From: Myxococcota bacterium
GTDB taxonomy: Bacteria; Myxococcota_A; Polyangia; Polyangiales; Houyiibacteriaceae
DNA length: 64,000 bases
Direction of reading: 5' to 3'
NCBI GenBank assembly: GCA_039030515.1
Contig: JBCCEA010000005.1
Location: forward strand, 32,001 to 96,000
In this document: positions 1-64,000 of the stretch, piece after piece
Layout of the letters: every line of letters begins with the position of its first letter
How positions within the stretch are numbered: position 1 is the stretch's first letter
Translations under genes and position numbers: made by a program
Notes under the pieces: generated by a model
Database searches by the model: none
Told to the model about the DNA's origin: nothing
The model's input: the letters and a program-made list of their open reading frames with translations, nothing else

Positions 1-2025
1 CTGCGACCGCGATCGGCCATCGTGCAAGTCGACCGCAGCGATCTGTGGCTCGCCTCACAGCAGGACGAAGAAGCGCGCCAGCTCATGGACCGTGCATTTC
101 AGGAATCTCCTGCCGACATGGCACCGCTCTATTGGCTGCAAAGAGCCTTGTTCGATGAGGATCTATTCGAAGACTTTCGACTCGATGGAGCGCAGGTGCT
201 CGAAGAGTTCGAGCGTTCCGGGCGGCAGTACGCCGAGCCCCAAGTGCTGGTCCTCGACTATACGGTGACCCGCGTCTTCGAAGACGGTTCGATCATAGAG
301 CTCACCCACAACATCTTTCGTCTGCAGAGCGAAGAAGCGGTCGACGCCCACGGAGAGTTCCAGATTCCCGCTCGTGCCCGGCTGCTCCGCCTGCACACCA
401 TCAAAGCAGACGGCCGGGTACTGGAGCCGGATCCGATCGAAGGGAAGGACACGATTTCTCTGCCGGGTCTCATGGCGGGAGACTACGTCGAATACGAATA
501 TATACGGCTGCTTGAGCCGAAAGAGCGGTACGTCGACGGAGCAGCAGGGGAGCGATTCTACTTTCGCAACTACGAGACTCCCTTCGACCGAAGTGAATTG
601 ATTGTGATTCTGCCAGCATCGATGCCCCTCGACATCGACCCTCGCGGTGATGCACCGAGGACCCACCGCACCCTTGCTGATGGACTGCAGATTCTGAAAT
701 GGCGACGTGACGAAAGCCGCCCCCTCGTGCAGGAGCCTAGTGCAGTAAGCCCCAAGGAGTTCTTTCCTTCGATTCGATGGGGCAGTCGCGTCAGCTGGCG
801 TGCGATGGTCGACCACGCTCGGGATTTGCTCTCCGACAAAGATCCCTTCGACCCGGCGGCACAAAGACTCGTACGCCAGATCCTCCAAGATACGCGCGAC
901 CCGAGGAAGCGTGCCGAGCTGCTCTACAGCTGGGTGCTCACCGAAATTGAGCACAGCGGTGACTTCTTTGGAAACGCGCCGGCGATGCTCGCTGCCCGAA
1001 CCGGAGACCGAACACGGATTTTGAACTACCTGCTCAATCTGGCCGGCATTCCCAGCGAGCTGATCCTGGTGCGCAGTGCGAGCGACGACCCGACCCCAAC
1101 CGAGCTTGCTGACGAGGAACGCTTTGATCACGCCTTGCTTCGGGTGCGCCTGGAGTCGGAGACGGTCTTTGTCGATGGCTCACAGCGAGGTGCAACTTTT
1201 GGTGTCCTGCCGCCACACCTCAGGGCACAGCCGGCACTACGACTGCTCCCAAATGCGCCTCGCATTCAGGTACGTGCGAATCGCCCCGGGGAGGATCGAC
1301 ACCTCATAGAGTTGGACGTACGCCTCGGCCTGGACAGTTCTGCGAACATCGACGTGGTAGAAACCTATCGAGGCAGCGCAGCAGCGGCCTGGCGCACCGA
1401 CCTCGAGCGCATTCCTCACGCGGTATTGAACGACCGCTTTGAGCAGGCCTACCTCGCCAAGATGCTGCCTGGATCACACCTAACCTCGCTATCTATCGAC
1501 GGGCGCACCTCAGAGGATGCGTCGTTTCTCATGTCCTACGCGATAGAGCACGCGGACTTCGGTCGACAGCTGGATCACGCATGGGTACTGCCAACCCTGA
1601 TGCCGACACACGCCACCGCGAGATTCACTCCGATCGACCAGCGAACGACGACTCAGCTGGTGTCGTTCCCGGTCGACCAACAGTTGGAGCTACGCATTCA
1701 TCTTTCGGATCGGTCTGCCCTCGGGAACACTCGACAAACCGTGGAAGCGAGGTACCGAGACGCTCTGTTCCGCGAGGAATCTGAATGGAGCGAGGGAACG
1801 CTCATCATACGTCGCACCTTGCAGATACCCATCATGCGCGTGCCCGTTGAAGAGTATGGCGAATTCGCCGACTTTTGCCGTCAGATAGACGTAGCAGAGG
1901 CACGCGAAATTCGCATCGCGAGGCAACCCAACTCACAGGAGCGAGGGTCTACCAATCATGTTTCAGGCTCCGAGCACCTCCGGCAAACCGCTGCTCACGC
2001 CAACGTAGACGTGCTTCAGCGCTGA
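1..2025 (+). CDS. DUF3857/transglutaminase-like domain protein, 5' end truncated by window
   Basis: Frame open from base 1. Contains 'LPGLMAGDYVEYEY' (DUF3857-like), a transglutaminase-like core ('LYSWVLTEI...RTGDRTRILNYLL...FDHALLRV...FVD') and a C-terminal 'PVEEYGEFADFC'. Confidence 0.75.
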   Translation: MRPRSAIVQVDRSDLWLASQQDEEARQLMDRAFQESPADMAPLYWLQRALFDEDLFEDFRLDGAQVLEEFERSGRQYAEPQVLVLDYTVTRVFEDGSIIELTHNIFRLQSEEAVDAHGEFQIPARARLLRLHTIKADGRVLEPDPIEGKDTISLPGLMAGDYVEYEYIRLLEPKERYVDGAAGERFYFRNYETPFDRSELIVILPASMPLDIDPRGDAPRTHRTLADGLQILKWRRDESRPLVQEPSAVSPKEFFPSIRWGSRVSWRAMVDHARDLLSDKDPFDPAAQRLVRQILQDTRDPRKRAELLYSWVLTEIEHSGDFFGNAPAMLAARTGDRTRILNYLLNLAGIPSELILVRSASDDPTPTELADEERFDHALLRVRLESETVFVDGSQRGATFGVLPPHLRAQPALRLLPNAPRIQVRANRPGEDRHLIELDVRLGLDSSANIDVVETYRGSAAAAWRTDLERIPHAVLNDRFEQAYLAKMLPGSHLTSLSIDGRTSEDASFLMSYAIEHADFGRQLDHAWVLPTLMPTHATARFTPIDQRTTTQLVSFPVDQQLELRIHLSDRSALGNTRQTVEARYRDALFREESEWSEGTLIIRRTLQIPIMRVPVEEYGEFADFCRQIDVAEAREIRIARQPNSQERGSTNHVSGSEHLRQTAAHANVDVLQR

Positions 2026-2924
2026 GGTGGGAGGTACGAGGGCACCCACCAACAACTTCGTTTGAGCGACTCCGATTCGTCATCCGCCCAGAACTCTTCC
2101 AGTTGTTCCCAGCCTACCTTCAAGTCGAGATCTTCTTGTTCGAGTAGGTCGGGAAGTGAGCCACCCTTGAGACGCATTTCACGAAAAAGCTGAGCAGGGA
2201 TGGGGATCGCCTGAACAAAATGAATCGTGGCACACGATCGATCGGTGGATGATGAGAGATTCAAGCGGTGAAAGGCCAGGTTCTCAGGCGCTTGTAAGAG
2301 CAAGAAGTAACGGTATCTTAGGGGCAGTGCACCGAGGTGGATGAGGCTCCCGGTGGCGAAGGCCTCCGTATCTGGGTGGGAGGTCGCCATGGTTGTGGCG
2401 AGTGCCTGCAGCGCCTGAAGCAGGTCTTGATCGCGGGACGTTGCGTACGCCACAAACTCCAATCGGGGCTGAGGTCCCGGGCCCGGTTGAGGCAGGGCGC
2501 CCAGACCCACGGTGCCGTAAGAATATAGCTTTTCGGTCTTCGTCGATCCTGATGTGGTCGCTTCTATTCGGGTGGAGCGATGAATGGCGATCCAGTAGGG
2601 AGGCACGCCCTCAGCTCTGTAGCTGGGTTCTATGTCCTCTCGCAGGCTGCCCCAAGCGCGATCGTAGTGTTTTCGAACTCCAGAGCTGACGTCAGCAACC
2701 CGATCTCGATCGTTCGATTCGATGGTCTGCGGGGCAGAGAAGCTCTGTGGACTCAGAGAAGGCACCTCAAAGATTTCATACCCTGCAGTCTTCAGCACGT
2801 CTATTACTCCAGAAGCTAACTCGACTATGGCCGCGGCGGTCGGGGGCCCACTTGGGGATTTGGGGCCTTCATGATCTGCCCGGTGACGACTCGGGATCTG
2901 CTCGGCGACCAATCGCAAAGGCAA
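2016..2924 (-). CDS. Hypothetical protein, possible SUFU (suppressor-of-fused)-like domain
   Basis: 302-aa ORF. 'YSYGTVGLG...RLEFVAY' and 'IHFVQAIPI' resemble the SUFU pattern. Start uncertain. Confidence 0.4.
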   Translation of the reverse strand: MPLRLVAEQIPSRHRADHEGPKSPSGPPTAAAIVELASGVIDVLKTAGYEIFEVPSLSPQSFSAPQTIESNDRDRVADVSSGVRKHYDRAWGSLREDIEPSYRAEGVPPYWIAIHRSTRIEATTSGSTKTEKLYSYGTVGLGALPQPGPGPQPRLEFVAYATSRDQDLLQALQALATTMATSHPDTEAFATGSLIHLGALPLRYRYFLLLQAPENLAFHRLNLSSSTDRSCATIHFVQAIPIPAQLFREMRLKGGSLPDLLEQEDLDLKVGWEQLEEFWADDESESLKRSCWWVPSYLPPQR

Positions 2925-3280
2925 CTAGCACAAAAGGCGATCCCAAGTCGAAAGATACTCGTATTCACGGACTGCGAAGGCAGGCATCGTTTCATGTAGT
3001 CGCACCGAAGTTCGAGGCCCACATCCCCGCACTTCCTAGGTTTCTGGGCCAAAAGCTTGAATCCCTCGGTGTCGGAGCCCGACGACGTGCGGAGGAGCGC
3101 ATCAGGTAGGCGAGCAATTCATTTGAGGCCGCATCGCACCGCTTACTCGACGCAACCGACCGCTTCTCTAGCCCCGCGAGTCCTGCACTGGGCATGATCA
3201 CCCTCTCGCCGCAGATACTCCGGGCTCAACAGGCCAAAATGGGGCGTCAACCCAATGCTTCGCGCCGCCGGTAGAGGAAC

Positions 3281-3859
3281 TTACTGCTCGTAGCGCTGTT
3301 TTTGCAGGTAAAGACGCCGCAGTTCGTTAGCAGAAGGCGGATCTTTGGAAGGAGGCACCCGTTCGACCACCTCGATCTGCGCTCCACCGTCGGGCATGGC
3401 GCGCACGACCACGTCGAGTTTTACCTGACCGCCCCGAACCCCACGCGGTACTGCGTAGCGATACGCCGCTCCTTGAGCACCGATTTTCTCGACCTGACCG
3501 GTAAAGAGTCGTGGGCCGAAGTACTGCAGCACTTTCGCTATCGGAACCTCAGTGCGGTAGCGGTGCTTGCGACGTTCTTCCGCTTCAAGGCGGAGTCCTC
3601 TGGGCATCCGCAAACCCGCGATCACATCCGACCCCCCGAGCAACGCACCTTCGTCGTCATACGTCGGTCGGGCCGGCTCCACTGCTGCCGTTTCCTGAGG
3701 TTCGATCACTACGGGCAGCTCTTGAACCTCAGCTTCACTCGGTTCCGACCGACAACCGACCGCGCAGATCGCTGCAGCTACCACCAAAAGCCAAGGTGTG
3801 TACCTGGAACCTCCAACTTGGCGGGCCCAGGTGTGTCGATCGGAAGGGTCTTGCTTCAC
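3281..3859 (-). CDS. Putative lipoprotein at the end of the pilY1 operon
   Basis: Hydrophobic stretch plus lipobox 'AVGC'; 18 bp downstream of pilY1 on the same strand. Confidence 0.65.
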   Translation of the reverse strand: MKQDPSDRHTWARQVGGSRYTPWLLVVAAAICAVGCRSEPSEAEVQELPVVIEPQETAAVEPARPTYDDEGALLGGSDVIAGLRMPRGLRLEAEERRKHRYRTEVPIAKVLQYFGPRLFTGQVEKIGAQGAAYRYAVPRGVRGGQVKLDVVVRAMPDGGAQIEVVERVPPSKDPPSANELRRLYLQKQRYEQ

Positions 3860-3877
3860 TGAGCGTCGATTGTCGCG

Positions 3878-6800
3878 CTAGTCCACCGATACCGCAACGC
3901 TTCTGACGTTGGTAAACGCCGCGGGCGGCTCTAGGTCCTGGGAGAACTCATTCACGGTCCCTCCCGGCATGGAATTGTTGGAGTCGCCTCCAGAAAGCTG
4001 CGCAACCAGTCGAAAACGGGAACCGCTGGAACCGTTGACCTGAAAATGACTTCCGGTCGACGAAGCGACATACGGATCATTGACGCTCGCTCCGGTCACA
4101 CACGTCGGCTCTTGGGAAACCCCAACGCCCAGCACCACGGTGTTCTCGAGGTCGGTATTGACTGTTTCCGTCAGCGCTCCCAGGGAAGGCGCGGCAAAAC
4201 CGGAGAGACGATGCACTTCGATCGGGTCGCCGCTGCCGTCTAGCGACTCAAATCTGCCGACGGGAATCTCGCTGCCTGAGGGACTCTGCTCCTGAATGTA
4301 GTCGAGCCCCCACATGCGGCTTGCTCCAAAAGAACAGTAGTCCGTTGGATTGACAGCGCTGACGAAGGTTCCGAAGTACACCACCCCGTCGAAGTAGTCG
4401 ATGGGACCGGTGACGAGCTCTTGTGAGTCGAGGTCGAGTTTCCAGTTCACCGTGAGGTCGATAGAACCCGTAGGGGCGCCGTTTGAATCGAACTGCACTT
4501 CTTCTTTGAATGAAAAGATCCGATTGAACGTGGCCGCCGTATCGAGGCGATCCACATCGCCAGTGCCTACGATCACGATCGGATTGGACGCTTCATCCAC
4601 CGCGACCACTGGAGGATAAAAGGAGGACTGTCCTTCGGTAGCCGACCGCCCTGAGTAGAGGTCGAAGAGTCCGCTGACCGACCAGTTGGATGGGTTTGTG
4701 CTGGAAAGATCGAGGCGATAGAGAATGCCGTCTTCATCGGTGAAGTAACCCGAAGTCGCGATCGAACCCACCGCTCCCGAGTAGAGTGAAACGCTACCGC
4801 TCACCGGGGCGTGAAAGTTCCCTTCTTCGATGCGCGCAAGAGGACGTCCGGTCGCCACATCCAACACATACAGCGCTTTGCCGCTTCCGATGCCGCTCCC
4901 GTAGCAGCCTCGCTGGGAACGCGAAGCATACCCGTCAACGGTACCTGGATCTGAGAAATGAGACGCTGGCGGCGCACAGCCAGAGGTGTTGACTGCGGAA
5001 GAACGCCCCCCACCGACCACGACTACACCTCGTTCGTGCAGCTGGCCGTTGATCTCGACGAGCACCTGACCGATGGCGGGCTGCCCGTACGCTTCGCCCA
5101 TCGTCGGTGTGCTGAACTGCCACAGAAATTCGGGTTCCAACGGACTCGTTACATCCAACGCAAAATATCCGTTACCGCCCGCGCGAAAACCCATCACGAG
5201 CACCGTTCGGTAGTCGTTGGAGTCTCCGCCGCCAGCGTCTCGACCTAAGAAGACGTCCTTGACCATCGGGATGCCGTCTACGGTCCAGGTATGTCCCGTG
5301 GTCACCGCATCCAACTTGCTCAGGATCATCGGCGGGGCGAAGGCCCAAAGTTCCTCGCCTTCGCTCACCGACTGCACATTGCCGGATTGATCGGTGACCC
5401 CGGTGGTGTCTTCGGCAGCGATCGCGTGCAGAAGCCCGTCGTTCGTCCCCACGTAGACGACGATGGGACGCGTCGCCACGTGGGGAAGCTCGCGGAAATC
5501 ATTGTAGCTGTCGTCATCAATGCCGGATCCGGGTGGACCGACCACCGCAGGGGACGAATGGTAGATATCCCCAAAGTGGTTGTCTTCTCGATCGGGATGA
5601 TCCCCGCGAATCCACTCGACAATATCGTCTCGTTGACCCGTTTCGGACGGCGATAGGTTGAAGTAGTCGGGTGCAATGTTGGCGGCGGTAAAACTGACCA
5701 GCCCGAGTCCCCGCTCGAGTGCCGGATCACCCGGCATAGGCACCCCATAGTCCGCCGCGGTATCAACGGATCCCTCCATTCGACCTTCTGCAAGCCCAGG
5801 ATTGGTGGGTGTCACCGTCCAGATGTTCCGCGCGGCCGGATCCATCGCGTTGATCGTTTCGTGAAAGCGGTCGGAAGCGGTCAACGTCTGCTCCTCAACG
5901 GTGGTGCCGGAACAGCTAAACCGGCGTCGTTCGAGCACGCCTTCCCAGGGCGCATTTTCGTTTTCCGGAATCCGAAATCCCGAGTTGAACTGGTATTGCG
6001 TCAGACTTCCAGGCGAGGCGGTCCGGGAAAAAGCCGGTGACGTGCGGGTCGTGGTTCCGCGCGAAGCCTGAGATAGAATCGTATCCAATGCAGAGCGAAG
6101 GTCTGCCGCCGTCGATGCAAAGTATGCTTGGGTGGTGCCGCCGTTGAGCGCGATGCGATCGAGTTCATCGCGAATATCCGTCTCGCTCACGTTGAGTCCA
6201 ACCACGAAAAGCCCATCGAGGACTCCGGTGCACTCACCGCCAGACATGGCACAAAGGTTTGCCGCGATATCTTCCGGCAGCGGGTACGGACACTCGTAGC
6301 CGGCAAGAGTGCTGTTTTCGCAGAAGACAGGATCACCGCGCATGCTCGACCCGGGACGCCCGTCGGTCGTCAAAATGGCGTACCGCTCTCGGCACTCATA
6401 AAAAGGGTCTCCATCGGGAGCACCATCGCCGTCTGCATCCACTCCAATCGTAAATCCACTGCGAACGTCGTTATGAGTGGTGAAGTAGTATTCGATATCC
6501 GAGAGCAAACCCGCGATCGGAGTTCCACCGTACGGGCGGATCGCATCGAGCGAATCGGGCCCAGACATCTCTTCGGTGAGAGCATCCTGAATCTGCGTGT
6601 TGCGCAGCCAGTGATCGCTGGCCAGGGGATCCCCTGCAACTCCGGTAATCGGGTCTATCTGCAGCTCCGGCCCGACTGAGATAAGCCCACCTCCTGTTGC
6701 GGACTCGTTGCGAGCCCCGTTGTTGAGCGCATGCGGTTCGGAGCAGTTTTCAAAACCGTAGGTGGCCACGTTTCCGTACGACCATTCTCCTTCTTCATCA

Positions 6801-7435
6801 GAGTTCATGACCGGCTCACTGTTGTAGATAGTTTCGGTCATGACCTGCGGCTCACCGAGTCGAGTCGACATGGTGTCGAAGGTCATCAAACCAAACTTGA
6901 CCCGGTCTCGGTAGACATCGAGGATGCCGTCGGAGCTTTGAGGCTGGTTGAAATCGATATCGACGTGAGGAAGGTAGTAGAGATAGTCGTACGCGTCGGT
7001 CGCATAGCCGTTGCCGGAATCGCGCGTTTGGTGAACGGTCGATTGAAAAGGGCTCAGCGTGCCGGTCAGAGTCTCGACGACGGTAGACCATCGATTGCGG
7101 GTGTCGTCGGTGGTCGGCACGCACTCGATGCAGGCTGTGGTCACGCAAGCGCAATCGAGATCGCGTTCCATGGAACCTGAGGTATCGATACCCAGCATGA
7201 TGACAGGACGAATGTTCCGAACATCCGGACTCTGCGCCCGAGCAGAAGACGCAAAAGCCCCTAAAAGAGCGCCCAAAACCAGCACAAAAGCAGAAAGAGA
7301 CGTCAGATATCCCACGTAGCGCAGGTGCGGTGGGGTACTTCGAGCTCCGAGCACCCCCTTGCGCGACAACTGAGCTAAGCGAGCGAGCGAGCCGACCGCT
7401 GAGCGCTGTAGATTGTTGTTTTTCTTGCGCTCCAT
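3878..7435 (-). CDS. pilY1: PilY1/PilC type IV pilus tip adhesin (vWA domain + beta-propeller)
   Basis: Signal-like segment ending ARA-Q; MIDAS 'DTSGSM' and 'TDG'; propeller motifs 'FGDIYHSSP', 'YVGTNDGLLHA', 'GEELWAFAP', 'YFALDVT'. Start placed at ATG 7435 (7453 also possible). Confidence 0.9.
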   Translation of the reverse strand: MERKKNNNLQRSAVGSLARLAQLSRKGVLGARSTPPHLRYVGYLTSLSAFVLVLGALLGAFASSARAQSPDVRNIRPVIMLGIDTSGSMERDLDCACVTTACIECVPTTDDTRNRWSTVVETLTGTLSPFQSTVHQTRDSGNGYATDAYDYLYYLPHVDIDFNQPQSSDGILDVYRDRVKFGLMTFDTMSTRLGEPQVMTETIYNSEPVMNSDEEGEWSYGNVATYGFENCSEPHALNNGARNESATGGGLISVGPELQIDPITGVAGDPLASDHWLRNTQIQDALTEEMSGPDSLDAIRPYGGTPIAGLLSDIEYYFTTHNDVRSGFTIGVDADGDGAPDGDPFYECRERYAILTTDGRPGSSMRGDPVFCENSTLAGYECPYPLPEDIAANLCAMSGGECTGVLDGLFVVGLNVSETDIRDELDRIALNGGTTQAYFASTAADLRSALDTILSQASRGTTTRTSPAFSRTASPGSLTQYQFNSGFRIPENENAPWEGVLERRRFSCSGTTVEEQTLTASDRFHETINAMDPAARNIWTVTPTNPGLAEGRMEGSVDTAADYGVPMPGDPALERGLGLVSFTAANIAPDYFNLSPSETGQRDDIVEWIRGDHPDREDNHFGDIYHSSPAVVGPPGSGIDDDSYNDFRELPHVATRPIVVYVGTNDGLLHAIAAEDTTGVTDQSGNVQSVSEGEELWAFAPPMILSKLDAVTTGHTWTVDGIPMVKDVFLGRDAGGGDSNDYRTVLVMGFRAGGNGYFALDVTSPLEPEFLWQFSTPTMGEAYGQPAIGQVLVEINGQLHERGVVVVGGGRSSAVNTSGCAPPASHFSDPGTVDGYASRSQRGCYGSGIGSGKALYVLDVATGRPLARIEEGNFHAPVSGSVSLYSGAVGSIATSGYFTDEDGILYRLDLSSTNPSNWSVSGLFDLYSGRSATEGQSSFYPPVVAVDEASNPIVIVGTGDVDRLDTAATFNRIFSFKEEVQFDSNGAPTGSIDLTVNWKLDLDSQELVTGPIDYFDGVVYFGTFVSAVNPTDYCSFGASRMWGLDYIQEQSPSGSEIPVGRFESLDGSGDPIEVHRLSGFAAPSLGALTETVNTDLENTVVLGVGVSQEPTCVTGASVNDPYVASSTGSHFQVNGSSGSRFRLVAQLSGGDSNNSMPGGTVNEFSQDLEPPAAFTNVRSVAVSVD

Positions 7436-7475
7436 AATATGCCCCCAACCCATCTTTTGCCCCCTACCCCTGCAA

Positions 7476-8198
7476 TCATCGCGCAAACGGACCGCTGAAC
7501 CCGTGGGCCCGAGCATCCGATGCACCCTCGTGCGCGAACCGGACCACCGTGTCATCAGCCCCATCTCCATCGGAGTCGAAGTTGACCGACTGTTGGGTGT
7601 CGACCGGTAGGCGTGTGCGGCCACGCGCGGTCAAGGTCACGTTAAGAAATTGCAGCTGACCTAGTCCGTCGGCACGCCCACCCTGAACAACCGGGCTGAC
7701 GTAGTGATCGTAGACATCGATAACGTAAAATGGCTGATACGCGTGGTCATCTCCGAACGCCGCCAGTTCTATCGGCTCTTCGGTCGTTGCCGTCATTCCG
7801 ACGAAGTCACCTTGACCCAAACGATAGGATTCTCGGCCGGGCAGTAGCGGTACTTCGAAAGGCTCCGGGGGTGTGACCATCCCAACGCCACCTGCCTGTC
7901 GCAATCGGACGGATTCCTGCAGGGCGAAAAGCAAGGACGCTGGGCCATAAAAGTCGACCCATGCGGTTGCGGCATTGAGCGCGGTCTCTGCCACGTAGTC
8001 GGTTTGCAGTGCCTGTCTTTGATAGGTTGCCGCGCGCAACTCAAAGGCGGTTGAACGGATCGAGTAGTAGGCGGTTGCGGTGATCATCAGCAGCATCAAC
8101 ATCACGACCAGCATGGCGGCACCCTCTTCAGAGCGTGACTTTGATCGGACAAGCGACTTTGACGTCGACAAGCGGCCGCGCTTTGAAAGGCGGCGCAT
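7476..8198 (-). CDS. pilX: PilX-like minor pilin/pilus assembly protein
   Basis: 'EEG|AAMLVVMLMLLMIT' prepilin-like leader lacking Glu5; 'YVAETAL'; operon position. Confidence 0.75.
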   Translation of the reverse strand: MRRLSKRGRLSTSKSLVRSKSRSEEGAAMLVVMLMLLMITATAYYSIRSTAFELRAATYQRQALQTDYVAETALNAATAWVDFYGPASLLFALQESVRLRQAGGVGMVTPPEPFEVPLLPGRESYRLGQGDFVGMTATTEEPIELAAFGDDHAYQPFYVIDVYDHYVSPVVQGGRADGLGQLQFLNVTLTARGRTRLPVDTQQSVNFDSDGDGADDTVVRFAHEGASDARAHGFSGPFAR

Positions 8199-8242
8199 GG
8201 GCGTGTCGCGCCTCGACAAACCACGGAACTCCGATCGACTCC

Positions 8243-9436
8243 TCAAAACAAGTTACTCGCTGCTAGGTTCCTCAAAAAAATCTCCCCCCGCTCCGTTCGA
8301 ACGCGTGCCGCACCCACGATGTCGCTATTGGTTGGATCGATCGTTCGATATCGAGTCAGCGGCTCAGTGAAATCAGCTCGCGCTATGAAAGGAAAATACG
8401 GATCTTGTTCCGGAGTCCTAGCGGAGATGGTCGCGATCACACTGCGAGCCATGTGCGGTATGATGCCGGAATTGGTTTCGGAGTCTCCCGGGGTTGCGGG
8501 TCCATTGAGAACCGGCGGTGCGTCCGCCGCGATTCGTTCGTCCCAAACGATATCGATCTCAAAAGAGGCCGCGAACTCGAGCACGTATCGCTCTGAATCC
8601 GCAAAGGGAGTATTTGCACCTCCAAACTCTAATTCTTGTCGAACCAAGTAGGCAGGAACCGTCCCAAGTGCGGCTTGTGCAGCTCCAGCGCCCAGACCGA
8701 GTCGCCCGACCGAGCCCGGTGGCGCCGATTGAACGGACCACTGAATGCGCTCGATTACGGAAACCTCTGCCCCGTCCGCCAAACCCCCGGGACATCCGGT
8801 TCCTATCGGCAGGGCGGGCGTGAAGGTGATCGACGCATCGGCAGGATTTACAGCGGTAATTCTGGGGAAGAACAACCAGCCTTCACGGCTTCGGATACGC
8901 AAATATCTATTTTGGGTAAATACTTCCTCGAAGGCATCGGGGTTGACCGGATCGCCTAGATTCACTAGCCCGAAACTACGACGAAAGGCCTGCCATTGTT
9001 GCTGCAAGAAGATCGTCGTACCGGCTGCATTGGTTCCGACGGCGAGGTAGCGATCATTGCTGGAAAAACTACCCGTAAGCCGAAGCACGTCAGACCGGAC
9101 GACGTTCTCATCGTCGAAGGGGAGCTGATCGTGATCTCCCGTATCGGCGTCGTACTCGATGGCCTGTATGGGCTGCAGAGGATTCAGACAGGTTCGTTCG
9201 CGTGCGGTATTGGCCGTGCCAAGAAAACCTGCGCGGGCCACGTCTCGACGCAGCTGGGCAAACGCAAGCCGCACCGACTGTTGCACTTGAGCCACCCGCT
9301 GTTGCGTGAAGAAGTGACGCGAGGAGGCCGCGCTCACGTAGTACACCGACAGGACGGTGAACGCGCCGGCGATCATGGCGACCATCAACTCGGGTAGGGT
9401 AAAGCCTTCAGTTCTGCGAGACTTTGGGCGTCTCAT
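8243..9436 (-). CDS. pilW: PilW-like minor pilin
   Basis: Prepilin site 'G|FTLPELMVAM'; 'LRRDVARAGF'. Confidence 0.8.
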   Translation of the reverse strand: MRRPKSRRTEGFTLPELMVAMIAGAFTVLSVYYVSAASSRHFFTQQRVAQVQQSVRLAFAQLRRDVARAGFLGTANTARERTCLNPLQPIQAIEYDADTGDHDQLPFDDENVVRSDVLRLTGSFSSNDRYLAVGTNAAGTTIFLQQQWQAFRRSFGLVNLGDPVNPDAFEEVFTQNRYLRIRSREGWLFFPRITAVNPADASITFTPALPIGTGCPGGLADGAEVSVIERIQWSVQSAPPGSVGRLGLGAGAAQAALGTVPAYLVRQELEFGGANTPFADSERYVLEFAASFEIDIVWDERIAADAPPVLNGPATPGDSETNSGIIPHMARSVIATISARTPEQDPYFPFIARADFTEPLTRYRTIDPTNSDIVGAARVRTERGEIFLRNLAASNLF

Positions 9437-10035
9437 AGAGGCCACCAGCGGACAATGGTTGAAGCGGTGACGGCACGTAACTGCCCGCCAGGCCCGACTT
9501 GGGCATCGATGGCGGCTGGGTTTCCGGACGCGCAATCGTCGTAGGTCGCGTTGGTCAATCCGGCGAGGTTTGGGTCTGTAGATTCACGGATATACCAAGT
9601 GCGGGCTTCGACTCGGGCCGCCTCGTTGTTCCATACCCAGCTGGAGCAAATCTGAACGCAGTATCTCGGGTCGTCATTTGCGGGATCGACATCGCGTCCG
9701 AACCAGTCAAAGGCGTAGGACTCTACGTCGAGACCGATGCCCGCAACCCTCGGGTCCGGGACGGTCCAGGCGCATGCAGCCGCGGTCGCATCGAGGTAGC
9801 GCGTGTTGAGAATGGCCCCGGCATTGTTGGAGTTCCAGTTCAGTGCGTCACGGTTGATGCGTTCGATCCAAGTCCGGGTGATGTTGGTTGCAGTGGCGAT
9901 GCGACGGGCTTCCATGTTCGCACGGGTGGACGTGTTTTGCAGCCCGAGGATCCCCACAACACCTGCCGTCATGATTCCGATCGCCATCATGACCTCGATA
10001 AGCGTGTAGCCTTGGGTTGACCTCGTTTGCGTCAT
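9433..10035 (-). CDS. pilV: PilV-like minor pilin
   Basis: 'G|YTLIEVMMAIGI'; 4-bp overlaps with both neighbours. Confidence 0.8.
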   Translation of the reverse strand: MTQTRSTQGYTLIEVMMAIGIMTAGVVGILGLQNTSTRANMEARRIATATNITRTWIERINRDALNWNSNNAGAILNTRYLDATAAACAWTVPDPRVAGIGLDVESYAFDWFGRDVDPANDDPRYCVQICSSWVWNNEAARVEARTWYIRESTDPNLAGLTNATYDDCASGNPAAIDAQVGPGGQLRAVTASTIVRWWPL

Positions 10036-10691
10036 CGAACTACCCGCGCATCTGCGCCTAGAGGAATCACGACCTGACGCACGACCCCAACGAGCCCCTG
10101 ATCGGTCTCCCGCTGAAACGTAAACACTGCAGCGCCGTCCAGAGTCGCGTTGTTGGAGCCCAAAAAACGGGTGCCTGCATCCGTTGTTCCTGTTCTCCAG
10201 CGCGTGATGCCGTTGGGCTCAAAACAAAATTGCACTTCGTCTCCAAGTGCCGAAACAACCACGACGCGCTCTGCTGCTGCAGCGGTGAATCGGGGTCTGA
10301 AAAAAGAGCCGATGTAGGAGTCGTCTACACAGAAAAATCGATTCGAGCAGTCAGCCGCTGCTGCGGTAAAGATGGGCTGCCACGCATCGAGGTTGGCGTT
10401 GCAGCTGTTGTTGATGCCCGCGTAAAGGCGAAACGCGGGCGTACCGTCGCCCCAGTCTTGGTTGAAACGCAGCACGTGAGCGCGGCCCAACGCCATCGCT
10501 TCGGAGCGCCCTCGCCTGGTGAGTCGCACCACGTCTTGCGCCGCCTGTGCGACCCGCCGATCCGCCAAGGCGGCGCCGACAGCGGGAGCGGTGAGCGCGG
10601 CCAGAACCCCGATGATCACCACGACCACCATCAGTTCGAGCAGGGTGTAGCCAGCAACAGGCGTACGAGACCGCTTCGTGACAGGAGGCAC
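10032..10691 (-). CDS. fimT: FimT/FimU (GspH-like) minor pilin
   Basis: 'G|YTLLELMVVVVIIGVLAALTAP' and 'RRGRSEAM'. GTG start at 10691; the longer ORF call runs across the tRNA and is rejected. Confidence 0.8.
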   Translation of the reverse strand: MPPVTKRSRTPVAGYTLLELMVVVVIIGVLAALTAPAVGAALADRRVAQAAQDVVRLTRRGRSEAMALGRAHVLRFNQDWGDGTPAFRLYAGINNSCNANLDAWQPIFTAAAADCSNRFFCVDDSYIGSFFRPRFTAAAAERVVVVSALGDEVQFCFEPNGITRWRTGTTDAGTRFLGSNNATLDGAAVFTFQRETDQGLVGVVRQVVIPLGADARVVR

Positions 10692-10974
10692 GGGGAGGTT
10701 GTTTGCAAAGGCCGAACCAGGCTGGAGTAAGGAAAAAGTGCGGTGTTGCTCAGGGTACGTTGAGTGGAATGCCTCGAAACGCTGCGAAATAGTTTCAATG
10801 TTATGAATTTTTTTCATACGTAAATGTCTGAGTCGACGCACCTCTAGCGCCACTGTCGACACCATAAGCCCGCGGCGGCGTAAACCGACAGGCATGGGTG
10901 CCGCCCACCTCGAATGGATTAACCGGGTGTTCACTTGACGAGTCACGCTCCGCATTCTAACCCGCTGCGCCAAC

Positions 10975-11061
<87 letters not shown>

Positions 11062-11085
11062 GGGTCATTTTGGTGACCCATGACG

Positions 11086-11107
11086 GCCTCGCTTCGGCGG
11101 GGCTTTT
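11086..11107 (+). terminator. Intrinsic terminator of the tRNA
   Basis: GCCTCGC-TTCG-GCGGGGC hairpin followed by TTTT; a second hairpin GGGTCA-N6-TGACCC at 11062-11079. Confidence 0.75.
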
Positions 11108-11369
11108 GTGGTTTTGAAGCTCGCATGCGGATACGTTTGTGATTCAGGACCTAATCCCAGATGGCCACGAAACTGAACTCTACGAGCAAATCTGGCAGGA
11201 GAAGGAAGTAGAGGACCTTAGACATGGCGTCGCAACGGATGACGACGCCCGCGCTCGAGCTGAAGCCTTCCTAAGCTCCAGAAGACGGCTCACTCGAATC
11301 GACCGAGTGGACTGCAGCTTCCTTCGTTGGCACGATGCGTGAGTCCGGTGATACGCCAGCTGCCGACAT

Positions 11370-11696
11370 ATGAGCGAACGACCTATCCGAGAAATCCCCT
11401 TGAGGGCGATGAAGACCTGCGCTCCTATCAAGCGGGAAGATCTGCTGCATAACTTCAGTGTCCTCGTGCACGCGATGCAGCGAATCTACTCGCTCGTGAG
11501 CCCCCTGCGGTTCAGCTTGAGGTACATCAACCTGATCCATCATCGGGCGATCGCTTCTGCGCTCGGATCGGACGTGCAGTGGTCAGAGCTGGTGGCGAAA
11601 GACTTCATCCGCGTCCCCTGCGGTCTGGCAGGCCTGGAGCGTATCGCCTTTGGTGCTGAGTATTCAGGACCAAAGACTTCCCGTCGACGACCTTGA
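11370..11696 (+). pseudogene. Possible gene remnant (TIGR04255-like fragment)
   Basis: 'LRFSLRYINLI' resembles the R-x-x-LRYIN motif; short ORF among fragmented ORFs downstream of the tRNA. Confidence 0.3.
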
Positions 11697-11818
11697 AGAT
11701 CTCTTGAAGTACATTCAGAAGCTCGCAAGGGATGATGAACTCGCGGCAAGCCACTAGTCGATCGGAAAACTCCAGGACCACCGGTTGCCAACACCGTGTC
11801 ATGGGAGCGTCCTGAGGA

Positions 11819-11881
11819 TGTCTCATGCCGTGCCGGTGATCGACGACGACACCGTCGTGATTCTCAACACGGCATGAGACA
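11819..11881. repeat. 63-bp element with perfect 14-bp terminal inverted repeats (MITE/transposon-end-like)
   Basis: TGTCTCATGCCGTG (11819-11832) and CACGGCATGAGACA (11868-11881); TGT...ACA termini. Confidence 0.65.
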
Positions 11882-12172
11882 AACTTTACTTAGACGGTAA
11901 GGCAGTAGCCGGCCGTGCCTCAAGGTTCTTGTCCGAGCTATCTCTCACAGCGCGATTGACACGGAGTCTCATCGTGACTGTGATCAGGATTGGACTGGGA
12001 TTGCCCGGTCGGCGCCTCGCCTCGGTGTATGCCGGGGCGTTTCGCTATGCCAAGGTGAAGGGCATGGCTTGAATCAGATCGTTTAGGTCCTGATAGAGGC
12101 GGTTCCGAACAGACGCTCCTGCGCTTCCGAGACCGTGTCCCGGGCGACATCTCATCGCCTGCAGGCAGATCG

Positions 12173-12229
12173 ATAATGGAATAAATTTTTGCCATTGAGC
12201 TCTCTATAGGCAATAATAAATTCCATTAT
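12173..12229 (+). promoter_or_regulatory. Inverted-repeat operator region upstream of the hipB-like gene
   Basis: ATAATGGAAT (12173-12182) / ATTCCATTAT (12220-12229) perfect IR with inner TTGCC/GGCAA, overlapping the start codon. Confidence 0.65.
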
Positions 12230-12560
12230 GCTTCAGAAAACTTCAGAGCCGCATCCTGCTGTTCAGCGGATTCTCAAGAAGCTCGGAGCGAATATTCGCC
12301 TGGCACGCCTTCGTCGCGGGTTTTCAGCAGAGCTGGTCGCAGAGCGTGCGGGCATGTCTCGCCCAACCCTACGCGCAGTCGAACACGGTGAACCGAGCGT
12401 CAAGATCGGCTCATACGCGAAAGTGCTGCACACCCTTGGTCTGTATGAAGATCTCGCGCTTGTCGCACGTGACGATGCATTGGGAAGAAAGCTGCAGGAT
12501 GCCGACTTGCCTACCCGCCGAAGAGCGCGGAAGCGAACCTCCAAGGACCCGGCTCAGTGA
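12228..12560 (+). CDS. hipB: XRE-family HTH antitoxin (HipB-like)
   Basis: 'LGANIRLARLRRG...VAERAGMSRPTLRAVEHG...LARDDALGRKLQDA'; overlaps the hipA start. Confidence 0.85.
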   Translation: MLQKTSEPHPAVQRILKKLGANIRLARLRRGFSAELVAERAGMSRPTLRAVEHGEPSVKIGSYAKVLHTLGLYEDLALVARDDALGRKLQDADLPTRRRARKRTSKDPAQ

Positions 12561-13836
12561 GTGCGCGGCGCGAGATCGATGTGGTGGCGGATTGGGATGG
12601 CCTCGCCTGTCCCACCTTCATGGGAACGCTATCGGTCACGCAGGTACGAGGAAACGAGGTATTCGCCTTCGAATACGACACACAGTGGCTTGCATCGGCT
12701 TCACGACAGCAGCTCGATCCTTCGCTCCTGCTGTACCGCGGGCCGCAATACCCCTCGGGCGGGCGCAGCAACTTCGGCGTGTTCCTCGACTCCTCTCCAG
12801 ACCGCTGGGGCAGAGTTCTGATGCGGCGCAGAGAAGCTCAGCTAGCGCGAGAGCAAGGCAGGGATGAACGCAAACTACTCGAGTCTGACTACCTCTTGGG
12901 CGTGCACGATGGTCATCGGATGGGCGCGCTGCGTTTTAGAGTGGGTACGCGTTTTTTGGACGACAACGATCGACTCGCGTCTCCACCGTGGACCTCTCTC
13001 AGAGCGCTCGAGCGAGCGAGCCTTCAATTGGAGCGGCAAGGCGCAGAGGATGATCCGGACTATGGCCGGTGGCTGCAGATGCTTATCGCTCCCGGAGGAT
13101 CTCTCGGGGGTGCCCGACCAAAGGCGAGCGTCTGCGATGAACGCGGGAGGTTGTGGATTGCCAAATTTCCCAGCCGAAATGACGAATATGATACCGGAGC
13201 TTGGGAATTCGTGATGCATGCGCTGGCTACCGCCGCTGGTCTGACGGTCCCTGAAGCAAGAATCGAGTGCTACGGCCATGTCCGGGAGGAAGGTCGCGGG
13301 CATCGAACCTTCTTGAGTCGCCGCTTTGATCGTCTAGCAACAGGCGCTCGCCTTCATTTTTCATCTGCGATGACACTACTCGAACGTCAGGATGGTCACG
13401 ACGCAAACGATGGAGCCAGCTATCTTGAACTGGCCGACCTGCTTATGCGCCTCGGATCGAATACGTCGAGGGATCTCGAGCAACTGTGGCGACGCATCGT
13501 ATTCTTTATGTGCGTCTCCAATACAGACGATCATCTCCGCAATCACGGCTTTATGCTGAAGCGCGAAGGATGGGCCCTCGCTCCCGCATACGATATGAAT
13601 CCAGATGCATTTGGAGAGGGCCTGCGGCTCAACGTCTCCGAGACGGACAATGCTCAGGATCTCGAGCTCGCGAAAGCCACGGCCTCAGGGTTTCGTATAA
13701 AAAAAAAAGGGCCGAGGCGATCGTCACCGAGGTTGTACACGCGGTGCGTGGCTGGAGGAACGTCGCGACACGTCAGGGCATTTCTCGAGCGGAGCAAGAT
13801 AGGATGAAGCGAGCCTTTCGCTTGGCGGATGTGTGA
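12557..13836 (+). CDS. hipA: HipA-family kinase toxin, frameshifted at an A10 run near the C-terminus
   Basis: 'SLGGARPKAS', 'WIAKFP', 'RRFDR', 'NTDDHLRNHGF', 'LAPAYDMNP'. The typical C-terminus (RAEAIVTEVVHAVRGWRNVA...MKRAF, stop 13836) is in the -1 frame after the A-run at 13699-13708; the zero frame stops at 13807. Confidence 0.9.
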
Positions 13837-13897
13837 CCATGCATCACTGCCGGTTCCTTGTCGGGAGGTGCACCGCCAAGGTATGGCTCGTCCGAGT

Positions 13898-14971
13898 ATG
13901 AAACGCGCGAATCCTCTGGGTGCCCTACTGCTGCGCTGCGACGCCTCAAGGCAGACGGGCCTTGGGCATCTTTCTCGCTGTCTCGCCCTTGCAGACGAAT
14001 GGAAGCTCCGGGGAGGCCACGCGCTCTTTTTGATGCGATCCCTTCAACCTGATTTCAGCGATTTGGTGCGCACGCGGGGTCACCGGGCGCGGTTTGTCGA
14101 GGATGCTTCCGCACGGGGTACACCGGCTGCGGGCGAAATGGACCCGCTACCGAAGTCGGACGCAGAAGCGGTGGTCGCCGTCGCTGATGAGATACAGGCG
14201 GAGTGCATCGTCATCGACACCTACCTCGCCGGCGATTCCTATGTGTCCTGCGCCAAGCGCGGCGCATGGCAGATCCTGGTGATCGACGATGAAAGTGGAC
14301 GCAAGCTCTGTGATGCCGACGTGGTGGTCGATGTAGCCCGTACCGTCCCGCGCACCCCGAGATGGCTTGTGGGACCGAGCAGCGCGCTGCTGCATGCGGC
14401 TTTTGGTCGTCAGAGGCAGCAAAGGACGCCGCAGGACCGCAGCGGACTGCCCCGCAAGATTCTGCTCGCACTCGGTACGGCGGGCGGTCCCGAGCTTCCG
14501 CTGCGCATCGCCCACTACGTTCGCGATCTCTTGCCGAACGCCGATGTCTTCGTGGTGGTCACTCAGACCCTTTCGCCCCTCATGGCCGAGTCGCAAAAAG
14601 GCCTGGAGTTTGGTCATTCGCTCACCCCAGACGAGATGGCGCAGCGCATGGCCTGGGCAGACCTAGCGATCGCGACTCCCAGTACGGTCGCCTGGGAGCT
14701 CGCCACCGTGGGTGTGCCGTCCATTCTCAAAATCACGGTCGACAATCAGACGCCCGTCGCCGACCGAATCGCAGAGGATACGGTTGCCCCGATCGCTGAG
14801 ACCGTCGAGGAGCTGGAGCGATCGATCAAGACCTACCTCGCTCTAGATGCTCAGGAACGACGTGCACGCAGCGATCGATTCCGGGCGCTCTGCGATGGCG
14901 GAGGATGCGTGAGGGCCGTCGACGAGCTCCTTGCACCCCGCATTCAAAGACCTGCCGGTTCGGTGCAGTAA
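13898..14971 (+). CDS. pseG: PseG/SpsG-like UDP-sugar hydrolase/glycosyltransferase
   Basis: 'LRCDAS..TGLGHLSRCLALA', 'IVIDTY', 'STVAWELATVGVP', 'VDNQ', 'DGGG'. Confidence 0.75.
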   Translation: MKRANPLGALLLRCDASRQTGLGHLSRCLALADEWKLRGGHALFLMRSLQPDFSDLVRTRGHRARFVEDASARGTPAAGEMDPLPKSDAEAVVAVADEIQAECIVIDTYLAGDSYVSCAKRGAWQILVIDDESGRKLCDADVVVDVARTVPRTPRWLVGPSSALLHAAFGRQRQQRTPQDRSGLPRKILLALGTAGGPELPLRIAHYVRDLLPNADVFVVVTQTLSPLMAESQKGLEFGHSLTPDEMAQRMAWADLAIATPSTVAWELATVGVPSILKITVDNQTPVADRIAEDTVAPIAETVEELERSIKTYLALDAQERRARSDRFRALCDGGGCVRAVDELLAPRIQRPAGSVQ

Positions 14972-15078
14972 AGAAGACCTAGAGACCGACGGGCGCTTCA
15001 AGCCTCATCACAAGCATCCGCCGCACGCACTGCGCACTGTAGCCGACGCACTGCGCACTGTACCTGATATGGATCGTA

Positions 15079-15105
15079 ATCCACAGTGCCTGGTACGACT
15101 TGTCT
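15079..15105 (+). repeat. 27-bp dispersed motif, copy a
   Basis: ATCCACAGTGCCTGGTACGACTTGTCT; 23/27 identical to the reverse complement of 24057-24083. Confidence 0.6.
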
Positions 15106-15192
15106 TGTTCAGTCAAACTAGAGGGCAAGCACGGTGAAGAACTAGCTTACACGCCCAAAAATTCGTACTTCATTGGTTAAGGGGCCCAAAGT

Positions 15193-16335
15193 TTGCCTGA
15201 AAAACATTCTCCAAAGAGCACACCCAGTCGGCGGAGAGGTTATCTCTCTGCAGGGGGCGTAGTTTTTGTGTCGTTGCTTTTCAAGGTAATATTAGCTCTC
15301 ATCGCATTTGGATATTACCGATTTTTCACATGGCGATTTAGAGATCTAGAACCTTTAGAGCCGATACACCCGATACACCCGATACACCCGCTGCCCAGAC
15401 AATTCCCTTGGCGCCCTCCTCATGCCCCGTCCCCCAGGTCCAATTGGTCGCTGCAGCAAGCTACCCCCCACCCAGGAGGGATTCCTCTCTGCGTAGCGAT
15501 CTGGAAAGGAGCGAACACGAGTACGTGGGGCCCTGTCATGACGGGACAGGCCAACCACTGGCTGTCTCCAAGAGACAAAGCCTGGGAGGTTCCTCAGGGA
15601 ATTCATGGTGTTGTGGTCAACCCCTTTCCGGGGTGCGAAGCGGTCTTAATTCGACCTGATGGTACTTCGCTGACGATACCCGCAGCGGGTCCTCGAACCT
15701 TTGCTAGTGCATTCGGTACCATGCCAACGAGCATCACCGCGAGGTCGACCAGGGACCGCAAAGTACGAGTCGACAGTTTTTATGCGATGCGTGCAACGGC
15801 ACCTGCGAACCCAGCTCGGTTTTTCGAACCAATGCTTCGCGCCTTGCCGGAGGGCATCAATGGCCTAAACGGGATCTTCGGTCCAGACACGCTGGCGCTT
15901 CACCCTTCTCGCCCAGATACGGAAATCGATAATCCTAGTTCTCCGCATGCAGCCGAGGAGTATCGCGACGGTCTTGTAGTGTACAGAAACGGAGGGCATC
16001 TGGCGGTGGTCAATGCGATGCTCTCCAATCTCTACGGTCCGGCAAGCTTGGTAGACGCACATGGGAGCCGCGGATTCAGCGATGACCGGGTAGGGACACT
16101 CATGAGAGATCTCGATTTGCATGGTTTTGGGGTCGGGCTTCGGCGAGACCACCGAGGAGAGATCGTGGGGCTCGAGATACACTGGAAATCCCGTGGCGTG
16201 AATTGCGTCCGCGACCCCAGGTCCGGAGCCCTTGTGAAGCCTGATAAGAGGCACGAGATCACGGCCGCACTTAGGAAGCTATACCGAGGGCCTATCACTT
16301 TCGTCGAAGACCCACCTGTTGCGTGTCCGCGCTAG
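15193..16335 (+). CDS. Orphan membrane-anchored/secreted protein, paralogue 1 of a three-member family
   Basis: N-terminal hydrophobic helix, (PIH)3 linker, then CVAIW, FPGCE, NGIFG, HPS, GGH, WKSRGVNC, PPVAC; collinear with the ORFs at 20396 and 56725. Confidence 0.8.
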   Translation: MPEKHSPKSTPSRRRGYLSAGGVVFVSLLFKVILALIAFGYYRFFTWRFRDLEPLEPIHPIHPIHPLPRQFPWRPPHAPSPRSNWSLQQATPHPGGIPLCVAIWKGANTSTWGPVMTGQANHWLSPRDKAWEVPQGIHGVVVNPFPGCEAVLIRPDGTSLTIPAAGPRTFASAFGTMPTSITARSTRDRKVRVDSFYAMRATAPANPARFFEPMLRALPEGINGLNGIFGPDTLALHPSRPDTEIDNPSSPHAAEEYRDGLVVYRNGGHLAVVNAMLSNLYGPASLVDAHGSRGFSDDRVGTLMRDLDLHGFGVGLRRDHRGEIVGLEIHWKSRGVNCVRDPRSGALVKPDKRHEITAALRKLYRGPITFVEDPPVACPR

Positions 16336-16368
16336 CGGGTCGCCTAGTTCTCCCTCTACCGCGCCGAC

Positions 16369-16417
16369 ATTTACCGTACCTGGTATGGTTTGTCCTGGCC
16401 TTGTCCAGGTTCACAGG
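16369..16417 (+). repeat. 27-47-bp dispersed motif, copy b
   Basis: ATTTACCGTACCTGGTATGGTTTGTCC (16369-16395); 23/27 identical to the reverse complement of 24112-24138; similarity extends to TCACAG. Confidence 0.6.
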
Positions 16418-16560
16418 GCACGTGGCTGGAGCCATTGTCGATGCGACCTCGCACCGAAGTCGGCACCCTGCTAGACGGCGAAGATTGCAGAGCGATCTTC
16501 GAACCGAGGGCTGCACGGGGCGCTGATCTTAGGGGGCACATCAATGCATTTGGGGGATTC

Positions 16561-17325
16561 ATGATGGAACTGAGCGCCGTCATTCAAGCGCGGATGTCTT
16601 CGCGGCGTTTGCCCGGCAAGGTGATGCGTGACCTCGGCGGAACACCTGCGCTGGCTCACGTCGTCAAACGCTGCCGCGGCTTTGCGACTCAAGTCGTCGT
16701 GTGTACCAGCACCGACGCAAGCGACGACCCGATCGCAGGCTGGTGCGACCGTGAAGAAGTGCTCGTGGTCCGCGGCTCACTCGACAACGTATTTGCCAGA
16801 TTCCGCCAAACGCTACGCCACCCGCAGCTGAGGCAGACAGAGTTCTTCGCGAGGGTGACTGCAGACTGCCCACTCGTGAGCGATACCCTCGCGAACGAGG
16901 CGCTCCAAGTCGCGAGCTCAGAGCACGCCGACTACGTGGGCTTTGCTCCCGATTCCGCAGCAAGGGGGCTCGCCGTCGAAATCCTACGGACGCAAGCTTT
17001 TGAACGCATCGATATCGAATCGCTGTCTCGCTACGAACGCGAGCATGTGGCGCCGCGACTCTACAACGGCGTTGGCCACTTCAACGCGGTCTACATCAGC
17101 GCCCCGAAGGAGCTGGCGCATGCAGAGGTGCGTCTCACCCTCGACTATCCGGAGGATGCTGCGCTGCTCGATACGCTTTTATCGACCGACACCGACATGA
17201 CGGCCGAAGAAGCGGTGCGCCGGGTACTCGAAGATCCGCAGCTTTTTCGAATGAACGCCCATTGTAGGCAGCTGACCGACAATCAGCAGCGGAGCGAACC
17301 CGACAAAGAGCCCGGCGCGAACTGA
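16561..17325 (+). CDS. SpsF/PseF-like cytidylyltransferase
   Basis: 'VIQARMSSRRLPGKV', 'RGSLDNVFARF', 'RVTADCP', 'REHV', 'RLTLDYPED'. Confidence 0.85.
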   Translation: MMELSAVIQARMSSRRLPGKVMRDLGGTPALAHVVKRCRGFATQVVVCTSTDASDDPIAGWCDREEVLVVRGSLDNVFARFRQTLRHPQLRQTEFFARVTADCPLVSDTLANEALQVASSEHADYVGFAPDSAARGLAVEILRTQAFERIDIESLSRYEREHVAPRLYNGVGHFNAVYISAPKELAHAEVRLTLDYPEDAALLDTLLSTDTDMTAEEAVRRVLEDPQLFRMNAHCRQLTDNQQRSEPDKEPGAN

Positions 17326-17373
17326 CTCGCTTGGCCTTGTTCCAATCCTTCGGCAGAGGAGTCGGGCAGATGC

Positions 17374-17592
17374 AATAAGACGCAATCGATACAGCAGTCT
17401 CCAATAGCTAGAGTCCTTGGAGTGGCTTAGGACGGATCGTAAAAGGCTGGTATTTTGCACGTCAGACGACAGCGCGGTGAACTTCGCCGAACCCACATGA
17501 TTGCGGTTTGGAGCTTGTTTGCCGCCATCGTTGCACTTCTGATGCGTCCCAGAGCACGCACGCTCACGCTCGTAAGCCAGGGGATCCACCGC
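17374..17592 (+). repeat. 219-bp direct repeat A, copy 1 (dead-end 5' part of paralogue 2)
   Basis: Aligns ungapped with 20315-20533, about 9 mismatches by manual count. Confidence 0.95.
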
Positions 17593-17819
17593 TTCCGGCA
17601 ATGCGAATTGACATCCCCCTCTGCTTTGACGTTTTCTGAACGCAGGCCATATCGACCAAGGTCTGTTTCGAGCAGCAAGCGAAGGTGTTCCGCAGGGCCG
17701 GGCTCTTTCCCATCTTATGTCAAACATCATGCTCAATGAGTTTGATCAGTGGCTAGAGGCGAAATACTTAAGCAAGAAAGCTCGCTGAGCATGGAACTTC
17801 GGCTACAGCAAACCCGGCC

Positions 17820-18295
17820 CATCTGTCGGCCTTCATCGACCTCTACGCTAGGCGCGTTGTCGGCTATGCACTTGCGGACCGTAAGCGCACTGAGCTGTCG
17901 CTCCAAGCCTTTCAGCGCTCCCTTGCACTTTGCGGTGTCGGCGCCTCTCTTATCCTTCACAGCAACCGTGGGGATGAATGCGCAAGTCACGACTTTCGAG
18001 TCCTTCTCCAAGCGGTAGGTGCCATGCAGAGCGTAAGCGAAGCCGGCAACTGCTACGACAACGCCGTTGCAGAATCCTTCTTCGCTTCACTCGAACAAGT
18101 CTTGATCATGCGCACCCGATTCGAGACACGACAAAACGCCATGGCCAGCGTCACCTACTACATCCATAATTTCTATAACCCTATACGGCGGCATTCCCAC
18201 AATGGGCTTGTCAGACCAGAGAAGGCCTTCCTTGCATCCTTTCAACCCCTGGCTGCTTGAACATTTCTTCTCTCCACTTTTTCCGGGCAACTCCA
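17820..18295 (+). mobile_element. IS3-family remnant (integrase-core C-terminal part plus right end)
   Basis: Frame reads 'FIDLYARRVVGY...LILHSNRG...SEAGNCYDNAVAESFF...FYNPIRRHS' (stop 18260); catalytic HSD reads HSN; IRR-like TCTCCACTTTTTCCGGGCAACTCCA ends at 18295; orfA and left end not found. Confidence 0.85.
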
Positions 18296-18444
18296 CCGGA
18301 AACATAAAGTTCCGAAGAAAGGGCATTTCAGCCTCTTTCAATCAGCTTTAATTTCATAATATTCCGTTTATACTGAAGACCGATCCATATGCAGTATTGT
18401 ATGAGAAGACAAGGCTCGATTGCTGAATACGGAGGAGGGCTTCC

Positions 18445-20304
18445 TTGATATTAGGGTTCGAAGAAGAACTTACAGACTACTTTAATCTCATCAAAAGATT
18501 ACGAACTATATCCCCAATTAACCAAGAACGAAGCCAAACAGTTCCACTAAACGTAATCGATAGCTTGTCCTACTTTCAAGACGGATCCGAACTTCAACTG
18601 GCCCCGATCGCTAACCAGCTGAGACTCGCCGCAAGCAACATTCCAAGGGCAACGATGACGATCCGCAAGCTCAAAGAAAAACAATGCTTTGTTCTCTTGA
18701 GTTATAGTCCTTACCCGCATTTTCAGATCTTCTTCCGCAGTCGTACATCCCCTGTCATCGCTGATAACCTAGCTCTTTTTGTCGCGCGATTCGCTTGCGG
18801 AGAGGGATGGCAACGATACAACGCCGTTCAGAGACTCGACATTCCCGTGCGCACTTTAAGACAGAGCGCATCCAAGCCTCATCACGTTGAGAGCATAACT
18901 GAGAGACATCCCTACCCCGCTCTGTGGCCAAACCACCCAACTACGTATGGTGAACAGTTCAGACACCCAACTACCGATAAACATGCCAGCAGATCCTCAC
19001 TACTTGTGCAAGCTTTTCAAATTGCGACATGCGGTACATCTTCTCAACGAAGTGACAACAACGAATCTCAGTCAACAGATGACGAATGTTCCGTATTCGG
19101 CATTACGCCTTTCTCGGGGTTCGCTGCAGTCATACGATTTATCCGACTGGGGAGATTAAGAGTTTTGAAGGTTGAACCTTGGCAACGAAGCCCAGGAGAC
19201 CGAGCGTGGTTACCCCTTCGAAAAAAACCAGATCACATAACAAAACACCACGCCATGGTGACAAAGATGTTGGCGGGACGAAGCCTTGTCGATGATGCGG
19301 TAGCGCATATCGTTCATTGGCTCACCCAGTGCATCGAGAATCATGCAAATGCCGCTGAGCAAGACAGAGACCTAGATTTTTCTCTGTCATCAAAACTCAT
19401 AGCAGCAAGCTGCAACGCATACTATGAGCCGAGAAACGCCGAGAAACGATACTCACACAAGATTGAGGCAAACCTAGACGACTATGCTGACCTCAACCGA
19501 TTAGCGAGAATATTTGTCGCGCACGTTGTAGGATACACCGAAGAGCCTATGAGCTTCCAAAAAATATGGACTCTACTTCGGTTCATCGAGAATTTCATCT
19601 ACTCTAGAAAGATCCATATCGAAACGATAGCAAGACAGCTAGATCACTATTCATTGAATATTTATCTGAACCGATCTAGCTTAGATGAATATGTAACAAA
19701 TTTCGCCCGAGAAATTAGTGCATTAAAACCAGGTCAATGCATTTTCAAACAAAGCGCCTTTGACGGACACGCAATACTTTATCTATTGTTTAGACCTACA
19801 GACCTGTTTATCCAAGGCAGCCCGATCTGCTTTATTGAATGCAACTCAGGTTATCGAGCAGAGAGAAACGGCACCGTTTTCGAGGAGAAAACTCAACCGT
19901 ACTCGGAACTTCGGGCATCGGTCCGTTGTGGGCGCACTTTCTTAAGAAGGCGTCAGATGGAAGAGATGATTATGCCTAATATTTATACGCTAAACTCGCA
20001 CCAAACATGTTCGGAAACAGAAGCGCTGTCGCGACTACTAGGTTATTGGACGCTACAATATCAGAATTCCTTGCCCAAAGATTCCGAAGCATATCAACAG
20101 AGCATCGAAGAACCTCATTGGTCGATTGAACACTATCATCTAGCAAGCTCTTTGAATCATCATCCGCACTTCTCCACACTTCGGCAAATCCTCGCAGTAC
20201 CAGCTCAAGCCGGTGTCAGCTGCACCACTCAGTCACTGCTTATGGGTCTTAGAGCTATGGGCGCGCTGTATTTGGGACCTGCTGTGACAACCGGTAAAGC
20301 TTGA
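18445..20304 (+). CDS. AT-rich orphan with a putative cysteine-protease domain (H...N...Q-x4-C)
   Basis: 619-aa ORF visibly more AT-rich than its flanks; 'DGHAILY', 'FIECNSGY', 'PAQAGVSC'. Start uncertain. Confidence 0.6.
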   Translation: MILGFEEELTDYFNLIKRLRTISPINQERSQTVPLNVIDSLSYFQDGSELQLAPIANQLRLAASNIPRATMTIRKLKEKQCFVLLSYSPYPHFQIFFRSRTSPVIADNLALFVARFACGEGWQRYNAVQRLDIPVRTLRQSASKPHHVESITERHPYPALWPNHPTTYGEQFRHPTTDKHASRSSLLVQAFQIATCGTSSQRSDNNESQSTDDECSVFGITPFSGFAAVIRFIRLGRLRVLKVEPWQRSPGDRAWLPLRKKPDHITKHHAMVTKMLAGRSLVDDAVAHIVHWLTQCIENHANAAEQDRDLDFSLSSKLIAASCNAYYEPRNAEKRYSHKIEANLDDYADLNRLARIFVAHVVGYTEEPMSFQKIWTLLRFIENFIYSRKIHIETIARQLDHYSLNIYLNRSSLDEYVTNFAREISALKPGQCIFKQSAFDGHAILYLLFRPTDLFIQGSPICFIECNSGYRAERNGTVFEEKTQPYSELRASVRCGRTFLRRRQMEEMIMPNIYTLNSHQTCSETEALSRLLGYWTLQYQNSLPKDSEAYQQSIEEPHWSIEHYHLASSLNHHPHFSTLRQILAVPAQAGVSCTTQSLLMGLRAMGALYLGPAVTTGKA

Positions 20305-20314
20305 ATTCTACAGA

Positions 20315-20533
20315 AATAAGACGCAATCGACGCAGCAGTCTCCGATAGCTAGAGTCCTTGGAGTGGCTTAGGCCGGATCGCAGAAGGCTGGTATTTTGCA
20401 CGTCAGACGACAGCGCGGTGAACTTCGCCGAACCCACATGATTGCGGTTTGGAGCTTGTTTGCCGCCATCGTTGCACTTCTGATGCGTCCCAGAGCACGC
20501 ACGCTCACGGTCGTGAGCCAGGGGACCCACCGC
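20315..20533 (+). repeat. 219-bp direct repeat A, copy 2
   Basis: Matches 17374-17592; continues into paralogue 2. Confidence 0.95.
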
Positions 20534-21410
20534 CCCAACGCAGCAGATCCTCCGTGTGCAGCTTTTTGGACGAGCACGGAGCCTTTGAGGCCCGACTCCT
20601 ATCGACTGCATGGAAAACCACAGTGGTTGACGCCGGGAGACCCCCCCCATAAACCAACAGGTCATTGGCGCTGTGGTCTTCCCGGGCTGCGAGATAGTGA
20701 TGAGAGCGCCCTGGAGCTTTTCTGAAGTCGTCCCTTCCCACCAAATTTGGGCGCACCCGCCAAGCAAAGCGGAGGGTCCTCCGTTATTCAGAACGATTTC
20801 GGTCCGAAAAGCACGGAGCGGCGAGGTTGCCGCCTGGTACGGCGTGGCAGGTCTTAAGCCGCCTATCGACCCGAGGGCGAAGTTCCGGAGGATGCTCAAA
20901 TTGCTTCCGCCCGACGTGAATGGGTTTCAAGGCATTTATGGGGAGGACGGCACCTTGGTTCTCCATCCTTCGCGGCACGTTGGACAGGTAGACGACTTCC
21001 ACGACGTCTATGATTGGGAGTTGGCCGTGCAGACACGGTGCATTTCTCAGGGTCTTGTCCCCAGGCAGCATGGACATGTTAAAGTCTTGTTTAAGCTCCT
21101 TGCACTCACGAATGGCATGACGCGGGTGAGCGGTCCTCAGCAGGAGCAAGCCGTGGAGGAACGTTTGAGATTCACTGAAGGGCAGATTCGCACGCGGGGA
21201 CTCGTGGGGTTTGCGTTTACTTTCAAACGCCGCCGCGATGGAGGATTCGATGGCACGTTGTACTGGACTTCACGGCAACTCAATTGCCTCATTCCAAATG
21301 CGGACGGCAGCGCTCCTCCTGAGGCAAGGCAGGCCATCGAGGTGGCGATGAGGGAGATCTTTCCGGGTACGCTCAGATCGGCTGCCCCCAATCCTCCCGG
21401 ATGCAAGTAA
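20396..21410 (+). CDS. Paralogue 2 of the orphan family, split by a +1 frameshift at a C8 run
   Basis: The 5' frame gives a hydrophobic helix, CAAFW and WLTPGDPP. Removing one C at 20641-20648 joins it to INQQVIGAVVFPGCE...QGIYG...HPS...HGH...WTSRQLNC...PPGCK. Confidence 0.75.
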
Positions 21411-21629
21411 ACGAGTCTGTGAAGCTGGCGCAGAGCCCAAGGCGCGCAGCCGCGATCGGGCAGGCGCTGGCACGATAGACTCCGACCCGTTCGACAGGCA
21501 ACAACTCGCGTCCTGCTGAGACGTCTATCGGTCTTCAAAGACAGGCTGCATCCTAATCAAACGCTGCCGACTCCTGGACCGGATAGCGCCACAGACCCGG
21601 CATGGCGCTTTCGCGCTAGGCTGTGCCGC

Positions 21630-22541
21630 ATGGACTTTGCCTTTCTATATGACGCGCTCATCGCGAAACTGAAGCTGTGGGCTGAAGGGCTCACGACGAT
21701 GTTGCCCAACGCGATGGTCGCCACTGCCGTCGTGATCGCATTTTGGCTGCTTTCAAAACTTGCCTACAAGGTGAGCCAAAAAACCCTTGAACGCATCCAG
21801 ACGAATAAGGCGGCTCGCTCGCTCATGAGTACCGCGGTGCGCGTGTCTGTATTTGGCGCGGGTATCGTCATAGCACTAGGCGTGCTAAATCTCGACAAGG
21901 CGCTCACCTCGATACTCGCAGGCGCAGGGGTGGTCGGCCTTGCTTTGGGATTTGCGTTTCAGGATCTCGCCGCAAACCTCATTTCCGGAATCGGTCTCGC
22001 GATGAATCAGGAGCTGCCGTTCAAAATCGGAGATGTGGTAGAGACCAACAATACCTTCGGCACGGTCAAGAGCATCGGACTAAGAACCTCTCTCATCCAC
22101 ACTCCGGACGGAAAGACCGTGGTCATTCCAAATAAGAATGTGTATCAGGATAAGGTCGTAAACTATAGCGCCGCTGGCCGAATACGCATCGACCTGAGCT
22201 GCGGCGTATCGTACGGAGACGACCTGCAAAAAGTGCAATCCGTGGCTCTAGAAGCGATGGAGCAATTATCCAGTCGCGATACGTCATTGCCCGTCGAATT
22301 CTACTTTCAGGGATTCGGCGATAGTTCGATCAACCTGCTCGCCTGTTTCTGGGTGCGGTACGAAAAACACGCCGACTACCTGAACGCGATGAGTGAAGCC
22401 GTAAAGCGCTTAAAGGGCGCCTTCGACGAGCACGACATCGTGATTCCGTTTCCCATTCGCACCCTGGACTTCGGAATCCGCGGTGGCGAGCCGCTTGCAA
22501 GTGTCTTGGCGCACAGAGCAGATCGATCGCCCGGCGCTTGA
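21630..22541 (+). CDS. mscS: Small-conductance mechanosensitive channel
   Basis: 'GAGVVGLALGFAFQD', 'PFKIGD', 'IPN', 'GFGDSSIN', 'IPFP'. Confidence 0.92.
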   Translation: MDFAFLYDALIAKLKLWAEGLTTMLPNAMVATAVVIAFWLLSKLAYKVSQKTLERIQTNKAARSLMSTAVRVSVFGAGIVIALGVLNLDKALTSILAGAGVVGLALGFAFQDLAANLISGIGLAMNQELPFKIGDVVETNNTFGTVKSIGLRTSLIHTPDGKTVVIPNKNVYQDKVVNYSAAGRIRIDLSCGVSYGDDLQKVQSVALEAMEQLSSRDTSLPVEFYFQGFGDSSINLLACFWVRYEKHADYLNAMSEAVKRLKGAFDEHDIVIPFPIRTLDFGIRGGEPLASVLAHRADRSPGA

Positions 22542-22598
22542 AATCAGGGGAAATCGGGTCAACTGGAGCCCAGAACGGAATGTTGTATATGATTGGGC

Positions 22599-23852
22599 AT
22601 GGAAGACCGAGCATTTATACCGCTCAATGACCCCAGCGTTCCGGGTAGATTTGTGCTTATCGGTAACCCTGATAAAGACGTCAATGGCTGTCTTGGGTAC
22701 AATAAAAACGATATGAGCACTGCCGCTTTGACGGGGTCCTCCGAAGCGGGAATGACTCTCGAAGCCTTACTCCGCACCGCACACCGCGCCGTCCGGGCAG
22801 CCAGGCATTTCGTTCCAAACCCCCTGAACCACTATGGTTCGCCAGTCCTGGGGTCACTCTACAACATGGAGCACATGCTGTTGGCTTTGAACTGGTATGG
22901 AAAAGAATATCTCGCAAAAAGTCTTCAAGCTAGGTTCAGTTTACCGAAAAGTGCCGCAGACACGATGGCTACCTACATCGCGGTTGCGAGCGCAGGCAGA
23001 GTGGGTGGCACAGGAGTATGCGATACTTATGCAGCTCTAGTGATGTTGCACCTGAGTGCATATGCTGAGGGGCCGTGTGTGATTTCAATGCGCTTCGTTG
23101 AGGCACCAGGTTACCCCAATACCGAGCACGCAATCGTGGAAGTAGAATCAGGGGGAAATCGGGTAGTGATCGATGCGTGGCCCGAAACGCCACGTGTGCT
23201 CCCTCCGGAACACACCCTCTATCCTTCGGATAAGTGCACATCTGTGATGGCAATACTCGTGGAGCAGCCAGGTCCGTTACTTTTGAAAATGCCGTTATTA
23301 GCGACTGGTCGTAGTGCTGAGAAGGCTCTTCACGAGAAAGCACACGAAATAGAACGGATAATACGGCGATCGGGAATAAGCCGGGACGCCCAGATTCCCG
23401 CAGATGAATTGTTTTCGGGCCCCATGATTCAGTCTAGCAACGCCACCCCAGTAAATGACGCGCATCGCGTTCGGCTAATGGCACTCCCGGAAATCAGGAG
23501 AACCAGGGAACCTCCGTGGCGTAGAGACCCGATGACTAAGTCACGCATGCCTCCAGGCGGAGCGGGACCGATCTTTGACCCTGCTTGGTGGGCAAACCAC
23601 CCATCCCCTTGGAATTCATCTTCATGGCTCGAACCGAGATCTATCCCGTCGCGCTCGATGCCTTTGGGTGAATCTTCCGCACTGCCGTCAACTCCGGGCT
23701 CATCCACTACGACGCCTCTTATAGCTCTTGCAACGATTTTTTTTGGAGCCCTACTGCATTATTGCCTCAAGAAAAAGCCCTCGGGCCCAACTTCAGCGAA
23801 TGGACGTGGAAGGAGTCCTGGGCCCCAGCCGCGACGTCGAGGTCGACGCTAA
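22599..23852 (+). CDS. Orphan with papain/transglutaminase-like Cys-His-Asp triad and C-terminal TM plus basic tail
   Basis: 'GVCDTYAA', 'EHAIVEV', 'VVIDAWP'; Pro/Ser-rich linker; 'LIALATIFFGALLHYCL-KKK...RRRGRR'. Confidence 0.65.
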   Translation: MEDRAFIPLNDPSVPGRFVLIGNPDKDVNGCLGYNKNDMSTAALTGSSEAGMTLEALLRTAHRAVRAARHFVPNPLNHYGSPVLGSLYNMEHMLLALNWYGKEYLAKSLQARFSLPKSAADTMATYIAVASAGRVGGTGVCDTYAALVMLHLSAYAEGPCVISMRFVEAPGYPNTEHAIVEVESGGNRVVIDAWPETPRVLPPEHTLYPSDKCTSVMAILVEQPGPLLLKMPLLATGRSAEKALHEKAHEIERIIRRSGISRDAQIPADELFSGPMIQSSNATPVNDAHRVRLMALPEIRRTREPPWRRDPMTKSRMPPGGAGPIFDPAWWANHPSPWNSSSWLEPRSIPSRSMPLGESSALPSTPGSSTTTPLIALATIFFGALLHYCLKKKPSGPTSANGRGRSPGPQPRRRGRR

Positions 23853-23884
23853 TAATCGTAGACGGACAATAATCGTAGACGGAC
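23851..23884. repeat. 17-bp tandem duplication
   Basis: AATAATCGTAGACGGAC x2. Confidence 0.9.
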
Positions 23885-23971
23885 GAAGCGATCCCTCTGC
23901 CTGGTCAGGCAAGCCGAACGACCCCGCCCACAAGTCGCAGTCGAGGATCATGCATGCTCACATGGCAGACA

Positions 23972-24138
23972 GGGTAACCAGGGCGCGTCCTGGACACACC
24001 GCACTGGGTACGGACGTCTGAGCCTGCTGGTGGGTGCTGTGACGTGGGCGCGTCCTGGACAAGCCGTACCAGGAACGGTGGATTGGGTTCGCTGTGACCA
24101 AGGAGCGTCCTGGACAACTCGTACCAGGTACGGTGAAT
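23972..24138 (-). repeat. Cluster of three degenerate ~45-bp repeats (copies of the dispersed motif)
   Basis: GCGTCCTGGACA recurs at about 23985, 24050 and 24105; core palindrome CGTACC-A-GGTACG at 24120-24132. Confidence 0.75.
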
Positions 24139-24196
24139 TAGAACCTGCAGCGTCAGAATCGATCGGATTGCGTCGGACTGTGGCGCTACCGTCGCA

Positions 24197-24793
24197 CTAC
24201 TCTGGCCGGAACAGCTCCGAACTGATCATCCGCAGCATCAAAGGGCCAAGACGGTCGAACAGACTTGGATCGCGGGTGCCCATGAGCGCTACTCCCTGCG
24301 CAAAAGCCATGAACGCTTCCGCCATGGTGGACACGTCGGTCCCCATCTCAAGCTCGCCCTCATCCACAGCCCGCTCAAAGGCGCGCCGGAGCGCACGCAA
24401 AACCCGCTGGCGAAAGTTCACGAGCACCCGCTCTGCCTCCGGATCTTTGCCGTCCAGCTCGGCGAGGGCTTTGCCGAAGAAGCAACCAGGATTGCCGTGC
24501 TTGGCCTGTTCCTGATGCTTCGCCGCAAAAGCGCGTGCGAGGCGCGTCTCGAGGGAACCTTCTCCGCAGAGCGCCTCGATAAAATCGCCAATCGTCTCGT
24601 CGGTCCACGCCTTGAGCGCTTCGAGATAAAGCGCTCTTTTGTCCCCAAAAGTAGCGTACATACTCGAGCGACTGATCCCCATAGCCGAGAGCAGTTGCTC
24701 CACTGAAGTCGCTTCATACCCCTGAATCCAAAACACCTCGACAGCGCGGGCAAGCGCAGTTTCGTGGTCGAACTTCTTCGGCGAGCCGGACAT
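24197..24793 (-). CDS. TetR-family transcriptional regulator
   Basis: 'MSGSPKKFD...FWIQGYEATS...MGISRSSMYATFGDKRALY', 'GCF'. Confidence 0.92.
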   Translation of the reverse strand: MSGSPKKFDHETALARAVEVFWIQGYEATSVEQLLSAMGISRSSMYATFGDKRALYLEALKAWTDETIGDFIEALCGEGSLETRLARAFAAKHQEQAKHGNPGCFFGKALAELDGKDPEAERVLVNFRQRVLRALRRAFERAVDEGELEMGTDVSTMAEAFMAFAQGVALMGTRDPSLFDRLGPLMLRMISSELFRPE

Positions 24794-24940
24794 CAGAAGC
24801 GAAGCGCCGAAACATTTCTTGCGTAAGAAGCGACCATACCCAAAGCATGCTTCTGCAGACGAACCAGTCAAGCGTCTCCGCAGAGTTCGCAAAGAGACCC
24901 CGAAGCCACCTTCGCCAGGCTGGACACGAGCAAAGATCTC

Positions 24941-25116
24941 CGGAACGGACATTCCGCGCGCACTGCATCGAGAAAGCGTAGTCCTTTTGCCGCGGAGGTT
25001 CGCCTCCATCTTCGGAGCTGAAACGTTTCAAATGAGTCCATTCCTTAAGTGCACCCGAGCCTCATCGAATTGGCTTGCGCTAGTCCGCCGGGGAGTGCAC
25101 ATGGAACGAGCGTTCC
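24941..25116. promoter_or_regulatory. Candidate TetR operators in the divergent intergenic region
   Basis: CGGAACGGACATTCCG (24941-24956) and GGAACGAGCGTTCC (25103-25116) share GGAACG-N2-CRTTCC; palindrome TGAAACGTTTCA at 25019-25030. Confidence 0.55.
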
Positions 25117-25136
25117 CAAACTCCGATGGAGCACTG

Positions 25137-28085
25137 ATGAAACCCTCCAACACCATCTTGGTTCTATATCGATTTCGATGGCCGCTAGCGCTTCTTGCAC
25201 TTGCCGTCACCTTTTTTCTTATGAACACCGGCATGGGGCAGGTGGGAGCATTTTCAGATCGCGTCACCTCGCTTCGATCCGTCCCGCCTGAGGTGAGCCC
25301 ACCACCTAGGATGTTCGATCCGCGAACCGACATCTGGTTCGACCCTGAGGACTCCGGACTCAAGACGTTTTACGAAGTAGAAGACAAGTTCATCGCTGAA
25401 GACATTGTGGTCATTGCGTTTGAAGAAACAGAAGACCCTTGGGGAGTTTTCGGCACCAAAGCCCTGACGACGATTGCCGAGCTGAGCAGTGCGATCGAAA
25501 AGGTTCCCGGAGTGCGCAATGTTCGCAGCCTCACGACCAACCCGTGGATACGCTTTGGCGAGGCTGGACCGGGTGAGGAGGGCCTGATCGTCGGCGACCT
25601 CTTCGAACGTGATCCCAATTCATATTCGGAAGACGAACGCCTCGAGCGAATGATCGCGATTGTCGGGGCAGAAAACGCCGCAAATCGAATAGGAGAAGAG
25701 CGCGTCAAGGCACTGCTGGGTTCAAGCGCCGACTTCTCCAACTACATCGGGGAGCCGAGGCTTCTGGACGCGGTGGTCAACGCGGAAGCGAGCACCACCG
25801 CACTGATGATCTCTATTCTTCGTCCAAGGCCGTCGCCGGATGAACTCGACTCGGCTTTTGCGGATGCGCCACCAAGGGAGCGAGACGTAGGCCCCGCAAT
25901 CCACGTGATGGAGACGCAGGCGGAAACGGTGGGCGCCATCGAGAGGATCCTCGCAGAGCATCCAGAGTATGCGTTTCACTCAGCCGGCATTCCGCTTTTC
26001 GAAAGAGAGTTCTTTCGGGTCGGACAGTCAGACATGGCCTACGTAGGCCTGATGTTCGTCGCGATCGGGCTCATCCTGAGCTTGATCTTCCGCCGAGTCG
26101 GTGCTGTCGCTGTGCCGCTATTGATCGTATTCATGTCGATTATGGCGATGGTCGGAACCATTTTCACGCTCGGCGACCTGCTCAACAACCTAACCGCGGC
26201 GGCTCCGGTGATGGTCACGGCCGTCGGCATTGCGGATGCGGTCCATCTGATCACTTCGTACTACTTGCTGCGTCCGCAGTATGACGACAAACACGCCCTT
26301 ATTTCTGCAGTGCTCGCGAAAAATGCACTGCCGGTGTTTCTCACTTCACTGACGACCTCGATCGGATTCTTCTCTCTGATGACCGGAGAGATCATACCGA
26401 TTCAAATGCTGGGATATGCCGCAGGCGTGGGCACCATATCCGCGTATCTGCTCTCGATGACCGTGATTCCCGCCATGCTCTCCTTGCTCCCTCTGTCAAA
26501 GAGCCAAGCGCCAAAGAGCCAGGCGCCTAAAAACAAAGAGCGGTCTTCTGCTGAGAATACGGGTTCGGGCGCGGGCGAGGAGTTGAAACCGGCAGAGGCC
26601 ACGCGGGGGGACGAACAAAATGCCTCTCCGCTCTGGGCCGATCGCTTGGTTGCATTGGTGCTGCGCCACAGGGTGCCTTTTATCAGCGGAGCAGTCTTGA
26701 CGATCGCTCTTTCGATTTTTGGCATGTCGCGTATCGAGATGTCCTCGGACATGCGCATGATGTTTCCGGCAGACAATCGGATCATCAGCGATGTGCACTG
26801 GATCGAAGCGCGGCTCGGCGGCGCAAGCGATCTGGAGATCATCTTCAACGGCCCTCCGATCGACGCCAACGAAGAACAGCTTCGTCAAAGCGCGGCACGC
26901 CTCGAAGAGCTCGAGCTGAGGCAGCTTTCCTCCGAAAGCACGATGTCGAGCACAGAACGCGCAGAACTCAGGACACTGCGCGCGCAAAGAGATGAAGTGA
27001 GACGAAGGCGAATCGCCACATCGCAAAGATTCCTGGAGCAGATCGATGGTTTTCAGACCCGTCTCCAAGAAGAGGCGAAGAATCCAGAATCTCCCCTTCG
27101 CGTGCTCAGCAACTTCGACAGCGCCATCGCGGTGCTGCGTAAGATGCACCAGGTGCAAAACGAAAATGAGGCAAATTACTATCGGGTTCCGGACGAAAAC
27201 GACGTACCTGAACAGGCAAGAAGACCCGTAGTTCAGTACGACGACATCCTTGAGGAATCGAGCTTAATCCCGGGACAAGATGCATCCACCCTGGTCTCTC
27301 AGTACTATTTGCAGTACGAGAACGGAGCGAAACCAGCAGAGAACCTATCGACACTGGTGTCCTCTGACCGGCAGTCGTTTCGTATCCAGGTGCGCACCCG
27401 AACAGCAGCCACTTCGGTGTTGCTCGCCGCATTCGACAGAATCCGGGAGATCCTAAGTACTGAGTTTCCTGAGCTCGATGGAAATGAAGCCACGGTCGAG
27501 TCGGGAGAGGCATACGCGTCAGCGACACTGACCGGCAAACAGTATTTGTTTACCAATATGTTTCAGAGCTTCTCAAACACCTTGATCGTCTCTTTGACGA
27601 CTGCTCTTATTGCGATCACTTTGGTCATCGCGGTCGTGTATCGATCGATTTGGATCGCTTTGATCAGCTTGGTTCCCAACGTCCTTCCGATCGTCATTCC
27701 CCTTGGTTTCTTCGGTCTGGTCGGCAAACCTCTCGACGGTCCAGCAGTCATCGTCGCGACGGTGGCTCTCGGCGTATGCGTGGACGACACGATACATTTC
27801 TTGACCAAGTTCACGAGATCTCGACTCACGATGAACATCGAAGATGCGCTTCGAGCCACCTTTCGTGAAGTTGGGCCCGCGCTCACCTGGACCACAATGG
27901 TGCTGGTAGCGGGTTTCGGCGTGCTTTCGCTGAGCACGTTCCGGCCCAATATGCTGATCGGAGTTTTGGGAGCGATCATCGTAGCTCTGGCCTGGGCGGC
28001 CGACTTCCTGGTCACGCCCGCGATTCTCTCCTACCTCGATCGCTCAGAGCCCGAACAGGTTCTGCAGCCACAGCCAGCAGAATAA
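25137..28085 (+). CDS. MMPL/RND-family transporter
   Basis: Two TM bundles with 'VGIADAVH', 'LTSLTTSIGF', 'LGVCVDDTIHF'; two periplasmic domains. Confidence 0.9.
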   Translation: MKPSNTILVLYRFRWPLALLALAVTFFLMNTGMGQVGAFSDRVTSLRSVPPEVSPPPRMFDPRTDIWFDPEDSGLKTFYEVEDKFIAEDIVVIAFEETEDPWGVFGTKALTTIAELSSAIEKVPGVRNVRSLTTNPWIRFGEAGPGEEGLIVGDLFERDPNSYSEDERLERMIAIVGAENAANRIGEERVKALLGSSADFSNYIGEPRLLDAVVNAEASTTALMISILRPRPSPDELDSAFADAPPRERDVGPAIHVMETQAETVGAIERILAEHPEYAFHSAGIPLFEREFFRVGQSDMAYVGLMFVAIGLILSLIFRRVGAVAVPLLIVFMSIMAMVGTIFTLGDLLNNLTAAAPVMVTAVGIADAVHLITSYYLLRPQYDDKHALISAVLAKNALPVFLTSLTTSIGFFSLMTGEIIPIQMLGYAAGVGTISAYLLSMTVIPAMLSLLPLSKSQAPKSQAPKNKERSSAENTGSGAGEELKPAEATRGDEQNASPLWADRLVALVLRHRVPFISGAVLTIALSIFGMSRIEMSSDMRMMFPADNRIISDVHWIEARLGGASDLEIIFNGPPIDANEEQLRQSAARLEELELRQLSSESTMSSTERAELRTLRAQRDEVRRRRIATSQRFLEQIDGFQTRLQEEAKNPESPLRVLSNFDSAIAVLRKMHQVQNENEANYYRVPDENDVPEQARRPVVQYDDILEESSLIPGQDASTLVSQYYLQYENGAKPAENLSTLVSSDRQSFRIQVRTRTAATSVLLAAFDRIREILSTEFPELDGNEATVESGEAYASATLTGKQYLFTNMFQSFSNTLIVSLTTALIAITLVIAVVYRSIWIALISLVPNVLPIVIPLGFFGLVGKPLDGPAVIVATVALGVCVDDTIHFLTKFTRSRLTMNIEDALRATFREVGPALTWTTMVLVAGFGVLSLSTFRPNMLIGVLGAIIVALAWAADFLVTPAILSYLDRSEPEQVLQPQPAE

Positions 28086-28096
28086 ACCGCGTTCTG

Positions 28097-29047
28097 ATGC
28101 GTAAGGAATCTAGGATGAAACGAAACCAAACGACCCCACGTCTTTTGCACACTTCTTCTTCGCTGCTCTGCATCGCGATCGGGATGCTCGCCGTCATGCT
28201 TGCAGATGTATCCAAAGTGGCGATTGCGGACGAGAACACGTCCGGAGTTCCGGTACCCCAACAGCCAAACTGGCAAAGGCAAGGGGACCCGGCTTCCTTT
28301 GGACGCCAAATCGCCACCTACGCAGATCGCTTCGACGCCGGATGGATCGACTCCTATTCGCAGTCCAAAATGACACTCTTCGATGCAGGCGGGGATAAGG
28401 TCACCCGAGATGTGCGCCAGCAGGTGCTGGAAGGAACTCGTGGAGACAAGTCCCTGGTACGCTTCATGACGCCGGCAGACATCCGCGGAGTCGCAGCGCT
28501 CACGCACGAACATCCCTCTGCAACCGACGATAGCTGGCTCTACCTTCCTGCAACGCGACGGGTGCGACGTGTTTCAGGAGCGAACCGGACCGCAAGCTTT
28601 CAAGGAACCGAGTTTACCTACGAGGATCTATCGAGTCTCATCGTGAGTCGATATGAATGGCGCTTTCTTTCTGAAGAGACGATCACGGTCGACGGTGAGC
28701 AGGCACAGGTGTACCGGCTTGAGGCCCGACCAACCTACGAAAACACCGGATACGCCAAAATCATCATCGACTACCATAAAGAGTATTTTCGCGTCGAACG
28801 CATGGAGTACTACGATCGAGCGGGACAGCGACTCAAGACTCTGGTTAATTCGCGCTGGAAACGGTTTCATGGACGCTTCTGGCGCGCAATGCAGCTCGAC
28901 ATGAACAACTATCAAACCGGCAAACGCACTCTTCTCGAGAGCCGCGCTTTCTTCGTCAACCTTTCTCTTTACAATCGCCGCGATGGAACACCTCGCGACA
29001 ACCTGAATGAACAACAATTTACACGACGAGCGCTTGAAAACGGCTAA
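28097..29047 (+). CDS. Outer-membrane lipoprotein-sorting (LolA-like) protein
   Basis: 'FMTPADIRG', 'WLYLPATRRVRRVS', 'SFQGTEFTYEDL', 'YYDRAG..LK'. Confidence 0.85.
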   Translation: MRKESRMKRNQTTPRLLHTSSSLLCIAIGMLAVMLADVSKVAIADENTSGVPVPQQPNWQRQGDPASFGRQIATYADRFDAGWIDSYSQSKMTLFDAGGDKVTRDVRQQVLEGTRGDKSLVRFMTPADIRGVAALTHEHPSATDDSWLYLPATRRVRRVSGANRTASFQGTEFTYEDLSSLIVSRYEWRFLSEETITVDGEQAQVYRLEARPTYENTGYAKIIIDYHKEYFRVERMEYYDRAGQRLKTLVNSRWKRFHGRFWRAMQLDMNNYQTGKRTLLESRAFFVNLSLYNRRDGTPRDNLNEQQFTRRALENG

Positions 29048-30539
29048 GAGCGCTTTGACCGAAGCGAACAGCACAGCTACCGGAGCGCACCGATCGCTTG
29101 CTGCGGGTGCGCTCCTTTGCTGTCTGGCTCATTATGTGAGCGGGTTTATGGACGCGCAGGCGCAAGCGCATCCTGATTCACGCGATGCGCAGAGTTCTGA
29201 ATCCGTCTCGGATCCCGACCCGCTCGATGAACTAGATGCGCTCGATGAACTAGATGCGCTCGACGAACTAGATGCGCTCGACGAACTAGACGCGATAGGC
29301 ACGGCGGAGTCGGGGTTTGGGGTACGGACCGTCAAGGCATTCATCGGCAGCGAATTTCGATCATACTTCGACGATAGAGACGGTCCGCAAAACGACGAGC
29401 AGCTGATATTCGATAGCGAACTTGAGCTGGACCTGCGTCTAGGGGGCAACTTCTATCTCTTTGCGCGACCGAGACTCCTCATCGATACGCTCGACACAGA
29501 TCTCTATCGATACGAACCTCTCGAGGGCTACCTTTCCTATGACGGAGAGCGATTCGGTGTTCTGGTGGGGCAACTGATCGAAAACTGGGGCATTGCCGAG
29601 GCGTTTAATCCGGTGGATATCTTGAATAGACGCGATCTTGCCGTCGATTTTCTCGACCCCGATCCACTGGGCGAGCTTACGCTTAGACTGCAGTTTCAGG
29701 GCCAAGGCAATGAGGTTCTCGGACAGCCGGTGCTCAGCGGCTACCTGCTTCCCTACTGGAGGAATACGCGACTGCCGACTCCCGATTCGCGATTCACCCC
29801 CAGAGACGGCGTCACGAATTTAAGAAGCTCAGGTGGCGAGGAGCCCAATGCCGCCGAGGGAATCTTCGCGGCGATCCGCTTGGAGCACACCCTCAACACC
29901 GCTCTCTTCAACGCGGATGTACAGTACATTGCGGCACGTGGGCCCGATCGCGTGCCTCTCTTTACCCCGGCAGCTCGCTCGGACGGTGGATTCGATTTGA
30001 TCCCTGCATATTACGGGGCTTGGTTTTTTGGAGGAGGAATGCGGGCGGTACCCAACTCGGGTGTGCTCTCGAAGTTCACCTTCAAACTCGAGCTTGCGTA
30101 TCGGGAACCCTACCTCTTTGACGACTCGACCATCGGCACCCCAGAAAACTATCTGCAGTACACCACCGGCTTCGATGCTCAAGCTACCAACCTGTTCACA
30201 GAGCGAGATCAGTTGCTCGTCACCATCGAGTACCTCGGTGAACAGCTCGCGGATGATGCGGCGAGCGATCTGCGTCTCTTTCGGAGCGACTTTGCGACCC
30301 GGCTTTTCTGGGAGGCGCAGGACTTTGCACGCACTTCCTTGGAACTGGTGGGCATTGTCGACTGGAAAACCGGAGAGCTCATTCTAAGCACCGCCTTTCA
30401 AAGGCAGCTCCGCCGCATCCATGACGACCTGCAGTTAAATGTAGAGCTTCAGTACTTTCATATCGGTGACGACCAGGAAATCCTGGGTTTGTTTCCCAAC
30501 AACACCCGGGCGATCGTAAGACTTCAGGCGGATTTTTAA
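29007..30539 (+). CDS. Putative outer-membrane beta-barrel partner of the MMPL system
   Basis: 'GQLIENWG...NPVD.LN' motif, alternating strands, C-terminal Phe. Start uncertain. Confidence 0.7.
   Translation: MNNNLHDERLKTAKSALTEANSTATGAHRSLAAGALLCCLAHYVSGFMDAQAQAHPDSRDAQSSESVSDPDPLDELDALDELDALDELDALDELDAIGTAESGFGVRTVKAFIGSEFRSYFDDRDGPQNDEQLIFDSELELDLRLGGNFYLFARPRLLIDTLDTDLYRYEPLEGYLSYDGERFGVLVGQLIENWGIAEAFNPVDILNRRDLAVDFLDPDPLGELTLRLQFQGQGNEVLGQPVLSGYLLPYWRNTRLPTPDSRFTPRDGVTNLRSSGGEEPNAAEGIFAAIRLEHTLNTALFNADVQYIAARGPDRVPLFTPAARSDGGFDLIPAYYGAWFFGGGMRAVPNSGVLSKFTFKLELAYREPYLFDDSTIGTPENYLQYTTGFDAQATNLFTERDQLLVTIEYLGEQLADDAASDLRLFRSDFATRLFWEAQDFARTSLELVGIVDWKTGELILSTAFQRQLRRIHDDLQLNVELQYFHIGDDQEILGLFPNNTRAIVRLQADF
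29223..29294 (+). repeat. 18-bp coding tandem repeat x4 (LDELDA)
   Basis: CTCGAYGAACTAGAYGCG x4. Confidence 0.95.
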
Positions 30540-30656
30540 TTCGCTCGCGGACGCATATCGAAACAGGCGACTGCTTGGACCGGCCTCCGCTGCAGAACAT
30601 CAAAGTCCCTGCATCACAGCCTCTGCATCACAGTCGGCCCCTGCATCACGATACAT

Positions 30657-31298
30657 TCACAGTCCTGAGGCAAACTTCACTGGAGCCGCGGTTCTATCGA
30701 CCACTTCACTGGCGACTACTCCCTCGGCCAGTTCGACGCAGCAGAAACCTTCAGCCCTCAGGTCAAAAACACCGAGATCCGTGATCACCCGGTCCACCAC
30801 GTGCTCTGCTGTTTTAGGAAAACTGCACGCTGTCACCAACTTTGGTTCCCCAGACTTGCTCTGATGGGTCATCAGCACCACGATGCGCCGACTGCCAGCG
30901 GCAAGATCCATCGCTCCACCTATGCCCATCATCTTACCACCCGGGATCGACCAGTTGGCCAAACTACCCTCTGCATCCACCTGCATCGAGCCGAGGATTG
31001 CAAGGTCGATATGCCCGCCGCGAATCATTCCAAAGGAGGCAGCCGAGTCAAAACAGCTTCCGCCAGGCACCACAGTCACGGTTTGTTTGCCCGCATTGAT
31101 AAGGAGCGGGTCTGCCTCTCCTTCATAGGGGAACGGCCCCATACCGAGCAGACCGTTTTCTGACTGAAGCCAGACTTCGTCTTCGACCGGGATAAAGTTG
31201 GCCACCAAGGTCGGTAGCCCGATACCAAGGTTCACTACCGTTGCAGGAACCACTTCAGAGGCCGCCTTTCTCGCCATCTGCTCACGAGTCCAAGGCAT
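30657..31298 (-). CDS. scoB: 3-oxoacid CoA-transferase subunit B
   Basis: 'VNLGIGLPT', 'QSENG', 'IRGGHID', 'GIGGAMDL'. Confidence 0.92.
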   Translation of the reverse strand: MPWTREQMARKAASEVVPATVVNLGIGLPTLVANFIPVEDEVWLQSENGLLGMGPFPYEGEADPLLINAGKQTVTVVPGGSCFDSAASFGMIRGGHIDLAILGSMQVDAEGSLANWSIPGGKMMGIGGAMDLAAGSRRIVVLMTHQSKSGEPKLVTACSFPKTAEHVVDRVITDLGVFDLRAEGFCCVELAEGVVASEVVDRTAAPVKFASGL

Positions 31299-32064
31299 CT
31301 GCACCTCCAGATCGCGCGGATTCATCACGAGACCGCTCTTTTTTGTATTCAAAGGGATCCTCGTGCTCTGAGACTTCGACGATGCGGTGCACAAATACTC
31401 CCGGCAAATGAATGTCGTCGGGTCCCAAAGCGCCAAGCGGCCTCAAGCGATCGGCTTCTAGAATCGTCGTGGTCGCGGCGGTCGCCATCACCGGAGAGAA
31501 ATTGCGTGCAGTACGATAAAATCGTGCGTTTCCGAAAGAGTCGGCTTCTGCCGCTCGGATCAACGCGAGATCGGCATGCAGTGCGTGTTCGAGTAAATAG
31601 CTTCGCCCCTCAAACTCGCGACGCTCCTTACCTTGAGCAACCAGAGTCCCAACCCCGGTAGGCGTATAAAACGCAGGGATTCCCGATCCTGCAGCCCGCA
31701 TACGCTCCACGAACGTTCCCTGAGGAATCACCTCCACCTCCACCGAGCCGTCCGCCATCGCATCGTGCAGTCGCTGGTTGGTGCCGATATAGCTGAGGGT
31801 GATCTTCGAAACGATGCCTGCATCGATCCAACGAGCAAGTCCTTTGCCGAGGTTCCCAGCATTGTTGCTCATGAGATGAATGTGGCGGACTCCAGCGTCG
31901 ACCACACCGCGAATCAACGCTTCCGGATTGCCGCATAAGCCGAACCCACCGACCATGATTCGGGCCCCGTCCGAAATACCCTCCAAAGCGTCTTGAACGG
32001 TGGGCCGCACCTTATTCCGATGCCGTCCCACGCTCGGCTTGTTCCCGTTTGTTGTACTGCGCAC
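31282..32064 (-). CDS. scoA: 3-oxoacid CoA-transferase subunit A
   Basis: 'IMVGGFGLCGNP', 'PQGTFVERMRAAG.GIPAFYTPTGVGT', 'IHLPGVFV'. Confidence 0.92.
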   Translation of the reverse strand: MRSTTNGNKPSVGRHRNKVRPTVQDALEGISDGARIMVGGFGLCGNPEALIRGVVDAGVRHIHLMSNNAGNLGKGLARWIDAGIVSKITLSYIGTNQRLHDAMADGSVEVEVIPQGTFVERMRAAGSGIPAFYTPTGVGTLVAQGKERREFEGRSYLLEHALHADLALIRAAEADSFGNARFYRTARNFSPVMATAATTTILEADRLRPLGALGPDDIHLPGVFVHRIVEVSEHEDPFEYKKERSRDESARSGGADALDS

Positions 32065-33284
32065 TATGCTTCCTCTTTTGAAACCTCTTCGATCGCTTCG
32101 CGCACCTTGGCAAGCCCTTCCTGCAGTTCTTCGAGCTCAATAGAGAGCGGCGGAGAAAGAACCAAAACGCCAGGGCCGGGTTTGACGTGCGCATGGACCC
32201 CGCGCCGCCACAGTGCTTCTGGAAGCCTGCGGAAGGCTTTTTGTGAGAGATGAAGCTCGGTACCGCTGAGCAGGCCGAGCACTCTAGACTCGCCGACGGT
32301 CTCGAGTGCACGCCACTCGATAAGGGCATCCCGGAGCGAAGGCTCAAGCTCCGCAGCGCGCTCGATAAGTCCGTCTTCTTCATAAACCTTCAAAGCAGCC
32401 AGCGCAGCGGCAACCCCGAGGGGATGGGCGTAGTGGGTCAGACCGGAGGCGAGCACATTGGACTCGAAGTGGGACGCAACCCGCTTGTGAACCAATACCG
32501 CACCGAGAACACCGTACCCTGCAGTAAGCGCCTTACCGCAGGTGATCATGTCCGGGGCCACCTCAAAATGCTCGAAGGCAAACCAGCTGCCCGTCCGCCC
32601 AAAACCGACCAGAACCTCGTCAAAAACGAGCAGGGCTCCGTGTGCATCACACGCGTTGCGCAAAGAACGCATATATTCCGGAGTGGGAATCAGGACCCCG
32701 TTGGCGCCGACTACCGATTCAACAAACACCGCTCCGACATTGCCCTCGTAATCGAGAACGTCTGCAATACGACTCCTCGACTGAGACATATCGTCGAGTA
32801 CGTGCAGCACCCCAGGCAGACCGGGTTCCACCGCGACCCTGCGCCAATCTCCCGAAAGACTTGCCGCCCCCATCGTCGCTCCGTGATAGCTGCGATATCG
32901 GGCGATCGCCTTGAATCTTCCGGTCACCATTCGAGCGATCTTCAGCGCAGTCTCATTTGCGTCCGAGCCACCTAAGGTAAAAAAGACTTTCGAGTAGCCC
33001 GGGGGCGCGATTTCAAGCAAGCGCTCTGCAAGCTCTACTTTCTCTGGATAGACCGCAGACGGCATGGACAAACACAGGCGATCTGCCTGATTCTTTACCG
33101 CCTCGATAATGCGCTGATTCCCGTGCCCTGCGTTTGCCTGATAGGTCAAGCTGCCAAGATCGAGAATGCGAAGCCCCTCGGGCGTCTCAAAGTACGATCC
33201 AAAGCCAGCGGATATCTCCACCGGAAACGCGTCATTTTGCGCACTCCAAGTAAAGAAAAACGGCAATTCATGTGCACTCATCAC
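32064..33284 (-). CDS. Class-III PLP aminotransferase
   Basis: 'GGSDANE', 'SYHGAT', 'FDEVLVGFGRTG', 'PDMITCGKALTAG'. Confidence 0.9.
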   Translation of the reverse strand: MMSAHELPFFFTWSAQNDAFPVEISAGFGSYFETPEGLRILDLGSLTYQANAGHGNQRIIEAVKNQADRLCLSMPSAVYPEKVELAERLLEIAPPGYSKVFFTLGGSDANETALKIARMVTGRFKAIARYRSYHGATMGAASLSGDWRRVAVEPGLPGVLHVLDDMSQSRSRIADVLDYEGNVGAVFVESVVGANGVLIPTPEYMRSLRNACDAHGALLVFDEVLVGFGRTGSWFAFEHFEVAPDMITCGKALTAGYGVLGAVLVHKRVASHFESNVLASGLTHYAHPLGVAAALAALKVYEEDGLIERAAELEPSLRDALIEWRALETVGESRVLGLLSGTELHLSQKAFRRLPEALWRRGVHAHVKPGPGVLVLSPPLSIELEELQEGLAKVREAIEEVSKEEA

Positions 33285-34378
33285 TCAGACCAGCCGAATA
33301 CATGAGGTCTTGCACCATGGATGCATCCTGCAGCTGCACGCACCCACCTCGCTCTGAAATCGACGACCAGACCTGCGCACGTTGCAATTCCGTGTGGGTT
33401 TTCAGGAGAACTGCGGTGCGTGCAAACACTGTCCGGATAGCCTTCATGACTGCCAAGCTGAAGCCAAAGGTCCTCCCACCGGGCGATCGGGCTGCCTTCG
33501 AGCGCTTTTTGCAACGTGCTGTAACGCTCGTAGGTGGTGCTGTCTTTCGCGACAACCGCAAAAGGACGAATCTCATCACTCAAGCAATGATTCGTGTGGA
33601 TAAAGAGGCTTTTTTCCTCACACCACAACTCTTCCAAGACGGCCGATTGGCTGCCGCTCACCTCGATAGAGAACCCTTTCGCTTCATCTGCAAAAAAATA
33701 ATGATGCCCGGAACCTAACGTGGCTCCTAAAATCGTATCGCGTGCAGATTCCGCACTTCCGGCAGCCAGAGCGCGGCGCACCAGTGCAGGCCAAACCACA
33801 CCGACCTTTGCATCTGTGCAGCGCAAATTGTTGATGCCTCCGCCTACTCCATCGGCAGAAAGACCCGCCATCCCCAAACAGCCGACGATGCTGAGCAGCC
33901 ATGCCGAGGGACGTTCGTCAAACTCCGGGACCCGCATCATCATCACGTAGCCCATAGCCGAGCCGTGCATATCCCAAGTCTGGCCAAAAAGGGGGCTCTC
34001 CCCAGTGGTCGCGTAGAGCATGCTGCAGTCGTCGTCTGCGGGTCGATTCATGACAGCACCGCGTTCGGATCCGCGCAGATCTTTTAGGTCGGTGTAGTGA
34101 TTGACCACCACGATCTCCTCCGGGGTCACATCGGCACCTTCCGCGATGCCCAAGAGCTCGTCGTGTAGGCTGGAGCAGTAGCGCTCAAGCAGCGGCAGGT
34201 GATCTCGAGCTGCATCGAGCACGTCGCTGCGATGGTCAAAAGCGCCGCTCTCGACCGCCAAACCCACCCGGATCGCCGCGATTTCCTTGATCAGTGGACG
34301 ATAAGACTCTCCATGCGCTCGACCAAAAAGCCGAGGAGTCATACCGGGCACCGTCTGACCGAGATCAAAAACCCTCAT
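33281..34378 (-). CDS. C45-family Ntn hydrolase/acyltransferase
   Basis: 'DD|CS' autoprocessing Cys, 'GQTWD', 'INNL', 'HTNH'. Confidence 0.85.
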   Translation of the reverse strand: MRVFDLGQTVPGMTPRLFGRAHGESYRPLIKEIAAIRVGLAVESGAFDHRSDVLDAARDHLPLLERYCSSLHDELLGIAEGADVTPEEIVVVNHYTDLKDLRGSERGAVMNRPADDDCSMLYATTGESPLFGQTWDMHGSAMGYVMMMRVPEFDERPSAWLLSIVGCLGMAGLSADGVGGGINNLRCTDAKVGVVWPALVRRALAAGSAESARDTILGATLGSGHHYFFADEAKGFSIEVSGSQSAVLEELWCEEKSLFIHTNHCLSDEIRPFAVVAKDSTTYERYSTLQKALEGSPIARWEDLWLQLGSHEGYPDSVCTHRSSPENPHGIATCAGLVVDFRARWVRAAAGCIHGARPHVFGWSE

Positions 34379-34436
34379 CGTTCGTCTCGACGATACGTTG
34401 GACCATGCATTTTGTTCTTCGCTCTCACTGCAGCCC

Positions 34437-37400
34437 TCACTGACGCGCGCCCTTGGATGCAGTTCGGTTCAAGGCGGCGATCGACTCGTTAAAAGCGGAC
34501 TCAAGTGCATCCCAATCTCCAAAATCGAGCGGCAAAGCGATCGGCACCGCTCCCCCGGGAACAGTGCGCAAAGCAAAGCCACGAGATCTCATATGGCGAG
34601 TAAAACCCTCTGCATGTTCGTTCATGCAAAACACGCGATAGAGCCCAAGACCTCTTGTCTCAAAACCGCTAGAGACAAAAGCGGGCCTGCGCAGAAGCTG
34701 TTCGAAACGTTCTACTTGAGCGGATAGATCGACATGGCGAAGGTGCCTAAGCGTATGATCGCAGCGGATCATCGAGAGTTCATCTCCATCCCAAGTGGAT
34801 ACAAACGTCAGAGGCTTCGTGACAAAAATATCGTCACTGCAGTGCAAAAATCCTGACTGAGCGCCACTCCACCACCCGACAACGTCTGGAATCACAGGCG
34901 CAGAGGAGACGGCAAAAGGACCCCGTGCACTTCGGTAGTAAGAAGAGGCGGTTTCTATGGCGACGAGGGGAATGCCCGTTTCATCGCGGAACCGTTTGAG
35001 CTTCAAGAAAAAGGCATCTGAAATAGTCTGCCCGGTTCGCTCCTGCAGCGTTTCGAAAAATAGGCCCACGATTTTTTCAGCTCCACCCAGCGCATCGACG
35101 CGTCGCATGAGCGCCTGGATACTCAGCTCTTCGTCGTCACAGGGGTGCGGCACTCGAAAGAAATTGCGGAAGTAACTCGGTCCCTGTCGATGCAGATCAG
35201 GATCGCTGAGCGCACGGGCTGCAGCGGTCGTGTGCCCAAAGTATCCTCCCGAGAACCCCAGAACCGACTGTGATTCAGCGCGGTGATGTCGCAGCAGACG
35301 CACAGCTTTATCGAAAACCTCATCCCGAGAAGACGCGAGATAGAGATGAGGCAGGGCGGGCATGAGGGATTCCACGCACTCCACCGCCCGCGCTACCGCC
35401 GGAGTGATGTAATTGCAAAGGGTGATCTTATTGACCGCGGGACCAAACAGCCCTCCTCGCTCATGAAGCGCGGTGAGAGAAGCCGGCACGGACGATAGCG
35501 GCTGAAGTGAAGCTAAGTCGTAGTCGGGACTTGGGGCTTTCGGTATGCTTTTTCCGGGTGGCGGATCCACCTGAAAAGCTCCGAGCGGCATGCGGTAGTA
35601 CCGAGCTGCAGCTTGCGCTTCATACTGTGACTCCAGTCGAAAGACTTCATACCCACCGAGACGCTCGCTGATGCGCATCATCGCATCGGTCGCTCCAACC
35701 CGGTTTCGTGCCGTCGCATGCCGATAGCGGGGCGACGCATCTTCTCTTCGTATCGAGGCGGCTGCCCGAAGCTGCGCGCTCTTGAGCTTGTATCCAAGAC
35801 CCAACCCGCGGAACTCCGGATCTACGGTGAGCGCCAAGGAGTACAAAGTATGTTCAGCGCCATAGTAAGGATCGTCAACGCATCCATCGAGGTTTTTGAT
35901 CCGCTCTAGCGGTGCACCTAGGGCCGAACCGACCAGCCGCATACCAGACTCGGTCTTCACCTCAGCGACAACAGCGACGCCGCCCTCTTCAAAAGCCATC
36001 TGCAGCTTGGTCCGCGCATCACGTCGGGCCGCTTCATAGACCTTGGCTTCAAGCGCCATGATGGCGTCGAGAAGTGCCTCAGCCTCGTCGGGTGTGGCCA
36101 CCCGAACCGTCACCGAGTCGCATACGCTTCCCGCTCTCTCGGTCGACGGGATGCGGGAGTCGTCCTCCCATGCGGGCGCCGGACCTTGATGCTGCTGCAT
36201 CCACTCTAGGGTATGAGTGATCGCCTCAAATAGCCGTTCCACGTGAGCGAGCGCGAAGCTGCGATTCAGTCTGTAGCGCACGGTCTTGGTGCCCGAACCA
36301 AACACGATCGCTCCTCGATAAAAGCGCTGCGCGAGGTAGATCGAGAGCATCTCGGCGGAGGGCATATCAAACGCAAAGGCATACCCCCTGCATCGTGGAT
36401 TGTGCACCAACTCTGCAAACCGCTGGGCAAGCGAATCGAGCCGTGTATTCACCCACGCCTCTATGGAACGCGCATAGTCATCGCCCGCCAATACCTCAGC
36501 GTGAAGGCGACCACGCACGAGCGAAGCAAGATGAACGCTGGTGGGCTCCGGATCGGCAAACCGACTCAGAACCACGCCGACCTGAGCTCGCTTGGCAAAC
36601 GTCACACAGTCGGGAACATCCGGGCGACCGTCAAGATCGACGAGCCCATACTGGTGATGCCAAGCAAAAGTTCCTCCAAGACCGAAGCCGGTCTGAACTT
36701 CATCGAAGATGAGTGAAGTGTGGTGGACGCGGGTCAACACGCGAAGGGCGCGAAAAAAACGAGGGCTCGCGTATCGATCCCCGCCTTCGCTTTGCATCGG
36801 CTCGATCGCCACCGCGGCATAGGTATTCGTCAAAAGAGCCCGATGCAAAAACTCGAGCGAGTCCAACTCTGCCCGCAAAAGCGGATCGGCACCCGCATCA
36901 GAGCGCAGCGCATCGAAGTCGCCCTGAGCGACCGCATGCAAAAACCCTTCGGGCTCCACCGGGTCGCCAGAGTTGGGTGCAGTCCAATTGGGAAAAGGCG
37001 CAAAACACACTTCGTGACCTTCGAACTCATAGGGAGTCCGCTTCGATGGGCTGTGGCTCGCATGGAGCGCTAGTAAGGTTCGTCCGTGAAAACTGCCTTC
37101 GAATACGAGCAGCCGAGTCGCCTTAGGATTGCGTGCCCTCGCGCTACCTAGGCATAGGGCAAAGGCCTTTTCGCAAGATTCTGCACCACTATTGACAAGG
37201 CTCACCTCGAAAAGCCCCGGCACTAGAGAACGCATCGTCTGCGCAAAAGCATCAAGCTCCGGATGCCCCACCGCAGTGGTATCTGGGCACTGTAGAAGGG
37301 TATCGCCGAACTCGCCTTCAACGTACGCGCGAACCACGCGATCGGCCGCAAACCCGAGGGGCATGGTGGCCGTCTGACTCATCCCATCGAGGACAACCAG

Positions 37401-37664
37401 GCTCGGCTGGTCCAAGGAAGCCATGTACGGACCGTACGAGCGGAGATGATCGAACACCCCGGGTTTTTTCTCGCGAACCATGCGATCGCTGCCGTAAAAC
37501 CGGTGAAGCCAGCGCGTAGATGTCGGCAGGACACCGCCCGGGGGCAGCTGAATCCGCATCGGCCGAGGAGACCCAAGAAGCGACCGCTCCGCCTCTGCTG
37601 TTTCCTCCTGCTCGCAGGGCACTTCCGGTGGATCAAGCGTAGCGGTCGTCGAGGTGGTGGTCAT
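34437..37664 (-). CDS. Fusion: class-III aminotransferase (LAT/GabT-like) - GNAT - degenerate aminotransferase
   Basis: 'SGAE', 'FHGRT', 'EPMQSEGGD', 'FDEVQTG', 'AKRAQVG'; GNAT 'VDPEFRGLGLG'; second copy 'YFGHT', 'STWDG' without the PLP lysine. Confidence 0.85.
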   Translation of the reverse strand: MTTTSTTATLDPPEVPCEQEETAEAERSLLGSPRPMRIQLPPGGVLPTSTRWLHRFYGSDRMVREKKPGVFDHLRSYGPYMASLDQPSLVVLDGMSQTATMPLGFAADRVVRAYVEGEFGDTLLQCPDTTAVGHPELDAFAQTMRSLVPGLFEVSLVNSGAESCEKAFALCLGSARARNPKATRLLVFEGSFHGRTLLALHASHSPSKRTPYEFEGHEVCFAPFPNWTAPNSGDPVEPEGFLHAVAQGDFDALRSDAGADPLLRAELDSLEFLHRALLTNTYAAVAIEPMQSEGGDRYASPRFFRALRVLTRVHHTSLIFDEVQTGFGLGGTFAWHHQYGLVDLDGRPDVPDCVTFAKRAQVGVVLSRFADPEPTSVHLASLVRGRLHAEVLAGDDYARSIEAWVNTRLDSLAQRFAELVHNPRCRGYAFAFDMPSAEMLSIYLAQRFYRGAIVFGSGTKTVRYRLNRSFALAHVERLFEAITHTLEWMQQHQGPAPAWEDDSRIPSTERAGSVCDSVTVRVATPDEAEALLDAIMALEAKVYEAARRDARTKLQMAFEEGGVAVVAEVKTESGMRLVGSALGAPLERIKNLDGCVDDPYYGAEHTLYSLALTVDPEFRGLGLGYKLKSAQLRAAASIRREDASPRYRHATARNRVGATDAMMRISERLGGYEVFRLESQYEAQAAARYYRMPLGAFQVDPPPGKSIPKAPSPDYDLASLQPLSSVPASLTALHERGGLFGPAVNKITLCNYITPAVARAVECVESLMPALPHLYLASSRDEVFDKAVRLLRHHRAESQSVLGFSGGYFGHTTAAARALSDPDLHRQGPSYFRNFFRVPHPCDDEELSIQALMRRVDALGGAEKIVGLFFETLQERTGQTISDAFFLKLKRFRDETGIPLVAIETASSYYRSARGPFAVSSAPVIPDVVGWWSGAQSGFLHCSDDIFVTKPLTFVSTWDGDELSMIRCDHTLRHLRHVDLSAQVERFEQLLRRPAFVSSGFETRGLGLYRVFCMNEHAEGFTRHMRSRGFALRTVPGGAVPIALPLDFGDWDALESAFNESIAALNRTASKGARQ

Positions 37665-37780
37665 CAGAGCGAGTTTACCTCGCAGCGCATCGTCTTATGT
37701 GGATGAATCGAGCTTCGAGATCGAGTTGACGCGATTGCACAAAAACACGATGCGGTCCCCAAGTGCACAGCGCCTCACCT

Positions 37781-38632
37781 CTACTGATAGGTCACCGACA
37801 GACCCAACCCAAAACTATGGAACGAATAGCCGTCGGCGCTCGGGATACCGAGGTAGGTGTAGGAGACGGCCAATCCTAGGGCCCAACTATCGCTGACCCA
37901 CCACTCTTTGCCGCTGCTCGCTAAGAGCGCAAGTCCGATATCCGTATCGTACGTAAAACTGGTGGCTTCGACCCGCGCAGAGGCAAGACCTAGAGAGCCG
38001 CTCACAAAGATGTTCTTCGGCATCATCCAATAGGTCACCCCAATACCGAGCCCGCCGGCGCTTACGTAGACTTCTTCGTCGCTGCCTAAGGGCAAAGCGG
38101 ATCCGTCGGCTCTAGGCCCGGGGGCGGTGACGGCGAGGAGATTTCCGTGAAGCGTGAGATTTGGAGCTACGCTGCCGCCGATCGCGATGTCGGTGAACGC
38201 GACGCCTCCCCTCATGTTCAAGTCTGGGGTGGAAAAGTCTCCGGTCGCGTAGCCTCCGCCAAGCATGATGCGCAGCATGACCCCGTCATGTTCATGAACT
38301 CCGGACGCAGGCCGGACAGTTTGGGGGTCAGGTCCGCTCTGGACGGTCTCGGGCAGTGCATCCGAAGGCACCATGGACCGATACGCGGACGATTCGCTGG
38401 AAGCGGAGGGACGATAGCTGGCTGGGGGAGCGGGCACCTCGATCGGGGCGTCGGCGGACAAAGGCGACGCAGCGGAAGTGGGTTCGTCAGAGGACTGCCC
38501 GAGTGGATCGTCCAGCTCGGCAGAGCCTTCTTGGGCAAGAGAGGAGCGGACCTCTCCGAACACAAAAAAGAACACGGCAAACGCAACAGCGCACCGCGTC
38601 TGCGCTATCCGATGCATCTCAGAACCCGCCAT
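37781..38632 (-). CDS. Small outer-membrane beta-barrel protein
   Basis: Signal peptide, low-complexity linker, 'HEHDG', Gly-rich strands, 'GKEWWVSDSW', terminal 'SVTYQ'. Confidence 0.7.
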   Translation of the reverse strand: MAGSEMHRIAQTRCAVAFAVFFFVFGEVRSSLAQEGSAELDDPLGQSSDEPTSAASPLSADAPIEVPAPPASYRPSASSESSAYRSMVPSDALPETVQSGPDPQTVRPASGVHEHDGVMLRIMLGGGYATGDFSTPDLNMRGGVAFTDIAIGGSVAPNLTLHGNLLAVTAPGPRADGSALPLGSDEEVYVSAGGLGIGVTYWMMPKNIFVSGSLGLASARVEATSFTYDTDIGLALLASSGKEWWVSDSWALGLAVSYTYLGIPSADGYSFHSFGLGLSVTYQ

Positions 38633-39260
38633 AGAGTGCACACGGTAAGAAATGGTTCGCGTGCGGACAAGCAAAGGCCACCTTTTCTTGGTGACTTTGG
38701 ACGCTAACGTAGCCACGGGCGGACGGGGACCCATCCCGCCCGCCCGTGCACTCTAGCGCTGCTGCCGTATGTCGCAGCAGCTCCCCACCACCATGTTCGT
38801 CGAGCCCTATCCATCCGCGGACCGGTCACAGACCGGACGCTCATTCTTTGCAGTACCAGCGCGCGATGCCTCGGGATCAAACGCCGACGTCGGCCCGGAC
38901 AAGAGTCCTTAGTACTCTCTTGTAGCGTCTCTGCTGTCGTCGAAGGATTGTCCTGGAATGCGTGGTTCACTCTTTGTTGATGCCCCAGGAAAACGCGTCG
39001 CGTCAAGTCTGTGTGGCGTCATGGTTCGACCCTCAACAGCATGATTTCGTGTCAAAGGAGATCGAAAAAGATCTAATTGCGACAGAAGATGATCGCAACG
39101 GCGCATCATGACCGTTTTTTGCACACTTGAGTGCAGCATCGCTTTATGAGGCATCACACGACTTAGGAATCTATTTTGTGCGTTCTCTCAAAATCAAATC
39201 TAGGCCTTAAGATCTGGTCGAGCCGAGATGATCTGCACATCCATGCACGCCCCTATCGGC

Positions 39261-39329
39261 GCTCAATGGCAAGGAGCTCAATGGCAAGGAGCTCAATGGC
39301 AAGGAGCTCAATGGCAAGGAGCTTGATGG
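39261..39329. repeat. Intergenic 15-bp tandem repeat x4.6
   Basis: GCTCAATGGCAAGGA x4 plus a partial copy. Confidence 0.95.
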
Positions 39330-39342
39330 GACCCCGACTGCT

Positions 39343-41356
39343 TCAGAGGCGATCGATCACCGCGACGTCTTCGAGCAGCAGACTGGTCAAAAAGCGAGTG
39401 CGGATCAAAGCGACCTCAGGATCGTCAAAAGCCACAAAATGCCCGCCAGCTGCCTGAACAAGTCCGGCGGTCGACACTCCGAATGCTGTATTTTGGCTTA
39501 CCGGCGCGACGACAGACGCAATGCCCAGTATCGACAGTGCAGAAATCGGCTGAAGCACCGGTTCGACCTGGGGGATCTGCGCTGCAGTAGCGAGCGCCTC
39601 GATGGAGCTCGGGGGGGTATATGCATCTGCAACGCCTTCGGTCTGCAGCAACGAATGGCCGCTCGGGACAGCGGAAGCGGCGTAGTTCACCGGATCTGCG
39701 GACTCCGCAAATGTTTGCACCAAACTGAGCACCGGATGCTCTAAGCGAAGCGGATCTCCCTCGGGGTCCGCTTCAGGCCCGATCCGGACGATCGAGCGAA
39801 GGAGGGTGGGCACATCCACCGGCTCCTCCTTTTCTACCAGAGCCACCGAAAGAACGGCGCCCGCGCCGCTGAGAACCCCCCCAAGGGTGACGTCGTCTAT
39901 CGCCACAAAAATCGATTGGCTGATCCCCCCTTGAGAATGACCAAACACCGCAATTCGGTCGGTGCGCAACGCGGCATTTCTACCGAGAAGCGACATGGGC
40001 AGCGTCAACCGTTGACACAGCCGTACCTGCTGAACTAGGTCGACCACGCTCTGACGGAAGTTGTCTCGAAAAGCTTCGGGATTCACCACGTTGAATGCAG
40101 CCAGATCCTCGGGAGCGCCGGTGGGATTCCGCTCGCCATGGTGAATCTGGTCAAACCCGATTACTGCGATGCCCTGCTCTGCCAAGTCTTGTGCCACGCC
40201 ACTGCGAACGAAAGACAAGTAGTCGCCACCTGCTTCCGTGAGCGTAGACCACGATGGGATAGCCGGCGCTGCCGAGGCCTGGTGACGTCGAGTCTGCAGG
40301 AATCGAAAGCGCAAACCTCGGCTGCAGCACGTCCTGCAGAATCGGTTCGCCATCGACCCATTGAATGTCGCCTCCGTCCTCAAAATAGGGAGCGTCCCCC
40401 TGCTGAAACACGGGCAGGGCATCGAACCGTCCTTCCAGAAGCGTGAACCCTTCGGCGTGCGTCAGAACGCGCCAGGCGCTTTCCATCGCCAAGGGCGGGT
40501 CGACGTTGTCGAGCATCCACTGCCGCAGCGTCTCGAGCTCAGCTCTAGGATCCTGAGTCGTGAAGACGGTAACACCGCGAAGCCTGTCGAGCGCGATCCC
40601 GGAATCTTGCGCCCAGTCGATTAGGGGACGCAGCACGGCTCTTGCTTCGTCTTGCCCATCCCCGGTCGCGCCAAACAACAACTGTTCGAGATACCGATCG
40701 CGAACGTAGCTTTCGCCATCTTCAGTGCGCACGTCATCGGTGAGGACCAAGCCGTAGGTCGTATCTCCGTCGAGCGGGATTCCTAGAATCGGCCGAACCG
40801 CCAGAGTATGGCTCGGCCAGTACGGGGTGGCGGTCTCGCGAAAGTAATACTCGACTGGATGTCGCCTGCCGTAATCGGAACTCTCTGAATCGAGATTGAC
40901 GAGAAACACCGAGGCGTCTGAGCTCAGGGCTGCCTGAGGATCTGCGGGTAAGGTCCCCAAGTCGGGCGGCTCCGAAAGACGCAGATACATGGCCGAGTTG
41001 GTGCCGAAACCGGTCAGCGAAGAAGCAGCGTCGATGTACTCCTGCAGTAAAGACAGCTCAAACGGATTGGGCCAGGCGTCCAATTCGAGTGTGCCATCGG
41101 GGTTTTTGCGTAAGTCCGAGGGAAATGGGAGGTCAAAAAAGGAGCCGTCCTCAGAAAAGTACGCAAAGGGCAACCCCTCGATCCTCGGATCGAGTTCGAC
41201 CGAGGCGTCGACTTCACTCGATCGACTCGTATGACAAGCGCTAGCGCAAGCTAGGAGAATCACGAAGACCTGCAGGCTCATTCGCTTTATTTGAAATGGG
41301 TAGCAGAACCTCAGCATGCTCTTTGGTTCGAATTGCGGATTCGAATTTCGTTTCAT
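39343..41356 (-). CDS. Lipoprotein alpha/beta-hydrolase (lipase-like), frameshifted near 40234
   Basis: Lipobox 'ASAC', 'PFPSD', 'GFGTN' in ORF 40151-41356; 'HGER', 'GHSQGG', 'GGHF' in ORF 39343-40422. Removing one base restores 'VVYAHGAGGDY'. Confidence 0.8.
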
Positions 41357-41525
41357 TTGACACTCTGTTTGAAGTTAGTCGTCTGTCGCTCGGCGTATCA
41401 AGAAGAATCGAAGACGTGCCTTGAGACGCATTTGGGTACGGAGCTTTGTCGGCAGACTCCATCTGCAAGCAAATGAGCCTTAAAAGAGCATGGCGCCGCA
41501 TTGAGAGCTCGTGTTAACGAGTCCC

Positions 41526-43754
41526 ATGGCTGAAGCGCCGATCGAACGATTCAAGACACGCGTCCAACTGTTCACCGGCAAGGGTGGCGTGGGAAAGTCT
41601 ACGCTCACAGCCGCAGTGGCGTTGGCCCTCCGCGAACGCGGTCTTCGGCCGCTTATTGTCGAGCTCGGCCACCGAGCTTCGATGGAGACGATTTTAGGCA
41701 AAGGGCCGATTGGCCACCGACCCGTTGAAGTAAGCCCTGGCGTATTTGCGTCCAACGTCGACCCTCGATTGGCGGTAGACGAATTCATACGAGATCAAAT
41801 ACCGGTCAAAGCCTTGGTATCGAGAGTCTTGCGAAGCCGAACCCTCGACCGATTCTTTGCAGCGGCCCCCGCGGTTACCGAAGTCGCGACGCTGCACTAT
41901 CTTGAGAAGCTGGCCAATCTGCGCCGTCCGGACGGTTCGCCTACCTACTCGACCATTCTGGTTGACCTCGACGCAACCGGACACGCCCTGATGTTTTTGG
42001 GGCTCCCGGCGGTCTTCCACAACATCGCAGACCAGGGGCCTTTGCGTACCCTGCTCGATCGAACCACCGCCCTTCTCACCGACCCACTACGAACTCACTT
42101 ACATCTCGTCACTTTGCCGACTGAGCTTGCGGTCGAAGAGACCATGCAGCTTTACCGTGCCTTGTCGCCTCGTCGTTCCTCGCTGCCCGCCCGCGCCACC
42201 AAACTCGCGTCAGTCGATGCTCCCGTTCAACTAGGGCATGTCGTGCTCAATCAAATGCCCGAGTCTCCGTTCATGCATGCCCTGCCTCAGGAAGCAGGAC
42301 CTATCGGGATCGCACCTTCGGAAACGACCGAAGGAAGAGACACGCTGCACGTCCGCGCCCACCGTCGATTCCAAAACGCAACCCACCTGAAGCAGCGGTT
42401 GGAAGCTGAGCTGGGAGTGAACTGCCTTGAGATACCGGAACTCGATTACGCACCGGTCGGCGAACAGCTGAACCTGCTGCGCGACCATTTGCTCGGTCGT
42501 TCGATGCCGCGCACGCGTACGCTATCCGAGGCGCCCGCATCCGGCGCGCATTTCTCGGCAAAAGATCTCGATCACGAACCCGCGCTCGATCAGCTCATTC
42601 AATCGAACCGGCTCGTCGTCTGCGTGGGCCCAGGCGGAGTGGGCAAGACGACCACAGCCGCCGCTTTGGCACTCCGCGCCAGTCGTCAGGGCCTCAAGGT
42701 GCTCGTCCTCACGATCGACCCGGCAAGACGACTGGCAGACGCACTCGGTCTAGACGGGCTGGACGACGCCATCCATCGGGTGCCCGCCGAGGGGAACGGT
42801 GCACTCTACGCAGCGATGCTCGATACCAAGCGGAGCTACGATTCGCTCATCAAACGCATCGCCCGAGACGAACGATCGCGACGTCAAATATTCGACAACC
42901 GAGTCTACCAAGCTTTTTCCAAGACTTTGGCGAGGTCCCATGCCTACGTGGCGATGGAGCGGCTCTACGATGTCGTCGAGGATGGCGACTTCGATTTGGT
43001 AGTGCTCGACACTCCGCCGACGCGCTCCGCACTGGATATTTTGGACGCTCCCGGGCGGCTCTCAGGATTTTTGCAAGGACGAGTCGTTCGCTGGTTCCTG
43101 AAACCATCCTCAGGACTGGGCGCCGGAAGGGCCATCATCGAACTGCTGGGTCTCGTTATCGGGGATACGGTCGTCGAGCATTTGGTTTCGTTCTTTGACG
43201 CCCTGTCCCATCTTCGCCTCGGTTTTGAGACGCGAGCCAACCGAGTCAAAGCTATTCTCGAGGAGTCGACCACTGCGTTTGTGCTGGTCACGGCTCCCGA
43301 AACCACGTCCTTGAGCGACGCCCGGTATCTCCGGGAAGGTCTGCGAGGCAGAGGCATCCGGCTCCAGGCCGTGGTGTTCAACCGAGCCTATCAAACGGAA
43401 CCAGGCACCCGGGAACCGGTAAAAGCTACGTCCATCGCACACGGCGGAACAACCAGCCGCCGGAGCAAAGTGGTGCTGAAGAACGATCGACTCTTTCGCG
43501 CCATGAGAGAGTTCCTCAAGGCCACCGCTCCGGAACGCGTCATCCTGGTACCCGAACTTGAAAACGACGTCCGTTCCGTGAAGGGCCTGGAGCAATTTTG
43601 GCAGCGTACACATGAGGCTTCCAGACCCCCGCTACAGAAACCGGGAGCACAACAAATCGGGCCCGTGAAGGCAAAGCCACCGGAGCCGAAAGGGACGCTC
43701 GAGTACGACCGACTGGCGGCCCCTACACGACGTGATAAGCCGGAGCCGTCATGA
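41526..43754 (+). CDS. Tandem-fused ArsA/GET3-like ATPase
   Basis: Two Walker A motifs (GKGGVGKS; GPGGVGKT), 'DLDATGH', 'TIDPARRLA', 'DTPP'. Confidence 0.88.
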   Translation: MAEAPIERFKTRVQLFTGKGGVGKSTLTAAVALALRERGLRPLIVELGHRASMETILGKGPIGHRPVEVSPGVFASNVDPRLAVDEFIRDQIPVKALVSRVLRSRTLDRFFAAAPAVTEVATLHYLEKLANLRRPDGSPTYSTILVDLDATGHALMFLGLPAVFHNIADQGPLRTLLDRTTALLTDPLRTHLHLVTLPTELAVEETMQLYRALSPRRSSLPARATKLASVDAPVQLGHVVLNQMPESPFMHALPQEAGPIGIAPSETTEGRDTLHVRAHRRFQNATHLKQRLEAELGVNCLEIPELDYAPVGEQLNLLRDHLLGRSMPRTRTLSEAPASGAHFSAKDLDHEPALDQLIQSNRLVVCVGPGGVGKTTTAAALALRASRQGLKVLVLTIDPARRLADALGLDGLDDAIHRVPAEGNGALYAAMLDTKRSYDSLIKRIARDERSRRQIFDNRVYQAFSKTLARSHAYVAMERLYDVVEDGDFDLVVLDTPPTRSALDILDAPGRLSGFLQGRVVRWFLKPSSGLGAGRAIIELLGLVIGDTVVEHLVSFFDALSHLRLGFETRANRVKAILEESTTAFVLVTAPETTSLSDARYLREGLRGRGIRLQAVVFNRAYQTEPGTREPVKATSIAHGGTTSRRSKVVLKNDRLFRAMREFLKATAPERVILVPELENDVRSVKGLEQFWQRTHEASRPPLQKPGAQQIGPVKAKPPEPKGTLEYDRLAAPTRRDKPEPS

Positions 43755-45574
43755 AGCCCGCGTCCAGAGAAAAACTAAGAAATATTGCGATTATCGCACA
43801 CGTCGATCACGGCAAGACCACCCTTGTCGACGCCATGCTGCAGCAGTCTGGCGTATTTCGCGCGAACGAAGCCGTCTCAGAGCGGGTGATGGACAACAAC
43901 GACTTGGAACGGGAACGTGGGATCACGATCTTGGCCAAGCATTGCTCGGTTTCCTGGCAAGGCCACCGGATCAACATCATCGACACGCCGGGGCACGCCG
44001 ACTTCGGCGGCGAGGTGGAGCGCACCCTTCGCATGGCAGATGGAGCCCTGCTCCTTGTAGATGCAGCAGAAGGCCCGCTACCCCAAACCCGTTTCGTGCT
44101 CGGCAAAGCGCTGGGCCTGGGTATGCCGATCATCGTGGTCGTCAACAAGATCGACCGGCAAGACGCCCGCCCCGACGAAGCACTCACCGAAGTGTTCGAC
44201 TTATTCTGCGACCTTGAAGCGAGCGACGAGCAGAGCGACTTCCCCACCGTCTTTGCTATCGGCAAGGACGGTATTGCAACCAAGGACCTGGCCACGCCGG
44301 GCCAAAACCTCACCCCGCTCTTTGAGACGATCATCGCAGAGGTCCCCCCGCCCAAGGACGATCCAAATCAGCCCTTCCGGATGCTGGTTCACAACACAGA
44401 GCACGACGAGTACGTCGGCCGACTGGCGATCGGACGCATTGCAAGCGGCACCCTGAAAGAGCAGATGCCAGTCCGTTTGCTGACCGAGACTCAGGATCTG
44501 CCGGCAAAAGTTGCAAACCTCTGGGGTTTTGAAGCACTCAATCGCGTCAAGATGGAAGCTGCTGAAGCAGGTGACATCATTGCCATTTCGGGGATGAACG
44601 ATGTGCAGATCGGGGACACGATCGCCTCTCCCGAACGCCCGGAGGCGCTGCCTCGCATTCGAGTCGAGGAACCGACGATCAAGATTCGATTTTGCGTCAA
44701 CACGTCACCCATGGCGGGACTCAGCGGAAAATGGGTCACTTCGCGACATTTGCGGGATCGGCTTTTCAAGGAGGCCAATCGAAACATCGCTCTTAGGGTT
44801 TCAGAGACCGAAGATGCAGATGTCTTTATGGTGCTCGGGCGGGGCGAGCTGATGCTGGCCATCCTCGCGGAAACAATGCGGCGAGAGGGCTACGAGCTCG
44901 CGATGGGCATGCCAGAAGTCGTAGTGCGCGAAGTTGATGGGGAAAAATGTGAACCCTGGGAAAAGGTTGTGGTCGATGTGCCGGAAGAGTTCGTCGGCGC
45001 GGTAAGCACGAGCCTTGGAGAACGCCGGGGTCAAATGACCAAAATGAGCAACTTGGGATTTGGTCGGGCACGTATCGAGTTTCAGATACCCTCGCGCAGC
45101 CTGATCGGCTACCGCAGTCAGTTTCTCACGGAGACCCGGGGCACTGGGCTACTCAACACACTATTCGATAGCTGGCAGCCTTGGGGCGGCACCATGCTCC
45201 GGCGCAAGAACGGCGCCATCGTCTCCGACCGAGCCGGCAAAACCACTCCCTACGCGTTGTTCAACCTACAACCGCGCGGGGTGCTCTTTGTCGGTTCCGG
45301 AACGCCAGTCTACGAAGGAATGGTCATCGGCGAGCACAATCGCGCCACAGACCTCGACGTCAACTGCACCCGCGAGAAAAAACTGACCAATATTCGTGCG
45401 GCCGGCAAAGACGAAAACGTTGCGATTTCCACACCGAAGGCGTTGACCATCGAGGGAGGACTCGAGTTTATCGACCGAGACGAACTACTCGAGGTCACTC
45501 CAGGCGCAATCCGAGTCCGGAAGAAAACCCTGGACACCAAGAGAAGGCCTCGACGGGACGCCGATGTAGTCTAG
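43751..45574 (+). CDS. typA: Translational GTPase TypA/BipA
   Basis: 'RNIAIIAHVDHGKTTLVD', 'ERERGITIL', 'DTPGHADFGGEVER', 'GRGEL', 'KKLTNIRA'. Confidence 0.98.
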   Translation: MKPASREKLRNIAIIAHVDHGKTTLVDAMLQQSGVFRANEAVSERVMDNNDLERERGITILAKHCSVSWQGHRINIIDTPGHADFGGEVERTLRMADGALLLVDAAEGPLPQTRFVLGKALGLGMPIIVVVNKIDRQDARPDEALTEVFDLFCDLEASDEQSDFPTVFAIGKDGIATKDLATPGQNLTPLFETIIAEVPPPKDDPNQPFRMLVHNTEHDEYVGRLAIGRIASGTLKEQMPVRLLTETQDLPAKVANLWGFEALNRVKMEAAEAGDIIAISGMNDVQIGDTIASPERPEALPRIRVEEPTIKIRFCVNTSPMAGLSGKWVTSRHLRDRLFKEANRNIALRVSETEDADVFMVLGRGELMLAILAETMRREGYELAMGMPEVVVREVDGEKCEPWEKVVVDVPEEFVGAVSTSLGERRGQMTKMSNLGFGRARIEFQIPSRSLIGYRSQFLTETRGTGLLNTLFDSWQPWGGTMLRRKNGAIVSDRAGKTTPYALFNLQPRGVLFVGSGTPVYEGMVIGEHNRATDLDVNCTREKKLTNIRAAGKDENVAISTPKALTIEGGLEFIDRDELLEVTPGAIRVRKKTLDTKRRPRRDADVV

Positions 45575-45612
45575 GGAGCGCTCCCTTTAGACTCTACGAG
45601 CGAACAGGCCCT

Positions 45613-45927
45613 ATGCAGCACCGAATCTCCCACTCACTCTCGCTTGAGCTGGCCCGTAAAGCGACCGACGCCGCGCTTCAAGCCTATCAGGCCCGTTTTT
45701 CAGAGTATGCTCCGAAAGCCACATGGACGTCGGAACAAGTCGCTGAGATCGAGTTCAAAATTAAGGGGTTCACCCTCAAGGGCACGCTGACGCTAGAGGC
45801 TACAGCCATCGTGATCGAGCTGAATGTACCCTTTGCTTTTCGACCTTTTCGCAAACAGGCACTTCAGGTCATCGAACGTGAGATCGCATCCTGGATCGCA
45901 AAGGCAGAAGCCGGCGATCTCAACTAG
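45613..45927 (+). CDS. Polyhydroxyalkanoic-acid-system (PHA granule region) family protein
   Basis: 104 aa, 'MQHRISHSLSLELAR...VPFAFRPFR...IERE'. Confidence 0.65.
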   Translation: MQHRISHSLSLELARKATDAALQAYQARFSEYAPKATWTSEQVAEIEFKIKGFTLKGTLTLEATAIVIELNVPFAFRPFRKQALQVIEREIASWIAKAEAGDLN

Positions 45928-46121
45928 ATAGCTTCTTAGTTCGACGTAGCAGCGCTCGACTCGAATGCGGGTCCTTTCCCGCGTTTCACCAGCCTGTAGC
46001 GCTGGATGTCCAGCCCAAGACCGCATCACGGGAAGCGATTCGAGCACTTCGGATAAGTCCGGGAGTTCGGGGTTCTTGAGGAATTCCCTAGTTCAGCAAA
46101 ATTCACGAGCCATCGAACAGC

Positions 46122-46154
46122 TGTCCACTTTTTATATAGACAGCATATCGACAG
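46122..46154 (+). promoter_or_regulatory. Candidate CarH/CarA operator
   Basis: Tandem 11-bp repeats tataTagACAg (46133-46143) and cataTcgACAg (46144-46154), plus inverted TGTCCA at 46122; fits the nnnnTnnACAn pattern. Confidence 0.65.
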
Positions 46155-46183
46155 ATGCAGTGCGAGGCCCTAGGCTCGTGGTA

Positions 46184-46609
46184 ATGGACAAAACCATTCC
46201 GGCGGACGAATCGTGCGAAGGAGCCCACCGCGTCGAGGTGTTTTTTGACGGTGACTGCCCGTTGTGCATGCGAGAAATCAGGCTGCTCCGGCGCTTAGAC
46301 CGGGAAAATCGAATACGGTTTACCGATATTGCAGCCGCGGATTTCGACCCTTCGAGCTACGGGAAGACGCAGGCAGAATTCATGGCTCAGATCCAGGGAC
46401 GTCTGCACAGCGGTGCTTGGATCCAGGGAGTCGAAGTGTTTCGAGCACTCTATTCCGAAGTCGGATTCAAGACTCTTGTTCAGTGCAGCCGGGCCCCGGT
46501 TGTTCGACAGATTTTGGAATCATCCTACCGGTGGTTTGCAAAACACAGGTTGCGCATCACGGGAAGATGCTCCGCAGAAACATGCAGCGTATCGGACGCG
46601 GAGGCTTGA
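46184..46609 (+). CDS. DCC-family (DUF393) thiol-disulfide oxidoreductase-like protein
   Basis: 'FFDGDCPLC', 'YRWFAKHR'. Confidence 0.88.
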   Translation: MDKTIPADESCEGAHRVEVFFDGDCPLCMREIRLLRRLDRENRIRFTDIAAADFDPSSYGKTQAEFMAQIQGRLHSGAWIQGVEVFRALYSEVGFKTLVQCSRAPVVRQILESSYRWFAKHRLRITGRCSAETCSVSDAEA

Positions 46610-46613
46610 GAAG

Positions 46614-47513
46614 ATGGCAGGACTTAACGACGGTATTTATCCGATGCGAGCCGTGACCCGGATGACCGGTTTGTCAGCGGATACCATCAGGGTTTGGGAA
46701 CGTCGCCATTGCGCGGTGCATCCACAGCGCACGGCCGGCAACGCGCGTCGGTATACCGCGGATCAAGTCCGAAGACTGATCTTGCTGCAGGAGGCGACAT
46801 CTCGGGGACACGCCATCGGCGACTTGGCGACACTCAACGACGAAGCCTTGAGATCGCTCGCTTCGGGAAACTCCCCCGCCGTAGAGCAGCCCGCGCCACG
46901 ACATCCAGTTGTCGACGAGTACTTAGAAGCAGCGGCCGCGTTTCAGAGCCGGCGCGCGGCGGATGTTCTACATCGCACGGCAGTATTGCTTCCCCCGGGC
47001 GATATGGTGTTTCGAGTGCTGGTGCCGGTTTTACACGAGGTCGGAGGACGCTGGGAAACCGGAGAATTTACGGTAGCCCACGAACATATGGTCTCCAACC
47101 ACGTCAAAGCATTGCTTGCATCGATGGTGCGATTGATTCGAGTCGACGGCAGCGCGCCTAGAATCGTCATCGCCACGCCTCCGGGTCACCATCATGAATT
47201 TGGCTCACTGATCGGCGCGTTCATCGCCGCAAGCCGGAATATCGAGCCGGTGTATCTCGGAGCCAATCTACCCTGGGAAGACCTCACCGAATGCTGCAGG
47301 AGCGTCCGGCCGCGTGCTGTACTGCTGTCCGTTGTCTTAGACTCCGGGAACGATCAAAAAGACATAGTCGGAGAAGAGCTGCGCAAACTCAGTGAAGTCA
47401 CTCCGGTCTGGCTTGGGCTGCCAAAGTCCCATCCTCTCTCGAGTGAAGATATACCGATACGCAAATTTCACGATTTTGAACGGTTCGACACCGCCCTCAA
47501 TGCCGAACTGTAA
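46614..47513 (+). CDS. carH: CarH/CarA/LitR-type MerR regulator with B12-binding domain
   Basis: MerR HTH 'TIRVWERRH...RRY', W-x9-EH ('RWETGEFTVAHEH'), 'HHEFG', 'YLGANLP'. Confidence 0.85.
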   Translation: MAGLNDGIYPMRAVTRMTGLSADTIRVWERRHCAVHPQRTAGNARRYTADQVRRLILLQEATSRGHAIGDLATLNDEALRSLASGNSPAVEQPAPRHPVVDEYLEAAAAFQSRRAADVLHRTAVLLPPGDMVFRVLVPVLHEVGGRWETGEFTVAHEHMVSNHVKALLASMVRLIRVDGSAPRIVIATPPGHHHEFGSLIGAFIAASRNIEPVYLGANLPWEDLTECCRSVRPRAVLLSVVLDSGNDQKDIVGEELRKLSEVTPVWLGLPKSHPLSSEDIPIRKFHDFERFDTALNAEL

Positions 47514-47589
47514 AGAGCCAAACTCTAAAGATACGTAAAAAACTCGATTTCTATCCAACACGCTCAAACGCGGCGCTATCGGAGTCATC

Positions 47590-48081
47590 ATGATCGAATT
47601 CCGATCCAGTGTATCGACCACGTTGTCGGCTCAAACAGTATTTGACGAAATCGCTGATTTCAGAAACCTGCCAAAATGGGATCCCGGCATCGTCGAATGC
47701 GAAGCCTTGGGTATTGGCGACCCGCGTAAGCTGGGCGGGGAATACCTAGTGACGGCGCGTTTTATGGGCTCGACCCAACGACTGCGCTACCGAGTTACCC
47801 ATTGGGATCCTCCAAAATGCGCGGTGATGAGCTGCAAAACACTATTTTTTCAGGGAGTTGATTCGATAACCGTCGAGGGAGACGCTTCGAACGGCTGCAC
47901 GCTTACCTACCATGCTCAGTTCCGATTTCCCCTCGGCGCTATTGTAGAGCCGTTTCTAAGACCTGTGTTTGAGCGGCTGGGCAACAAGGCGATCGATGGA
48001 CTCAAGAACCACTTCAAGCGACGTGAAATGGATACATCCAGAGTAGCTGCAAACAAAGGTACTGTTGCTGCAGCCCACTGA
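47590..48081 (+). CDS. SRPBCC/polyketide cyclase-family protein
   Basis: 'VFDEIADFRNLPKWDPG'. Confidence 0.8.
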   Translation: MIEFRSSVSTTLSAQTVFDEIADFRNLPKWDPGIVECEALGIGDPRKLGGEYLVTARFMGSTQRLRYRVTHWDPPKCAVMSCKTLFFQGVDSITVEGDASNGCTLTYHAQFRFPLGAIVEPFLRPVFERLGNKAIDGLKNHFKRREMDTSRVAANKGTVAAAH

Positions 48082-48120
48082 CGACTGATTGGCAGTGTGA
48101 ATGAAACCCTGGTCCCAATC

Positions 48121-48576
48121 TCAATTGTGAGGGCTATCGGCTGTTTGTATCGGAACGCCCATGTCGAGCTCAATTCGGTGTACCGCCGGCTCTTTGACGA
48201 TGCGAAGCGCCTGAAGTCGGTCCATGGGAGCAGCCCACAGGAAACGCTCGATGCGACGCAGGCCCAACTTGCGGTAACGCTCCAGTTCCTCCAACTCAGG
48301 GTCTCGATGCAGCACTGCGCGTATATACACCTTTTCGTCCCATGCGCCGTCGAGCCACAACCAGACGTCGTGGTGTATTTTACGTTGTTCCCACGGGCTA
48401 AGCACGTTCTGCCATCCGGCAATCTCGGAGGGAGTGTCTGAGGCGGCTCGAGGATTACTGCTTGCCGAGGAGCTACCGCAGGCAGTGAGTGCAACGACGG
48501 CACACCAAATCCACAAAGGAACGCAAAGGTAGATGGGCAAGCGAGTTGTCTGCAAGGCCTTGCTTGAGTACAGCAT
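48121..48576 (-). CDS. Hypothetical lipoprotein, paralogue of the next gene
   Basis: Lipobox 'LTAC'; shares GWQ..LS.W..RK.H...WLWLDG and EPAV with 48734-49207. Confidence 0.7.
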   Translation of the reverse strand: MLYSSKALQTTRLPIYLCVPLWIWCAVVALTACGSSSASSNPRAASDTPSEIAGWQNVLSPWEQRKIHHDVWLWLDGAWDEKVYIRAVLHRDPELEELERYRKLGLRRIERFLWAAPMDRLQALRIVKEPAVHRIELDMGVPIQTADSPHN

Positions 48577-48733
48577 GCGTTCTTCCCGAGTTCTTGTCCT
48601 AGCTAAGTCACTCGCCCTTGCAAATCAAGGTTCCTCTAAAGTTTCACTTCACCGATCTAACTTGAGCACGCCGGTACTGTGGGTCGGGTCGAGAGTTCCC
48701 ATGCGTTTGGGGCTTATGCGACTCAAGCTGCGA

Positions 48734-49207
48734 TTACATCCCGGAGGATGCGCCTTTGCCTACGACTGAAGTCGCAGTGCTAAACACGGAATCGATTTCT
48801 ACGTGTCTCACAGCTGGTTCCTGAACCAAGCGAAGTAAACGGATGCGATCGACCTCTGCAGTCCATTGATAGGGCCCAGACGAGGCCATACCCAAGGACT
48901 CGTAGCGTTCCACTTCAGCATCAGCCGGCTCACGATGAAGCGAGGCACGAATACGTATTGTGTCGCTTTGGCGTACCCCGTCGAGCCAGAGCCAAAGCTT
49001 CAGATGGACTTTTCGACGCTGCCACTGGCTCAGTATCCCCTGCCATCCAGTGCCTACTTCGTCAGCACCTAATTCTTCGGATGCCTGCTGCTCCGAAAGA
49101 TAGGAAGGATGCTCCACGGCATTTAGAGTTGTTGTCGTGCTGCTGCATGCAGCGAGCCCGATACATAGAAAAGGGGCTTTAAGACAATTGCTCTCGAAAC
49201 GCATCAT
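48734..49207 (-). CDS. Hypothetical lipoprotein, paralogue of the previous gene
   Basis: Lipobox 'LAAC'; same shared motifs. Confidence 0.7.
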   Translation of the reverse strand: MMRFESNCLKAPFLCIGLAACSSTTTTLNAVEHPSYLSEQQASEELGADEVGTGWQGILSQWQRRKVHLKLWLWLDGVRQSDTIRIRASLHREPADAEVERYESLGMASSGPYQWTAEVDRIRLLRLVQEPAVRHVEIDSVFSTATSVVGKGASSGM

Positions 49208-49637
49208 GTCCTCCGAGCATTCGACACCACTGGGTTGGTCGGAGAAAACCTGACCACCGCAGTCGCTATGCCTTTGGATGAATCGATCACTGCAAAACCA
49301 CGCGATGTGCGCCTTGGCAATCTGTATGCCGCAACGAAAAACAGGTACCGAAGCGCCAAAAAAGCGGACCTAAGTCTCATAGAGCGCGAATTAGTGATGG
49401 AGACGGTCTTTTTCCGACCTCACAGGTGGCTTCTATATTAGCCGCTCAATTCGAGACAAAATCTGACGTTGTCGGTCCTTACACCCCTATATCCATGTTG
49501 CTTCAGAACATTCTTTGGACTTCAAGCAACAACCTTCACTCTACCTCCGTACATCTCATCGATTGAGACACGTCACCGTCACCGTCGTCACGGGAACGAA
49601 AAAAAACACCCCGTTTGGCTCACGAGGCGTCAAGTGG

Positions 49638-50540
49638 CTAATGTCGTGACCGGATGGCATCTGCCATGGCCAAGAGGGACCTTGCGGACTCAACGTGCAG
49701 GTTCTCGATGAGCTTGCCGTCTACCGTCACCACGCCCTTGCCCTGACGCAGTGCCTCTCGATGGGCATCGATCACCTTCTGAGCCAAAGCGATCGCTTCG
49801 TCAGCAGGCGCAAACGCTTTGTTCGCCGGACCGATCTGTTTTGGGTGGATCAAGGTCTTGCCATCAAACCCCAGTTCAGCGCCTTGCTCGCAACTGAATA
49901 CAAATCCGGCTTCGTCTTCTAAATCGAGATGGACTCCATCGAGCGCGGCGATACCGACAGAGCGCGCAGCCAACAACACGAGGCCCAAAGAAGGCAATAA
50001 GGGGGTTCTTGCATGGGTGTGAGCACAACCCAGATCTTTGGCCAGATCACTGGTACCCAGAACGAATCCCCCGATCCTCGGCGTGGCTTCCGCGATCTGG
50101 GCAGCTTGGAGCACACCGCGTGGCGTCTCGATCATGCACCACAAACGGAGCGTGTCGGATGCTCCGGCGTCAGAGAGAATCGAAGCAGACTTTCGAACCT
50201 CGTCCGCACTTTCCACTTTGGGCAGCAAAACCACGTCTGCGCCGGAAGCCGCGGCGACCTTGAGATCAGCCACCCCCCATGGGGTGTCTCTTCCGTTGAC
50301 GCGAATGATCAGCTCTCGATGTCCGTAGCCACCCTGCTTCACAGCTTCGACCACTTGTGCTCTAGCTTGCTCTTTCTGATCCGGAGCAACAGAGTCTTCT
50401 AGATCCATGATCAGCGCATCCGCATCCAGGCTACGCCCCTTGGTCAGGGATCGGGCATTGCTTCCCGGCATGTAGAGGACGCTGCGACGAGGTCTTGATG
50501 CAACACGCATGCATTTCGAATAACGCAGAACGGCAGACAT
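49638..50540 (-). CDS. CitE-like CoA-ester lyase (malyl-/citryl-CoA lyase or thioesterase family)
   Basis: 'RRSVLYMPG', 'DLEDSV', 'IRVN', 'MIETP', 'GFDGKTLIHPKQ'. Confidence 0.9.
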   Translation of the reverse strand: MSAVLRYSKCMRVASRPRRSVLYMPGSNARSLTKGRSLDADALIMDLEDSVAPDQKEQARAQVVEAVKQGGYGHRELIIRVNGRDTPWGVADLKVAAASGADVVLLPKVESADEVRKSASILSDAGASDTLRLWCMIETPRGVLQAAQIAEATPRIGGFVLGTSDLAKDLGCAHTHARTPLLPSLGLVLLAARSVGIAALDGVHLDLEDEAGFVFSCEQGAELGFDGKTLIHPKQIGPANKAFAPADEAIALAQKVIDAHREALRQGKGVVTVDGKLIENLHVESARSLLAMADAIRSRH

Positions 50541-50961
50541 GACCGGGTCCCCGCATGAGTTCCATCACTGAGACATTCTCAGCGTTACTTGTGAATTCAT
50601 CTCCGTTACGGAAACCTTGGTACGCGCCGCTGGGGCATGTCGACTCCACGATTGCTCGCTCCAAGAGCACCACCTCGCGCAAAACAAGAGCAGCAGGCTT
50701 CGCGACCCACGTCTTGACCCTCTATTCAGGGCAGATGTCTCGCTATGGTCGATAAATGCGGGGGTAGAAGACCGAGCTTCGTGCTATCTCTCACATCGAA
50801 CATCACGCATTGGGCAGTTCCGCTGATCTTTGATGTGTTGTCTCTCAAAGCGCTCTACTGCCTCAACTACCCCACTGTTTAGCGTACTCAATCGATGGGC
50901 CTCTCACGCGGGCCCTCGAAATACCCCGTCAAAGCAACCTCTTGACCGAAGCTACCTCGCG

Positions 50962-53007
50962 ATGGCCCAGCAAACACCTATGATCCCTCAGCAGAACTTG
51001 GCTGAGCAACCCCAGTTGATCGTCGAAGGAACTCCAGCGGCTACCTACGAAGGTGTCAGAGCACCGGCCCGCAAAACGCTAAAAACCTCTCCACGTGAGC
51101 GACTTCAGCGCACCAGCGACTGGACGGTCAGCAACAGTGAAGAGACCTATCATATTCGCGGTTGGGGCCATCCGTATTTTCGCATCAACGACAAGGGGCA
51201 CGTCGAGGTGCTGCCCGATCCGACGCGCCATCCGATCGATCTGTACGAAGTGGTGGAGCAAGTAGGAGCGCGGGGCCTCGAGCTTCCACTGTTGATTCGG
51301 TTTCCAAACATCCTCGAGCATCGGATCCGGCTCATCAACGAGGCATTTCAAGCGGCGATCGAGGAATACGAGTACCGAGGCAGCTACCGAGGCGTCTTTC
51401 CGATCAAAGTAAACCAGCAGCGACACTTGGTGGAGGAGGTCGTGCACTTCGGCCGACCGTTCCGATACGGTTTGGAAGCCGGCAGCAAACCGGAGCTCTT
51501 GATCGCTTTGGCGATGATGAACGACCCTGACGGTTTCATCATTTGCAACGGTTATAAAGACGAGATCTTCATGGAAACGGCCCTGGTGGGTTCGCGGTTC
51601 GATAAGGAGGTGATCGTCGTCCTCGAGCGCGCGGAAGAGCTGGAACTGATCCTGCGCGCGTCGAAAAAGCTGGGGATTCGCCCAAGTCTCGGAGTCCGAG
51701 CCAAACTCAGCTCGAAGGGCATGGGTCGCTGGAGCGGGTCGTCGGGCGATCGAGCCAAGTTCGGCCTTGCCACCGCGGAGTTGGTCAACCTCATCGATGA
51801 ACTCGCCGCTCTCGATATGCTCGACTGCCTCAAATTGCTCCACTTTCACATCGGGAGCCAAGTCTCGAGCATCCTCCCGATCAAGAACGCAATTCGCGAA
51901 GCGGCAAACCTCTATGTCGAACTGGCGAAAATGGGCGCAGCGATGGGGTATTTGGATGTCGGCGGAGGCCTTGCGGTGGACTACGACGGCAGCAAAACCG
52001 ACTTCCGAGGCAGCAAGAACTACGACCTCGCTGAGTACGCGGCGGACGTGGTGCACGGCATCAAAGAGGCCTGTGACAAGGCGGAGGTCGCCGAGCCGAT
52101 CATCGTCACAGAGGCAGGCAGGGCTGTCGCCGCGTATCAATCGGTCTTGGTTTTCGAAGCGGTAGGTGCCGACATCGTCCGATTTGGCGCTCCCAAAGAG
52201 CCTCCGGAGGACGCCCATCGCGTGCTCGACGAGTTGTACTACACTTGGAAAAATATCGTCCCGAAAAACGTCCAAGAATCCTTCCACGACGCGATGCAGG
52301 CACGCGAAGAAGCACGAAGTCTCTTTCGCTATGGCTATTTACCCCTGAGAACCCTCGCGATTGCAGAGCGGCTGTTCTGGCATTGCTGCGAAAAGATCAG
52401 CGACAATCTGAGCCGGCTCAAGTACGTGCCCGAAGAGCTGCAGCAGCTCGAAGAAACGCTCAGCGCGATTTACTACTGCAATTTTTCGATGTTTCAGTCC
52501 GCGCCGGACGTTTGGGCGATCCAACAGCTCTTTCCGATCATGCCGATCCACCGCCTTGAAGAACGGCCTTCCGAGCGGGCCACGCTTGCCGACTTGACCT
52601 GCGACAGCGATGGCATGATCAAAAATTTCATCGATCCCGAGGAGGACAAGAAAGTTCTCGAAGTCCATGAGCTGCGAAAAGGCGAACGCTACTTGATGGC
52701 GATGTTTTTGGTCGGGGCCTACCAAGAAATCTTGGGCGACATGCACAATTTATTCGGAGACACCAACGCGGTTCACGTCCGGCTCGAAAATTCAGGCTAC
52801 AGCGTGGCACACGTCATCAAAGGGGATGCCATCGACGAGGTGTTTCGTTATGTTTCGTATGATCCCGAAGACATGGTGGAACGAGTGCGTCAACAAGCCG
52901 AACGCGCGCTGAATCAAGGTCGAATGGACCTGTCCCACGTTCGCACTTTTATGCGGCACTACGAGCGCACCCTCAAGAGCTACACGTACCTAACCGCCGA
53001 GGAATGA
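50962..53007 (+). CDS. speA: Biosynthetic arginine decarboxylase
   Basis: 'FPIKVNQQR', 'GLEAGSKPEL', 'LHFHIGSQ', 'DVGGGL', 'DLTCDSDG', 'GAYQEILGDMHNLFG'. Confidence 0.97.
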   Translation: MAQQTPMIPQQNLAEQPQLIVEGTPAATYEGVRAPARKTLKTSPRERLQRTSDWTVSNSEETYHIRGWGHPYFRINDKGHVEVLPDPTRHPIDLYEVVEQVGARGLELPLLIRFPNILEHRIRLINEAFQAAIEEYEYRGSYRGVFPIKVNQQRHLVEEVVHFGRPFRYGLEAGSKPELLIALAMMNDPDGFIICNGYKDEIFMETALVGSRFDKEVIVVLERAEELELILRASKKLGIRPSLGVRAKLSSKGMGRWSGSSGDRAKFGLATAELVNLIDELAALDMLDCLKLLHFHIGSQVSSILPIKNAIREAANLYVELAKMGAAMGYLDVGGGLAVDYDGSKTDFRGSKNYDLAEYAADVVHGIKEACDKAEVAEPIIVTEAGRAVAAYQSVLVFEAVGADIVRFGAPKEPPEDAHRVLDELYYTWKNIVPKNVQESFHDAMQAREEARSLFRYGYLPLRTLAIAERLFWHCCEKISDNLSRLKYVPEELQQLEETLSAIYYCNFSMFQSAPDVWAIQQLFPIMPIHRLEERPSERATLADLTCDSDGMIKNFIDPEEDKKVLEVHELRKGERYLMAMFLVGAYQEILGDMHNLFGDTNAVHVRLENSGYSVAHVIKGDAIDEVFRYVSYDPEDMVERVRQQAERALNQGRMDLSHVRTFMRHYERTLKSYTYLTAEE

Positions 53008-53018
53008 TGGTTTGAGCA

Positions 53019-53744
53019 ATGGTGGACTCGCGCATCCTGGTCGTCACACCCACGTACAACGAACGCCCCAATATCGGCAGCTTCATCACTCAGCTCTTCG
53101 AGGCACTACCTCAAGCACACTGTTTGATCGTCGACGACAATTCTCCTGACGGGACCGGTGAACTTGCGGAAGAACTCGCCGCCAAAGATCCCCGTGTTCG
53201 CGTGATTCATCGCCCTCGTAAGCTTGGGCTCGGCAGCGCCTACCTTCAGGCATTTGAGCGCGGCCTGCAGGATGGATACGACGTACTGATCGAGATGGAT
53301 GCCGACCATTCCCACAATCCTCGATATCTCCCGGGCATGCTCGCCGAGTTGGACAGCCGAGCCGACCTGATCATCGGATCCCGCAACATTGCCGGCGGCG
53401 GCGTAGACGGCTGGGGCTTCGGGCGACACGTGCTCAGCAAGGGGGGCAGCCTCTACAGCCGAATGCTGTTGGGGGTGTCACCACGCGACCTGACCAGCGG
53501 ATACAAAATCTTTCGGAGAGAGGTGCTCGAGGCGATCGATCTTCAGACCGTTCGCTCCGAAGGGTACTCGTTCCAAATCGAGCTCACCTATCGAGCGATC
53601 CGCAAAGGTTTCACCGTTCGCGAATTTCCTATCGTGTTCGTCGATAGACATGCAGGTAAAAGCAAAATGAGTCGGCGCGTTTTTGCAGAGGCGGTGATGC
53701 TCGTGCCCAAATTGCGAGTTGAGGCGCTTCTTGGACGCATCTAG
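53019..53744 (+). CDS. Polyprenol monophosphomannose synthase (GT2)
   Basis: 'PTYNE', 'VDDNSPDGTG', 'MDADHSH', 'DLTSGYK', 'GYSFQIE'. Confidence 0.92.
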   Translation: MVDSRILVVTPTYNERPNIGSFITQLFEALPQAHCLIVDDNSPDGTGELAEELAAKDPRVRVIHRPRKLGLGSAYLQAFERGLQDGYDVLIEMDADHSHNPRYLPGMLAELDSRADLIIGSRNIAGGGVDGWGFGRHVLSKGGSLYSRMLLGVSPRDLTSGYKIFRREVLEAIDLQTVRSEGYSFQIELTYRAIRKGFTVREFPIVFVDRHAGKSKMSRRVFAEAVMLVPKLRVEALLGRI

Positions 53745-53854
53745 TCGACTACCCTGTAGGCGCCCTGACCACCCAGTGCGCGCAGTGCCGACCCGGCATC
53801 CAATGCCATGATCTGACGTCTACTGCAGCCATCTACAGCCGCGAGGGAGAACCT

Positions 53855-55243
53855 GTGGAACAAATAGAGCGGAAGGACCGATATGCGTCAGCCGGCAGAG
53901 CCGGATTATCGACCGCTACCGTGATCGACCACTGGGGCAACCCGATCACGACGAAAAGCGACCGGGCCGTAGACGCTTTGAACCGCTTCACGCTCGCCTT
54001 TGCCGCGCATCGCGCAGAGGCCCAATCCCTTCTCGATGAAATTTCCTGCGCCGATCCGGATCTGACCCTTCTGTTCGTCGTCCGCGGCTTTTCGATCTCG
54101 TTCTTGATGCGAAACGATCACTGGCAGCACGCACGCTCGATGTGTACGCGCGCCAAGCACATCAGTTCTCAGAGGGGAGCGACCCCACGAGAGAAGGGAT
54201 TGATCGCTGCCCTCGAGGCATGGCTACGCCGCGACGTGGATGCGGCTATCGATATGCTCGAGAGCCTCGTAAGTTGCAATCCTCGCGATCTACTCACCTT
54301 CAAACTCACCCACGCCTGCAACTTCATTCTAGGCCGGCCTCAGAGGATGCGGGCCAGTGCGGAGCGCGCGCTGAAGTCCTGGCACCCGCTCATCCCAGGC
54401 TACGGGCACGCTTTGGGCTGTCTTGCTTTTGCTCTTGAGGAGACCGGTGACTACGAAACCGCAGAGGTCGTGGGCAGGCAGGCAGTGGAGGCTGAACCAG
54501 GCAGCGCTTGGGCGATCCACGCAGTGGCTCATGTATTTGAGATGACCGACCGCCAAAAAGTCGGCACCGAGTGGCTCGAGAGTCATCGAATCGCGTGGAG
54601 TCAGTGTGGCAATTTCGCCGGACACTGCACCTGGCACCTGGCACTGTTTCATTTGGAGCTCGGTGAGATCGAAGAGGCGCTGGCCCTATATCCATCGATC
54701 CGTTCACATATCCAGCAAGATTTCCGCGACTTCAGCAATGCGGCTTCCCTACTGTGGCGCCTGGAGCAAGAAGGCTGCACTCTCGATACGGAATGGAATG
54801 AACTCGCTCGGTTGGCAAAAGCCAACGCCTTCGATCACGGCTGCGCCTTTGCGGACGTGCACTACGCACTCATTTTATTGCAGGCGGGTCGCCCTGAAGA
54901 GGCCTTGAAGGCGCTCCGATCGATGCGCGCCTACGCCGAACCGAGAACGCATCACTTTGCGAGCGTTATTTCAAAGGTTGCGTGTCCCATCGTGGAAGGA
55001 TTGATTGACCTCGACCAGGGCAGAATCGAGACAGGTCTTGAATACCTGGAGTCCATTCAGGGCAAGACGCAGCCCATGGGGGGCAGTCACGCTCAGAGAG
55101 ATCTTTTTGAACAACTGTGGATCGCTGGTGCTGTGCGTTGGAATCAGGCCCAGATCGCCGAGAGCGCACTGCAGAGCCGGCTTCAGCGGAGGCCTCAAAA
55201 CCGCTGGGCCATCCAAAAATTGCAGACGCTAAAAGACGGCTAA
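53855..55243 (+). CDS. TTC38-like tetratricopeptide-repeat protein
   Basis: 'AFALEETG', 'WAIHAVAHVFEM', 'HCTWHLAL', 'ASLLWRL', 'GGSHAQRD'. Confidence 0.85.
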   Translation: MEQIERKDRYASAGRAGLSTATVIDHWGNPITTKSDRAVDALNRFTLAFAAHRAEAQSLLDEISCADPDLTLLFVVRGFSISFLMRNDHWQHARSMCTRAKHISSQRGATPREKGLIAALEAWLRRDVDAAIDMLESLVSCNPRDLLTFKLTHACNFILGRPQRMRASAERALKSWHPLIPGYGHALGCLAFALEETGDYETAEVVGRQAVEAEPGSAWAIHAVAHVFEMTDRQKVGTEWLESHRIAWSQCGNFAGHCTWHLALFHLELGEIEEALALYPSIRSHIQQDFRDFSNAASLLWRLEQEGCTLDTEWNELARLAKANAFDHGCAFADVHYALILLQAGRPEEALKALRSMRAYAEPRTHHFASVISKVACPIVEGLIDLDQGRIETGLEYLESIQGKTQPMGGSHAQRDLFEQLWIAGAVRWNQAQIAESALQSRLQRRPQNRWAIQKLQTLKDG

Positions 55244-55479
55244 CGAATATACTGCGCGCTGAATGCAATGCATTCGATAGCCGAATCTAGTGAGCAGTCG
55301 GGACGCGTCTGTCGCGTCTGATCGATGCGCTCACCGATTTAACTCGATTTCAGAAACCCGTCTCGTCGTGGACATCGCGTGTAGCGTGGCGCACGATGAA
55401 GGGCGTTCTATCAAAAGCTCTACGACCTTAAGGTCTGCAAGCTTCTGTGCACACCGCTCTCATTAAGAGAAATTCTGAT

Positions 55480-56352
55480 ATGACCGCGGAGGATCAGGCG
55501 GCGCGCACGATTCAGAGCATCGTACGTGGTTTCCTAGAAATTGGTCGTCGACGACATCTCGATCATGCTGCAAATGCAATACAGCGATGGTTCCGATCTT
55601 GTCAGGCGAGAGCCTACTTGCCCGAGCGCGTGTATGTCGATGGGGAAGGGGACATTTGCGTCCATTTCACCGCCGGAGTCTCATTCACGCTCGTTCCCCG
55701 AGACGTTGGGTCCCAAGACATCGAGATGGGGCCAACGGATAGATCTACCGCACGACTCGTTGCACAACGTCGGATCATAAGAACAAGCAAAGCTGTCCGA
55801 TGCGGAAACCCTGCATGTGGGAAAAGGGTCAGCAGCACAAGCAACCCGCCAGATTGGTGGTCACCAGCTGAAGTAAAGGCGCGAACGCTCTTTCTAAACG
55901 TCGGGGATCATGAAGGGGCCTTCGGCAACAGAGGCGGTTCTCAAGCTCGTCGCCCCGCCAGGACTAGCGGACTGTGTAGGAGCTGCCTGATGGAGGAGGT
56001 TCGCCGCAACGCTTTTGCAGGGATAGAGACAGGAGATCCCACCGGTTGCGACCCAGCCGCGACGCGCGAAGCTTTTCAGGCTTTGCTCGCCGCTTTGGAT
56101 GAGCGGCTCCCTATCCGCGTGGAGCACCTAGAATCCCCCCTACCCGTCGTTCAACCGCCTCCACAGAATGGAATATCGCAATACCAATGTAAAAAAAGAC
56201 CACTCCACTCTCAACTCAGGCATCGGATCAAAGTTGAGTGCTACTTTGCGTTCATCGTTTTCACTCTCATCGCCTGTGCTGCCCTTTTCGGATGGATCGT
56301 GTACGAGCACACCTATTCGTCTGACCGACTTCTCGGCAGCGTCAGCCCTTAG
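55480..56352 (+). CDS. Orphan with two IQ-like motifs, Cys pairs and a C-terminal TM helix
   Basis: 'AARTIQSIVRGFL', 'AANAIQRWFRSCQAR'; 'CGNPAC' and 'CRSC'; hydrophobic 'YFAFIVFTLIACAALFGWIVY'. Confidence 0.65.
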   Translation: MTAEDQAARTIQSIVRGFLEIGRRRHLDHAANAIQRWFRSCQARAYLPERVYVDGEGDICVHFTAGVSFTLVPRDVGSQDIEMGPTDRSTARLVAQRRIIRTSKAVRCGNPACGKRVSSTSNPPDWWSPAEVKARTLFLNVGDHEGAFGNRGGSQARRPARTSGLCRSCLMEEVRRNAFAGIETGDPTGCDPAATREAFQALLAALDERLPIRVEHLESPLPVVQPPPQNGISQYQCKKRPLHSQLRHRIKVECYFAFIVFTLIACAALFGWIVYEHTYSSDRLLGSVSP

Positions 56353-56419
56353 GGTAGCTGCAGGGACCAAACAGGCAGCTTTTCCTTTTCAAGCCACGCA
56401 TAGACTCCGTAGGTCTGCA
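56232..56419 (+). repeat. 188-bp direct repeat B, copy 1
   Basis: Aligns ungapped with 58086-58273, about 6 mismatches by manual count. Confidence 0.95.
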
Positions 56420-56724
56420 TGCCGCCAATCGCTCATGAAGCCGTCAAGAACGCGAGCTTTTTTCGCAACAAATCTATGAATTATTGAAATCGCTATCCTT
56501 TGGATGCACTTGGCGTATCAGCACAGAATAGCGAAGCCGATAATGCAATCAGGGTACTTAGAAGAGTTGATTTAGCGAGACGTAGAGCATGACAAATGAA
56601 GCTTGGATTCCTATTGATATCTCATATCTAGAAACAGCTCTTGCGCACTTGACCAGATGGACGTGACGTGCAGAGTTAAGGATGATATCCGAACAAGCAG
56701 GCCTCAGTCTCCGATGGATACTAG

Positions 56725-57906
56725 TTGATGAGTCTTAGTCCTACAAATACTGGCTCTGACCGACATGATCCAGTCGTTGACCCGCAAGTCAGGCCCCCTC
56801 CTGGTGCAGCACGTCAGCAGCGATGCAGAATGAGGCCTCAGTACTTGTTACTTCTCTACGTGGCAGTGCTTCTGCCTCACTATCGACGCATCGGAGCGAT
56901 CCTGCGAGGCAGAGGATTTGCACCCTTAGGTCCGGTACAACCACTCAATCGCTGGTCTTCTCCGGACACGACGCTTGCCTGGTCCGGCGACTTTGCATGG
57001 CCCAATAACTGGGTGAACGCGACGCATCCCTCCGGGGGGGCGCATCAAAGCGTTCTGCCTTGCGTGGCTCTATGGATCCACGAGTCGAATCCAACTCAAA
57101 TGCATCGAAATCCTGATGAGCCTGTCCTACAGGATCCCGGCAAATGGCTGGATAGAGACAAGTGCGTTCCGGTTCCCGGAGGCAGCCGAGCAGTGGTCGT
57201 CGTCTACCCGGGATGTGAAGCCACCGTGACGAGCAGTGACGGGGCGATGTCGGTTGTGGTGACCGCGGTAAGACCTCAAACATTTGCTACGGGAGAACAC
57301 TCTGGAACATATTATGTATCAGCTCATCCAGTGAATCCTAAAGAACAACGCATCCAAAATTGGTACGATATCCGCGGGACACCACCCCACATCAACCCCT
57401 CCCAACGATTTCAATACATGCTTGACAGTATGCCAGAGGATGTAACTGGGTTTAACGGTGTATACGGCACGGGTTTATTCGTCGTTCACGCTTCTCTCGA
57501 GCCATCCTTCATGATGCTATTTCGTCCGCAACGGCGTGCGAAGATGGAAGCAGGAATCGTCACTAGTCGGAGAACGGGACACGAGAAAGTCCTCAACTTT
57601 TTGCTCCGTGCTTACTACGGACCGGGGCCCGACCCAGATGCAGGCACAGTAGGATCACGACGACAACAGGCGCAGAACCTCATGAAGCAGCTGGACCTGG
57701 CAGGCTTTGCACTAGTGATGAAGAGAAACCGGAAAGGCTCCGTCGTCCGACTCGGACTGAGCTTCAAGTCGAGGGGGATCAATTGCCGAGGCTCGGGAGC
57801 CAACGGCCTCGCAGACGAGCGTATGCAGAGGGCTATCACCCGGAAAGTCGAGAGCCTATTCCAGGGGCCAGTAGTGAGGATCGAACATCCACCCGTTATG
57901 TGTTGA
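56725..57906 (+). CDS. Paralogue 3 of the orphan family
   Basis: Hydrophobic 'YLLLLYVAVLL', CVALW, YPGCE, FNGVYG, HAS, TGH, FKSRGINC, PPVMC. True start may be ATG 56830. Confidence 0.8.
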   Translation: MMSLSPTNTGSDRHDPVVDPQVRPPPGAARQQRCRMRPQYLLLLYVAVLLPHYRRIGAILRGRGFAPLGPVQPLNRWSSPDTTLAWSGDFAWPNNWVNATHPSGGAHQSVLPCVALWIHESNPTQMHRNPDEPVLQDPGKWLDRDKCVPVPGGSRAVVVVYPGCEATVTSSDGAMSVVVTAVRPQTFATGEHSGTYYVSAHPVNPKEQRIQNWYDIRGTPPHINPSQRFQYMLDSMPEDVTGFNGVYGTGLFVVHASLEPSFMMLFRPQRRAKMEAGIVTSRRTGHEKVLNFLLRAYYGPGPDPDAGTVGSRRQQAQNLMKQLDLAGFALVMKRNRKGSVVRLGLSFKSRGINCRGSGANGLADERMQRAITRKVESLFQGPVVRIEHPPVMC

Positions 57907-58085
57907 ATAGGGGCATCTGGGAGTGCGGGTGTCTGGGAGTGCTCTCGCTGCTGCCCTGCACCACGCTTCACGTAGTCAACCAACGTCTTCGCTTCCGGAA
58001 CAGACTCATGCACTCTCGGTTGAAAGAGCCGTAAGCACATGAACTCACCGCTTCCGTAGGCCCTAAATATCTCATATCAGATTAG

Positions 58086-58273
58086 AGTTGAGTGCTACTT
58101 TGCGTTCATCGTTTTCACTCTCATCGCCTGTGCTGCCCTTTTCGGATGGATCGTGTACGAGCACACCTATTCGTCTGAACGACCTCTCGGCAGCGTCAGC
58201 CCTTAGGGTAGCTGCAGGGGCCAAACAGGCAGTTTTTCCTCTTCAAGCCACGCATAGACTCCATAGGTCTGCA
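58086..58273 (+). repeat. 188-bp direct repeat B, copy 2 (contains the slt 3' end)
   Basis: Matches 56232-56419. Confidence 0.95.
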
Positions 58274-60527
58274 GCACTCTTCGGGTGTATCTTCGGGTTT
58301 CTTCAAATGGAATCGTTTCGATAAACGCGTCCAGAGGCAAGTCGCCACGGGAACGCAGCCATCGATTCACCGCCCCATGACCCGCGTTGTAGGCCGCAGG
58401 CACCAGGGCGGGGTTTTCGGCAAAACGATCCCAGAGAAATCGAATGTAGTGCGTGCCGATACGAAGATTGGTTTCGGGATCCCGAAGCGAAGCGGAATCG
58501 GAGGGAAGGTCAAGTTCGCTAGCGAAACGCTGGGCGGTAGGCTCGATAAGCTGGATGAGCCCGTACGCGTGCGCGGCAGAAACCGCACGAGGATTGAAAG
58601 CACTTTCCTCTCGGGCGATCGCACGAACAAATGAAGGAGCGATCTCTTCTGAAGCGGCAACTTGCTCGATAAGTGGCGAAAAAGCATTGGGGTAGGCAAG
58701 TCTCCACAGAGCCTTGCCTCCGGAGGGACTGGTGCGGCTTAGGCCAGGCAGACGTCCGCGTACCAGAGCGCTCGCTTGGGGTAACGCACCGGCCCTATCG
58801 AGCAGCGCGGCGGTCAGCCACAAAAGAGAGGCGTCGCTTCCCTCTCCCGTAGCGCCAAGATAGTCGAGTTCGATTTTCGCCAGCTCGATGTCCCCCACGC
58901 GAAGGAGATCGATCGCCCTGAAAAAGCCGGGTTGTTCCAGCTCAGTGCGATGGGGAAAGCGAAGATCCGCCGGCTTGGACGCATCACGCATCGAACTGAG
59001 GAGGCTCTCGGCGCGCGCTGCATCCAGCTCGCGGATGCGCATCAGAGACTGCTGAGCGTAGTAGCTGAGTGGATACTTTCGAAACAGCGACTCCCACTGC
59101 GAGAGCGCATCGTTAGGGCGTTCCAGTTCAGCGAGGAAGCGGGCGCGCCAATACTCACTTCGTCCAAGAGAGCCGTCTGTGGTTTCGGTCGTGCCCTCGT
59201 CGATCGCGGTGGTCAGCGTCTCAATCGCCTCCTCAATCGCCCCTTGGGTATGTAGATGCCAAGCCAACTTGAATCGCGCCCTTCCGCGCATATCGCCCTC
59301 TGGATATACGAGAGGTAGGGTCGCAAGCTGTTGGGCCATCGCCTCTTCGTCGTTCAGCTCTTTTGCGCAAAGCGCAGCGCGGTATCGGGCGTCGTCTGCA
59401 AGGCTGCTCTCCTGGTGGTCTCTTTCGAGCTGTCCGTATTGCTCTATAGCCTCTTGGTAGCGACCCAAACGGGCCAGAGCTCGAGCAGCATTGAACCGGG
59501 CGGCCGCTCTGACCGATTGAGTCCGGCATCGTGAGGCGACCTGCAGCATGTGCTCGGCTCCGCTGGCGCGCTTTCGCCGGCGCAGCATGGCGCGACCTTG
59601 CATCAACTGGGCCTCGCATTTCTGGGCCTCGCTCGCGTCTGTGCGGCCGGCGATGGCGCCAAATGCATGCTCTGCATCCTCATGCCTCATGGCCCGATAG
59701 AGTGCTTGGCCGTTCGCGAGCGCGTCTTCGACGGATGCCGAGCCGAGTTGACGGCGACGGGGCCCGGCGAGCTTGGCCAAGACTTTTCTCGAAGCCTCCG
59801 CAGCGTGACGGCCGGCGGAGGAAAGCGGCGCTCGACTCTGAACTCTTCTGTAGAGCCGCAAAGCCTCCTCCAGAGATTCTGGGGTCGCTCGGGCCTCCAG
59901 GATGCGCACCAAGGGAAATACCGCCGAGGCGCCGCCCACTTCCGGAGGCGTTTCTTGCAGCAGTGCGCGCAGCAGTGGCTCCGCCTCTTCGTGTCTGCCG
60001 GCTCGTTCAAGACCGCGGGCATGGATCCGCCGGGCCCGCAATGCCCCCGCCCATCCGGTCGCAAGGGGGCCGGTTTGCTTTGCAGCCGCCTCGGGATCGT
60101 CGACCTCGATCAGGCGCGCAAGCTGCAGCGCGGCCCACGGTGCAAGCGGCGCTCCGCTTTTTTCGATTCGGCGGTAGCTCTGCCGGGCCAATTGCAAAAG
60201 GGCCGGTTCCGACTCTGACGCTCGCGCACCAACCCAAAGCAAAAGCGTTTTCTCCTCCTCGGTCGCTTCGGGCAGCGCGTCGTCGACGATCTGTATCGCC
60301 TGGGCCGGCGTGCCAAACCGCCATGCCTGCTTCGCTCGCCCCAAGGCCGAGCTGGGGTCGACTCGGACGATATTCGGATCAAACCAGCTTCCCGATCCAT
60401 TTGAGTCCGGAATCATCCGGGAGGTTCCCGAGAAGCTTTGCGCGCTACACGTGCTGGAAAGGGTGGTCAACGCCGCAAAGGCCACCGAGGTATGCTTTGG
60501 GGTCCATCGGATTCGAAATGAGCGCAT
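58203..60527 (-). CDS. slt: Soluble lytic murein transglycosylase (Slt70-like, TPR + SLT)
   Basis: 'AIAREESAF', 'GLIQL', 'AYNAG', 'IPFEETRRYTRRV'; TPR-like helices. Confidence 0.92.
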   Translation of the reverse strand: MRSFRIRWTPKHTSVAFAALTTLSSTCSAQSFSGTSRMIPDSNGSGSWFDPNIVRVDPSSALGRAKQAWRFGTPAQAIQIVDDALPEATEEEKTLLLWVGARASESEPALLQLARQSYRRIEKSGAPLAPWAALQLARLIEVDDPEAAAKQTGPLATGWAGALRARRIHARGLERAGRHEEAEPLLRALLQETPPEVGGASAVFPLVRILEARATPESLEEALRLYRRVQSRAPLSSAGRHAAEASRKVLAKLAGPRRRQLGSASVEDALANGQALYRAMRHEDAEHAFGAIAGRTDASEAQKCEAQLMQGRAMLRRRKRASGAEHMLQVASRCRTQSVRAAARFNAARALARLGRYQEAIEQYGQLERDHQESSLADDARYRAALCAKELNDEEAMAQQLATLPLVYPEGDMRGRARFKLAWHLHTQGAIEEAIETLTTAIDEGTTETTDGSLGRSEYWRARFLAELERPNDALSQWESLFRKYPLSYYAQQSLMRIRELDAARAESLLSSMRDASKPADLRFPHRTELEQPGFFRAIDLLRVGDIELAKIELDYLGATGEGSDASLLWLTAALLDRAGALPQASALVRGRLPGLSRTSPSGGKALWRLAYPNAFSPLIEQVAASEEIAPSFVRAIAREESAFNPRAVSAAHAYGLIQLIEPTAQRFASELDLPSDSASLRDPETNLRIGTHYIRFLWDRFAENPALVPAAYNAGHGAVNRWLRSRGDLPLDAFIETIPFEETRRYTRRVLQTYGVYAWLEEEKLPVWPLQLP

Positions 60528-60817
60528 GGCTGCCTACAGTAAGAATAATGGTCTCATCACAGCAAATTCGCGAGCGCAGGTGGAGGCTCCCGGGCCGGTT
60601 TCTAAACCATGCGTGCAGGCCCGGGCACGTCGTTGATCGAGGGGAACGTCATAGAGCGAGACGTCATCAAAGGGAACGGCATCAAACGGGACGGCATCAA
60701 ACGGGACAGCATCGCTGCAGGCACCTACCGACGGCCCCCACGGAGTTGGCCCGCCAGCTGCCTATGTGATACGGACGCTGGCGTACGGAGGCGACGGTTC
60801 AGGCCATTATCATTGGG

Positions 60818-62353
60818 TTGCGTTATCTTCGCAGCAAGAAGCGCAGTACGATCTCACTCATCACCTTTATTGCGATAGCGGGTGTGGCACTTGGGGTCGC
60901 CGCCTTGCTCAGCGTGCTTTCGATCACCAGCGGTTTTCAGCGTGAGTTCCGGGACAAGGTCCTCGGGGTGAACTCACACGTACTGGTGCTGCGTTACGGC
61001 GTGGACTTTGACGAGTACCGCGAGGTGATCGCGCAGGTATCGGAGCTGCCTGAGGTGGTGGGTGCGGGGCCGTTCCTTATCAACGAGATGATGCTCGCCA
61101 AAGGCGAGGGACTCAGCGGGGTCTTGGTCAAGGGCATCGACCCAGCGCAGATGCGCGACGTACTCGACCTGCCCGGTCAGATTCTCAGCGGCACGCTCGA
61201 CGGTCTTCGGGTGCGAGGCGCACCGGTCCGCCCCTCCGATCTGGATCAGCCGCCGCGAGAAGACGGCGAACTCGACCGCTATCTGCAGCAGATGCGCTTG
61301 TCCGACCTGGACGCACGCGAGTCAGAGGCAAGCGACTCGGAGGAGACCCTTGGAGCGCGCGACAACCCGCATTCGACACCCGAGGCGGCTTCTCCCGAGA
61401 TGCCGTCACTCGCAGATGTGGAGGCCGCTTTACGCGCCCTTGAAGCAGACACGCAAGATCCGTTTTCGGGCATCGACGCGGAAATGGAACAAAGGATGCT
61501 GCAGAGCGAGCTCGCGGAGATCGAGCGAGAAGAAAGCGGCATCGACGCGCTTCCGGGCATCGTGATCGGTATCGGCCTGGCTCGGGAACTGGGCATCGGA
61601 ATAGGAGATCGGGTCAAGGTAATCTCGCCACTGACCGGTCTCGACATCGGAAGCTTTGCTCCTCGAGCCCGTACGCCTCGCAGCATCGATTTTCGGGTCG
61701 TCGCCATCTTCGAAGCGGGCTTTCAGGAATACGACACCAGACTCGTGTACGTCGATCTCTACGAGGCCCAGCGCTTCTACAACAACGGAGACTCGGTCAC
61801 CGGCGTAGAGATTCGTCTCGCCGACTTGGAGCTCGCAGACGAGGTAGCTCGCACTCTCGAGGAGCAGCTAGGCGCGCCTTTTCACACGCTGGACTGGGCG
61901 ACCTTGAACCACAATCTCTTTACCGCCCTAAGGATTCAGAAAGTGATGTTGAGTCTGGTGATCGCGACGATCATCTTTGTCGCCGCATTCAACGTGATCG
62001 CCACCCTCATCATGATCGTGCTCGAGAAGAAGAGAGAGGTGTCCATCCTCAAAGCGATGGGCGCTCGAGACCGCACCATATTGGGCATCTTCATGCTGCA
62101 GGGAACCGTCATTGGGGTTGTAGGCACCGCGATCGGCCTGACGGTGGGGGGCGCTGTGGTCGGCTACCTAGACCGATACCGTTTTCCACTCGATCCCAAA
62201 GTCTATTTGATCGACCACCTTCCAGTGGTGGTCAGTCCTTGGGAGTTCGCCACCACGGTCTTGGTCGCACTGACGATTTGCATCACCGCAACGGCGATTC
62301 CGAGCATATGGGCTGCAAGAATGCGTCCTGCAGAGGGAGTCCGCTACGAGTAG
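60818..62353 (+). CDS. LolC/LolE-type lipoprotein-releasing ABC permease
   Basis: 'LRYLRSKK', 'GVALGVAAL', 'VAAFNVIATL', 'ILKAMGA', 'YLIDHLP'. Start uncertain. Confidence 0.9.
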   Translation: MRYLRSKKRSTISLITFIAIAGVALGVAALLSVLSITSGFQREFRDKVLGVNSHVLVLRYGVDFDEYREVIAQVSELPEVVGAGPFLINEMMLAKGEGLSGVLVKGIDPAQMRDVLDLPGQILSGTLDGLRVRGAPVRPSDLDQPPREDGELDRYLQQMRLSDLDARESEASDSEETLGARDNPHSTPEAASPEMPSLADVEAALRALEADTQDPFSGIDAEMEQRMLQSELAEIEREESGIDALPGIVIGIGLARELGIGIGDRVKVISPLTGLDIGSFAPRARTPRSIDFRVVAIFEAGFQEYDTRLVYVDLYEAQRFYNNGDSVTGVEIRLADLELADEVARTLEEQLGAPFHTLDWATLNHNLFTALRIQKVMLSLVIATIIFVAAFNVIATLIMIVLEKKREVSILKAMGARDRTILGIFMLQGTVIGVVGTAIGLTVGGAVVGYLDRYRFPLDPKVYLIDHLPVVVSPWEFATTVLVALTICITATAIPSIWAARMRPAEGVRYE

Positions 62354-62611
62354 TGCCGCTACGATGACCGTATCCCGGCCCTGAATCATCGCCTGCAGAC
62401 GGAGCGCTTTCGGGATTTGCGATCAAGAAGTGCGGGTGGCGCATGTCGAATCGGGCACGGGTGGATGCGCAAGGGTGCGACAACAAGCCGCCCCTCGACG
62501 GGTACCGATTTAAGGTGGGTATGGTAGTCGTCTCTGGATGAGAGAGATTCTTGCAAACCGTAATATCGATTCTTTGAGTGCATCTCGCCGCAGACCGTAT
62601 CGGGACTACGG

Positions 62612-62677
62612 TGAACGGGTAGGCAGAGATGAACGGGTAGGCAGAGATGAACGGGTAGGCAGAGATGAACGGGTAGG
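62612..62677. repeat. 18-bp tandem repeat x3.7
   Basis: TGAACGGGTAGGCAGAGA x3 plus a partial copy. Confidence 0.95.
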
Positions 62678-62744
62678 TAGATTGCGTAGACAGGAACCGG
62701 TGCGGTGGTTTGACCCACAGTCTATTCGCCCACGGTCCGCCCTC

Positions 62745-63674
62745 GTGACCCAACTGGTACTGCTCCTCTCATCGGCGAGCTTGGTCGCCTGCGGAGACGA
62801 CAGCAGCAGCACGACATCCCTAGCTCTGGAGTTCCGTGCAAGCGACGGGGTGAACCCCGTGACCTGTGAAGAGGGTTTTGATGTGGCCGGAGAGGGCACA
62901 GGCTCGTTCAACGTGGGCGTCAGCGACATCCGCTTTTACGTCAGCAACTTGAGAGCTTTTGACTCAAGCGGCACTGAGCTCTCTCTTGAACTCGACGAAA
63001 ACGAGTTTCAGTACAGTGGACCCTCAGGTTGGGTCGGGCTCATCGACCTGACGAGCAACAGTGCGGGAGATTGCTCGCCAGAGGCGATCGCTTTTGCGGA
63101 GGGAACAGGCAGAACGAACACCGAAATCACCGGCATCGCGGGTGGTGAAGTGGATCGAATCACCTTTGACGTCGGCGTGCCCCAGGCGGTGATGCGCGAG
63201 ACGATCGCCGATTTCACTGCGGAAGGCGCCCCTTCACCTCTGAATGAAATGCACTGGTCCTGGGCAAGCGCCCACCGACATTTCGTATTCAACTTCACCG
63301 TCGAAACTCAGGGCGGAGAAACAGGAGACGGCTATGTGCACGTGGGCAGCCGTGACTGCGGAGGCGACGGGGCACGCGCGTTGACCGATCGAGAAGCGTG
63401 CGGGCTTTTGTATACGCCTTCGGTTGACTTGACCGGTTACGACCCGGCGCAGGTGATCGATGTCAACCTAGCACGACTCCTCGAAGGCCTGGATTTCGTT
63501 GCGCCGGTCTACGACCCGACCACGTTTGAGATCATCGGCGAGGGACCTGGAGTGGAATGCCATTCAGCCCCGGCAACGCAACCTCACTGCAACCTGCTCT
63601 TTGGCGCGTTGGGCGTCGATCCTTCAGGCGGCCTGTCTGACGCTGATTTGAATGAGGTCTTTTCGCTGCAGTGA
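62745..63674 (+). CDS. mbnP: MbnP-family copper-binding lipoprotein
   Basis: Lipobox 'LVAC', 'DIRFYVSN', 'FDVGVP', 'MHWSW', 'HVGS..C', 'CHS'; precedes an MbnH-like gene. Confidence 0.85.
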   Translation: MTQLVLLLSSASLVACGDDSSSTTSLALEFRASDGVNPVTCEEGFDVAGEGTGSFNVGVSDIRFYVSNLRAFDSSGTELSLELDENEFQYSGPSGWVGLIDLTSNSAGDCSPEAIAFAEGTGRTNTEITGIAGGEVDRITFDVGVPQAVMRETIADFTAEGAPSPLNEMHWSWASAHRHFVFNFTVETQGGETGDGYVHVGSRDCGGDGARALTDREACGLLYTPSVDLTGYDPAQVIDVNLARLLEGLDFVAPVYDPTTFEIIGEGPGVECHSAPATQPHCNLLFGALGVDPSGGLSDADLNEVFSLQ

Positions 63675-63718
63675 GCGCGCTTTAATATACCTTCGATAGG
63701 GAAAGCTTGAACTACCCG

Positions 63719-64000
63719 ATGATCGCAAAGCGACCTGCACAGTCAGGCCTTCACATCACGCTGCAGTATACCTTTGTATTCGCGCTGTTGTGCACGGGGC
63801 TCGGGTGCGTCGCGGACAGCTCCGAGCGTGCGCCGCTGACGAGAGAGGAACTGAGGCGGCTACTTGGAGTGCCCGATCACTTCCTGCTCCCGGCGATTCC
63901 CGAGTTCAACCCTCCCACCGCAGAGAAGATCGAGCTGGGCAGGCATTTGTTTTTCGACCCGGCCCTATCCGGCAACGGCACTCAGTCGTGCGCCAGCTGT
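63719..64000 (+). CDS. mbnH: MbnH/MauG-type di-haem cytochrome c peroxidase, truncated by window
   Basis: Translates to '...PEFNPPTAEKIELGRHLFFDPALSGNGTQSCASC'; not in the ORF track because it runs off the end. Confidence 0.85.
   Translation, partial: MIAKRPAQSGLHITLQYTFVFALLCTGLGCVADSSERAPLTREELRRLLGVPDHFLLPAIPEFNPPTAEKIELGRHLFFDPALSGNGTQSCASC

Follow-up and report, generated by a model that had tools for sequence, protein, structure and literature searches.

Four paralogues of a candidate single-pass envelope protein family found in one marine myxobacterial genome

The genome of an uncultured marine myxobacterium of Polyangiales type encodes four paralogues of a protein family which, as judged by sequence searches, is real, is found only in this genome and is without detectable relatives. 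With middling confidence, they are read here as a fast-diverging family of single-pass envelope proteins. Three of them lie in the window, the whole 64,000-nt stretch of DNA that was analysed, in ORFs present as the first-pass annotation gave them (15193-16335, 20396-21410 in two frames, and 56725-57906). In tblastn comparisons within the window, copies 1 and 3 share 31-33% identity over 287-340 amino acids (E 2e-41 and 2e-40), and the downstream frame of copy 2 shares 28-29% identity with copy 1 or copy 3 over 237-261 amino acids (E 1e-16 and 7e-16). This similarity, far over chance, confirms at the sequence level that the three are true paralogues, and together with the alignment it bears out the earlier proposal of three dispersed paralogues with one collinear layout. 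The genome-wide count is nevertheless four and not three: an intact copy of 389 aa was found on the minus strand of another contig (G000:C11:62958-64127; E 6e-31), and the genome's 46,290 six-frame ORFs include no further copy.

Copy 1 (15193..16335, plus strand, 380 aa) and copy 3 (56725..57906, plus strand, 393 aa) are also intact. A TTG start is required for inclusion of the hydrophobic helix in three of the four copies; in copy 1 it is the sole possible start that retains the helix, while copy 3 has an ATG at 56728 and another at codon 36. The three intact frames, of 380-393 codons, show only 29-34% identity, and the retention of open frames at such divergence suggests that the reading frame and a defined set of residues are under selection. 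Thirty columns are invariant in the four-way alignment. They fall mostly on Gly, Pro, Cys, His and aromatic residues and take in PGC, HxS, GH..V, GP, GF, S...NC and a terminal Cys; no conserved stretch reaches 7-10 columns. Most of the motif list drawn up from the window therefore extends to all four copies (PGC, HxS, GH..V, GF, S...NC, the terminal Cys and WL); the exception is CxAxW, which is present in all three window copies and is replaced by CVYVR in copy 4. The four conserved Cys recognised earlier recur throughout, two in each domain, and copy 1 has exactly four, every one at a conserved position (C100, C148, C338 and C378).

In every copy a short basic tail at the N-terminus precedes the single hydrophobic helix, after which come a Pro-rich linker, the beta domain and lastly the alpha/beta domain. 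The best 19-residue Kyte-Doolittle windows have means of 2.50, 1.71, 1.42 and 2.37 for copies 1-4, respectively, and no second hydrophobic segment is apparent by this measure in any of them. The helix would act as an uncleaved signal-anchor of the inner membrane, leaving the N-terminus on the inner side. Net charge before and after the helix, read from the sequences, is about +4/0, +4/+3, +4/+4 and +5/+3 in copies 1-4, a balance that speaks weakly for this N-in topology. The topology is not settled, since both flanks are basic and the helix of copy 3 is weakly hydrophobic (1.42). In the AlphaFold2 model of copy 3, the helix (residues 38-62, nt 56836-56910) is followed by a disordered Pro-rich linker (residues 63-110), an eight-strand beta domain (residues about 111-205, nt 57055-57339) and the alpha/beta domain (residues 206-393, nt 57340-57903), all on the plus strand. 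The linker would form a disordered stalk of ~50 residues that holds both globular domains out in the periplasm or nearer to the outer membrane, as in TonB or FtsN. The beta domain (pLDDT about 75) is predicted to be a Greek-key-type sandwich of eight strands and about 95 residues, and the C-terminal alpha/beta domain (pLDDT 74.4, pTM 0.75) to comprise about 185 residues, in models built on just four sequences. ESM Atlas models copy 3 poorly (pLDDT 0.31), and the search there gave no feature match.

The C-domain would be the active part of these proteins. H255 and H286 (copy 3 numbering) are invariant in all four copies, together with Arg, Ser and Asn residues, and no acidic residue of the domain is invariant. 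The polar set H255, S257, R282, H286, S349 and N353 may serve in binding, or in a metal-independent or Zn-dependent reaction. One Cys pair would stabilise each domain, or the two His and two Cys invariant in the C-domain could be metal ligands rather than disulfide-linked. A search of the 85%-complete assembly yielded neither DsbB nor VKOR, so that periplasmic disulfide formation is unproven; among 20 relatives, VKOR is present in 12 and DsbB in one. Human PHPT1 (2nmm) ranks first among its structural neighbours, with an alignment that spans about 86% of the PHPT1 chain. That the domain is a distant phosphohistidine-phosphatase-like enzyme (Janus/PHPT1 fold) or another phospho-ester enzyme of the envelope is very unlikely. 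The domain is without a clear structural neighbour, and Foldseek returned nothing at E<=1e-3 against PDB (whole model and C-domain) or BFVD (C-domain). Several motif-based identities were dropped: a 2H phosphoesterase, as T/S is missing from the second motif; the LD-transpeptidase SxGC motif, on reading the alignment; a permuted NlpC/P60 'NC' motif, the modelled Cys not being at a helix start; and a lipobox, Tat motif or CaaX box, none of which is conserved across the copies.

A phmmer search of 1,835,955,588 representative proteins returned four matches only, all of them this genome's own copies. A profile of the four-copy alignment detected no relatives among proteins of near or greater length, the search of longer proteins being weak evidence, and neither a word-indexed search with copy 1 nor scans of metagenome and genome contig collections with single proteins gave anything beyond the own copies. 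Nothing convincing was found in 60 related genomes, one of which has a 48-position match in the Pro-rich linker (E 9.7e-4), or in 400 genomes of the phylum, three of which matched over 48-70 positions (E 0.002-0.009, two with internal stops) where about four such matches are expected by chance. Restriction to this lineage holds across these genomes and the representative proteins. At E<=10, Pfam yields only Bflower (E 3.8) and PHROGs only a tail-fibre PHROG (E 0.6), each in one of the four members, NCBIfam and PADLOC yield no family for any member, and a profile search of PDB sequences yields no match.

A family that diverges fast, is confined to one lineage and has no conserved neighbours could serve in conflict, or as effectors, as well as in the envelope. 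It is possible, if rather unlikely, that these are exported toxins or effectors directed against non-self (prey or eukaryotic cells), with a C-domain that acts through two histidines as an RNase-like enzyme independent of metal; immunity genes would then be absent because the producer is without the target. The invariant His pair with its Arg, Ser and Asn in an alpha/beta domain free of invariant acidic residues would suit such an enzyme, and a lineage-specific, fast-diverging family with no immunity-like ORF is consistent with it. The genome also encodes the T6SS sheath protein TssC (E 2e-107). However, this gene is on contig C32, separate from the contig of every family copy, and no VirB4-type T4SS was found in the 85%-complete genome. 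At only 380-393 aa, the proteins begin with a membrane anchor and have no cleavable signal or secretion domain, and none of the four has an RHS, PAAR, VgrG, FHA or LXG-type N-terminal module. Pfam, NCBIfam and PADLOC give no toxin, nuclease or trafficking family at E<=10. Neither Foldseek nor VIA returned a nuclease or toxin fold, and the VIA lists contain no ADP-ribosyltransferase or pore-former either, an absence from VIA excluding nothing. The first-pass annotation had likened the C-domain to the RNase-toxin domain Ntox43. This reading is not sustained: there is no family match, no nuclease or toxin fold among the structural neighbours and no RHS-type trafficking architecture. The Pfam-A search of the four members at E<=10 gave no Ntox43 match, inclusion of an Ntox43 model in Pfam-A being unconfirmed.

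The earlier observation that the copies are solitary, with no immunity-like ORF downstream, is true of all four. The next gene lies 55 nt, 220 nt, 297 nt (the convergent slt) and 15 nt (a convergent gene) from copies 1-4, respectively, and none is followed by a small same-strand ORF. The flanks of the four copies show no DNA likeness to one another, and promoter and terminator scans performed no better than on shuffled sequence. The envelope family may have spread or moved as single-gene segments, with copy 3 as the sole cargo between direct repeats of 198 nt. An IQ-motif ORF (55447-56352) terminates within repeat B1 (56222..56419, plus strand), which holds its final 43 codons and its stop codon. 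Repeat B2 (58076..58273, plus strand) is 95% identical to B1, and the native 3' end of slt (58203-60527, minus strand) forms its right end. The two repeats enclose a segment of 1656 nt in which copy 3 is the only gene. Orthologues of slt are present in 40 of 40 family genomes, and argdec, GT2, TPR462, the IQ ORF, copy 3, FtsX511 and MbnP are absent from the slt neighbourhoods (10 kb) of all five relatives compared. The IQ ORF scores 23.9 bits (cut-off 20.3); three further IQ matches, two of them past the cut-off, lie on contig C2, and 14 control genomes gave none. Such orphan membrane-anchored proteins with eukaryote-type motifs, one of them adjoining copy 3, are a further point in favour of an effector role. 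A more specific proposal, that the family belongs to this eukaryote-like membrane-anchored set as eukaryote-directed cytoskeleton binders, with a C-domain of remote ADF-H/gelsolin-type actin-binding fold, is extremely unlikely.

Copy 2 is the one member of the family that is interrupted at a homopolymer. Its upstream frame (20396..20648, plus strand; ORF 20396-20725) encodes the basic tail, the hydrophobic helix and the CAAFW and WL motifs and is lost at a C8 tract (20641..20648, plus strand), the junction of the two reading frames. The downstream frame (20649..21410, plus strand), with a GTG-started ORF at 20673-21410, encodes FPGCE, the remaining beta domain and the entire alpha/beta domain. 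The tract does not differ between the contigs of two samples, contig data being blind to rare poly-C length variants and to empty sites, and no joint was seen in these contigs. The start of copy 2 is carried by repeat A2 (20315..20533, plus strand), which consists of 81 nt of upstream sequence and the 46 opening codons, the hydrophobic helix among them. Direct repeat A1 (17374..17592, plus strand, 219 nt), 96% identical to A2, copies the same upstream region and codons and produces ORF 17455-17739, a truncated fifth 'head' fragment. Unitig depth is 40 in the repeat A core and 17-22 in its flanks. The insert between A1 and A2 is 2.7 kb long and of lower GC, and contains an IS3-type rve fragment (18024-18260) and an ORF (18445-20304).

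Three copies have a GC3 of 0.55-0.56, compared with 0.64-0.69 for neighbouring housekeeping genes, and a variant strain (~95%) differs by 5.0% in copy 1 and 3.9% in copy 2 against 1.7-2.3% in neighbouring coding genes. These are signs of faster evolution or foreignness. The strain differences listed for copy 2 are all non-synonymous (4/4); with its frameshift, the atypical codon usage and the TTG starts, they are what might be seen in ORFs that are decaying or without function, left over from a mobile or foreign gene. Neutral decay would not, however, be expected to leave three full-length frames that are only about 30% identical and yet keep 30 invariant columns and foldable domains, and such an origin is highly unlikely. 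It is also distinctly improbable that the proteins are new-fold two-histidine effectors displayed or delivered against eukaryotic prey or hosts, part of a wider set of membrane-anchored orphans with eukaryote-type motifs (IQ, RING-like) acquired in small islets with ~200-nt direct repeats, one member being poly-C-switchable.

If expressed, the envelope family would be a clean case of a multi-copy family that has foldable domains although about 15 billion predicted proteins include no detectable relative of it. With a C-domain lacking a clear structural neighbour, it may offer a new fold or a small catalytic site of a new kind. The genome appears to collect orphan genes for membrane-anchored proteins in short islets with direct repeats on either side, which bears on lineage-specific gene gain.

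The beta-gamma-crystallin signature consists of two copies of [YFW]xxxx[YF]xG ... S, and the calcium-binding motif of these proteins is N/D-N/D-x-x-S/T-S. In contrast to Myxococcus Protein S (1nps), the Flavobacterium protein (3hzb) and hahellin (2kp5), the family has one F/Y-x-G motif and not two, and no calcium-binding motif is evident. In the four-way alignment, (F/Y)PG occurs once per protein and the residue five positions ahead of it is aliphatic, not aromatic. Pfam Crystall (PF00030) matches none of the four members at E<=10; at E<=1e-5 none of five candidates scored in the genome was retained, and none of 121 phylum genomes has a match. The crystallin resemblance first suggested for the VxxPGC motif has support from neither the profile nor the signature, and dUTPase, cupin and T9SS C-terminal domains match as well as beta-gamma-crystallins do.

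In Zhang et al. 2012 (PMC3482391), Ntox43 is described at the C-terminus of RHS-type polymorphic toxins (T2SS, TcdB/TcaC-linked), the type example being the C-terminus of Pseudomonas aeruginosa RhsT. An alpha+beta domain, two conserved His and no adjacent immunity gene are shared with the family (PMC3482391). The family proteins gave no sequence or profile match to Ntox43 in the libraries searched. They differ in having no RHS or other trafficking region and no nuclease-like structural neighbour, and in possessing an additional beta domain and a membrane anchor at the N-terminus. The likeness is one of generic features only and is insufficient for membership, a sobering outcome for the toxin question; nothing links the family to a known toxin.

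In TonB and FtsN, a short tail in the cytoplasm leads into a single membrane helix near the N-terminus, an extended Pro-rich linker and one or more C-terminal globular domains. The family differs from both in its two Cys-containing domains that match no family, in lacking any known C-terminal domain such as TonB_C or SPOR (Pfam, E<=10) and in having no ExbBD- or divisome-type gene neighbourhood. What it shares with them is the layout alone: a tail, a single helix, a Pro-rich linker and a globular C-terminus.

The first-pass annotation had named three ORFs in the window (copies 1, 2 and 3, at 15193-16335, 20396-21410 and 56725-57906, all on the forward strand), and all three are present. The paralogy claimed for them is borne out by pairwise alignment: in tblastn searches against the window, copies 1 and 3 match each other reciprocally (31-33% identity over 287-340 residues, E 2e-41 and 2e-40) and both match the downstream frame of copy 2 (20649-21404) at 28-29% identity over 237-261 residues (E 1e-16 and 7e-16), the next-best match in the window being at E 0.55. 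The count of three holds for the window, and the genome-wide total is four: a search of the whole assembly (4.08 Mb in 75 contigs, 85% complete, with the window at C5:32001-96000) retrieved an intact fourth copy of 389 aa on another contig (C11:62958-64127, reverse strand; E 6e-31). Domain HMMs detected no further member among the 46,290 six-frame ORFs of the genome (next E-values 0.2 and higher). Alignment of the four copies contains 30 invariant columns, including P-G-C, H255-x-S257, G277-x-V-x-x-R282-x-x-G-H286-x-x-V, G-P, G327-F, S349-x-x-x-N-C354, G381 and the terminal C393 (copy 3 numbering). The four conserved cysteines described earlier are genuine, and copy 1 has no additional one; WL is found in all four copies and CxAxW in the three window copies only, the fourth lacking it.

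This genuine four-member family is confined to this genome. A phmmer search of 1,835,955,588 cluster representatives with copy 3 returned four proteins, all of them shorter gene calls of its own four copies, to which a word-indexed search with copy 1, a profile search and a search for longer (fused) proteins added nothing. No convincing match to the family profile turned up in 60 related genomes (24 from the same order, 36 from the same taxonomic family), nor in 400 of the phylum; its rare matches were short, at chance frequency, and either lay in the Pro-rich linker or contained stops. Pattern scans of metagenome and genome collections revealed no relative, and no usable match came from Pfam, NCBIfam, PADLOC, PHROGs or PDB sequences, even with the threshold relaxed to E 10. 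BipA encoded in the window shares 67-72% identity with proteins from MAGs of uncultured Polyangiaceae/Polyangiales and 63% with those of Chondromyces and Sorangium.

Several features indicate that the family is fast-evolving or foreign-derived. The paralogues share about 30% identity, less than the 41-50% between orthologues of the neighbouring slt gene (58203-60527, reverse strand) from different genera, no member was found in the other genera searched, and the GC3 of the family is lower than that of housekeeping genes. In the records listed for a variant strain at about 95%, differences amount to 5.0% in copy 1 and 3.9% in copy 2, versus 1.7-2.3% in neighbouring coding genes; one stretch that is mostly intergenic and overlaps the beginning of an MscS-like gene (21630-22541) differs by 4.2%. 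Among the differences listed, those changing an amino acid are 4/4 in copy 2, 1/1 in copy 1, 3/9 in the MscS-like gene and 12/18 in the upstream ORF.

Copy 3 is the sole gene of a 1656-nt segment flanked by a 198-nt direct repeat (56222-56419 and 58076-58273, 95% identity). The left repeat contains the 3' end of the upstream ORF 55447-56352 and the right repeat that of the convergent slt gene. Since slt orthologues in 40/40 genomes of the taxonomic family align up to residue 773-774 of 774, the slt 3' end is native. The simplest reading is that these two convergent genes formerly adjoined, and that the insertion of copy 3, as a single-gene segment, duplicated their junction. The upstream ORF (forward strand) is itself an orphan of 301 aa, with a C-terminal hydrophobic tail, calmodulin-binding-type IQ motifs in its N-terminal region (Pfam IQ E 2.9e-5, 23.9 bits against a cut-off of 20.3) and a GC3 of 0.55, matching that of the family. 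Three neighbouring ORFs at C2:182993-188200 also match the IQ motif (26.4, 22.0 and 19.6 bits), as did none of 14 control genomes; a pair of 282-nt direct repeats encloses the 1.8-kb segment (GC 0.46) that contains one of these ORFs (552 aa, IQ E 3.6e-7).

Copy 2 is broken, being divided between two frames at a C8 homopolymer (20641-20648). The assembled contigs of two samples from one marine-metagenome study, one of them possibly the source sample, show no difference over this tract, so that an assembly slip is not an obvious explanation of the break, with the proviso that contigs cannot reveal minority length variants. The first 46 codons of copy 2 and the upstream 81 nt fall inside a 219-nt direct repeat (17374-17592 and 20315-20533, 96% identity). 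Depth of the repeat-core unitig is 40 versus 17-22 in the flanks, which is what two genuine copies of the repeat should give. The repeats flank a 2.7-kb lower-GC insert (17593-20314, GC 0.41-0.52) carrying a C-terminal fragment of an IS3-type integrase (18024-18260, rve_3 E 2.5e-6) and an orphan ORF of 619 aa (18445-20304, GC 0.46) with no Pfam match, whose C-terminal third has weak paralogues on contig C19 and at C5:121594.

Direct repeats like these, 180-280 nt long, with 91-96% identity and a spacing of 1.9-3.9 kb, recur around orphan genes in this genome (C1:48199/52126, C2:186068/188185, C5:49374/52315, C5:88222/90076 and C5:118241/120719; the third and fourth are the pairs at copies 2 and 3). 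The pattern may reflect insertion of circular DNA by single crossover, or a comparable duplicative process. The C1 islet has a weak RING-type zf-C3HC4_3 match (E 0.008, below the cut-off). Similar repeat pairs on C6 and C25 are merely tandem WD40 paralogues. Tandem repeats whose period is about 124-126 nt or about 36 nt are abundant on many contigs, frequently at the ends. No repeats or common flanks were seen around copies 1 and 4. Copy 1 is placed between a 380-aa ORF (13829-14971, GC 0.63, no Pfam match) and a gene for a cytidylyltransferase of the CMP-sugar type (16390-17325, CTP_transf_3 E 7e-20), and may thus interrupt a sugar-nucleotide gene pair. Nearby, a HipA-like kinase gene (12557-13807, forward strand; HipA_C E 1.7e-45) and the overlapping 110-aa ORF that precedes it (12228-12560) probably constitute a HipBA-type toxin-antitoxin pair (12228-13807).

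An AlphaFold2 model of copy 3 on the four-sequence alignment (mean pLDDT 60.6, pTM 0.54) comprises a helix (residues 38-62), a disordered stretch (63-110), an eight-stranded beta domain (114-202, pLDDT about 75) and an alpha/beta domain (213-385), which modelled alone gives pLDDT 74.4 and pTM 0.75. Foldseek found no match to PDB or BFVD at E<=1e-3. The domain combination is new, and the fold possibly so. The C-terminal domain had earlier been likened to the polymorphic-toxin domain Ntox43, described by Zhang et al. (2012, PMC3482391) as an alpha+beta domain with two conserved histidines, C-terminal in RHS-type proteins and with no immunity genes. With Ntox43 as described there the family has only generic features in common: it lacks the RHS-type architecture, gave no profile match in the family libraries searched and showed no nuclease-like structural neighbour. 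The toxin label is not supported. An effector role is the main rival explanation. We consider it rather unlikely and retain it because the genome encodes the T6SS sheath protein TssC, on a different contig (C32), and holds further orphan membrane-anchored proteins with eukaryote-type motifs; VirB4 was not found in the 85%-complete assembly.

Function can be approached at the level of layout only: a basic tail, one hydrophobic helix and a Pro-rich stalk precede two globular domains, both of which contain a pair of conserved cysteines. The helix would most likely act as an inner-membrane signal-anchor from which the domains project outward, a layout analogous to that of the bitopic periplasm-spanning proteins TonB and FtsN. 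Three points weaken this case: there is little charge bias across the helix, the hydrophobicity of the copy 3 helix is only moderate, and the incomplete genome yielded neither DsbB (PF02600) nor VKOR (PF07884), VKOR occurring in 12/20 relatives and DsbB in 1/20. H255, H286, C354 and C393, all invariant, are equally compatible with a metal site.

Follow-up and report, generated by a model that had tools for sequence, protein, structure and literature searches.

Anatomy of the duplicated locus

In the stretch of 64,000 nucleotides that was analysed (the window), a 2722-bp block lies between two direct copies of a 219-nt segment, downstream of a cytidylyltransferase gene and at the 5′ end of P2, a membrane-anchored orphan gene of the lineage-only P family. 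The features of this locus are given below with their window coordinates, strand where one applies, and the basis of each assignment.

15193–16335, plus strand: paralogue 1 (P1), anchored in the membrane at its N terminus and with Cys in its C-terminal domain (ORF list)
16390–17325, plus strand: left flanking cytidylyltransferase, CTP_transf_3, GC 0.61 (PF02348, E 7e-20)
17374–17592: repeat copy 1, a relic (linked to the left flank and the insert by Logan contigs)
17455–17739, plus strand: dead-end ORF running from copy 1 to a stop inside the reverse-transcriptase scrap region (ORF list)
17621–17767, plus strand: group II intron reverse-transcriptase (RT)/maturase fragment of ~49 residues with a single in-frame TGA (TIGR04416)
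17817–18295, plus strand: IS3-family remnant, 3′ third of the transposase and intact right terminal end ...CAACTCCA at 18295 (NF033516)
18445–20304, plus strand: ORF619, 619 codons, GC 0.46, with GGAGGAGG 5 nt upstream of its TTG start (ORF list)
20315–20533: repeat copy 2, contiguous with the remainder of P2 (repeat comparison, BLAST, metagenome contigs)
20396–21410, plus strand: paralogue 2 (P2), frameshifted (ORF list, family motif comparison)

A repeat search and ungapped comparison, together with BLAST, bear out the original prediction of a 219-bp duplication with about nine differences around 2722 bp: the copies differ at nine positions (96% identity), and the 4.08-Mb assembly holds these two only (BLAST E 1e-95 to 1e-98). 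Both have the same orientation, represent one contiguous target segment and directly adjoin the insert, their edges are sharp on both sides with unalignable flanking sequence, and copy 1 begins 48 bp downstream of the cytidylyltransferase stop. The anatomy and both junctions are thus directly established. The mismatches fall at repeat positions 17, 18, 30, 59, 67, 69, 196, 201 and 212, i.e., none in the central 126 nt (17443–17568 and 20384–20509) and nine in the outer 93 nt; by our own arithmetic, (n+1)(1−L/N)^n, the chance of such a central identity block is ~0.005.

The repeat consists, as had been proposed, of the P2 upstream region and the first 46 codons of the gene (start at TTG 20396 or ATG 20438), which encode a positively charged, hydrophobic N-terminal segment. 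Copy 1 dead-ends, also as proposed, its ORF closing after 94 codons counted from TTG 17455 or 80 from ATG 17497. The further claim that copy 2 runs on into the gene holds less well, as there is no clean continuation: P2 is frameshifted at the C8 tract 20641–20648, with the leader in one frame (20396–20725) and the C-domain in another (20631–21410). This assignment is based on the family motifs, PC..W and WL.P being found in one frame and FPGCE in the other, and the frameshifted sequence is identical in metagenome contigs of runs X1 and X2. The idea that such duplications could shuffle export leaders onto new cargo finds no support here, the leader in copy 1 being fused to nothing but a short dead ORF across pseudogene scraps, and its owner gene being itself frameshifted. 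A promoter scan of 17200–20800 returned two promoter-like sites against 2.7 expected, none of them within the repeat, an Rfam scan of 14000–24000 (E ≤ 0.1) found no RNA family, and the sole tRNA of the window, at 10975–11061, is not at the insertion site.

The insert (17593–20314) is a mosaic of scraps, i.e., the RT fragment and a 5′-truncated IS3 element, followed by one apparently intact, lineage-restricted ORF. The RT fragment, which had been overlooked when the IS3 remnant was correctly recognised, matches TIGR04416 positions 158–206 of 353 (E 2e-8 to 2e-9) and RVT_1 (E 0.003), and gives the only TIGR04416-type match in the whole genome. The IS3 remnant covers NF033516 positions 233–367 of 369 (E 1e-32), with additional matches to rve, rve_3 and rve_2 and a stop codon at 18258–18260; its right tip was placed by alignment with six contig ends of the family member G007, which diverge past ...GTCCA. 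The assembly contains no further copy of 17593–18444. Among the cargo ORFs and scraps no integrase of the tyrosine or serine recombinase type was found, Pfam and NCBIfam returning only the rve (DDE) and RT fragments. An older integrase that has since decayed would be compatible with this result.

As the insert contains an IS3 remnant whose right end is intact, and the analogous C26 cassette an IS66 fragment, it may be asked whether the repeat arose by ordinary rearrangement through IS3, be it as a composite transposon, by one-ended transposition or by deletion of adjacent sequence. We regard this as highly improbable, and the reading fails on the anatomy of the insert. The right end at 18295 is internal to the cargo and away from either junction, while the element has lost its left end and, of the 369 positions of the transposase profile, the first ~232, or about two thirds. 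A recognisable left end at the junction had been named beforehand as the mark of such a rearrangement; no IS3 left end is present at a junction, junction A meeting the RT scrap, and the structure is therefore not an IS3 transposition product. IS3 target-site duplications measure a few bp, far from 219 bp, and neither the second cassette described below nor the C1 cassette gave a transposase match in the ORFs scanned. What the insert shares with the IS3 family is the transposase 3′ fragment and the right end, which also occurs in the family member; here the element is a dead, 5′-truncated passenger that made neither the junctions nor the duplication.

ORF619 had been described as an AT-rich protease gene. 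Its composition agrees with this description (46.3% GC compared with 55–61% in the flanks), but the protease label is not established. A search of 5.8 billion clusters returned only the self-match, and Pfam and NCBIfam gave no match. The C-terminal domain of ~190 residues has three diverged paralogues in the same genome, and Q32-C33, H43, E66-C67-N68, H159-W160 and Q189..S193-C194 are invariant in all four. With a model of residues 400–619 (pLDDT 66, pTM 0.68), Foldseek found nothing at E ≤ 0.001; VIA-align gave Legionella AnkD (Z 6.0, 143 aligned residues) and AnkH (Z 5.8), followed by TseH (3.8), PLAAT4 (3.1) and AvrPphB (2.8), all under the noise level of 7–8 stated for that tool. The AnkD and AnkH domains in this comparison are Cys-protease-like. 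The predicted fold hints faintly that ORF619 might be a papain-like cysteine peptidase.

P1 is 28–31% identical to P2 and to P3, the third paralogue, and has no match in Pfam or NCBIfam. A genome search with the P2 C-domain detected four loci, none inside the insert, and a locus search with a 1075-residue protein of the window gave no relatives. The search with the P2 C-domain bears on the possibility that copy 1 is the remainder of a tandem P2 paralogue, whose 5′ end was kept alike by gene conversion while its body was lost to mobile-element insertions and deletions. The genome does contain tandem arrays (C2:186068, C5:118241, C6:113674 and C25:12401) in which an end patch of 140–280 nt is 88–93% identical and the bodies are 32–66% identical in protein, and a comparable unit is reported for the tandem lipoprotein genes of Staphylococcus aureus (PMC2568036). 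We nevertheless consider this origin improbable at the present locus: 17593–20314 holds no trace of a P-family body, the end of ORF619, which precedes copy 2, has no second copy downstream of P2 as a tandem duplication would require, the homology stops sharply after 219 nt instead of running through a whole unit, and the repeat of the second cassette is made of two gene ends and involves no paralogue.

Representation in metagenomes and related genomes

Independent evidence for the structure comes from k = 31 metagenome contigs (Logan) of four runs, X1–X4, both junctions being carried in three to four of them. One 2875-bp contig of run X1 extends from core to core and spans both junctions, and runs X2, X3 and X4 yielded contigs with junction A and/or B. 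In run X1 the 126-nt core, a separate contig, has a depth of 40, compared with 21.9 for the left flank, 17.2 for the insert and 21.1 for the right flank; the double depth of the core indicates two copies per genome. With respect to an assembly artefact, the junctions were thus recovered in independent contigs, in a form that stays unphased: the integrated arrangement and its alternative use the same k = 31 words, and the contigs therefore cannot separate them.

According to this alternative, the integrated form is an assembler's threading choice or one state of a mobile unit, and the cells contain a 2941-bp circle (cargo and hybrid repeat) beside an unoccupied site in which a hybrid repeat joins the left flank to P2, or else both arrangements side by side. 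It would account for the k = 31 insert contig that starts and finishes in the same core contig, and for an insert depth slightly under that of the flanks in run X1 and in part of run X2 (8.8 versus 11.1 and 9.9). The ratio of insert to flank is nevertheless ~0.8–1 in three samples, and the putative circle would consist of pseudogene scraps and one ORF, with no replication or recombination gene. Furthermore, the same contig of the genome resolves the second cassette, and other contigs resolve further cassettes. The largest k of common metagenome assemblers exceeds 126 nt and, if one of these was used for this genome, would exceed the length of the core. We give this alternative little credence.

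In run X2 the insert carries six SNPs in 2177 bp compared with none in 2176 bp of the flanks, which hints at a separate history of the cargo. In run X4 flank contigs are ~3–6% diverged and the insert is matched only by exact, low-depth pieces, a pattern that fits a relative with or without the cassette. A 28-mer taken from the repeat core matched nothing when metagenome contigs were scanned for it. Synteny with relatives, proposed earlier as a check, yielded no usable counterpart among 40 family and order genomes: a DNA search of 16390–21500 returned short IS-end matches only, in two of them, and of 40 family genomes only two have a match to the flanking cytidylyltransferase, which at 35–37% identity is too distant for synteny. 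Neither a donor nor an empty site nor a circle came to light, and no close relative is included among the 40 family and order genomes or the 40 family genomes.

Recurrence of the cassette geometry

The original prediction of a cassette with matching geometry and similar divergence at 56–58 kb proved to be real. Two repeat copies of 198 nt with nine mismatches enclose 1656 bp.

56222–56419: repeat copy 1, in which the IQ-motif/TM gene (55447–56352) has its real 3′ end, together with a relic of the 3′ end of the SLT gene
56725–57906, plus strand: cargo, paralogue 3 (P3) of the P family
58076–58273: repeat copy 2, a relic of the 3′ end of the IQ gene and the real 3′ end of the SLT/TPR gene

The SLT/TPR gene (58203–60527, minus strand) is convergent with the IQ-motif/TM gene and their stop codons overlap, so that only a duplication leaves both genes whole. 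Each repeat copy restores the 3′ end of one neighbour, and in the first cassette copy 2 restores the 5′ end of P2. The differences between the copies comprise four nucleotides in the SLT part, giving two amino-acid changes, and five in the IQ part, giving four. The longest perfect-identity stretch is 93 nt, with a chance of ~0.03 by the same arithmetic as above; in the C1 and C27 cassettes the mismatches are spread uniformly.

A genome-wide catalogue of unique local direct pairs (120–1000 nt, at least 90% identity, 0.5–12 kb apart) comprises nine pairs, about six of which were judged to be of cassette type, and no inverted pair at equal thresholds. With shorter repeats added there are 17 unique direct and 0 unique inverted local pairs, and the local direct repeats range continuously in length from 31 to 887 nt. 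The cassettes have mutually unrelated repeats of 129–887 nt that are 93–96% identical and match only their own partners, and their cargo measures 1.7–5.5 kb; because repeats more than ~96% identical would break short-read assembly, the identity range may be a window of visibility and not the sign of a shared donor. No 8-mer is common to six cassettes in six junction-side classes. Two candidate junction motifs, i.e., agreement between cassettes 1 and 2 at 8 of the first 10 bases of the cargo on its left side, and the 11-mer CACCGCTTCCG, present at junction A and again close to junction B of cassette 2, were rejected as post hoc and within chance. The cargo of both cassettes in the window (the ORF619 C-domain family and P3) belongs to families confined to this genome, and in all five assessable cassettes the largest cargo ORF points, as we read the ORF maps, the same way as transcription out of the upstream repeat copy. 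The recurrence of the geometry, with unrelated repeats and lineage-restricted cargo, is a direct observation, in line with what had been anticipated, whereas the accompanying notion that orphan genes are stacked at sites already holding an orphan has two or three loci as its basis and is not supported.

One explanation of the cassettes is a one-step illegitimate insertion with target duplication in situ, the copies being identical at birth and having since drifted 4% apart. A foreign fragment would be copied or ligated at a ~219-nt staggered break or a stalled fork, with restart upstream, either by template switching of the MMBIR type or by fill-in and end joining. Two junctions would suffice, and the cargo need not have been joined to the repeat beforehand in a donor. 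The continuous length series, the arbitrary cut of a pseudogene scrap at junction A and the neighbours of cassette 2, which with overlapping stops stay whole only under a duplicating insertion, are all in keeping with such an event. The differences between copies also look neutral, being mostly non-synonymous in cassette 2 and in the P2 leader and having a dN/dS of 0.64 in the C26 cassette (Sd 11.5, Nd 22.5; other cassettes offer too few sites), although the dN/dS values are compatible with both main models, this and the single-crossover model set out below. On the other hand, the genome, which is 85% complete, gave no match to Ku (PF02735), although the gene may lie in the missing part, and uniform drift without gene conversion leaves the split of 0/126 versus 9/93 mismatches unexplained. 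Target duplications of 130–890 bp around kilobase inserts are not, to our knowledge, documented as the product of any process in bacteria, and the template-switching literature, as represented by the extracts that our search returned, offers eukaryotic cases only. On balance we judge the one-step insertion to be rather unlikely, yet only slightly behind the single-crossover model as an explanation.

Candidate origin and known counterparts

The origin that we tentatively favour, as a good possibility somewhat short of probable, is insertion-duplication in the chromosome of this uncultured marine myxobacterium, independent of a recombinase and of the Campbell (single-crossover) type. The 2722-bp block would have entered the 5′ end of P2 by single-crossover (ends-in) homologous recombination, the 219 bp of the chromosome pairing with a DNA molecule that was either circular or ends-in; neither the IS3 transposase nor a site-specific integrase would have placed the block there. 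The presumed donor molecule would stem from a sister strain in which a copy of the 219 bp, diverged by a few percent, adjoined the cargo, and the putative RecA-mediated exchange would be located inside the 126-nt perfect-identity block. Diverged partners can exchange homologously only where they share a stretch of perfect identity, and we count the 126-nt block, which supplies one, in favour of this model; likewise, cargo families found only in this genome point to a donor within the same lineage. We also count in its favour the SNPs confined to the insert in run X2, the lack of an integrase match and of a tRNA or Rfam RNA at the site, and the recurrence of the geometry with direct and no inverted local pairs. 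Copy 1 would then be a non-functional relic and copy 2 would retain the 5′ end proper to P2, and renewed recombination between the copies could delete the islet. Several points weigh against this model. The copy differences look neutral, unlike those between two selected alleles, and duplication in situ followed by decay fits them at least as well. Both an earlier illegitimate event in the donor and closure of a circle would be needed. Finally, the central identity block is significant in cassette 1 only, and gene conversion could produce such a block too.

In the laboratory, Campbell integration or 'insertion-duplication' is the entry of a non-replicating circle that carries an internal chromosomal fragment, the product being revertible via the repeats. 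The likeness to the cassettes lies in the contiguous piece of target found as direct repeats around an insert, and in repeat lengths of 129–887 nt, which are usable for homologous exchange. Cassette 1 is different in that it is natural, its copies differ by 4%, its cargo is a scrap mosaic with an orphan ORF, and no vector, circle or donor was observed. Target direct repeats around an insert being the classic signature of a single crossover, our data do not require the new mechanism that had been postulated.

Natural counterparts exist as well. As reported in PMC3191183, the microcin H47 (MccH47) island of Escherichia coli has imperfect direct repeats of 148 and 144 bp, 76% identical, and no recombinase, recombines within identity stretches of these repeats, and has been shown experimentally to excise and integrate independently of RecA. 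The repeats of cassette 1 are more alike (96%) and correspond to the 5′ end of a neighbouring gene, and the cassette is known from its sequence alone. Prophage e14 of E. coli K-12 is flanked by icd and a displaced icdC fragment, as PMC13626634 describes. In e14 as in cassette 1 an element lies between a target gene end and a slightly different second copy while the gene is whole, excision of e14 yielding a chimeric copy; e14 is a prophage of 15 kb that brings a site-specific recombination system of its own, whereas cassette 1 has no integrase, duplicates a 5′ end and has its perfect-identity block at the centre and not at one edge. When the cassettes were examined for att-type features, gene-end restoration was present, and an integrase and a common att core were absent.

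A third parallel is the merodiploidy triggered by transformation in Streptococcus pneumoniae, attributed (PMC3784515) to alternative pairing and unequal crossing-over. There, too, a partly homologous donor leads to duplication, via sister chromatids, which would provide a recombinase-free route to a repeat-foreign-repeat arrangement; the pneumococcal duplications are 100–900 kb long and IS-bordered, compared with 0.1–0.9 kb around 1.7–5.5 kb of cargo here. With the MccH47 island and e14/icd as precedents, an insertion scar with duplicated target such as this is of an already known type.

For annotation, the frameshifted P2, the relic leader ORF and the two dead mobile-element scraps should not be called genes. 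If the cassettes are what they seem, one genome holds about six natural insertion-duplications, through which lineage-only genes join tight neighbourhoods without breaking them, even between convergent genes with overlapping stops. This would bear on the gain and first expression of ORFan genes, and on how frequent single-crossover homologous transfer among close strains is relative to the action of dedicated mobile-element enzymes. A bolder and, in our estimate, unlikely proposition is that recombinase-independent insertion-duplication is the routine by which accessory ORFan genes are installed in this myxobacterial lineage. Were this so, each event would double 0.1–0.9 kb of its landing site (promoter, gene start or gene ends), and because of this doubling the neighbours would stay intact and the newcomer would lie downstream of a spare native promoter or a read-through transcript, a general and selectable route by which foreign or orphan DNA may become an expressed gene.

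Structure of cassette 1

A search of the window for repeats of at least 60 nt returned a direct pair of 219 nt with 96% identity (17374-17592 / 20315-20533, cassette 1) and, besides it, only a 198-nt pair (56222-56419 / 58076-58273, cassette 2). In an ungapped comparison the nine mismatches of the cassette 1 pair fall at repeat positions 17, 18, 30, 59, 67, 69, 196, 201 and 212; coordinates, mismatch number and spacing were thus given exactly in the original prediction. The edges are sharp, the flanks are not alignable, and the central 126 nt (the core, 17443-17568 / 20384-20509) hold no mismatch, for which our own arithmetic (longest gap among nine random points in 219) gives a chance of about 0.005. 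The repeat has two copies only in the whole source assembly (G000; 4.08 Mb, 75 contigs, 85% complete), in which the window corresponds to G000:C5:32001-96000.

Features of cassette 1 and its left flank
16390-17325, cytidylyltransferase gene (PF02348); copy 1 starts 48 bp further on
17374-17592, repeat copy 1: upstream region and first 46 codons of a membrane-anchored protein (from TTG 17455; 32 from ATG 17497)
stop at 17739, ORF from copy 1, 94 codons
17621-17767, group II intron reverse transcriptase fragment right after copy 1 (TIGR04416 positions 158-206 of 353; one in-frame TGA)
about 17817 to stop 18260, 3' third of an IS3 transposase in a single open frame (NF033516 positions 233-367 of 369)
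after the IS tip, spacer of 149 bp, 42% GC, with GGAGGAGG 5 nt before TTG
18445-20304, ORF619, 619 codons, 46% GC
20315-20533, repeat copy 2, beginning ten bases beyond the ORF619 end

The reverse transcriptase fragment, overlooked in the original prediction, is the sole match of its kind in the genome. The right tip of the IS3 piece is placed at 18295, since six contig ends of G007, another genome of the same family, match up to ...GTCCA and diverge beyond. At least six G007 contig ends lie in this same right end (84-85% identical to 18247-18297), and a related IS is multicopy there and probably active.

The IS3 piece has neither a left end nor about two thirds of the transposase; it is an internal, dead passenger, and cassette 1 is rejected as an IS3 transposition product. 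Nor is it an ordinary IS3 rearrangement, which had been named as a possible refutation: an IS3 left end was looked for at the junction and is not present. No integrase match was obtained among the cargo ORFs, no tRNA or Rfam RNA at the site, and no junction motif common to the cassettes. A tandem-duplication origin is unlikely, as homology does not extend beyond 219 nt and the positions required by that model hold no further copy of ORF619 or of a P-type body (the P family is described below).

Junctions in metagenome runs

Logan k=31 contigs of four marine metagenome runs from one study (X1-X4), the runs that match the stretch, were compared with 16000-22000. X1, which may be the source sample, yields a left flank contig to 17472 (depth 21.9), a separate 126-nt contig at 17443-17568 (depth 40), a single 2875-nt contig crossing both junctions (17539-20413, depth 17.2) and a right flank contig from 20480 (depth 21.1). 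The X2 depths are 11.1, 8.8-13.2 and 9.9, and the copy 1/insert junction, the insert/copy 2 junction or both are present in contigs of X2, X3 and X4. From these contigs and depths, both junctions are real and the core occurs twice per genome; the assembly artefact named as a possible refutation is considered unlikely. At k=31 the order left, repeat, cargo, repeat, right shares its words with an empty site plus a 2941-bp circle, the phase across the core being undistinguished; we favour the integrated form, given a near-constant insert/flank ratio in three samples and a putative circle devoid of a replication gene. The rpoB gene is at most 82% identical to those of Myxococcota or Polyangiales MAGs.

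Cargo gene and P family

The proposal that such duplications could shuffle export leaders onto new cargo is rejected: the copy 1 leader is joined to no cargo gene and its ORF stops within pseudogene fragments. ORF619 is preceded by a ribosome-binding site of its own, 150 bp past the IS tip. Every cargo feature of cassette 1 is co-directional with the promoter-bearing repeat, and ORF maps show the largest cargo ORF directed away from the upstream copy in 5/5 assessable cassettes, which could equally be explained by neighbourhood strand bias.

ORF619 has no Pfam or NCBIfam match, and against 5.8 billion clusters it matches solely a shorter gene call of itself. Its last ~190 residues share 24-28% identity with three further ORFs of its own genome, with invariant QC, H, ECN, HW and Q..G.SC positions. 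Residues 400-619 were modelled by AlphaFold with middling confidence (pLDDT 66, pTM 0.68), and the model gave no Foldseek match at E<=0.001. VIA-align ranks Legionella AnkD (Z 6.0) and AnkH (Z 5.8) first, in their cysteine-protease-like regions, and other papain-like proteins next (Z 2.6-3.8), all of them below the noise guide of 7-8 given for the tool. "Protease" is an unproven label for ORF619, a lead rather than a finding. Just past mscS, a 419-aa orphan ORF (22593-23852; no Pfam or NCBIfam match) has a Cys...His...Asp spacing that, read by eye, may recall C39-like peptidases. Two tandem copies of the family with the ORF619 C-domain lie at G000:C5:118241-122164, each apparently split in two ORFs (139+205 aa; 149+169 aa) and preceded by a 181-nt repeat (91.7%); their bodies are 46-66% identical.

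The P family has four members in the genome, i.e., P1 (15193-16335), P2, P3 (56725-57906) and one on contig C11. A four-member profile matched 4 of 1.84 billion representative proteins, all from this genome, and a word-based search with P3 matched P3 alone. The statement that the gene runs on from copy 2 is half true: the repeat is contiguous with P2, but P2 is frameshifted. The leader frame (20396-20725) holds the family motifs PC..W and WL.P, and another frame (20631-21410) holds FPGCE and the remaining C-domain; the switch falls at a C8 homopolymer (20641-20648), and one base fewer would join the frames. Contigs of X1 and X2 agree with the window here, gap-free, so the frameshift is not a slip of the window assembly alone; it may reflect a pseudogene, phase variation or slippage.

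P1 stands between a 380-aa ORF (13829-14971; no Pfam match), presumably resembling a PseG-type sugar-nucleotide enzyme, and the cytidylyltransferase gene; a sugar-nucleotide gene pair may thus be interrupted by the orphan. Other features nearby are a 21-nt tandem repeat (15025-15066) and, just upstream of the region, a HipA-like kinase gene (12557-13807; HipA_C, E 1.7e-45).

Recurrence and route of formation

A self-comparison of the genome (120-1000 nt, >=90% identity, 0.5-12 kb spacing) returned 11 local direct pairs, nine of them unique, and no inverted pair; with repeats down to 25 nt included, 17 unique direct pairs stand against 0 unique inverted. The recurrence of the geometry at 56-58 kb, noted in the original prediction, was borne out, with further cassette-type pairs genome-wide, this class being our own and defined by sharp edges and unrelated cargo.

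Cassette-type pairs in the source assembly (contig:start outside the window)
17374-20533, cassette 1
56222-56419 / 58076-58273, cassette 2: 198 nt, 9 mismatches, 1656 bp enclosed
C1:48211, 249 nt, 95.6%, 3.7 kb
C26:22833 (G000:C26:22833-28863), 887 nt, 93.3%, 4.3 kb
C27:33889, 471 + 313 nt, 95% and 92%, 5.4 kb
C27:6358, 129 nt, 94.6%, 5.5 kb

The cargo of the C26 cassette comprises an orphan ORF of 740 aa and an IS66 transposase fragment, and copy 1 of the duplicated 281-aa gene of this cassette is frameshifted. Pairs at C2:186068, C5:118241, C6:113674 and C25:12401 were rejected as tandem paralogues with one well-conserved end patch, a different phenomenon; C21:39462 and C60:1 were left out as many-copy repeats. 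Shorter local direct repeats of 44 nt (100%) and 60 nt (98%), 5-6 kb apart at G000:C5:100843-106808 and G000:C2:201756-207085, may represent att-like ends of further islets.

The cassette 2 repeat combines two 3' gene ends, the final 131 nt of an IQ-motif/TM gene and the final 71 nt of a convergent SLT gene. As the stop codons of these genes overlap, only a duplicating insertion could site P3 there with both genes whole. The product of the former gene (55447-56352), 301 aa long, matches the IQ calmodulin-binding motif (PF00612, E 2.9e-5, residues 40-56), which is eukaryote-like in a myxobacterial MAG, and has a C-terminal hydrophobic segment.

The type of scar is already known, and for cassette 1 two readings of its formation remain close. 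Tentatively, and at somewhat less than even probability, we place single-crossover or ends-in homologous integration first: the integrating molecule would carry a diverged copy of the target repeat, and the exchange could fall within the perfect central block. Repeat-insert-repeat is the canonical product of a single crossover, and the X2 insert differs from the window at six positions (18156, 18181, 18288, 18314, 19386 and 19598) while flank contigs of equal total length (1128 nt and 1048 nt) are identical to it, which suggests that the cargo may have a history separate from its flanks. The donor would probably have been a sister strain, since the cargos are lineage-specific. PMC3191183 and PMC13626634 offer precedents, and PMC3784515 one for a transformation-driven route. 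One-step illegitimate insertion with in-situ duplication of the target, which we rank somewhat lower, is more parsimonious, and agrees with repeat-copy differences that look neutral (dN/dS 0.64 between the C26 copies) and are mainly amino-acid-changing; Ku had no match in the 85%-complete genome. The similar 93-96% identities of the cassettes are uninformative, because near-identical repeats would break short-read assembly. Cassette 1 is a real, recurrent, recombinase-free insertion-duplication with lineage-only genes.

Follow-up and report, generated by a model that had tools for sequence, protein, structure and literature searches.

An orphan gene between two copies of a duplicated gene junction in a marine myxobacterial genome: a candidate natural duplication-insertion

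In the 64,000-nt stretch of myxobacterial DNA analysed here (the window), an orphan gene lies between two direct copies of a 188-bp junction at which two convergent genes meet, and both of these genes are whole. The explanation that we favour, with a probability of roughly 0.55, is a natural duplication-insertion, that is, a tandem duplication of 188 bp with captured DNA at its join. Bacterial gene gain is usually ascribed to integrases, transposases or double-crossover replacement in conserved flanks. At the present locus, the orphan sits inside an overlap of two stop codons that is 2 nt long, and it breaks neither reading frame because the target has been duplicated. Filled and empty alleles of the site are both present in nature, and one joint, apparently non-homologous, is captured in enough detail for its microhomology to be read.

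Repeat, insert and neighbouring genes

The repeat search returned as its only family a direct pair at 56222-56419 and 58076-58273 (198 nt, 95% identity, spacing 1854). Pairwise alignment and a script delimit within this pair a gapless 188-nt block (Table 1) with 6 differences between the copies, at 56325, 56330, 56366, 56379, 56387 and 56409, all of which fall in the 3' half of the block; in the 10 nt that precede it, the copies match at 7 of 10 positions. The whole assembly holds these two copies (100% and 97%) and none further. The repeat is composed of the terminal 121 nt of an IQ-motif ORF and the terminal 71 nt of slt; the IQ ORF has its proper end in the left copy, and slt has its own in the right. 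The earlier note had read from the sequence a 188-bp direct repeat with about six differences, made of the overlapping ends of the IQ gene and slt and enclosing a 1666-bp insert that leaves both intact, and this description was confirmed throughout. Its remark that no transposase is visible has to be amended, as a fragment of an insertion-sequence (IS) leader is present in the insert.

Direct copies of a contiguous target thus enclose unrelated DNA exactly between them, and the single-copy flanks are continuous with each. The insert is without similarity to its flanks, has a GC content of 0.53 against 0.574 for the genome, and has no second copy elsewhere in the assembly.

Table 1. Coordinates of the features discussed in the text (positions in the window)
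Feature	Position	Strand	Description
IQ-motif ORF	55447..56352	+	301 aa, hydrophobic C-terminal tail; Pfam IQ 23.9 bits (cut-off 20.3)
Left 188-bp repeat copy	56232..56419		functional IQ-ORF end (to 56352) and pseudo slt tail
Pseudo slt tail in left copy	56349-56419	-	against the working tail: P>S, E>K and two silent sites
Insert at the join of the duplication	56420..58085	+	1666 bp
IS scar	56420..56510	-	leader, reaching from close to the outer tip up to the transposase ATG; transposase body missing
Cargo gene (paralogue 3)	56725..57906	+	393 aa from TTG 56725; N-terminal membrane helix
Right 188-bp repeat copy	58086..58273		functional slt end 58203-58273 (-) and pseudo IQ tail
Pseudo IQ-ORF tail	58086-58206		without start codon, stops upstream; tblastn aa 252-301, 78%, 1 TAG
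slt	58203..60527	-	soluble lytic transglycosylase with TPR repeats, 774 aa, whole; Pfam SLT 2e-28
Second locus of the same build	17374..20533		repeat 219 bp, 17374-17592 and 20315-20533, 95.9%

The two flanking genes differ in how well they are documented. Relatives of slt were found in 30 of the 31 genomes searched, a count that takes in the present genome, and its C-terminus resembles the C-terminus of these relatives. Among the listed differences from the strain in run X4 (see below), 19 of 24 in slt are silent. The IQ ORF has 3 silent differences of 10 against the same strain, and no homologue was found in the protein collection searched, which did not return the IQ ORF itself either; from these data, it is uncertain whether the ORF is a functional gene. 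The best slt match among the 30 related genomes is 49% identical, and there is no close relative among them; in their loci, taken with 1.5-kb flanks, homologues of the IQ ORF and of the cargo are absent. Scans of metagenome contigs with slt and with a 36-mer of the repeat gave no match. An attempt to polarise the changes in the slt tail by means of relatives was dropped, the positions being variable among them. The possibility that the identical first 134 nt of the repeat are preserved by an RNA structure (an slt terminator, for example) was also considered and rejected: the folding z-scores were -0.05, 0.46 and -0.94, and terminator-like matches were not in excess of shuffles.

The cargo is, judged from its sequence, an orphan and a membrane-anchored protein with no clear relative beyond the present genome, where three paralogues are 29-34% identical to it. 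The public gene call is shorter (358 aa from ATG 56830). Neither the cargo ORF nor a 141-aa antisense ORF matched Pfam, PHROGs or NCBIfam, and a search for homologous proteins returned solely the cargo itself. A profile search gave 7 matches, of which 3 were weak or repetitive; the 4 strong ones are taken, by length and profile range, to be the genome's own paralogues. A search of the ESM Atlas yielded no usable match. With the AlphaFold model (pLDDT 60.6), Foldseek gave no match at E <= 0.001, and the top Z of 6.8 in a wide structural search is inside the tool's stated noise range. The idea that the cargo frame once ran into the duplicated IQ tail was rejected; the two are in the same frame, but four stops stand between them.

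The locus in assembled contigs and the empty allele

The sample basis is contigs, not reads, from four runs (X1-X4), all of one study. The earlier note had proposed checks for a misassembly, for an empty site in a relative and for other repeat pairs around orphans. In X1, the shared part of the repeat is a separate contig of 134 nt (56232-56365) with a depth of 43.8, beside depths of 21.8 in the left flank, 22.5 in the insert and 25 in the right flank. It is unbroken at this double depth; the contigs next to it end at 58115 and begin at 58190, and the contig ends 56261/56336 and 58115/58190 fit the graph flank-repeat-insert-repeat-flank. Joins between insert and repeat occur on both sides in X1, and the right joint occurs also in X2 and X3. 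Because the shared contig stands at 43.8 against 21.8-25 beside it, the locus is not an assembly artefact, and the structure is real. The copies are alike in X1 up to 56365/58219, and the window differences at 58179 and 58184 (2 of 6) are not seen there.

The empty site is present as X4 record 23 (795 nt, depth 5.58), which consists of 56106-56311, 5 other letters and 58171-58754. It is colinear, with a single 188-nt copy and no insert. It differs from the window at 10 positions in the 206-nt left part and at 13 in the 584-nt right part, and the strain that carries it is roughly 95-98% identical and comes from the same waters. Strains with the insert and strains without it are found together, both at low depth, in X4 and probably in X2 as well. 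At the four visible sites in the repeat, the empty allele has G, C, C, G, where the left copy has A, C, T, G and the right copy has G, T, C, A; each copy therefore has two changes of its own. The letters of the empty allele at 58179 and 58184 are outside the listed differences, beyond which there are 91 more. The changes peculiar to the pseudo slt tail are protein-changing (P>S, E>K), and those in the working slt are silent. As this pattern is no simple left/right recombinant of the present copies, it is no evidence that a loss took place. Secondary loss could account for the empty allele; in the reading preferred here, the direction would be gain rather than loss.

The sites at which the copies differ are concentrated in the slt part, and all four of those seen in X1 are within the last 54 of the 188 nt. 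Such clustering is not predicted by a single recent event; it may reflect gene conversion or a diverged incoming copy.

Joints of the insert and possible origins

The insert begins with the IS scar. The segment 56420-56510 gives an ungapped 91-nt alignment with C23 (66/91 identical, score 41; shuffle control 9.1 ± 1.3, maximum 16), and it also matches C38 and C26; copies of this IS break the contigs C23 and C38. The C23 copy runs on into the N-terminus of a PF13808 (DDE_Tnp_1_assoc) protein. The transposase start corresponds to CAT at 56418-56420, and the leader is cut exactly there. Across the left joint, the product reads GGTCTGCA and then TGCCGCC, where native slt has GGTCTGCA and then GCACTC and the IS has GGTCCACA and then TGCCACC. 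Thus, slt and the IS share a 2-nt exact overlap within a 6/8 patch; the right joint has a 7/10 nt match. Both patches were found post hoc, and microhomology is readable at one joint only. Since the leader is cut at its start codon and joined with 6/8 microhomology, the joint 56419/56420 at least is, to judge by these letters, the product of non-homologous joining.

Target-site duplications of insertion sequences span a few to about 15 bp. Insertion of an IS or transposon with target-site duplication was rejected for this locus: the duplication is 188 bp long, the IS is cut internally, no terminal inverted repeat was found (the sole inverted-repeat pair in the insert, 20 nt at 80%, is internal), and the insert has no transposase gene, 91 nt of leader being left. 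In addition, the outer tip of the IS points to the cargo and not to the target.

In the favoured duplication-insertion, the 188-bp stretch over the overlapping 3' ends of the IQ ORF and slt would have been duplicated in tandem, and the 1666 bp captured at the join would comprise the IS leader, truncated at the start codon, an AT-rich stretch that resembles a promoter, and the orphan membrane-protein gene. The joints 56419/56420 and 58085/58086 would most likely be due to non-homologous, microhomology-guided joining. Two routes are conceivable: a linear fragment may have spanned two staggered points on sister chromosomes, or replication may have switched template to the donor and then back to a point 188 bp upstream. 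Since duplication of the target, unlike a cut, left both neighbouring frames whole, an event of this kind would be survivable under selection; the case for selection keeping both genes is weaker in so far as the IQ ORF is possibly not functional. Recombination between the two repeats would allow the insert to be lost, and the insertion is probably reversible in this way. Ku and RecT were not found in this 85% complete genome, and hence no end-joining or annealing enzyme can be named.

Homologous integration of the Campbell type (ends-in), in which a circle, or a fragment cut within the repeat, brings in 188 bp together with the cargo, yields exactly the architecture observed. The copies differ at 4-6 sites, as would be the case for a diverged incoming copy with crossover in the identical first 134 nt, and the co-occurrence of insert-bearing and empty strains makes exchange possible. 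However, this explanation does not account for the adjacency of the 188 bp and the insert. The left joint, 56419/56420, lies within an IS leader and has microhomology only, so that a non-homologous event must come first; in addition, the would-be incoming copy has two protein-changing differences in slt and no silent one of its own, as is expected of a fragment already non-functional. We consider this explanation unlikely. The earlier note had suggested the single crossover of a small circle and, as an alternative, repair-associated capture. Given a non-homologous left joint, single crossover of a circle with the 188 bp on it cannot be the origin and the alternative fits better; such a circle could serve as a means of passing on the ready-made structure.

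A history in two steps, in either order, appears distinctly unlikely. An IS with a neighbouring gene might have entered the gene overlap and disrupted a gene, with DNA from an uninterrupted strain then restoring the lost end by duplicative repair; or a small tandem duplication might have come first, its functionless middle later receiving mobile DNA that was trimmed thereafter. The IS scar at the edge of the insert is in line with both, and the C26 locus, where the same IS at its true tip accompanies a cut IS66, looks like a less eroded stage. The co-occurring empty-site strains could donate intact ends, and different alleles in donor and recipient would account for the divergence between the copies. 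On the other hand, more events are required than in the one-step model, and no intermediate, such as a broken slt or a full IS at the site, was seen among the contigs of the four runs.

We regard as very unlikely a miniature integrative element whose recombinase is encoded elsewhere and whose repeats are attachment sites carrying spare gene ends. Precedents are described in E. coli, namely e14 in icd and the H47 island (PMC6379469, PMC3191183, PMC5426353), and the present genome has 5 matches to tyrosine recombinases (PF00589), the nearest at C5:106100, 16 kb from the locus. However, neither insert nor repeat has a further copy anywhere in the genome, no shared edge motif was seen by eye among three loci, and the left edge is a truncated IS and not the arm of an attachment site. 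An element of the e14 kind that bears its own integrase was rejected, as no tyrosine or serine recombinase lies within or beside the insert; Pfam, PHROGs and NCBIfam revealed no recombinase gene inside it, and in a comparison with integron cassettes no integrase was found within 16 kb. An assembly artefact, in which two strain haplotypes of a single junction were joined end to end, could be imagined in a metagenome bin (75 contigs, 85% complete) in which 2 of the 6 window differences are not seen in the X1 contigs, but it is exceedingly improbable in view of the depths, the fit of the contig ends to two copies, the insert-repeat joins that recur across runs, and truncated gene ends abutting the insert, a rearrangement that merging of haplotypes cannot create.

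Three other loci with an insert between repeats exist in this genome, one of them in the window and two outside it, at C26 22833-28863 and C27 6358-12106. Of 11 repeat pairs examined, 4 enclose inserts unrelated to their flanks, and the repeats of the other pairs of this kind measure 128-890 bp; the remaining 7 are in tandem paralogue arrays or larger old duplications, and treating all pairs as one phenomenon was rejected. The second locus in the window (17374-20533) encloses 2722 bp of low-GC DNA with a single orphan ORF (619 aa), and its 219-bp repeat holds, by eye, the first codons of paralogue 2 and the sequence upstream of them. The insert of the C26 locus starts at the tip of the IS that it has in common with 56420-56510 and ends in the cut IS66 transposase. 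A motif shared by the repeat/insert edges was looked for by eye in three loci, and none was seen. It is a tentative and rather doubtful suggestion that orphan genes in this marine myxobacterial lineage have been gained repeatedly by duplication-insertion, with about 130-890 bp of target duplicated each time. In that event, captured DNA, often near IS remnants, would have been joined by microhomology across staggered points.

If the comparable loci of this genome share this mechanism, compact genomes could try new genes reversibly. If gain has been repeated, it would be a recombinase-free, "safe and undoable" form of gene gain, feasible even in overlapping gene ends, in which essential or overlapping genes are never broken and each gain is reversible. 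For annotators, pseudo gene ends 70-120 nt long next to an orphan can be a sign of a duplication-insertion.

Comparison with known systems

In homology-facilitated illegitimate recombination of transformable bacteria, foreign DNA is taken into the genome through at least one joint of microhomology while one end is anchored by true homology, and the target is usually replaced or deleted. A flanking duplication of 188 bp is not known to be its usual outcome. Keyword searches of the literature returned no natural, recombinase-free bacterial insertion with a target duplication of about 200 bp, an absence that such searches do not prove.

The H47 island, as described (PMC3191183; PMC5426353), is 13 kb long, is flanked by long imperfect direct repeats and has no recombinase of its own. 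It excises and integrates by host functions, its excision is RecA-independent, and other strains have empty, hybrid sites. The present locus resembles it as a small island between long imperfect direct repeats without its own recombinase. The repeats of H47, however, are attachment sites widespread in E. coli islands, and its mobility has been shown experimentally (PMC3191183; PMC5426353), whereas the repeats described here are clearly local gene sequence that has been duplicated. An island like H47 was rejected, since the repeat has two copies only in the genome and the 36-mer is without match in the metagenome contigs.

Prophage e14 leaves a 163-bp pseudo icd' duplicate while icd itself stays whole (PMC6379469). 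The likeness lies in a duplicate of a gene end of similar size (163 against 188 bp), a target that remains whole and a pseudo end on the far side. However, e14, being a prophage, encodes its own integrase, has a defined attachment site and provides the spare end itself (PMC6379469). The present insert has one orphan gene, no recombinase and an edge made of a truncated IS, and two convergent gene ends are duplicated.

The same architecture has been engineered. In the Dup-Ins of E. coli and Salmonella (Nasvall, Knoppel, Andersson 2017), a cassette lies between direct copies of a short target and the flanking genes are intact, as at the present locus; the cassette is lost by homologous recombination, and the authors draw its formation as an "ends-in" bridging of two sister chromosomes (PMC5389514). 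Dup-Ins are constructed by lambda Red recombination with homology arms designed to be tens of bases long (PMC5389514), whereas the locus described here is natural, no Red-like enzyme was found, and the readable joint has 2 exact bases in a 6/8 patch. If the favoured reading holds, an architecture that has been built on purpose also arises naturally.

Structure of the repeat pair and its presence in assembled reads

A repeat search of 54000-61000 returned a single long direct repeat family (56222-56419 and 58076-58273, 198 nt, 95% identity, spacing 1854 bp), within which alignment and a script delimit a gap-free block of 188 nt; the 10 bases preceding this block are identical at 7 of 10 positions. 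The copies of the block differ at six positions, each of which falls in the 3' half (56325, 56330, 56366, 56379, 56387, and 56409), and a search of the assembly gave two matches in total, with no third copy. The block includes the final 121 nt of the IQ-motif ORF and the final 71 nt of slt, whose stop codons overlap by 2 nt, and these values bear out the approximate ones (about six differences, 120 and 70 nt) of the earlier note, which was made from the sequence alone. The IQ ORF terminates in the left copy and slt in the right one, and the remaining halves are pseudo ends; the pseudo IQ tail in the right copy has upstream stops and no start codon. The copy differences are concentrated in the slt part, with all six of the window in the last 95 of 188 nt (chance ~0.017) and the four seen in run X1 in the last 54 (chance ~0.007). 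Such clustering could stem from gene conversion in the central part or from an incoming copy that had already diverged. By RNA folding, an RNA structure does not account for it.

Because the window is C5:32001-96000 of a bin of 75 contigs that is 85% complete, an assembly artefact had to be considered. The stretch was found in four sequencing runs of one marine study (X1 to X4), which were compared at the contig level; X1 may be the source sample of the bin. The X1 contig ends and depths (see table) are those expected from a word graph for flank, repeat, insert, repeat, and flank, with the repeat twice per genome. Misassembly or merged haplotypes, a concern raised in the earlier note, are very improbable given the double depth of the shared part. 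X2 also contains the insert contig (56390-58115), and X3 contains it in pieces. The shared X1 contig is unbroken to 56365, and therefore both copies are identical at 56325 and 56330 in X1. The window letters at 58179 and 58184 were not seen in X1 contigs, and the right-hand contig of X3 starts exactly at 58185, just past these positions; a minor variant or an error of the bin consensus is possible for these two differences. The locus is real and polymorphic.

Features of the locus, contigs of run X1 that cover it, and other repeat loci of the genome
Feature	Position	Strand	Size, identity	Depth	Match or content
IQ-motif ORF	55447-56352	+	301 aa		Pfam IQ, 23.9 bits
Left repeat copy	56232-56419		188 nt
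Insert	56420-58085		1666 bp		paralogue 3
Right repeat copy	58086-58273		188 nt
slt	58203-60527	-			Pfam SLT, 2e-28
X1 left flank contig	ends 56261			21.8
X1 shared repeat contig	56232-56365		134 nt	43.8
X1 insert contig	56336-58115			22.5
X1 right flank contig	starts 58190			25
Repeat locus	17374-17592 and 20315-20533		219 bp, 95.9%		2722-bp insert, 46% GC, one 619-aa orphan ORF
Repeat locus	C27 6358/11978 (C27:6358-12106)		128 bp		5.5-kb islet with AbiEi/AbiEii toxin-antitoxin pair
Repeat locus	C26 22833/27977 (C26:22833-28863)		887 bp, 93%		4.3-kb insert, 740-aa orphan ORF

Empty site, flanking genes, and cargo

Record 23 of X4 (795 nt, depth 5.58) covers 56106-56311, five other letters, and then 58171-58754. 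The skip of 1859 minus the five letters is 1854, the repeat spacing, and the record is therefore colinear through a single 188-nt copy with no insert. It differs from the window at 10 positions in 206 nt on the left and 13 in 584 nt on the right, and therefore represents a related strain, not the same one; the single-copy site that the earlier note had suggested seeking is thus present in a relative. X2 probably holds the same kind of empty allele, which is spanned by no X2 contig: a depth-10 contig ending at ~56420 has G at 56366 and C at 56387, and another has G at 58263 and C at 58308, matching X4. At the four repeat sites that are listed or unchanged among the X4 differences (91 further differences are unlisted), the letters are G, C, C, G in the empty allele, A, C, T, G in the left copy, and G, T, C, A in the right copy. 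When the empty allele serves as outgroup, two changes are private to each copy; the pair in the pseudo slt tail alters the protein (P>S, E>K), and the pair in working slt is silent. A simple left/right recombination between the two copies in the window would not yield the empty pattern, which therefore speaks, within the limits of these sites, for gain of the insert rather than for a recent loss of it from the structure in this lineage. A loss that occurred in the other lineage may be an alternative to gain.

Nineteen of the 24 listed strain differences in slt are silent, and the gene is therefore clearly under purifying selection. For the IQ ORF, neither a homologue nor the ORF itself was found in the protein collection, and 3 of 10 differences from the X4 strain in 56138-56234 are silent; its hydrophobic tail (56241-56311) has no listed difference from that strain. 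The IQ ORF may be a gene that evolves rapidly or one in decay. The earlier view that the insert leaves both genes intact thus holds for slt and is less certain for the IQ ORF as a working gene. Relatives of SpeA with 49-70% identity belong to Polyangiaceae and other Myxococcota bins. By eye, tandem orphan arrays with eukaryote-like motifs are seen elsewhere in the genome, with IQ-like repeats in IQ-rich proteins of 552-615 aa and ~46% GC (C2:182394-188200), F-box-like and WD-like repeats (C25:12445-16186), and RING-like zinc fingers with C-terminal membrane tails (C1:50973-53180).

The insert carries a single gene, whose product has 393 aa if it starts at TTG 56725 and 358 aa if it starts at ATG 56830 (the public gene call), with a predicted N-terminal membrane helix. 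Its three paralogues in the genome (29-34% identity; two in the window, one on C11) align with it at invariant residues, among them a C-terminal cysteine. No clear relatives outside the genome were found: a profile search of 1.84 billion representatives gave seven hits, three of them weak or repetitive and four strong, the latter judged by length and profile range to be the genome's own paralogues. Pfam, PHROGs, NCBIfam, ESM Atlas, and fold searches gave nothing usable. The GC3 of the cargo gene is 0.56, near the values of the IQ ORF and paralogue 1; that of housekeeping neighbours is 0.64-0.72. Paralogue 2 (20396-21410) is divided between two frames close to eight consecutive C at ~20700, either as a frameshifted pseudogene or through a homopolymer assembly error; ORF 20396-20725 contains its N-terminal part, including the membrane helix. 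Directly upstream of the sugar-nucleotide genes surrounding paralogue 1, a small helix-turn-helix-like ORF overlaps a 416-aa ORF (12228-13807), a pair that by eye resembles HipB/HipA-type toxin-antitoxin systems.

The left joint and the route of insertion

In sensitive searches, the non-coding ends of the insert match the start of C23, the end of C38, and C26:23702-23980, which are copies of one insertion sequence (IS) leader. The IS reading frame on C23 matches PF13808 (E 8.7e-11), a DDE_Tnp_1-associated N-terminal domain typical of the ISAs1 family. On the minus strand, 56420-56510 aligns ungapped with the C23 leader (66/91 identical; score 41 against 9.1 +/- 1.3, maximum 16, in 500 shuffles). 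The similarity begins ~7 nt inward of the IS tip and ends at the transposase ATG; the next base belongs to slt codon -23. On the plus strand, the product reads GGTCTGCA followed by TGCCGCC, native slt GGTCTGCA followed by GCACTC, and the IS GGTCCACA followed by TGCCACC, with two exact bases of microhomology within a 6-of-8 patch. This three-way comparison therefore places the left joint inside the IS, not at its tip, and the joint, as read from these sequences, bears the signature of illegitimate, microhomology-guided joining and of neither transposition nor homologous crossover. Because identity to the resident IS copies is only 72%, the scar was not copied recently from them. The earlier note saw no transposase, integrase, or terminal inverted repeat; the leader scar overturns the transposase part, and the nearest of five tyrosine recombinase matches in the genome is 16 kb away. 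On paper, the cut leader would drive a 23-codon chimeric ORF at 56349-56420 (minus), in which the transposase ATG is followed by the 22 terminal codons of the pseudo slt tail; the ORF is probably meaningless but shows an in-frame joint.

However the structure reached the genome, non-homologous joining had to create both novel joints once. A single duplication-insertion is the simplest route (probability about 0.55). In one version, a fragment with the IS leader and cargo would be joined in crossed order, across sister chromosomes, to two points that lie 188 bp from each other; in a second version, replication would switch template to a donor and then back upstream. The tests of structure and of an empty allele were positive for duplication-insertion at the locus; those for transposon insertion were negative, as was, for an integrase-borne element, that for a recombinase in or beside the insert. 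Ku and RecT were not found in the genome (85% complete bin). Campbell-type integration of a copy already bearing the 188 bp would account for the divergence between copies, but it leaves the joints unexplained and is doubtful; of the two origins proposed earlier, the single-crossover circle is weakened accordingly and repair-associated capture gains from the illegitimate joint. Somewhat less probable is a two-step history, either breakage followed by duplicative rescue or duplication first and insertion later, and a miniature integrative element whose recombinase is encoded elsewhere is improbable.

Similar loci and known systems

Self-comparison of the genome gave 23 same-contig direct pairs with the filters chosen here and 39 with looser filters. 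Eleven pairs were looked at closely: seven are located in tandem paralogue arrays or older, larger duplications, and four, the studied locus included, enclose inserts unrelated to their flanks. The scan for repeat pairs around orphans proposed earlier thus added three loci (see table). At 17374-20533, the repeat comprises the first codons of paralogue 2 and the region upstream of them, and the right copy runs on into the gene (ORFs by eye). The C-terminal third of the 619-aa ORF in this insert shows a weak likeness (blastp E 2.5e-7) to a small protein present in duplicate at C5:118876-122100. The C27 islet lies ~70 bp downstream of tRNA-Thr and also encodes a sigma-70-like protein and a TetR regulator; the ORFs scanned included no integrase. 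The IS that left its leader in the studied insert recurs at C26, where the insert begins exactly at the outer tip of that IS and terminates in a truncated IS66 transposase; by coordinates, the C26 repeat comprises the upstream region and ~690 nt of a 281-aa gene, of which only the right copy is complete.

The architecture of the locus is shared with engineered Dup-In constructs, of which the proposed duplication-insertion would be the natural counterpart; in the descriptions of these constructs, Dup-Ins are drawn by their authors as bridging sister chromosomes and are lost via homologous recombination (PMC5389514). As described for e14 in icd, a 163-bp pseudo gene end is left and the gene is whole, as here, but e14 has an integrase (PMC6379469). 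The H47 island, in the accounts of its structure, has long imperfect repeats and lacks a recombinase of its own (PMC3191183, PMC5426353). These three are the closest known cases, and the locus is a variant of an already known kind of structure, not a new kind.
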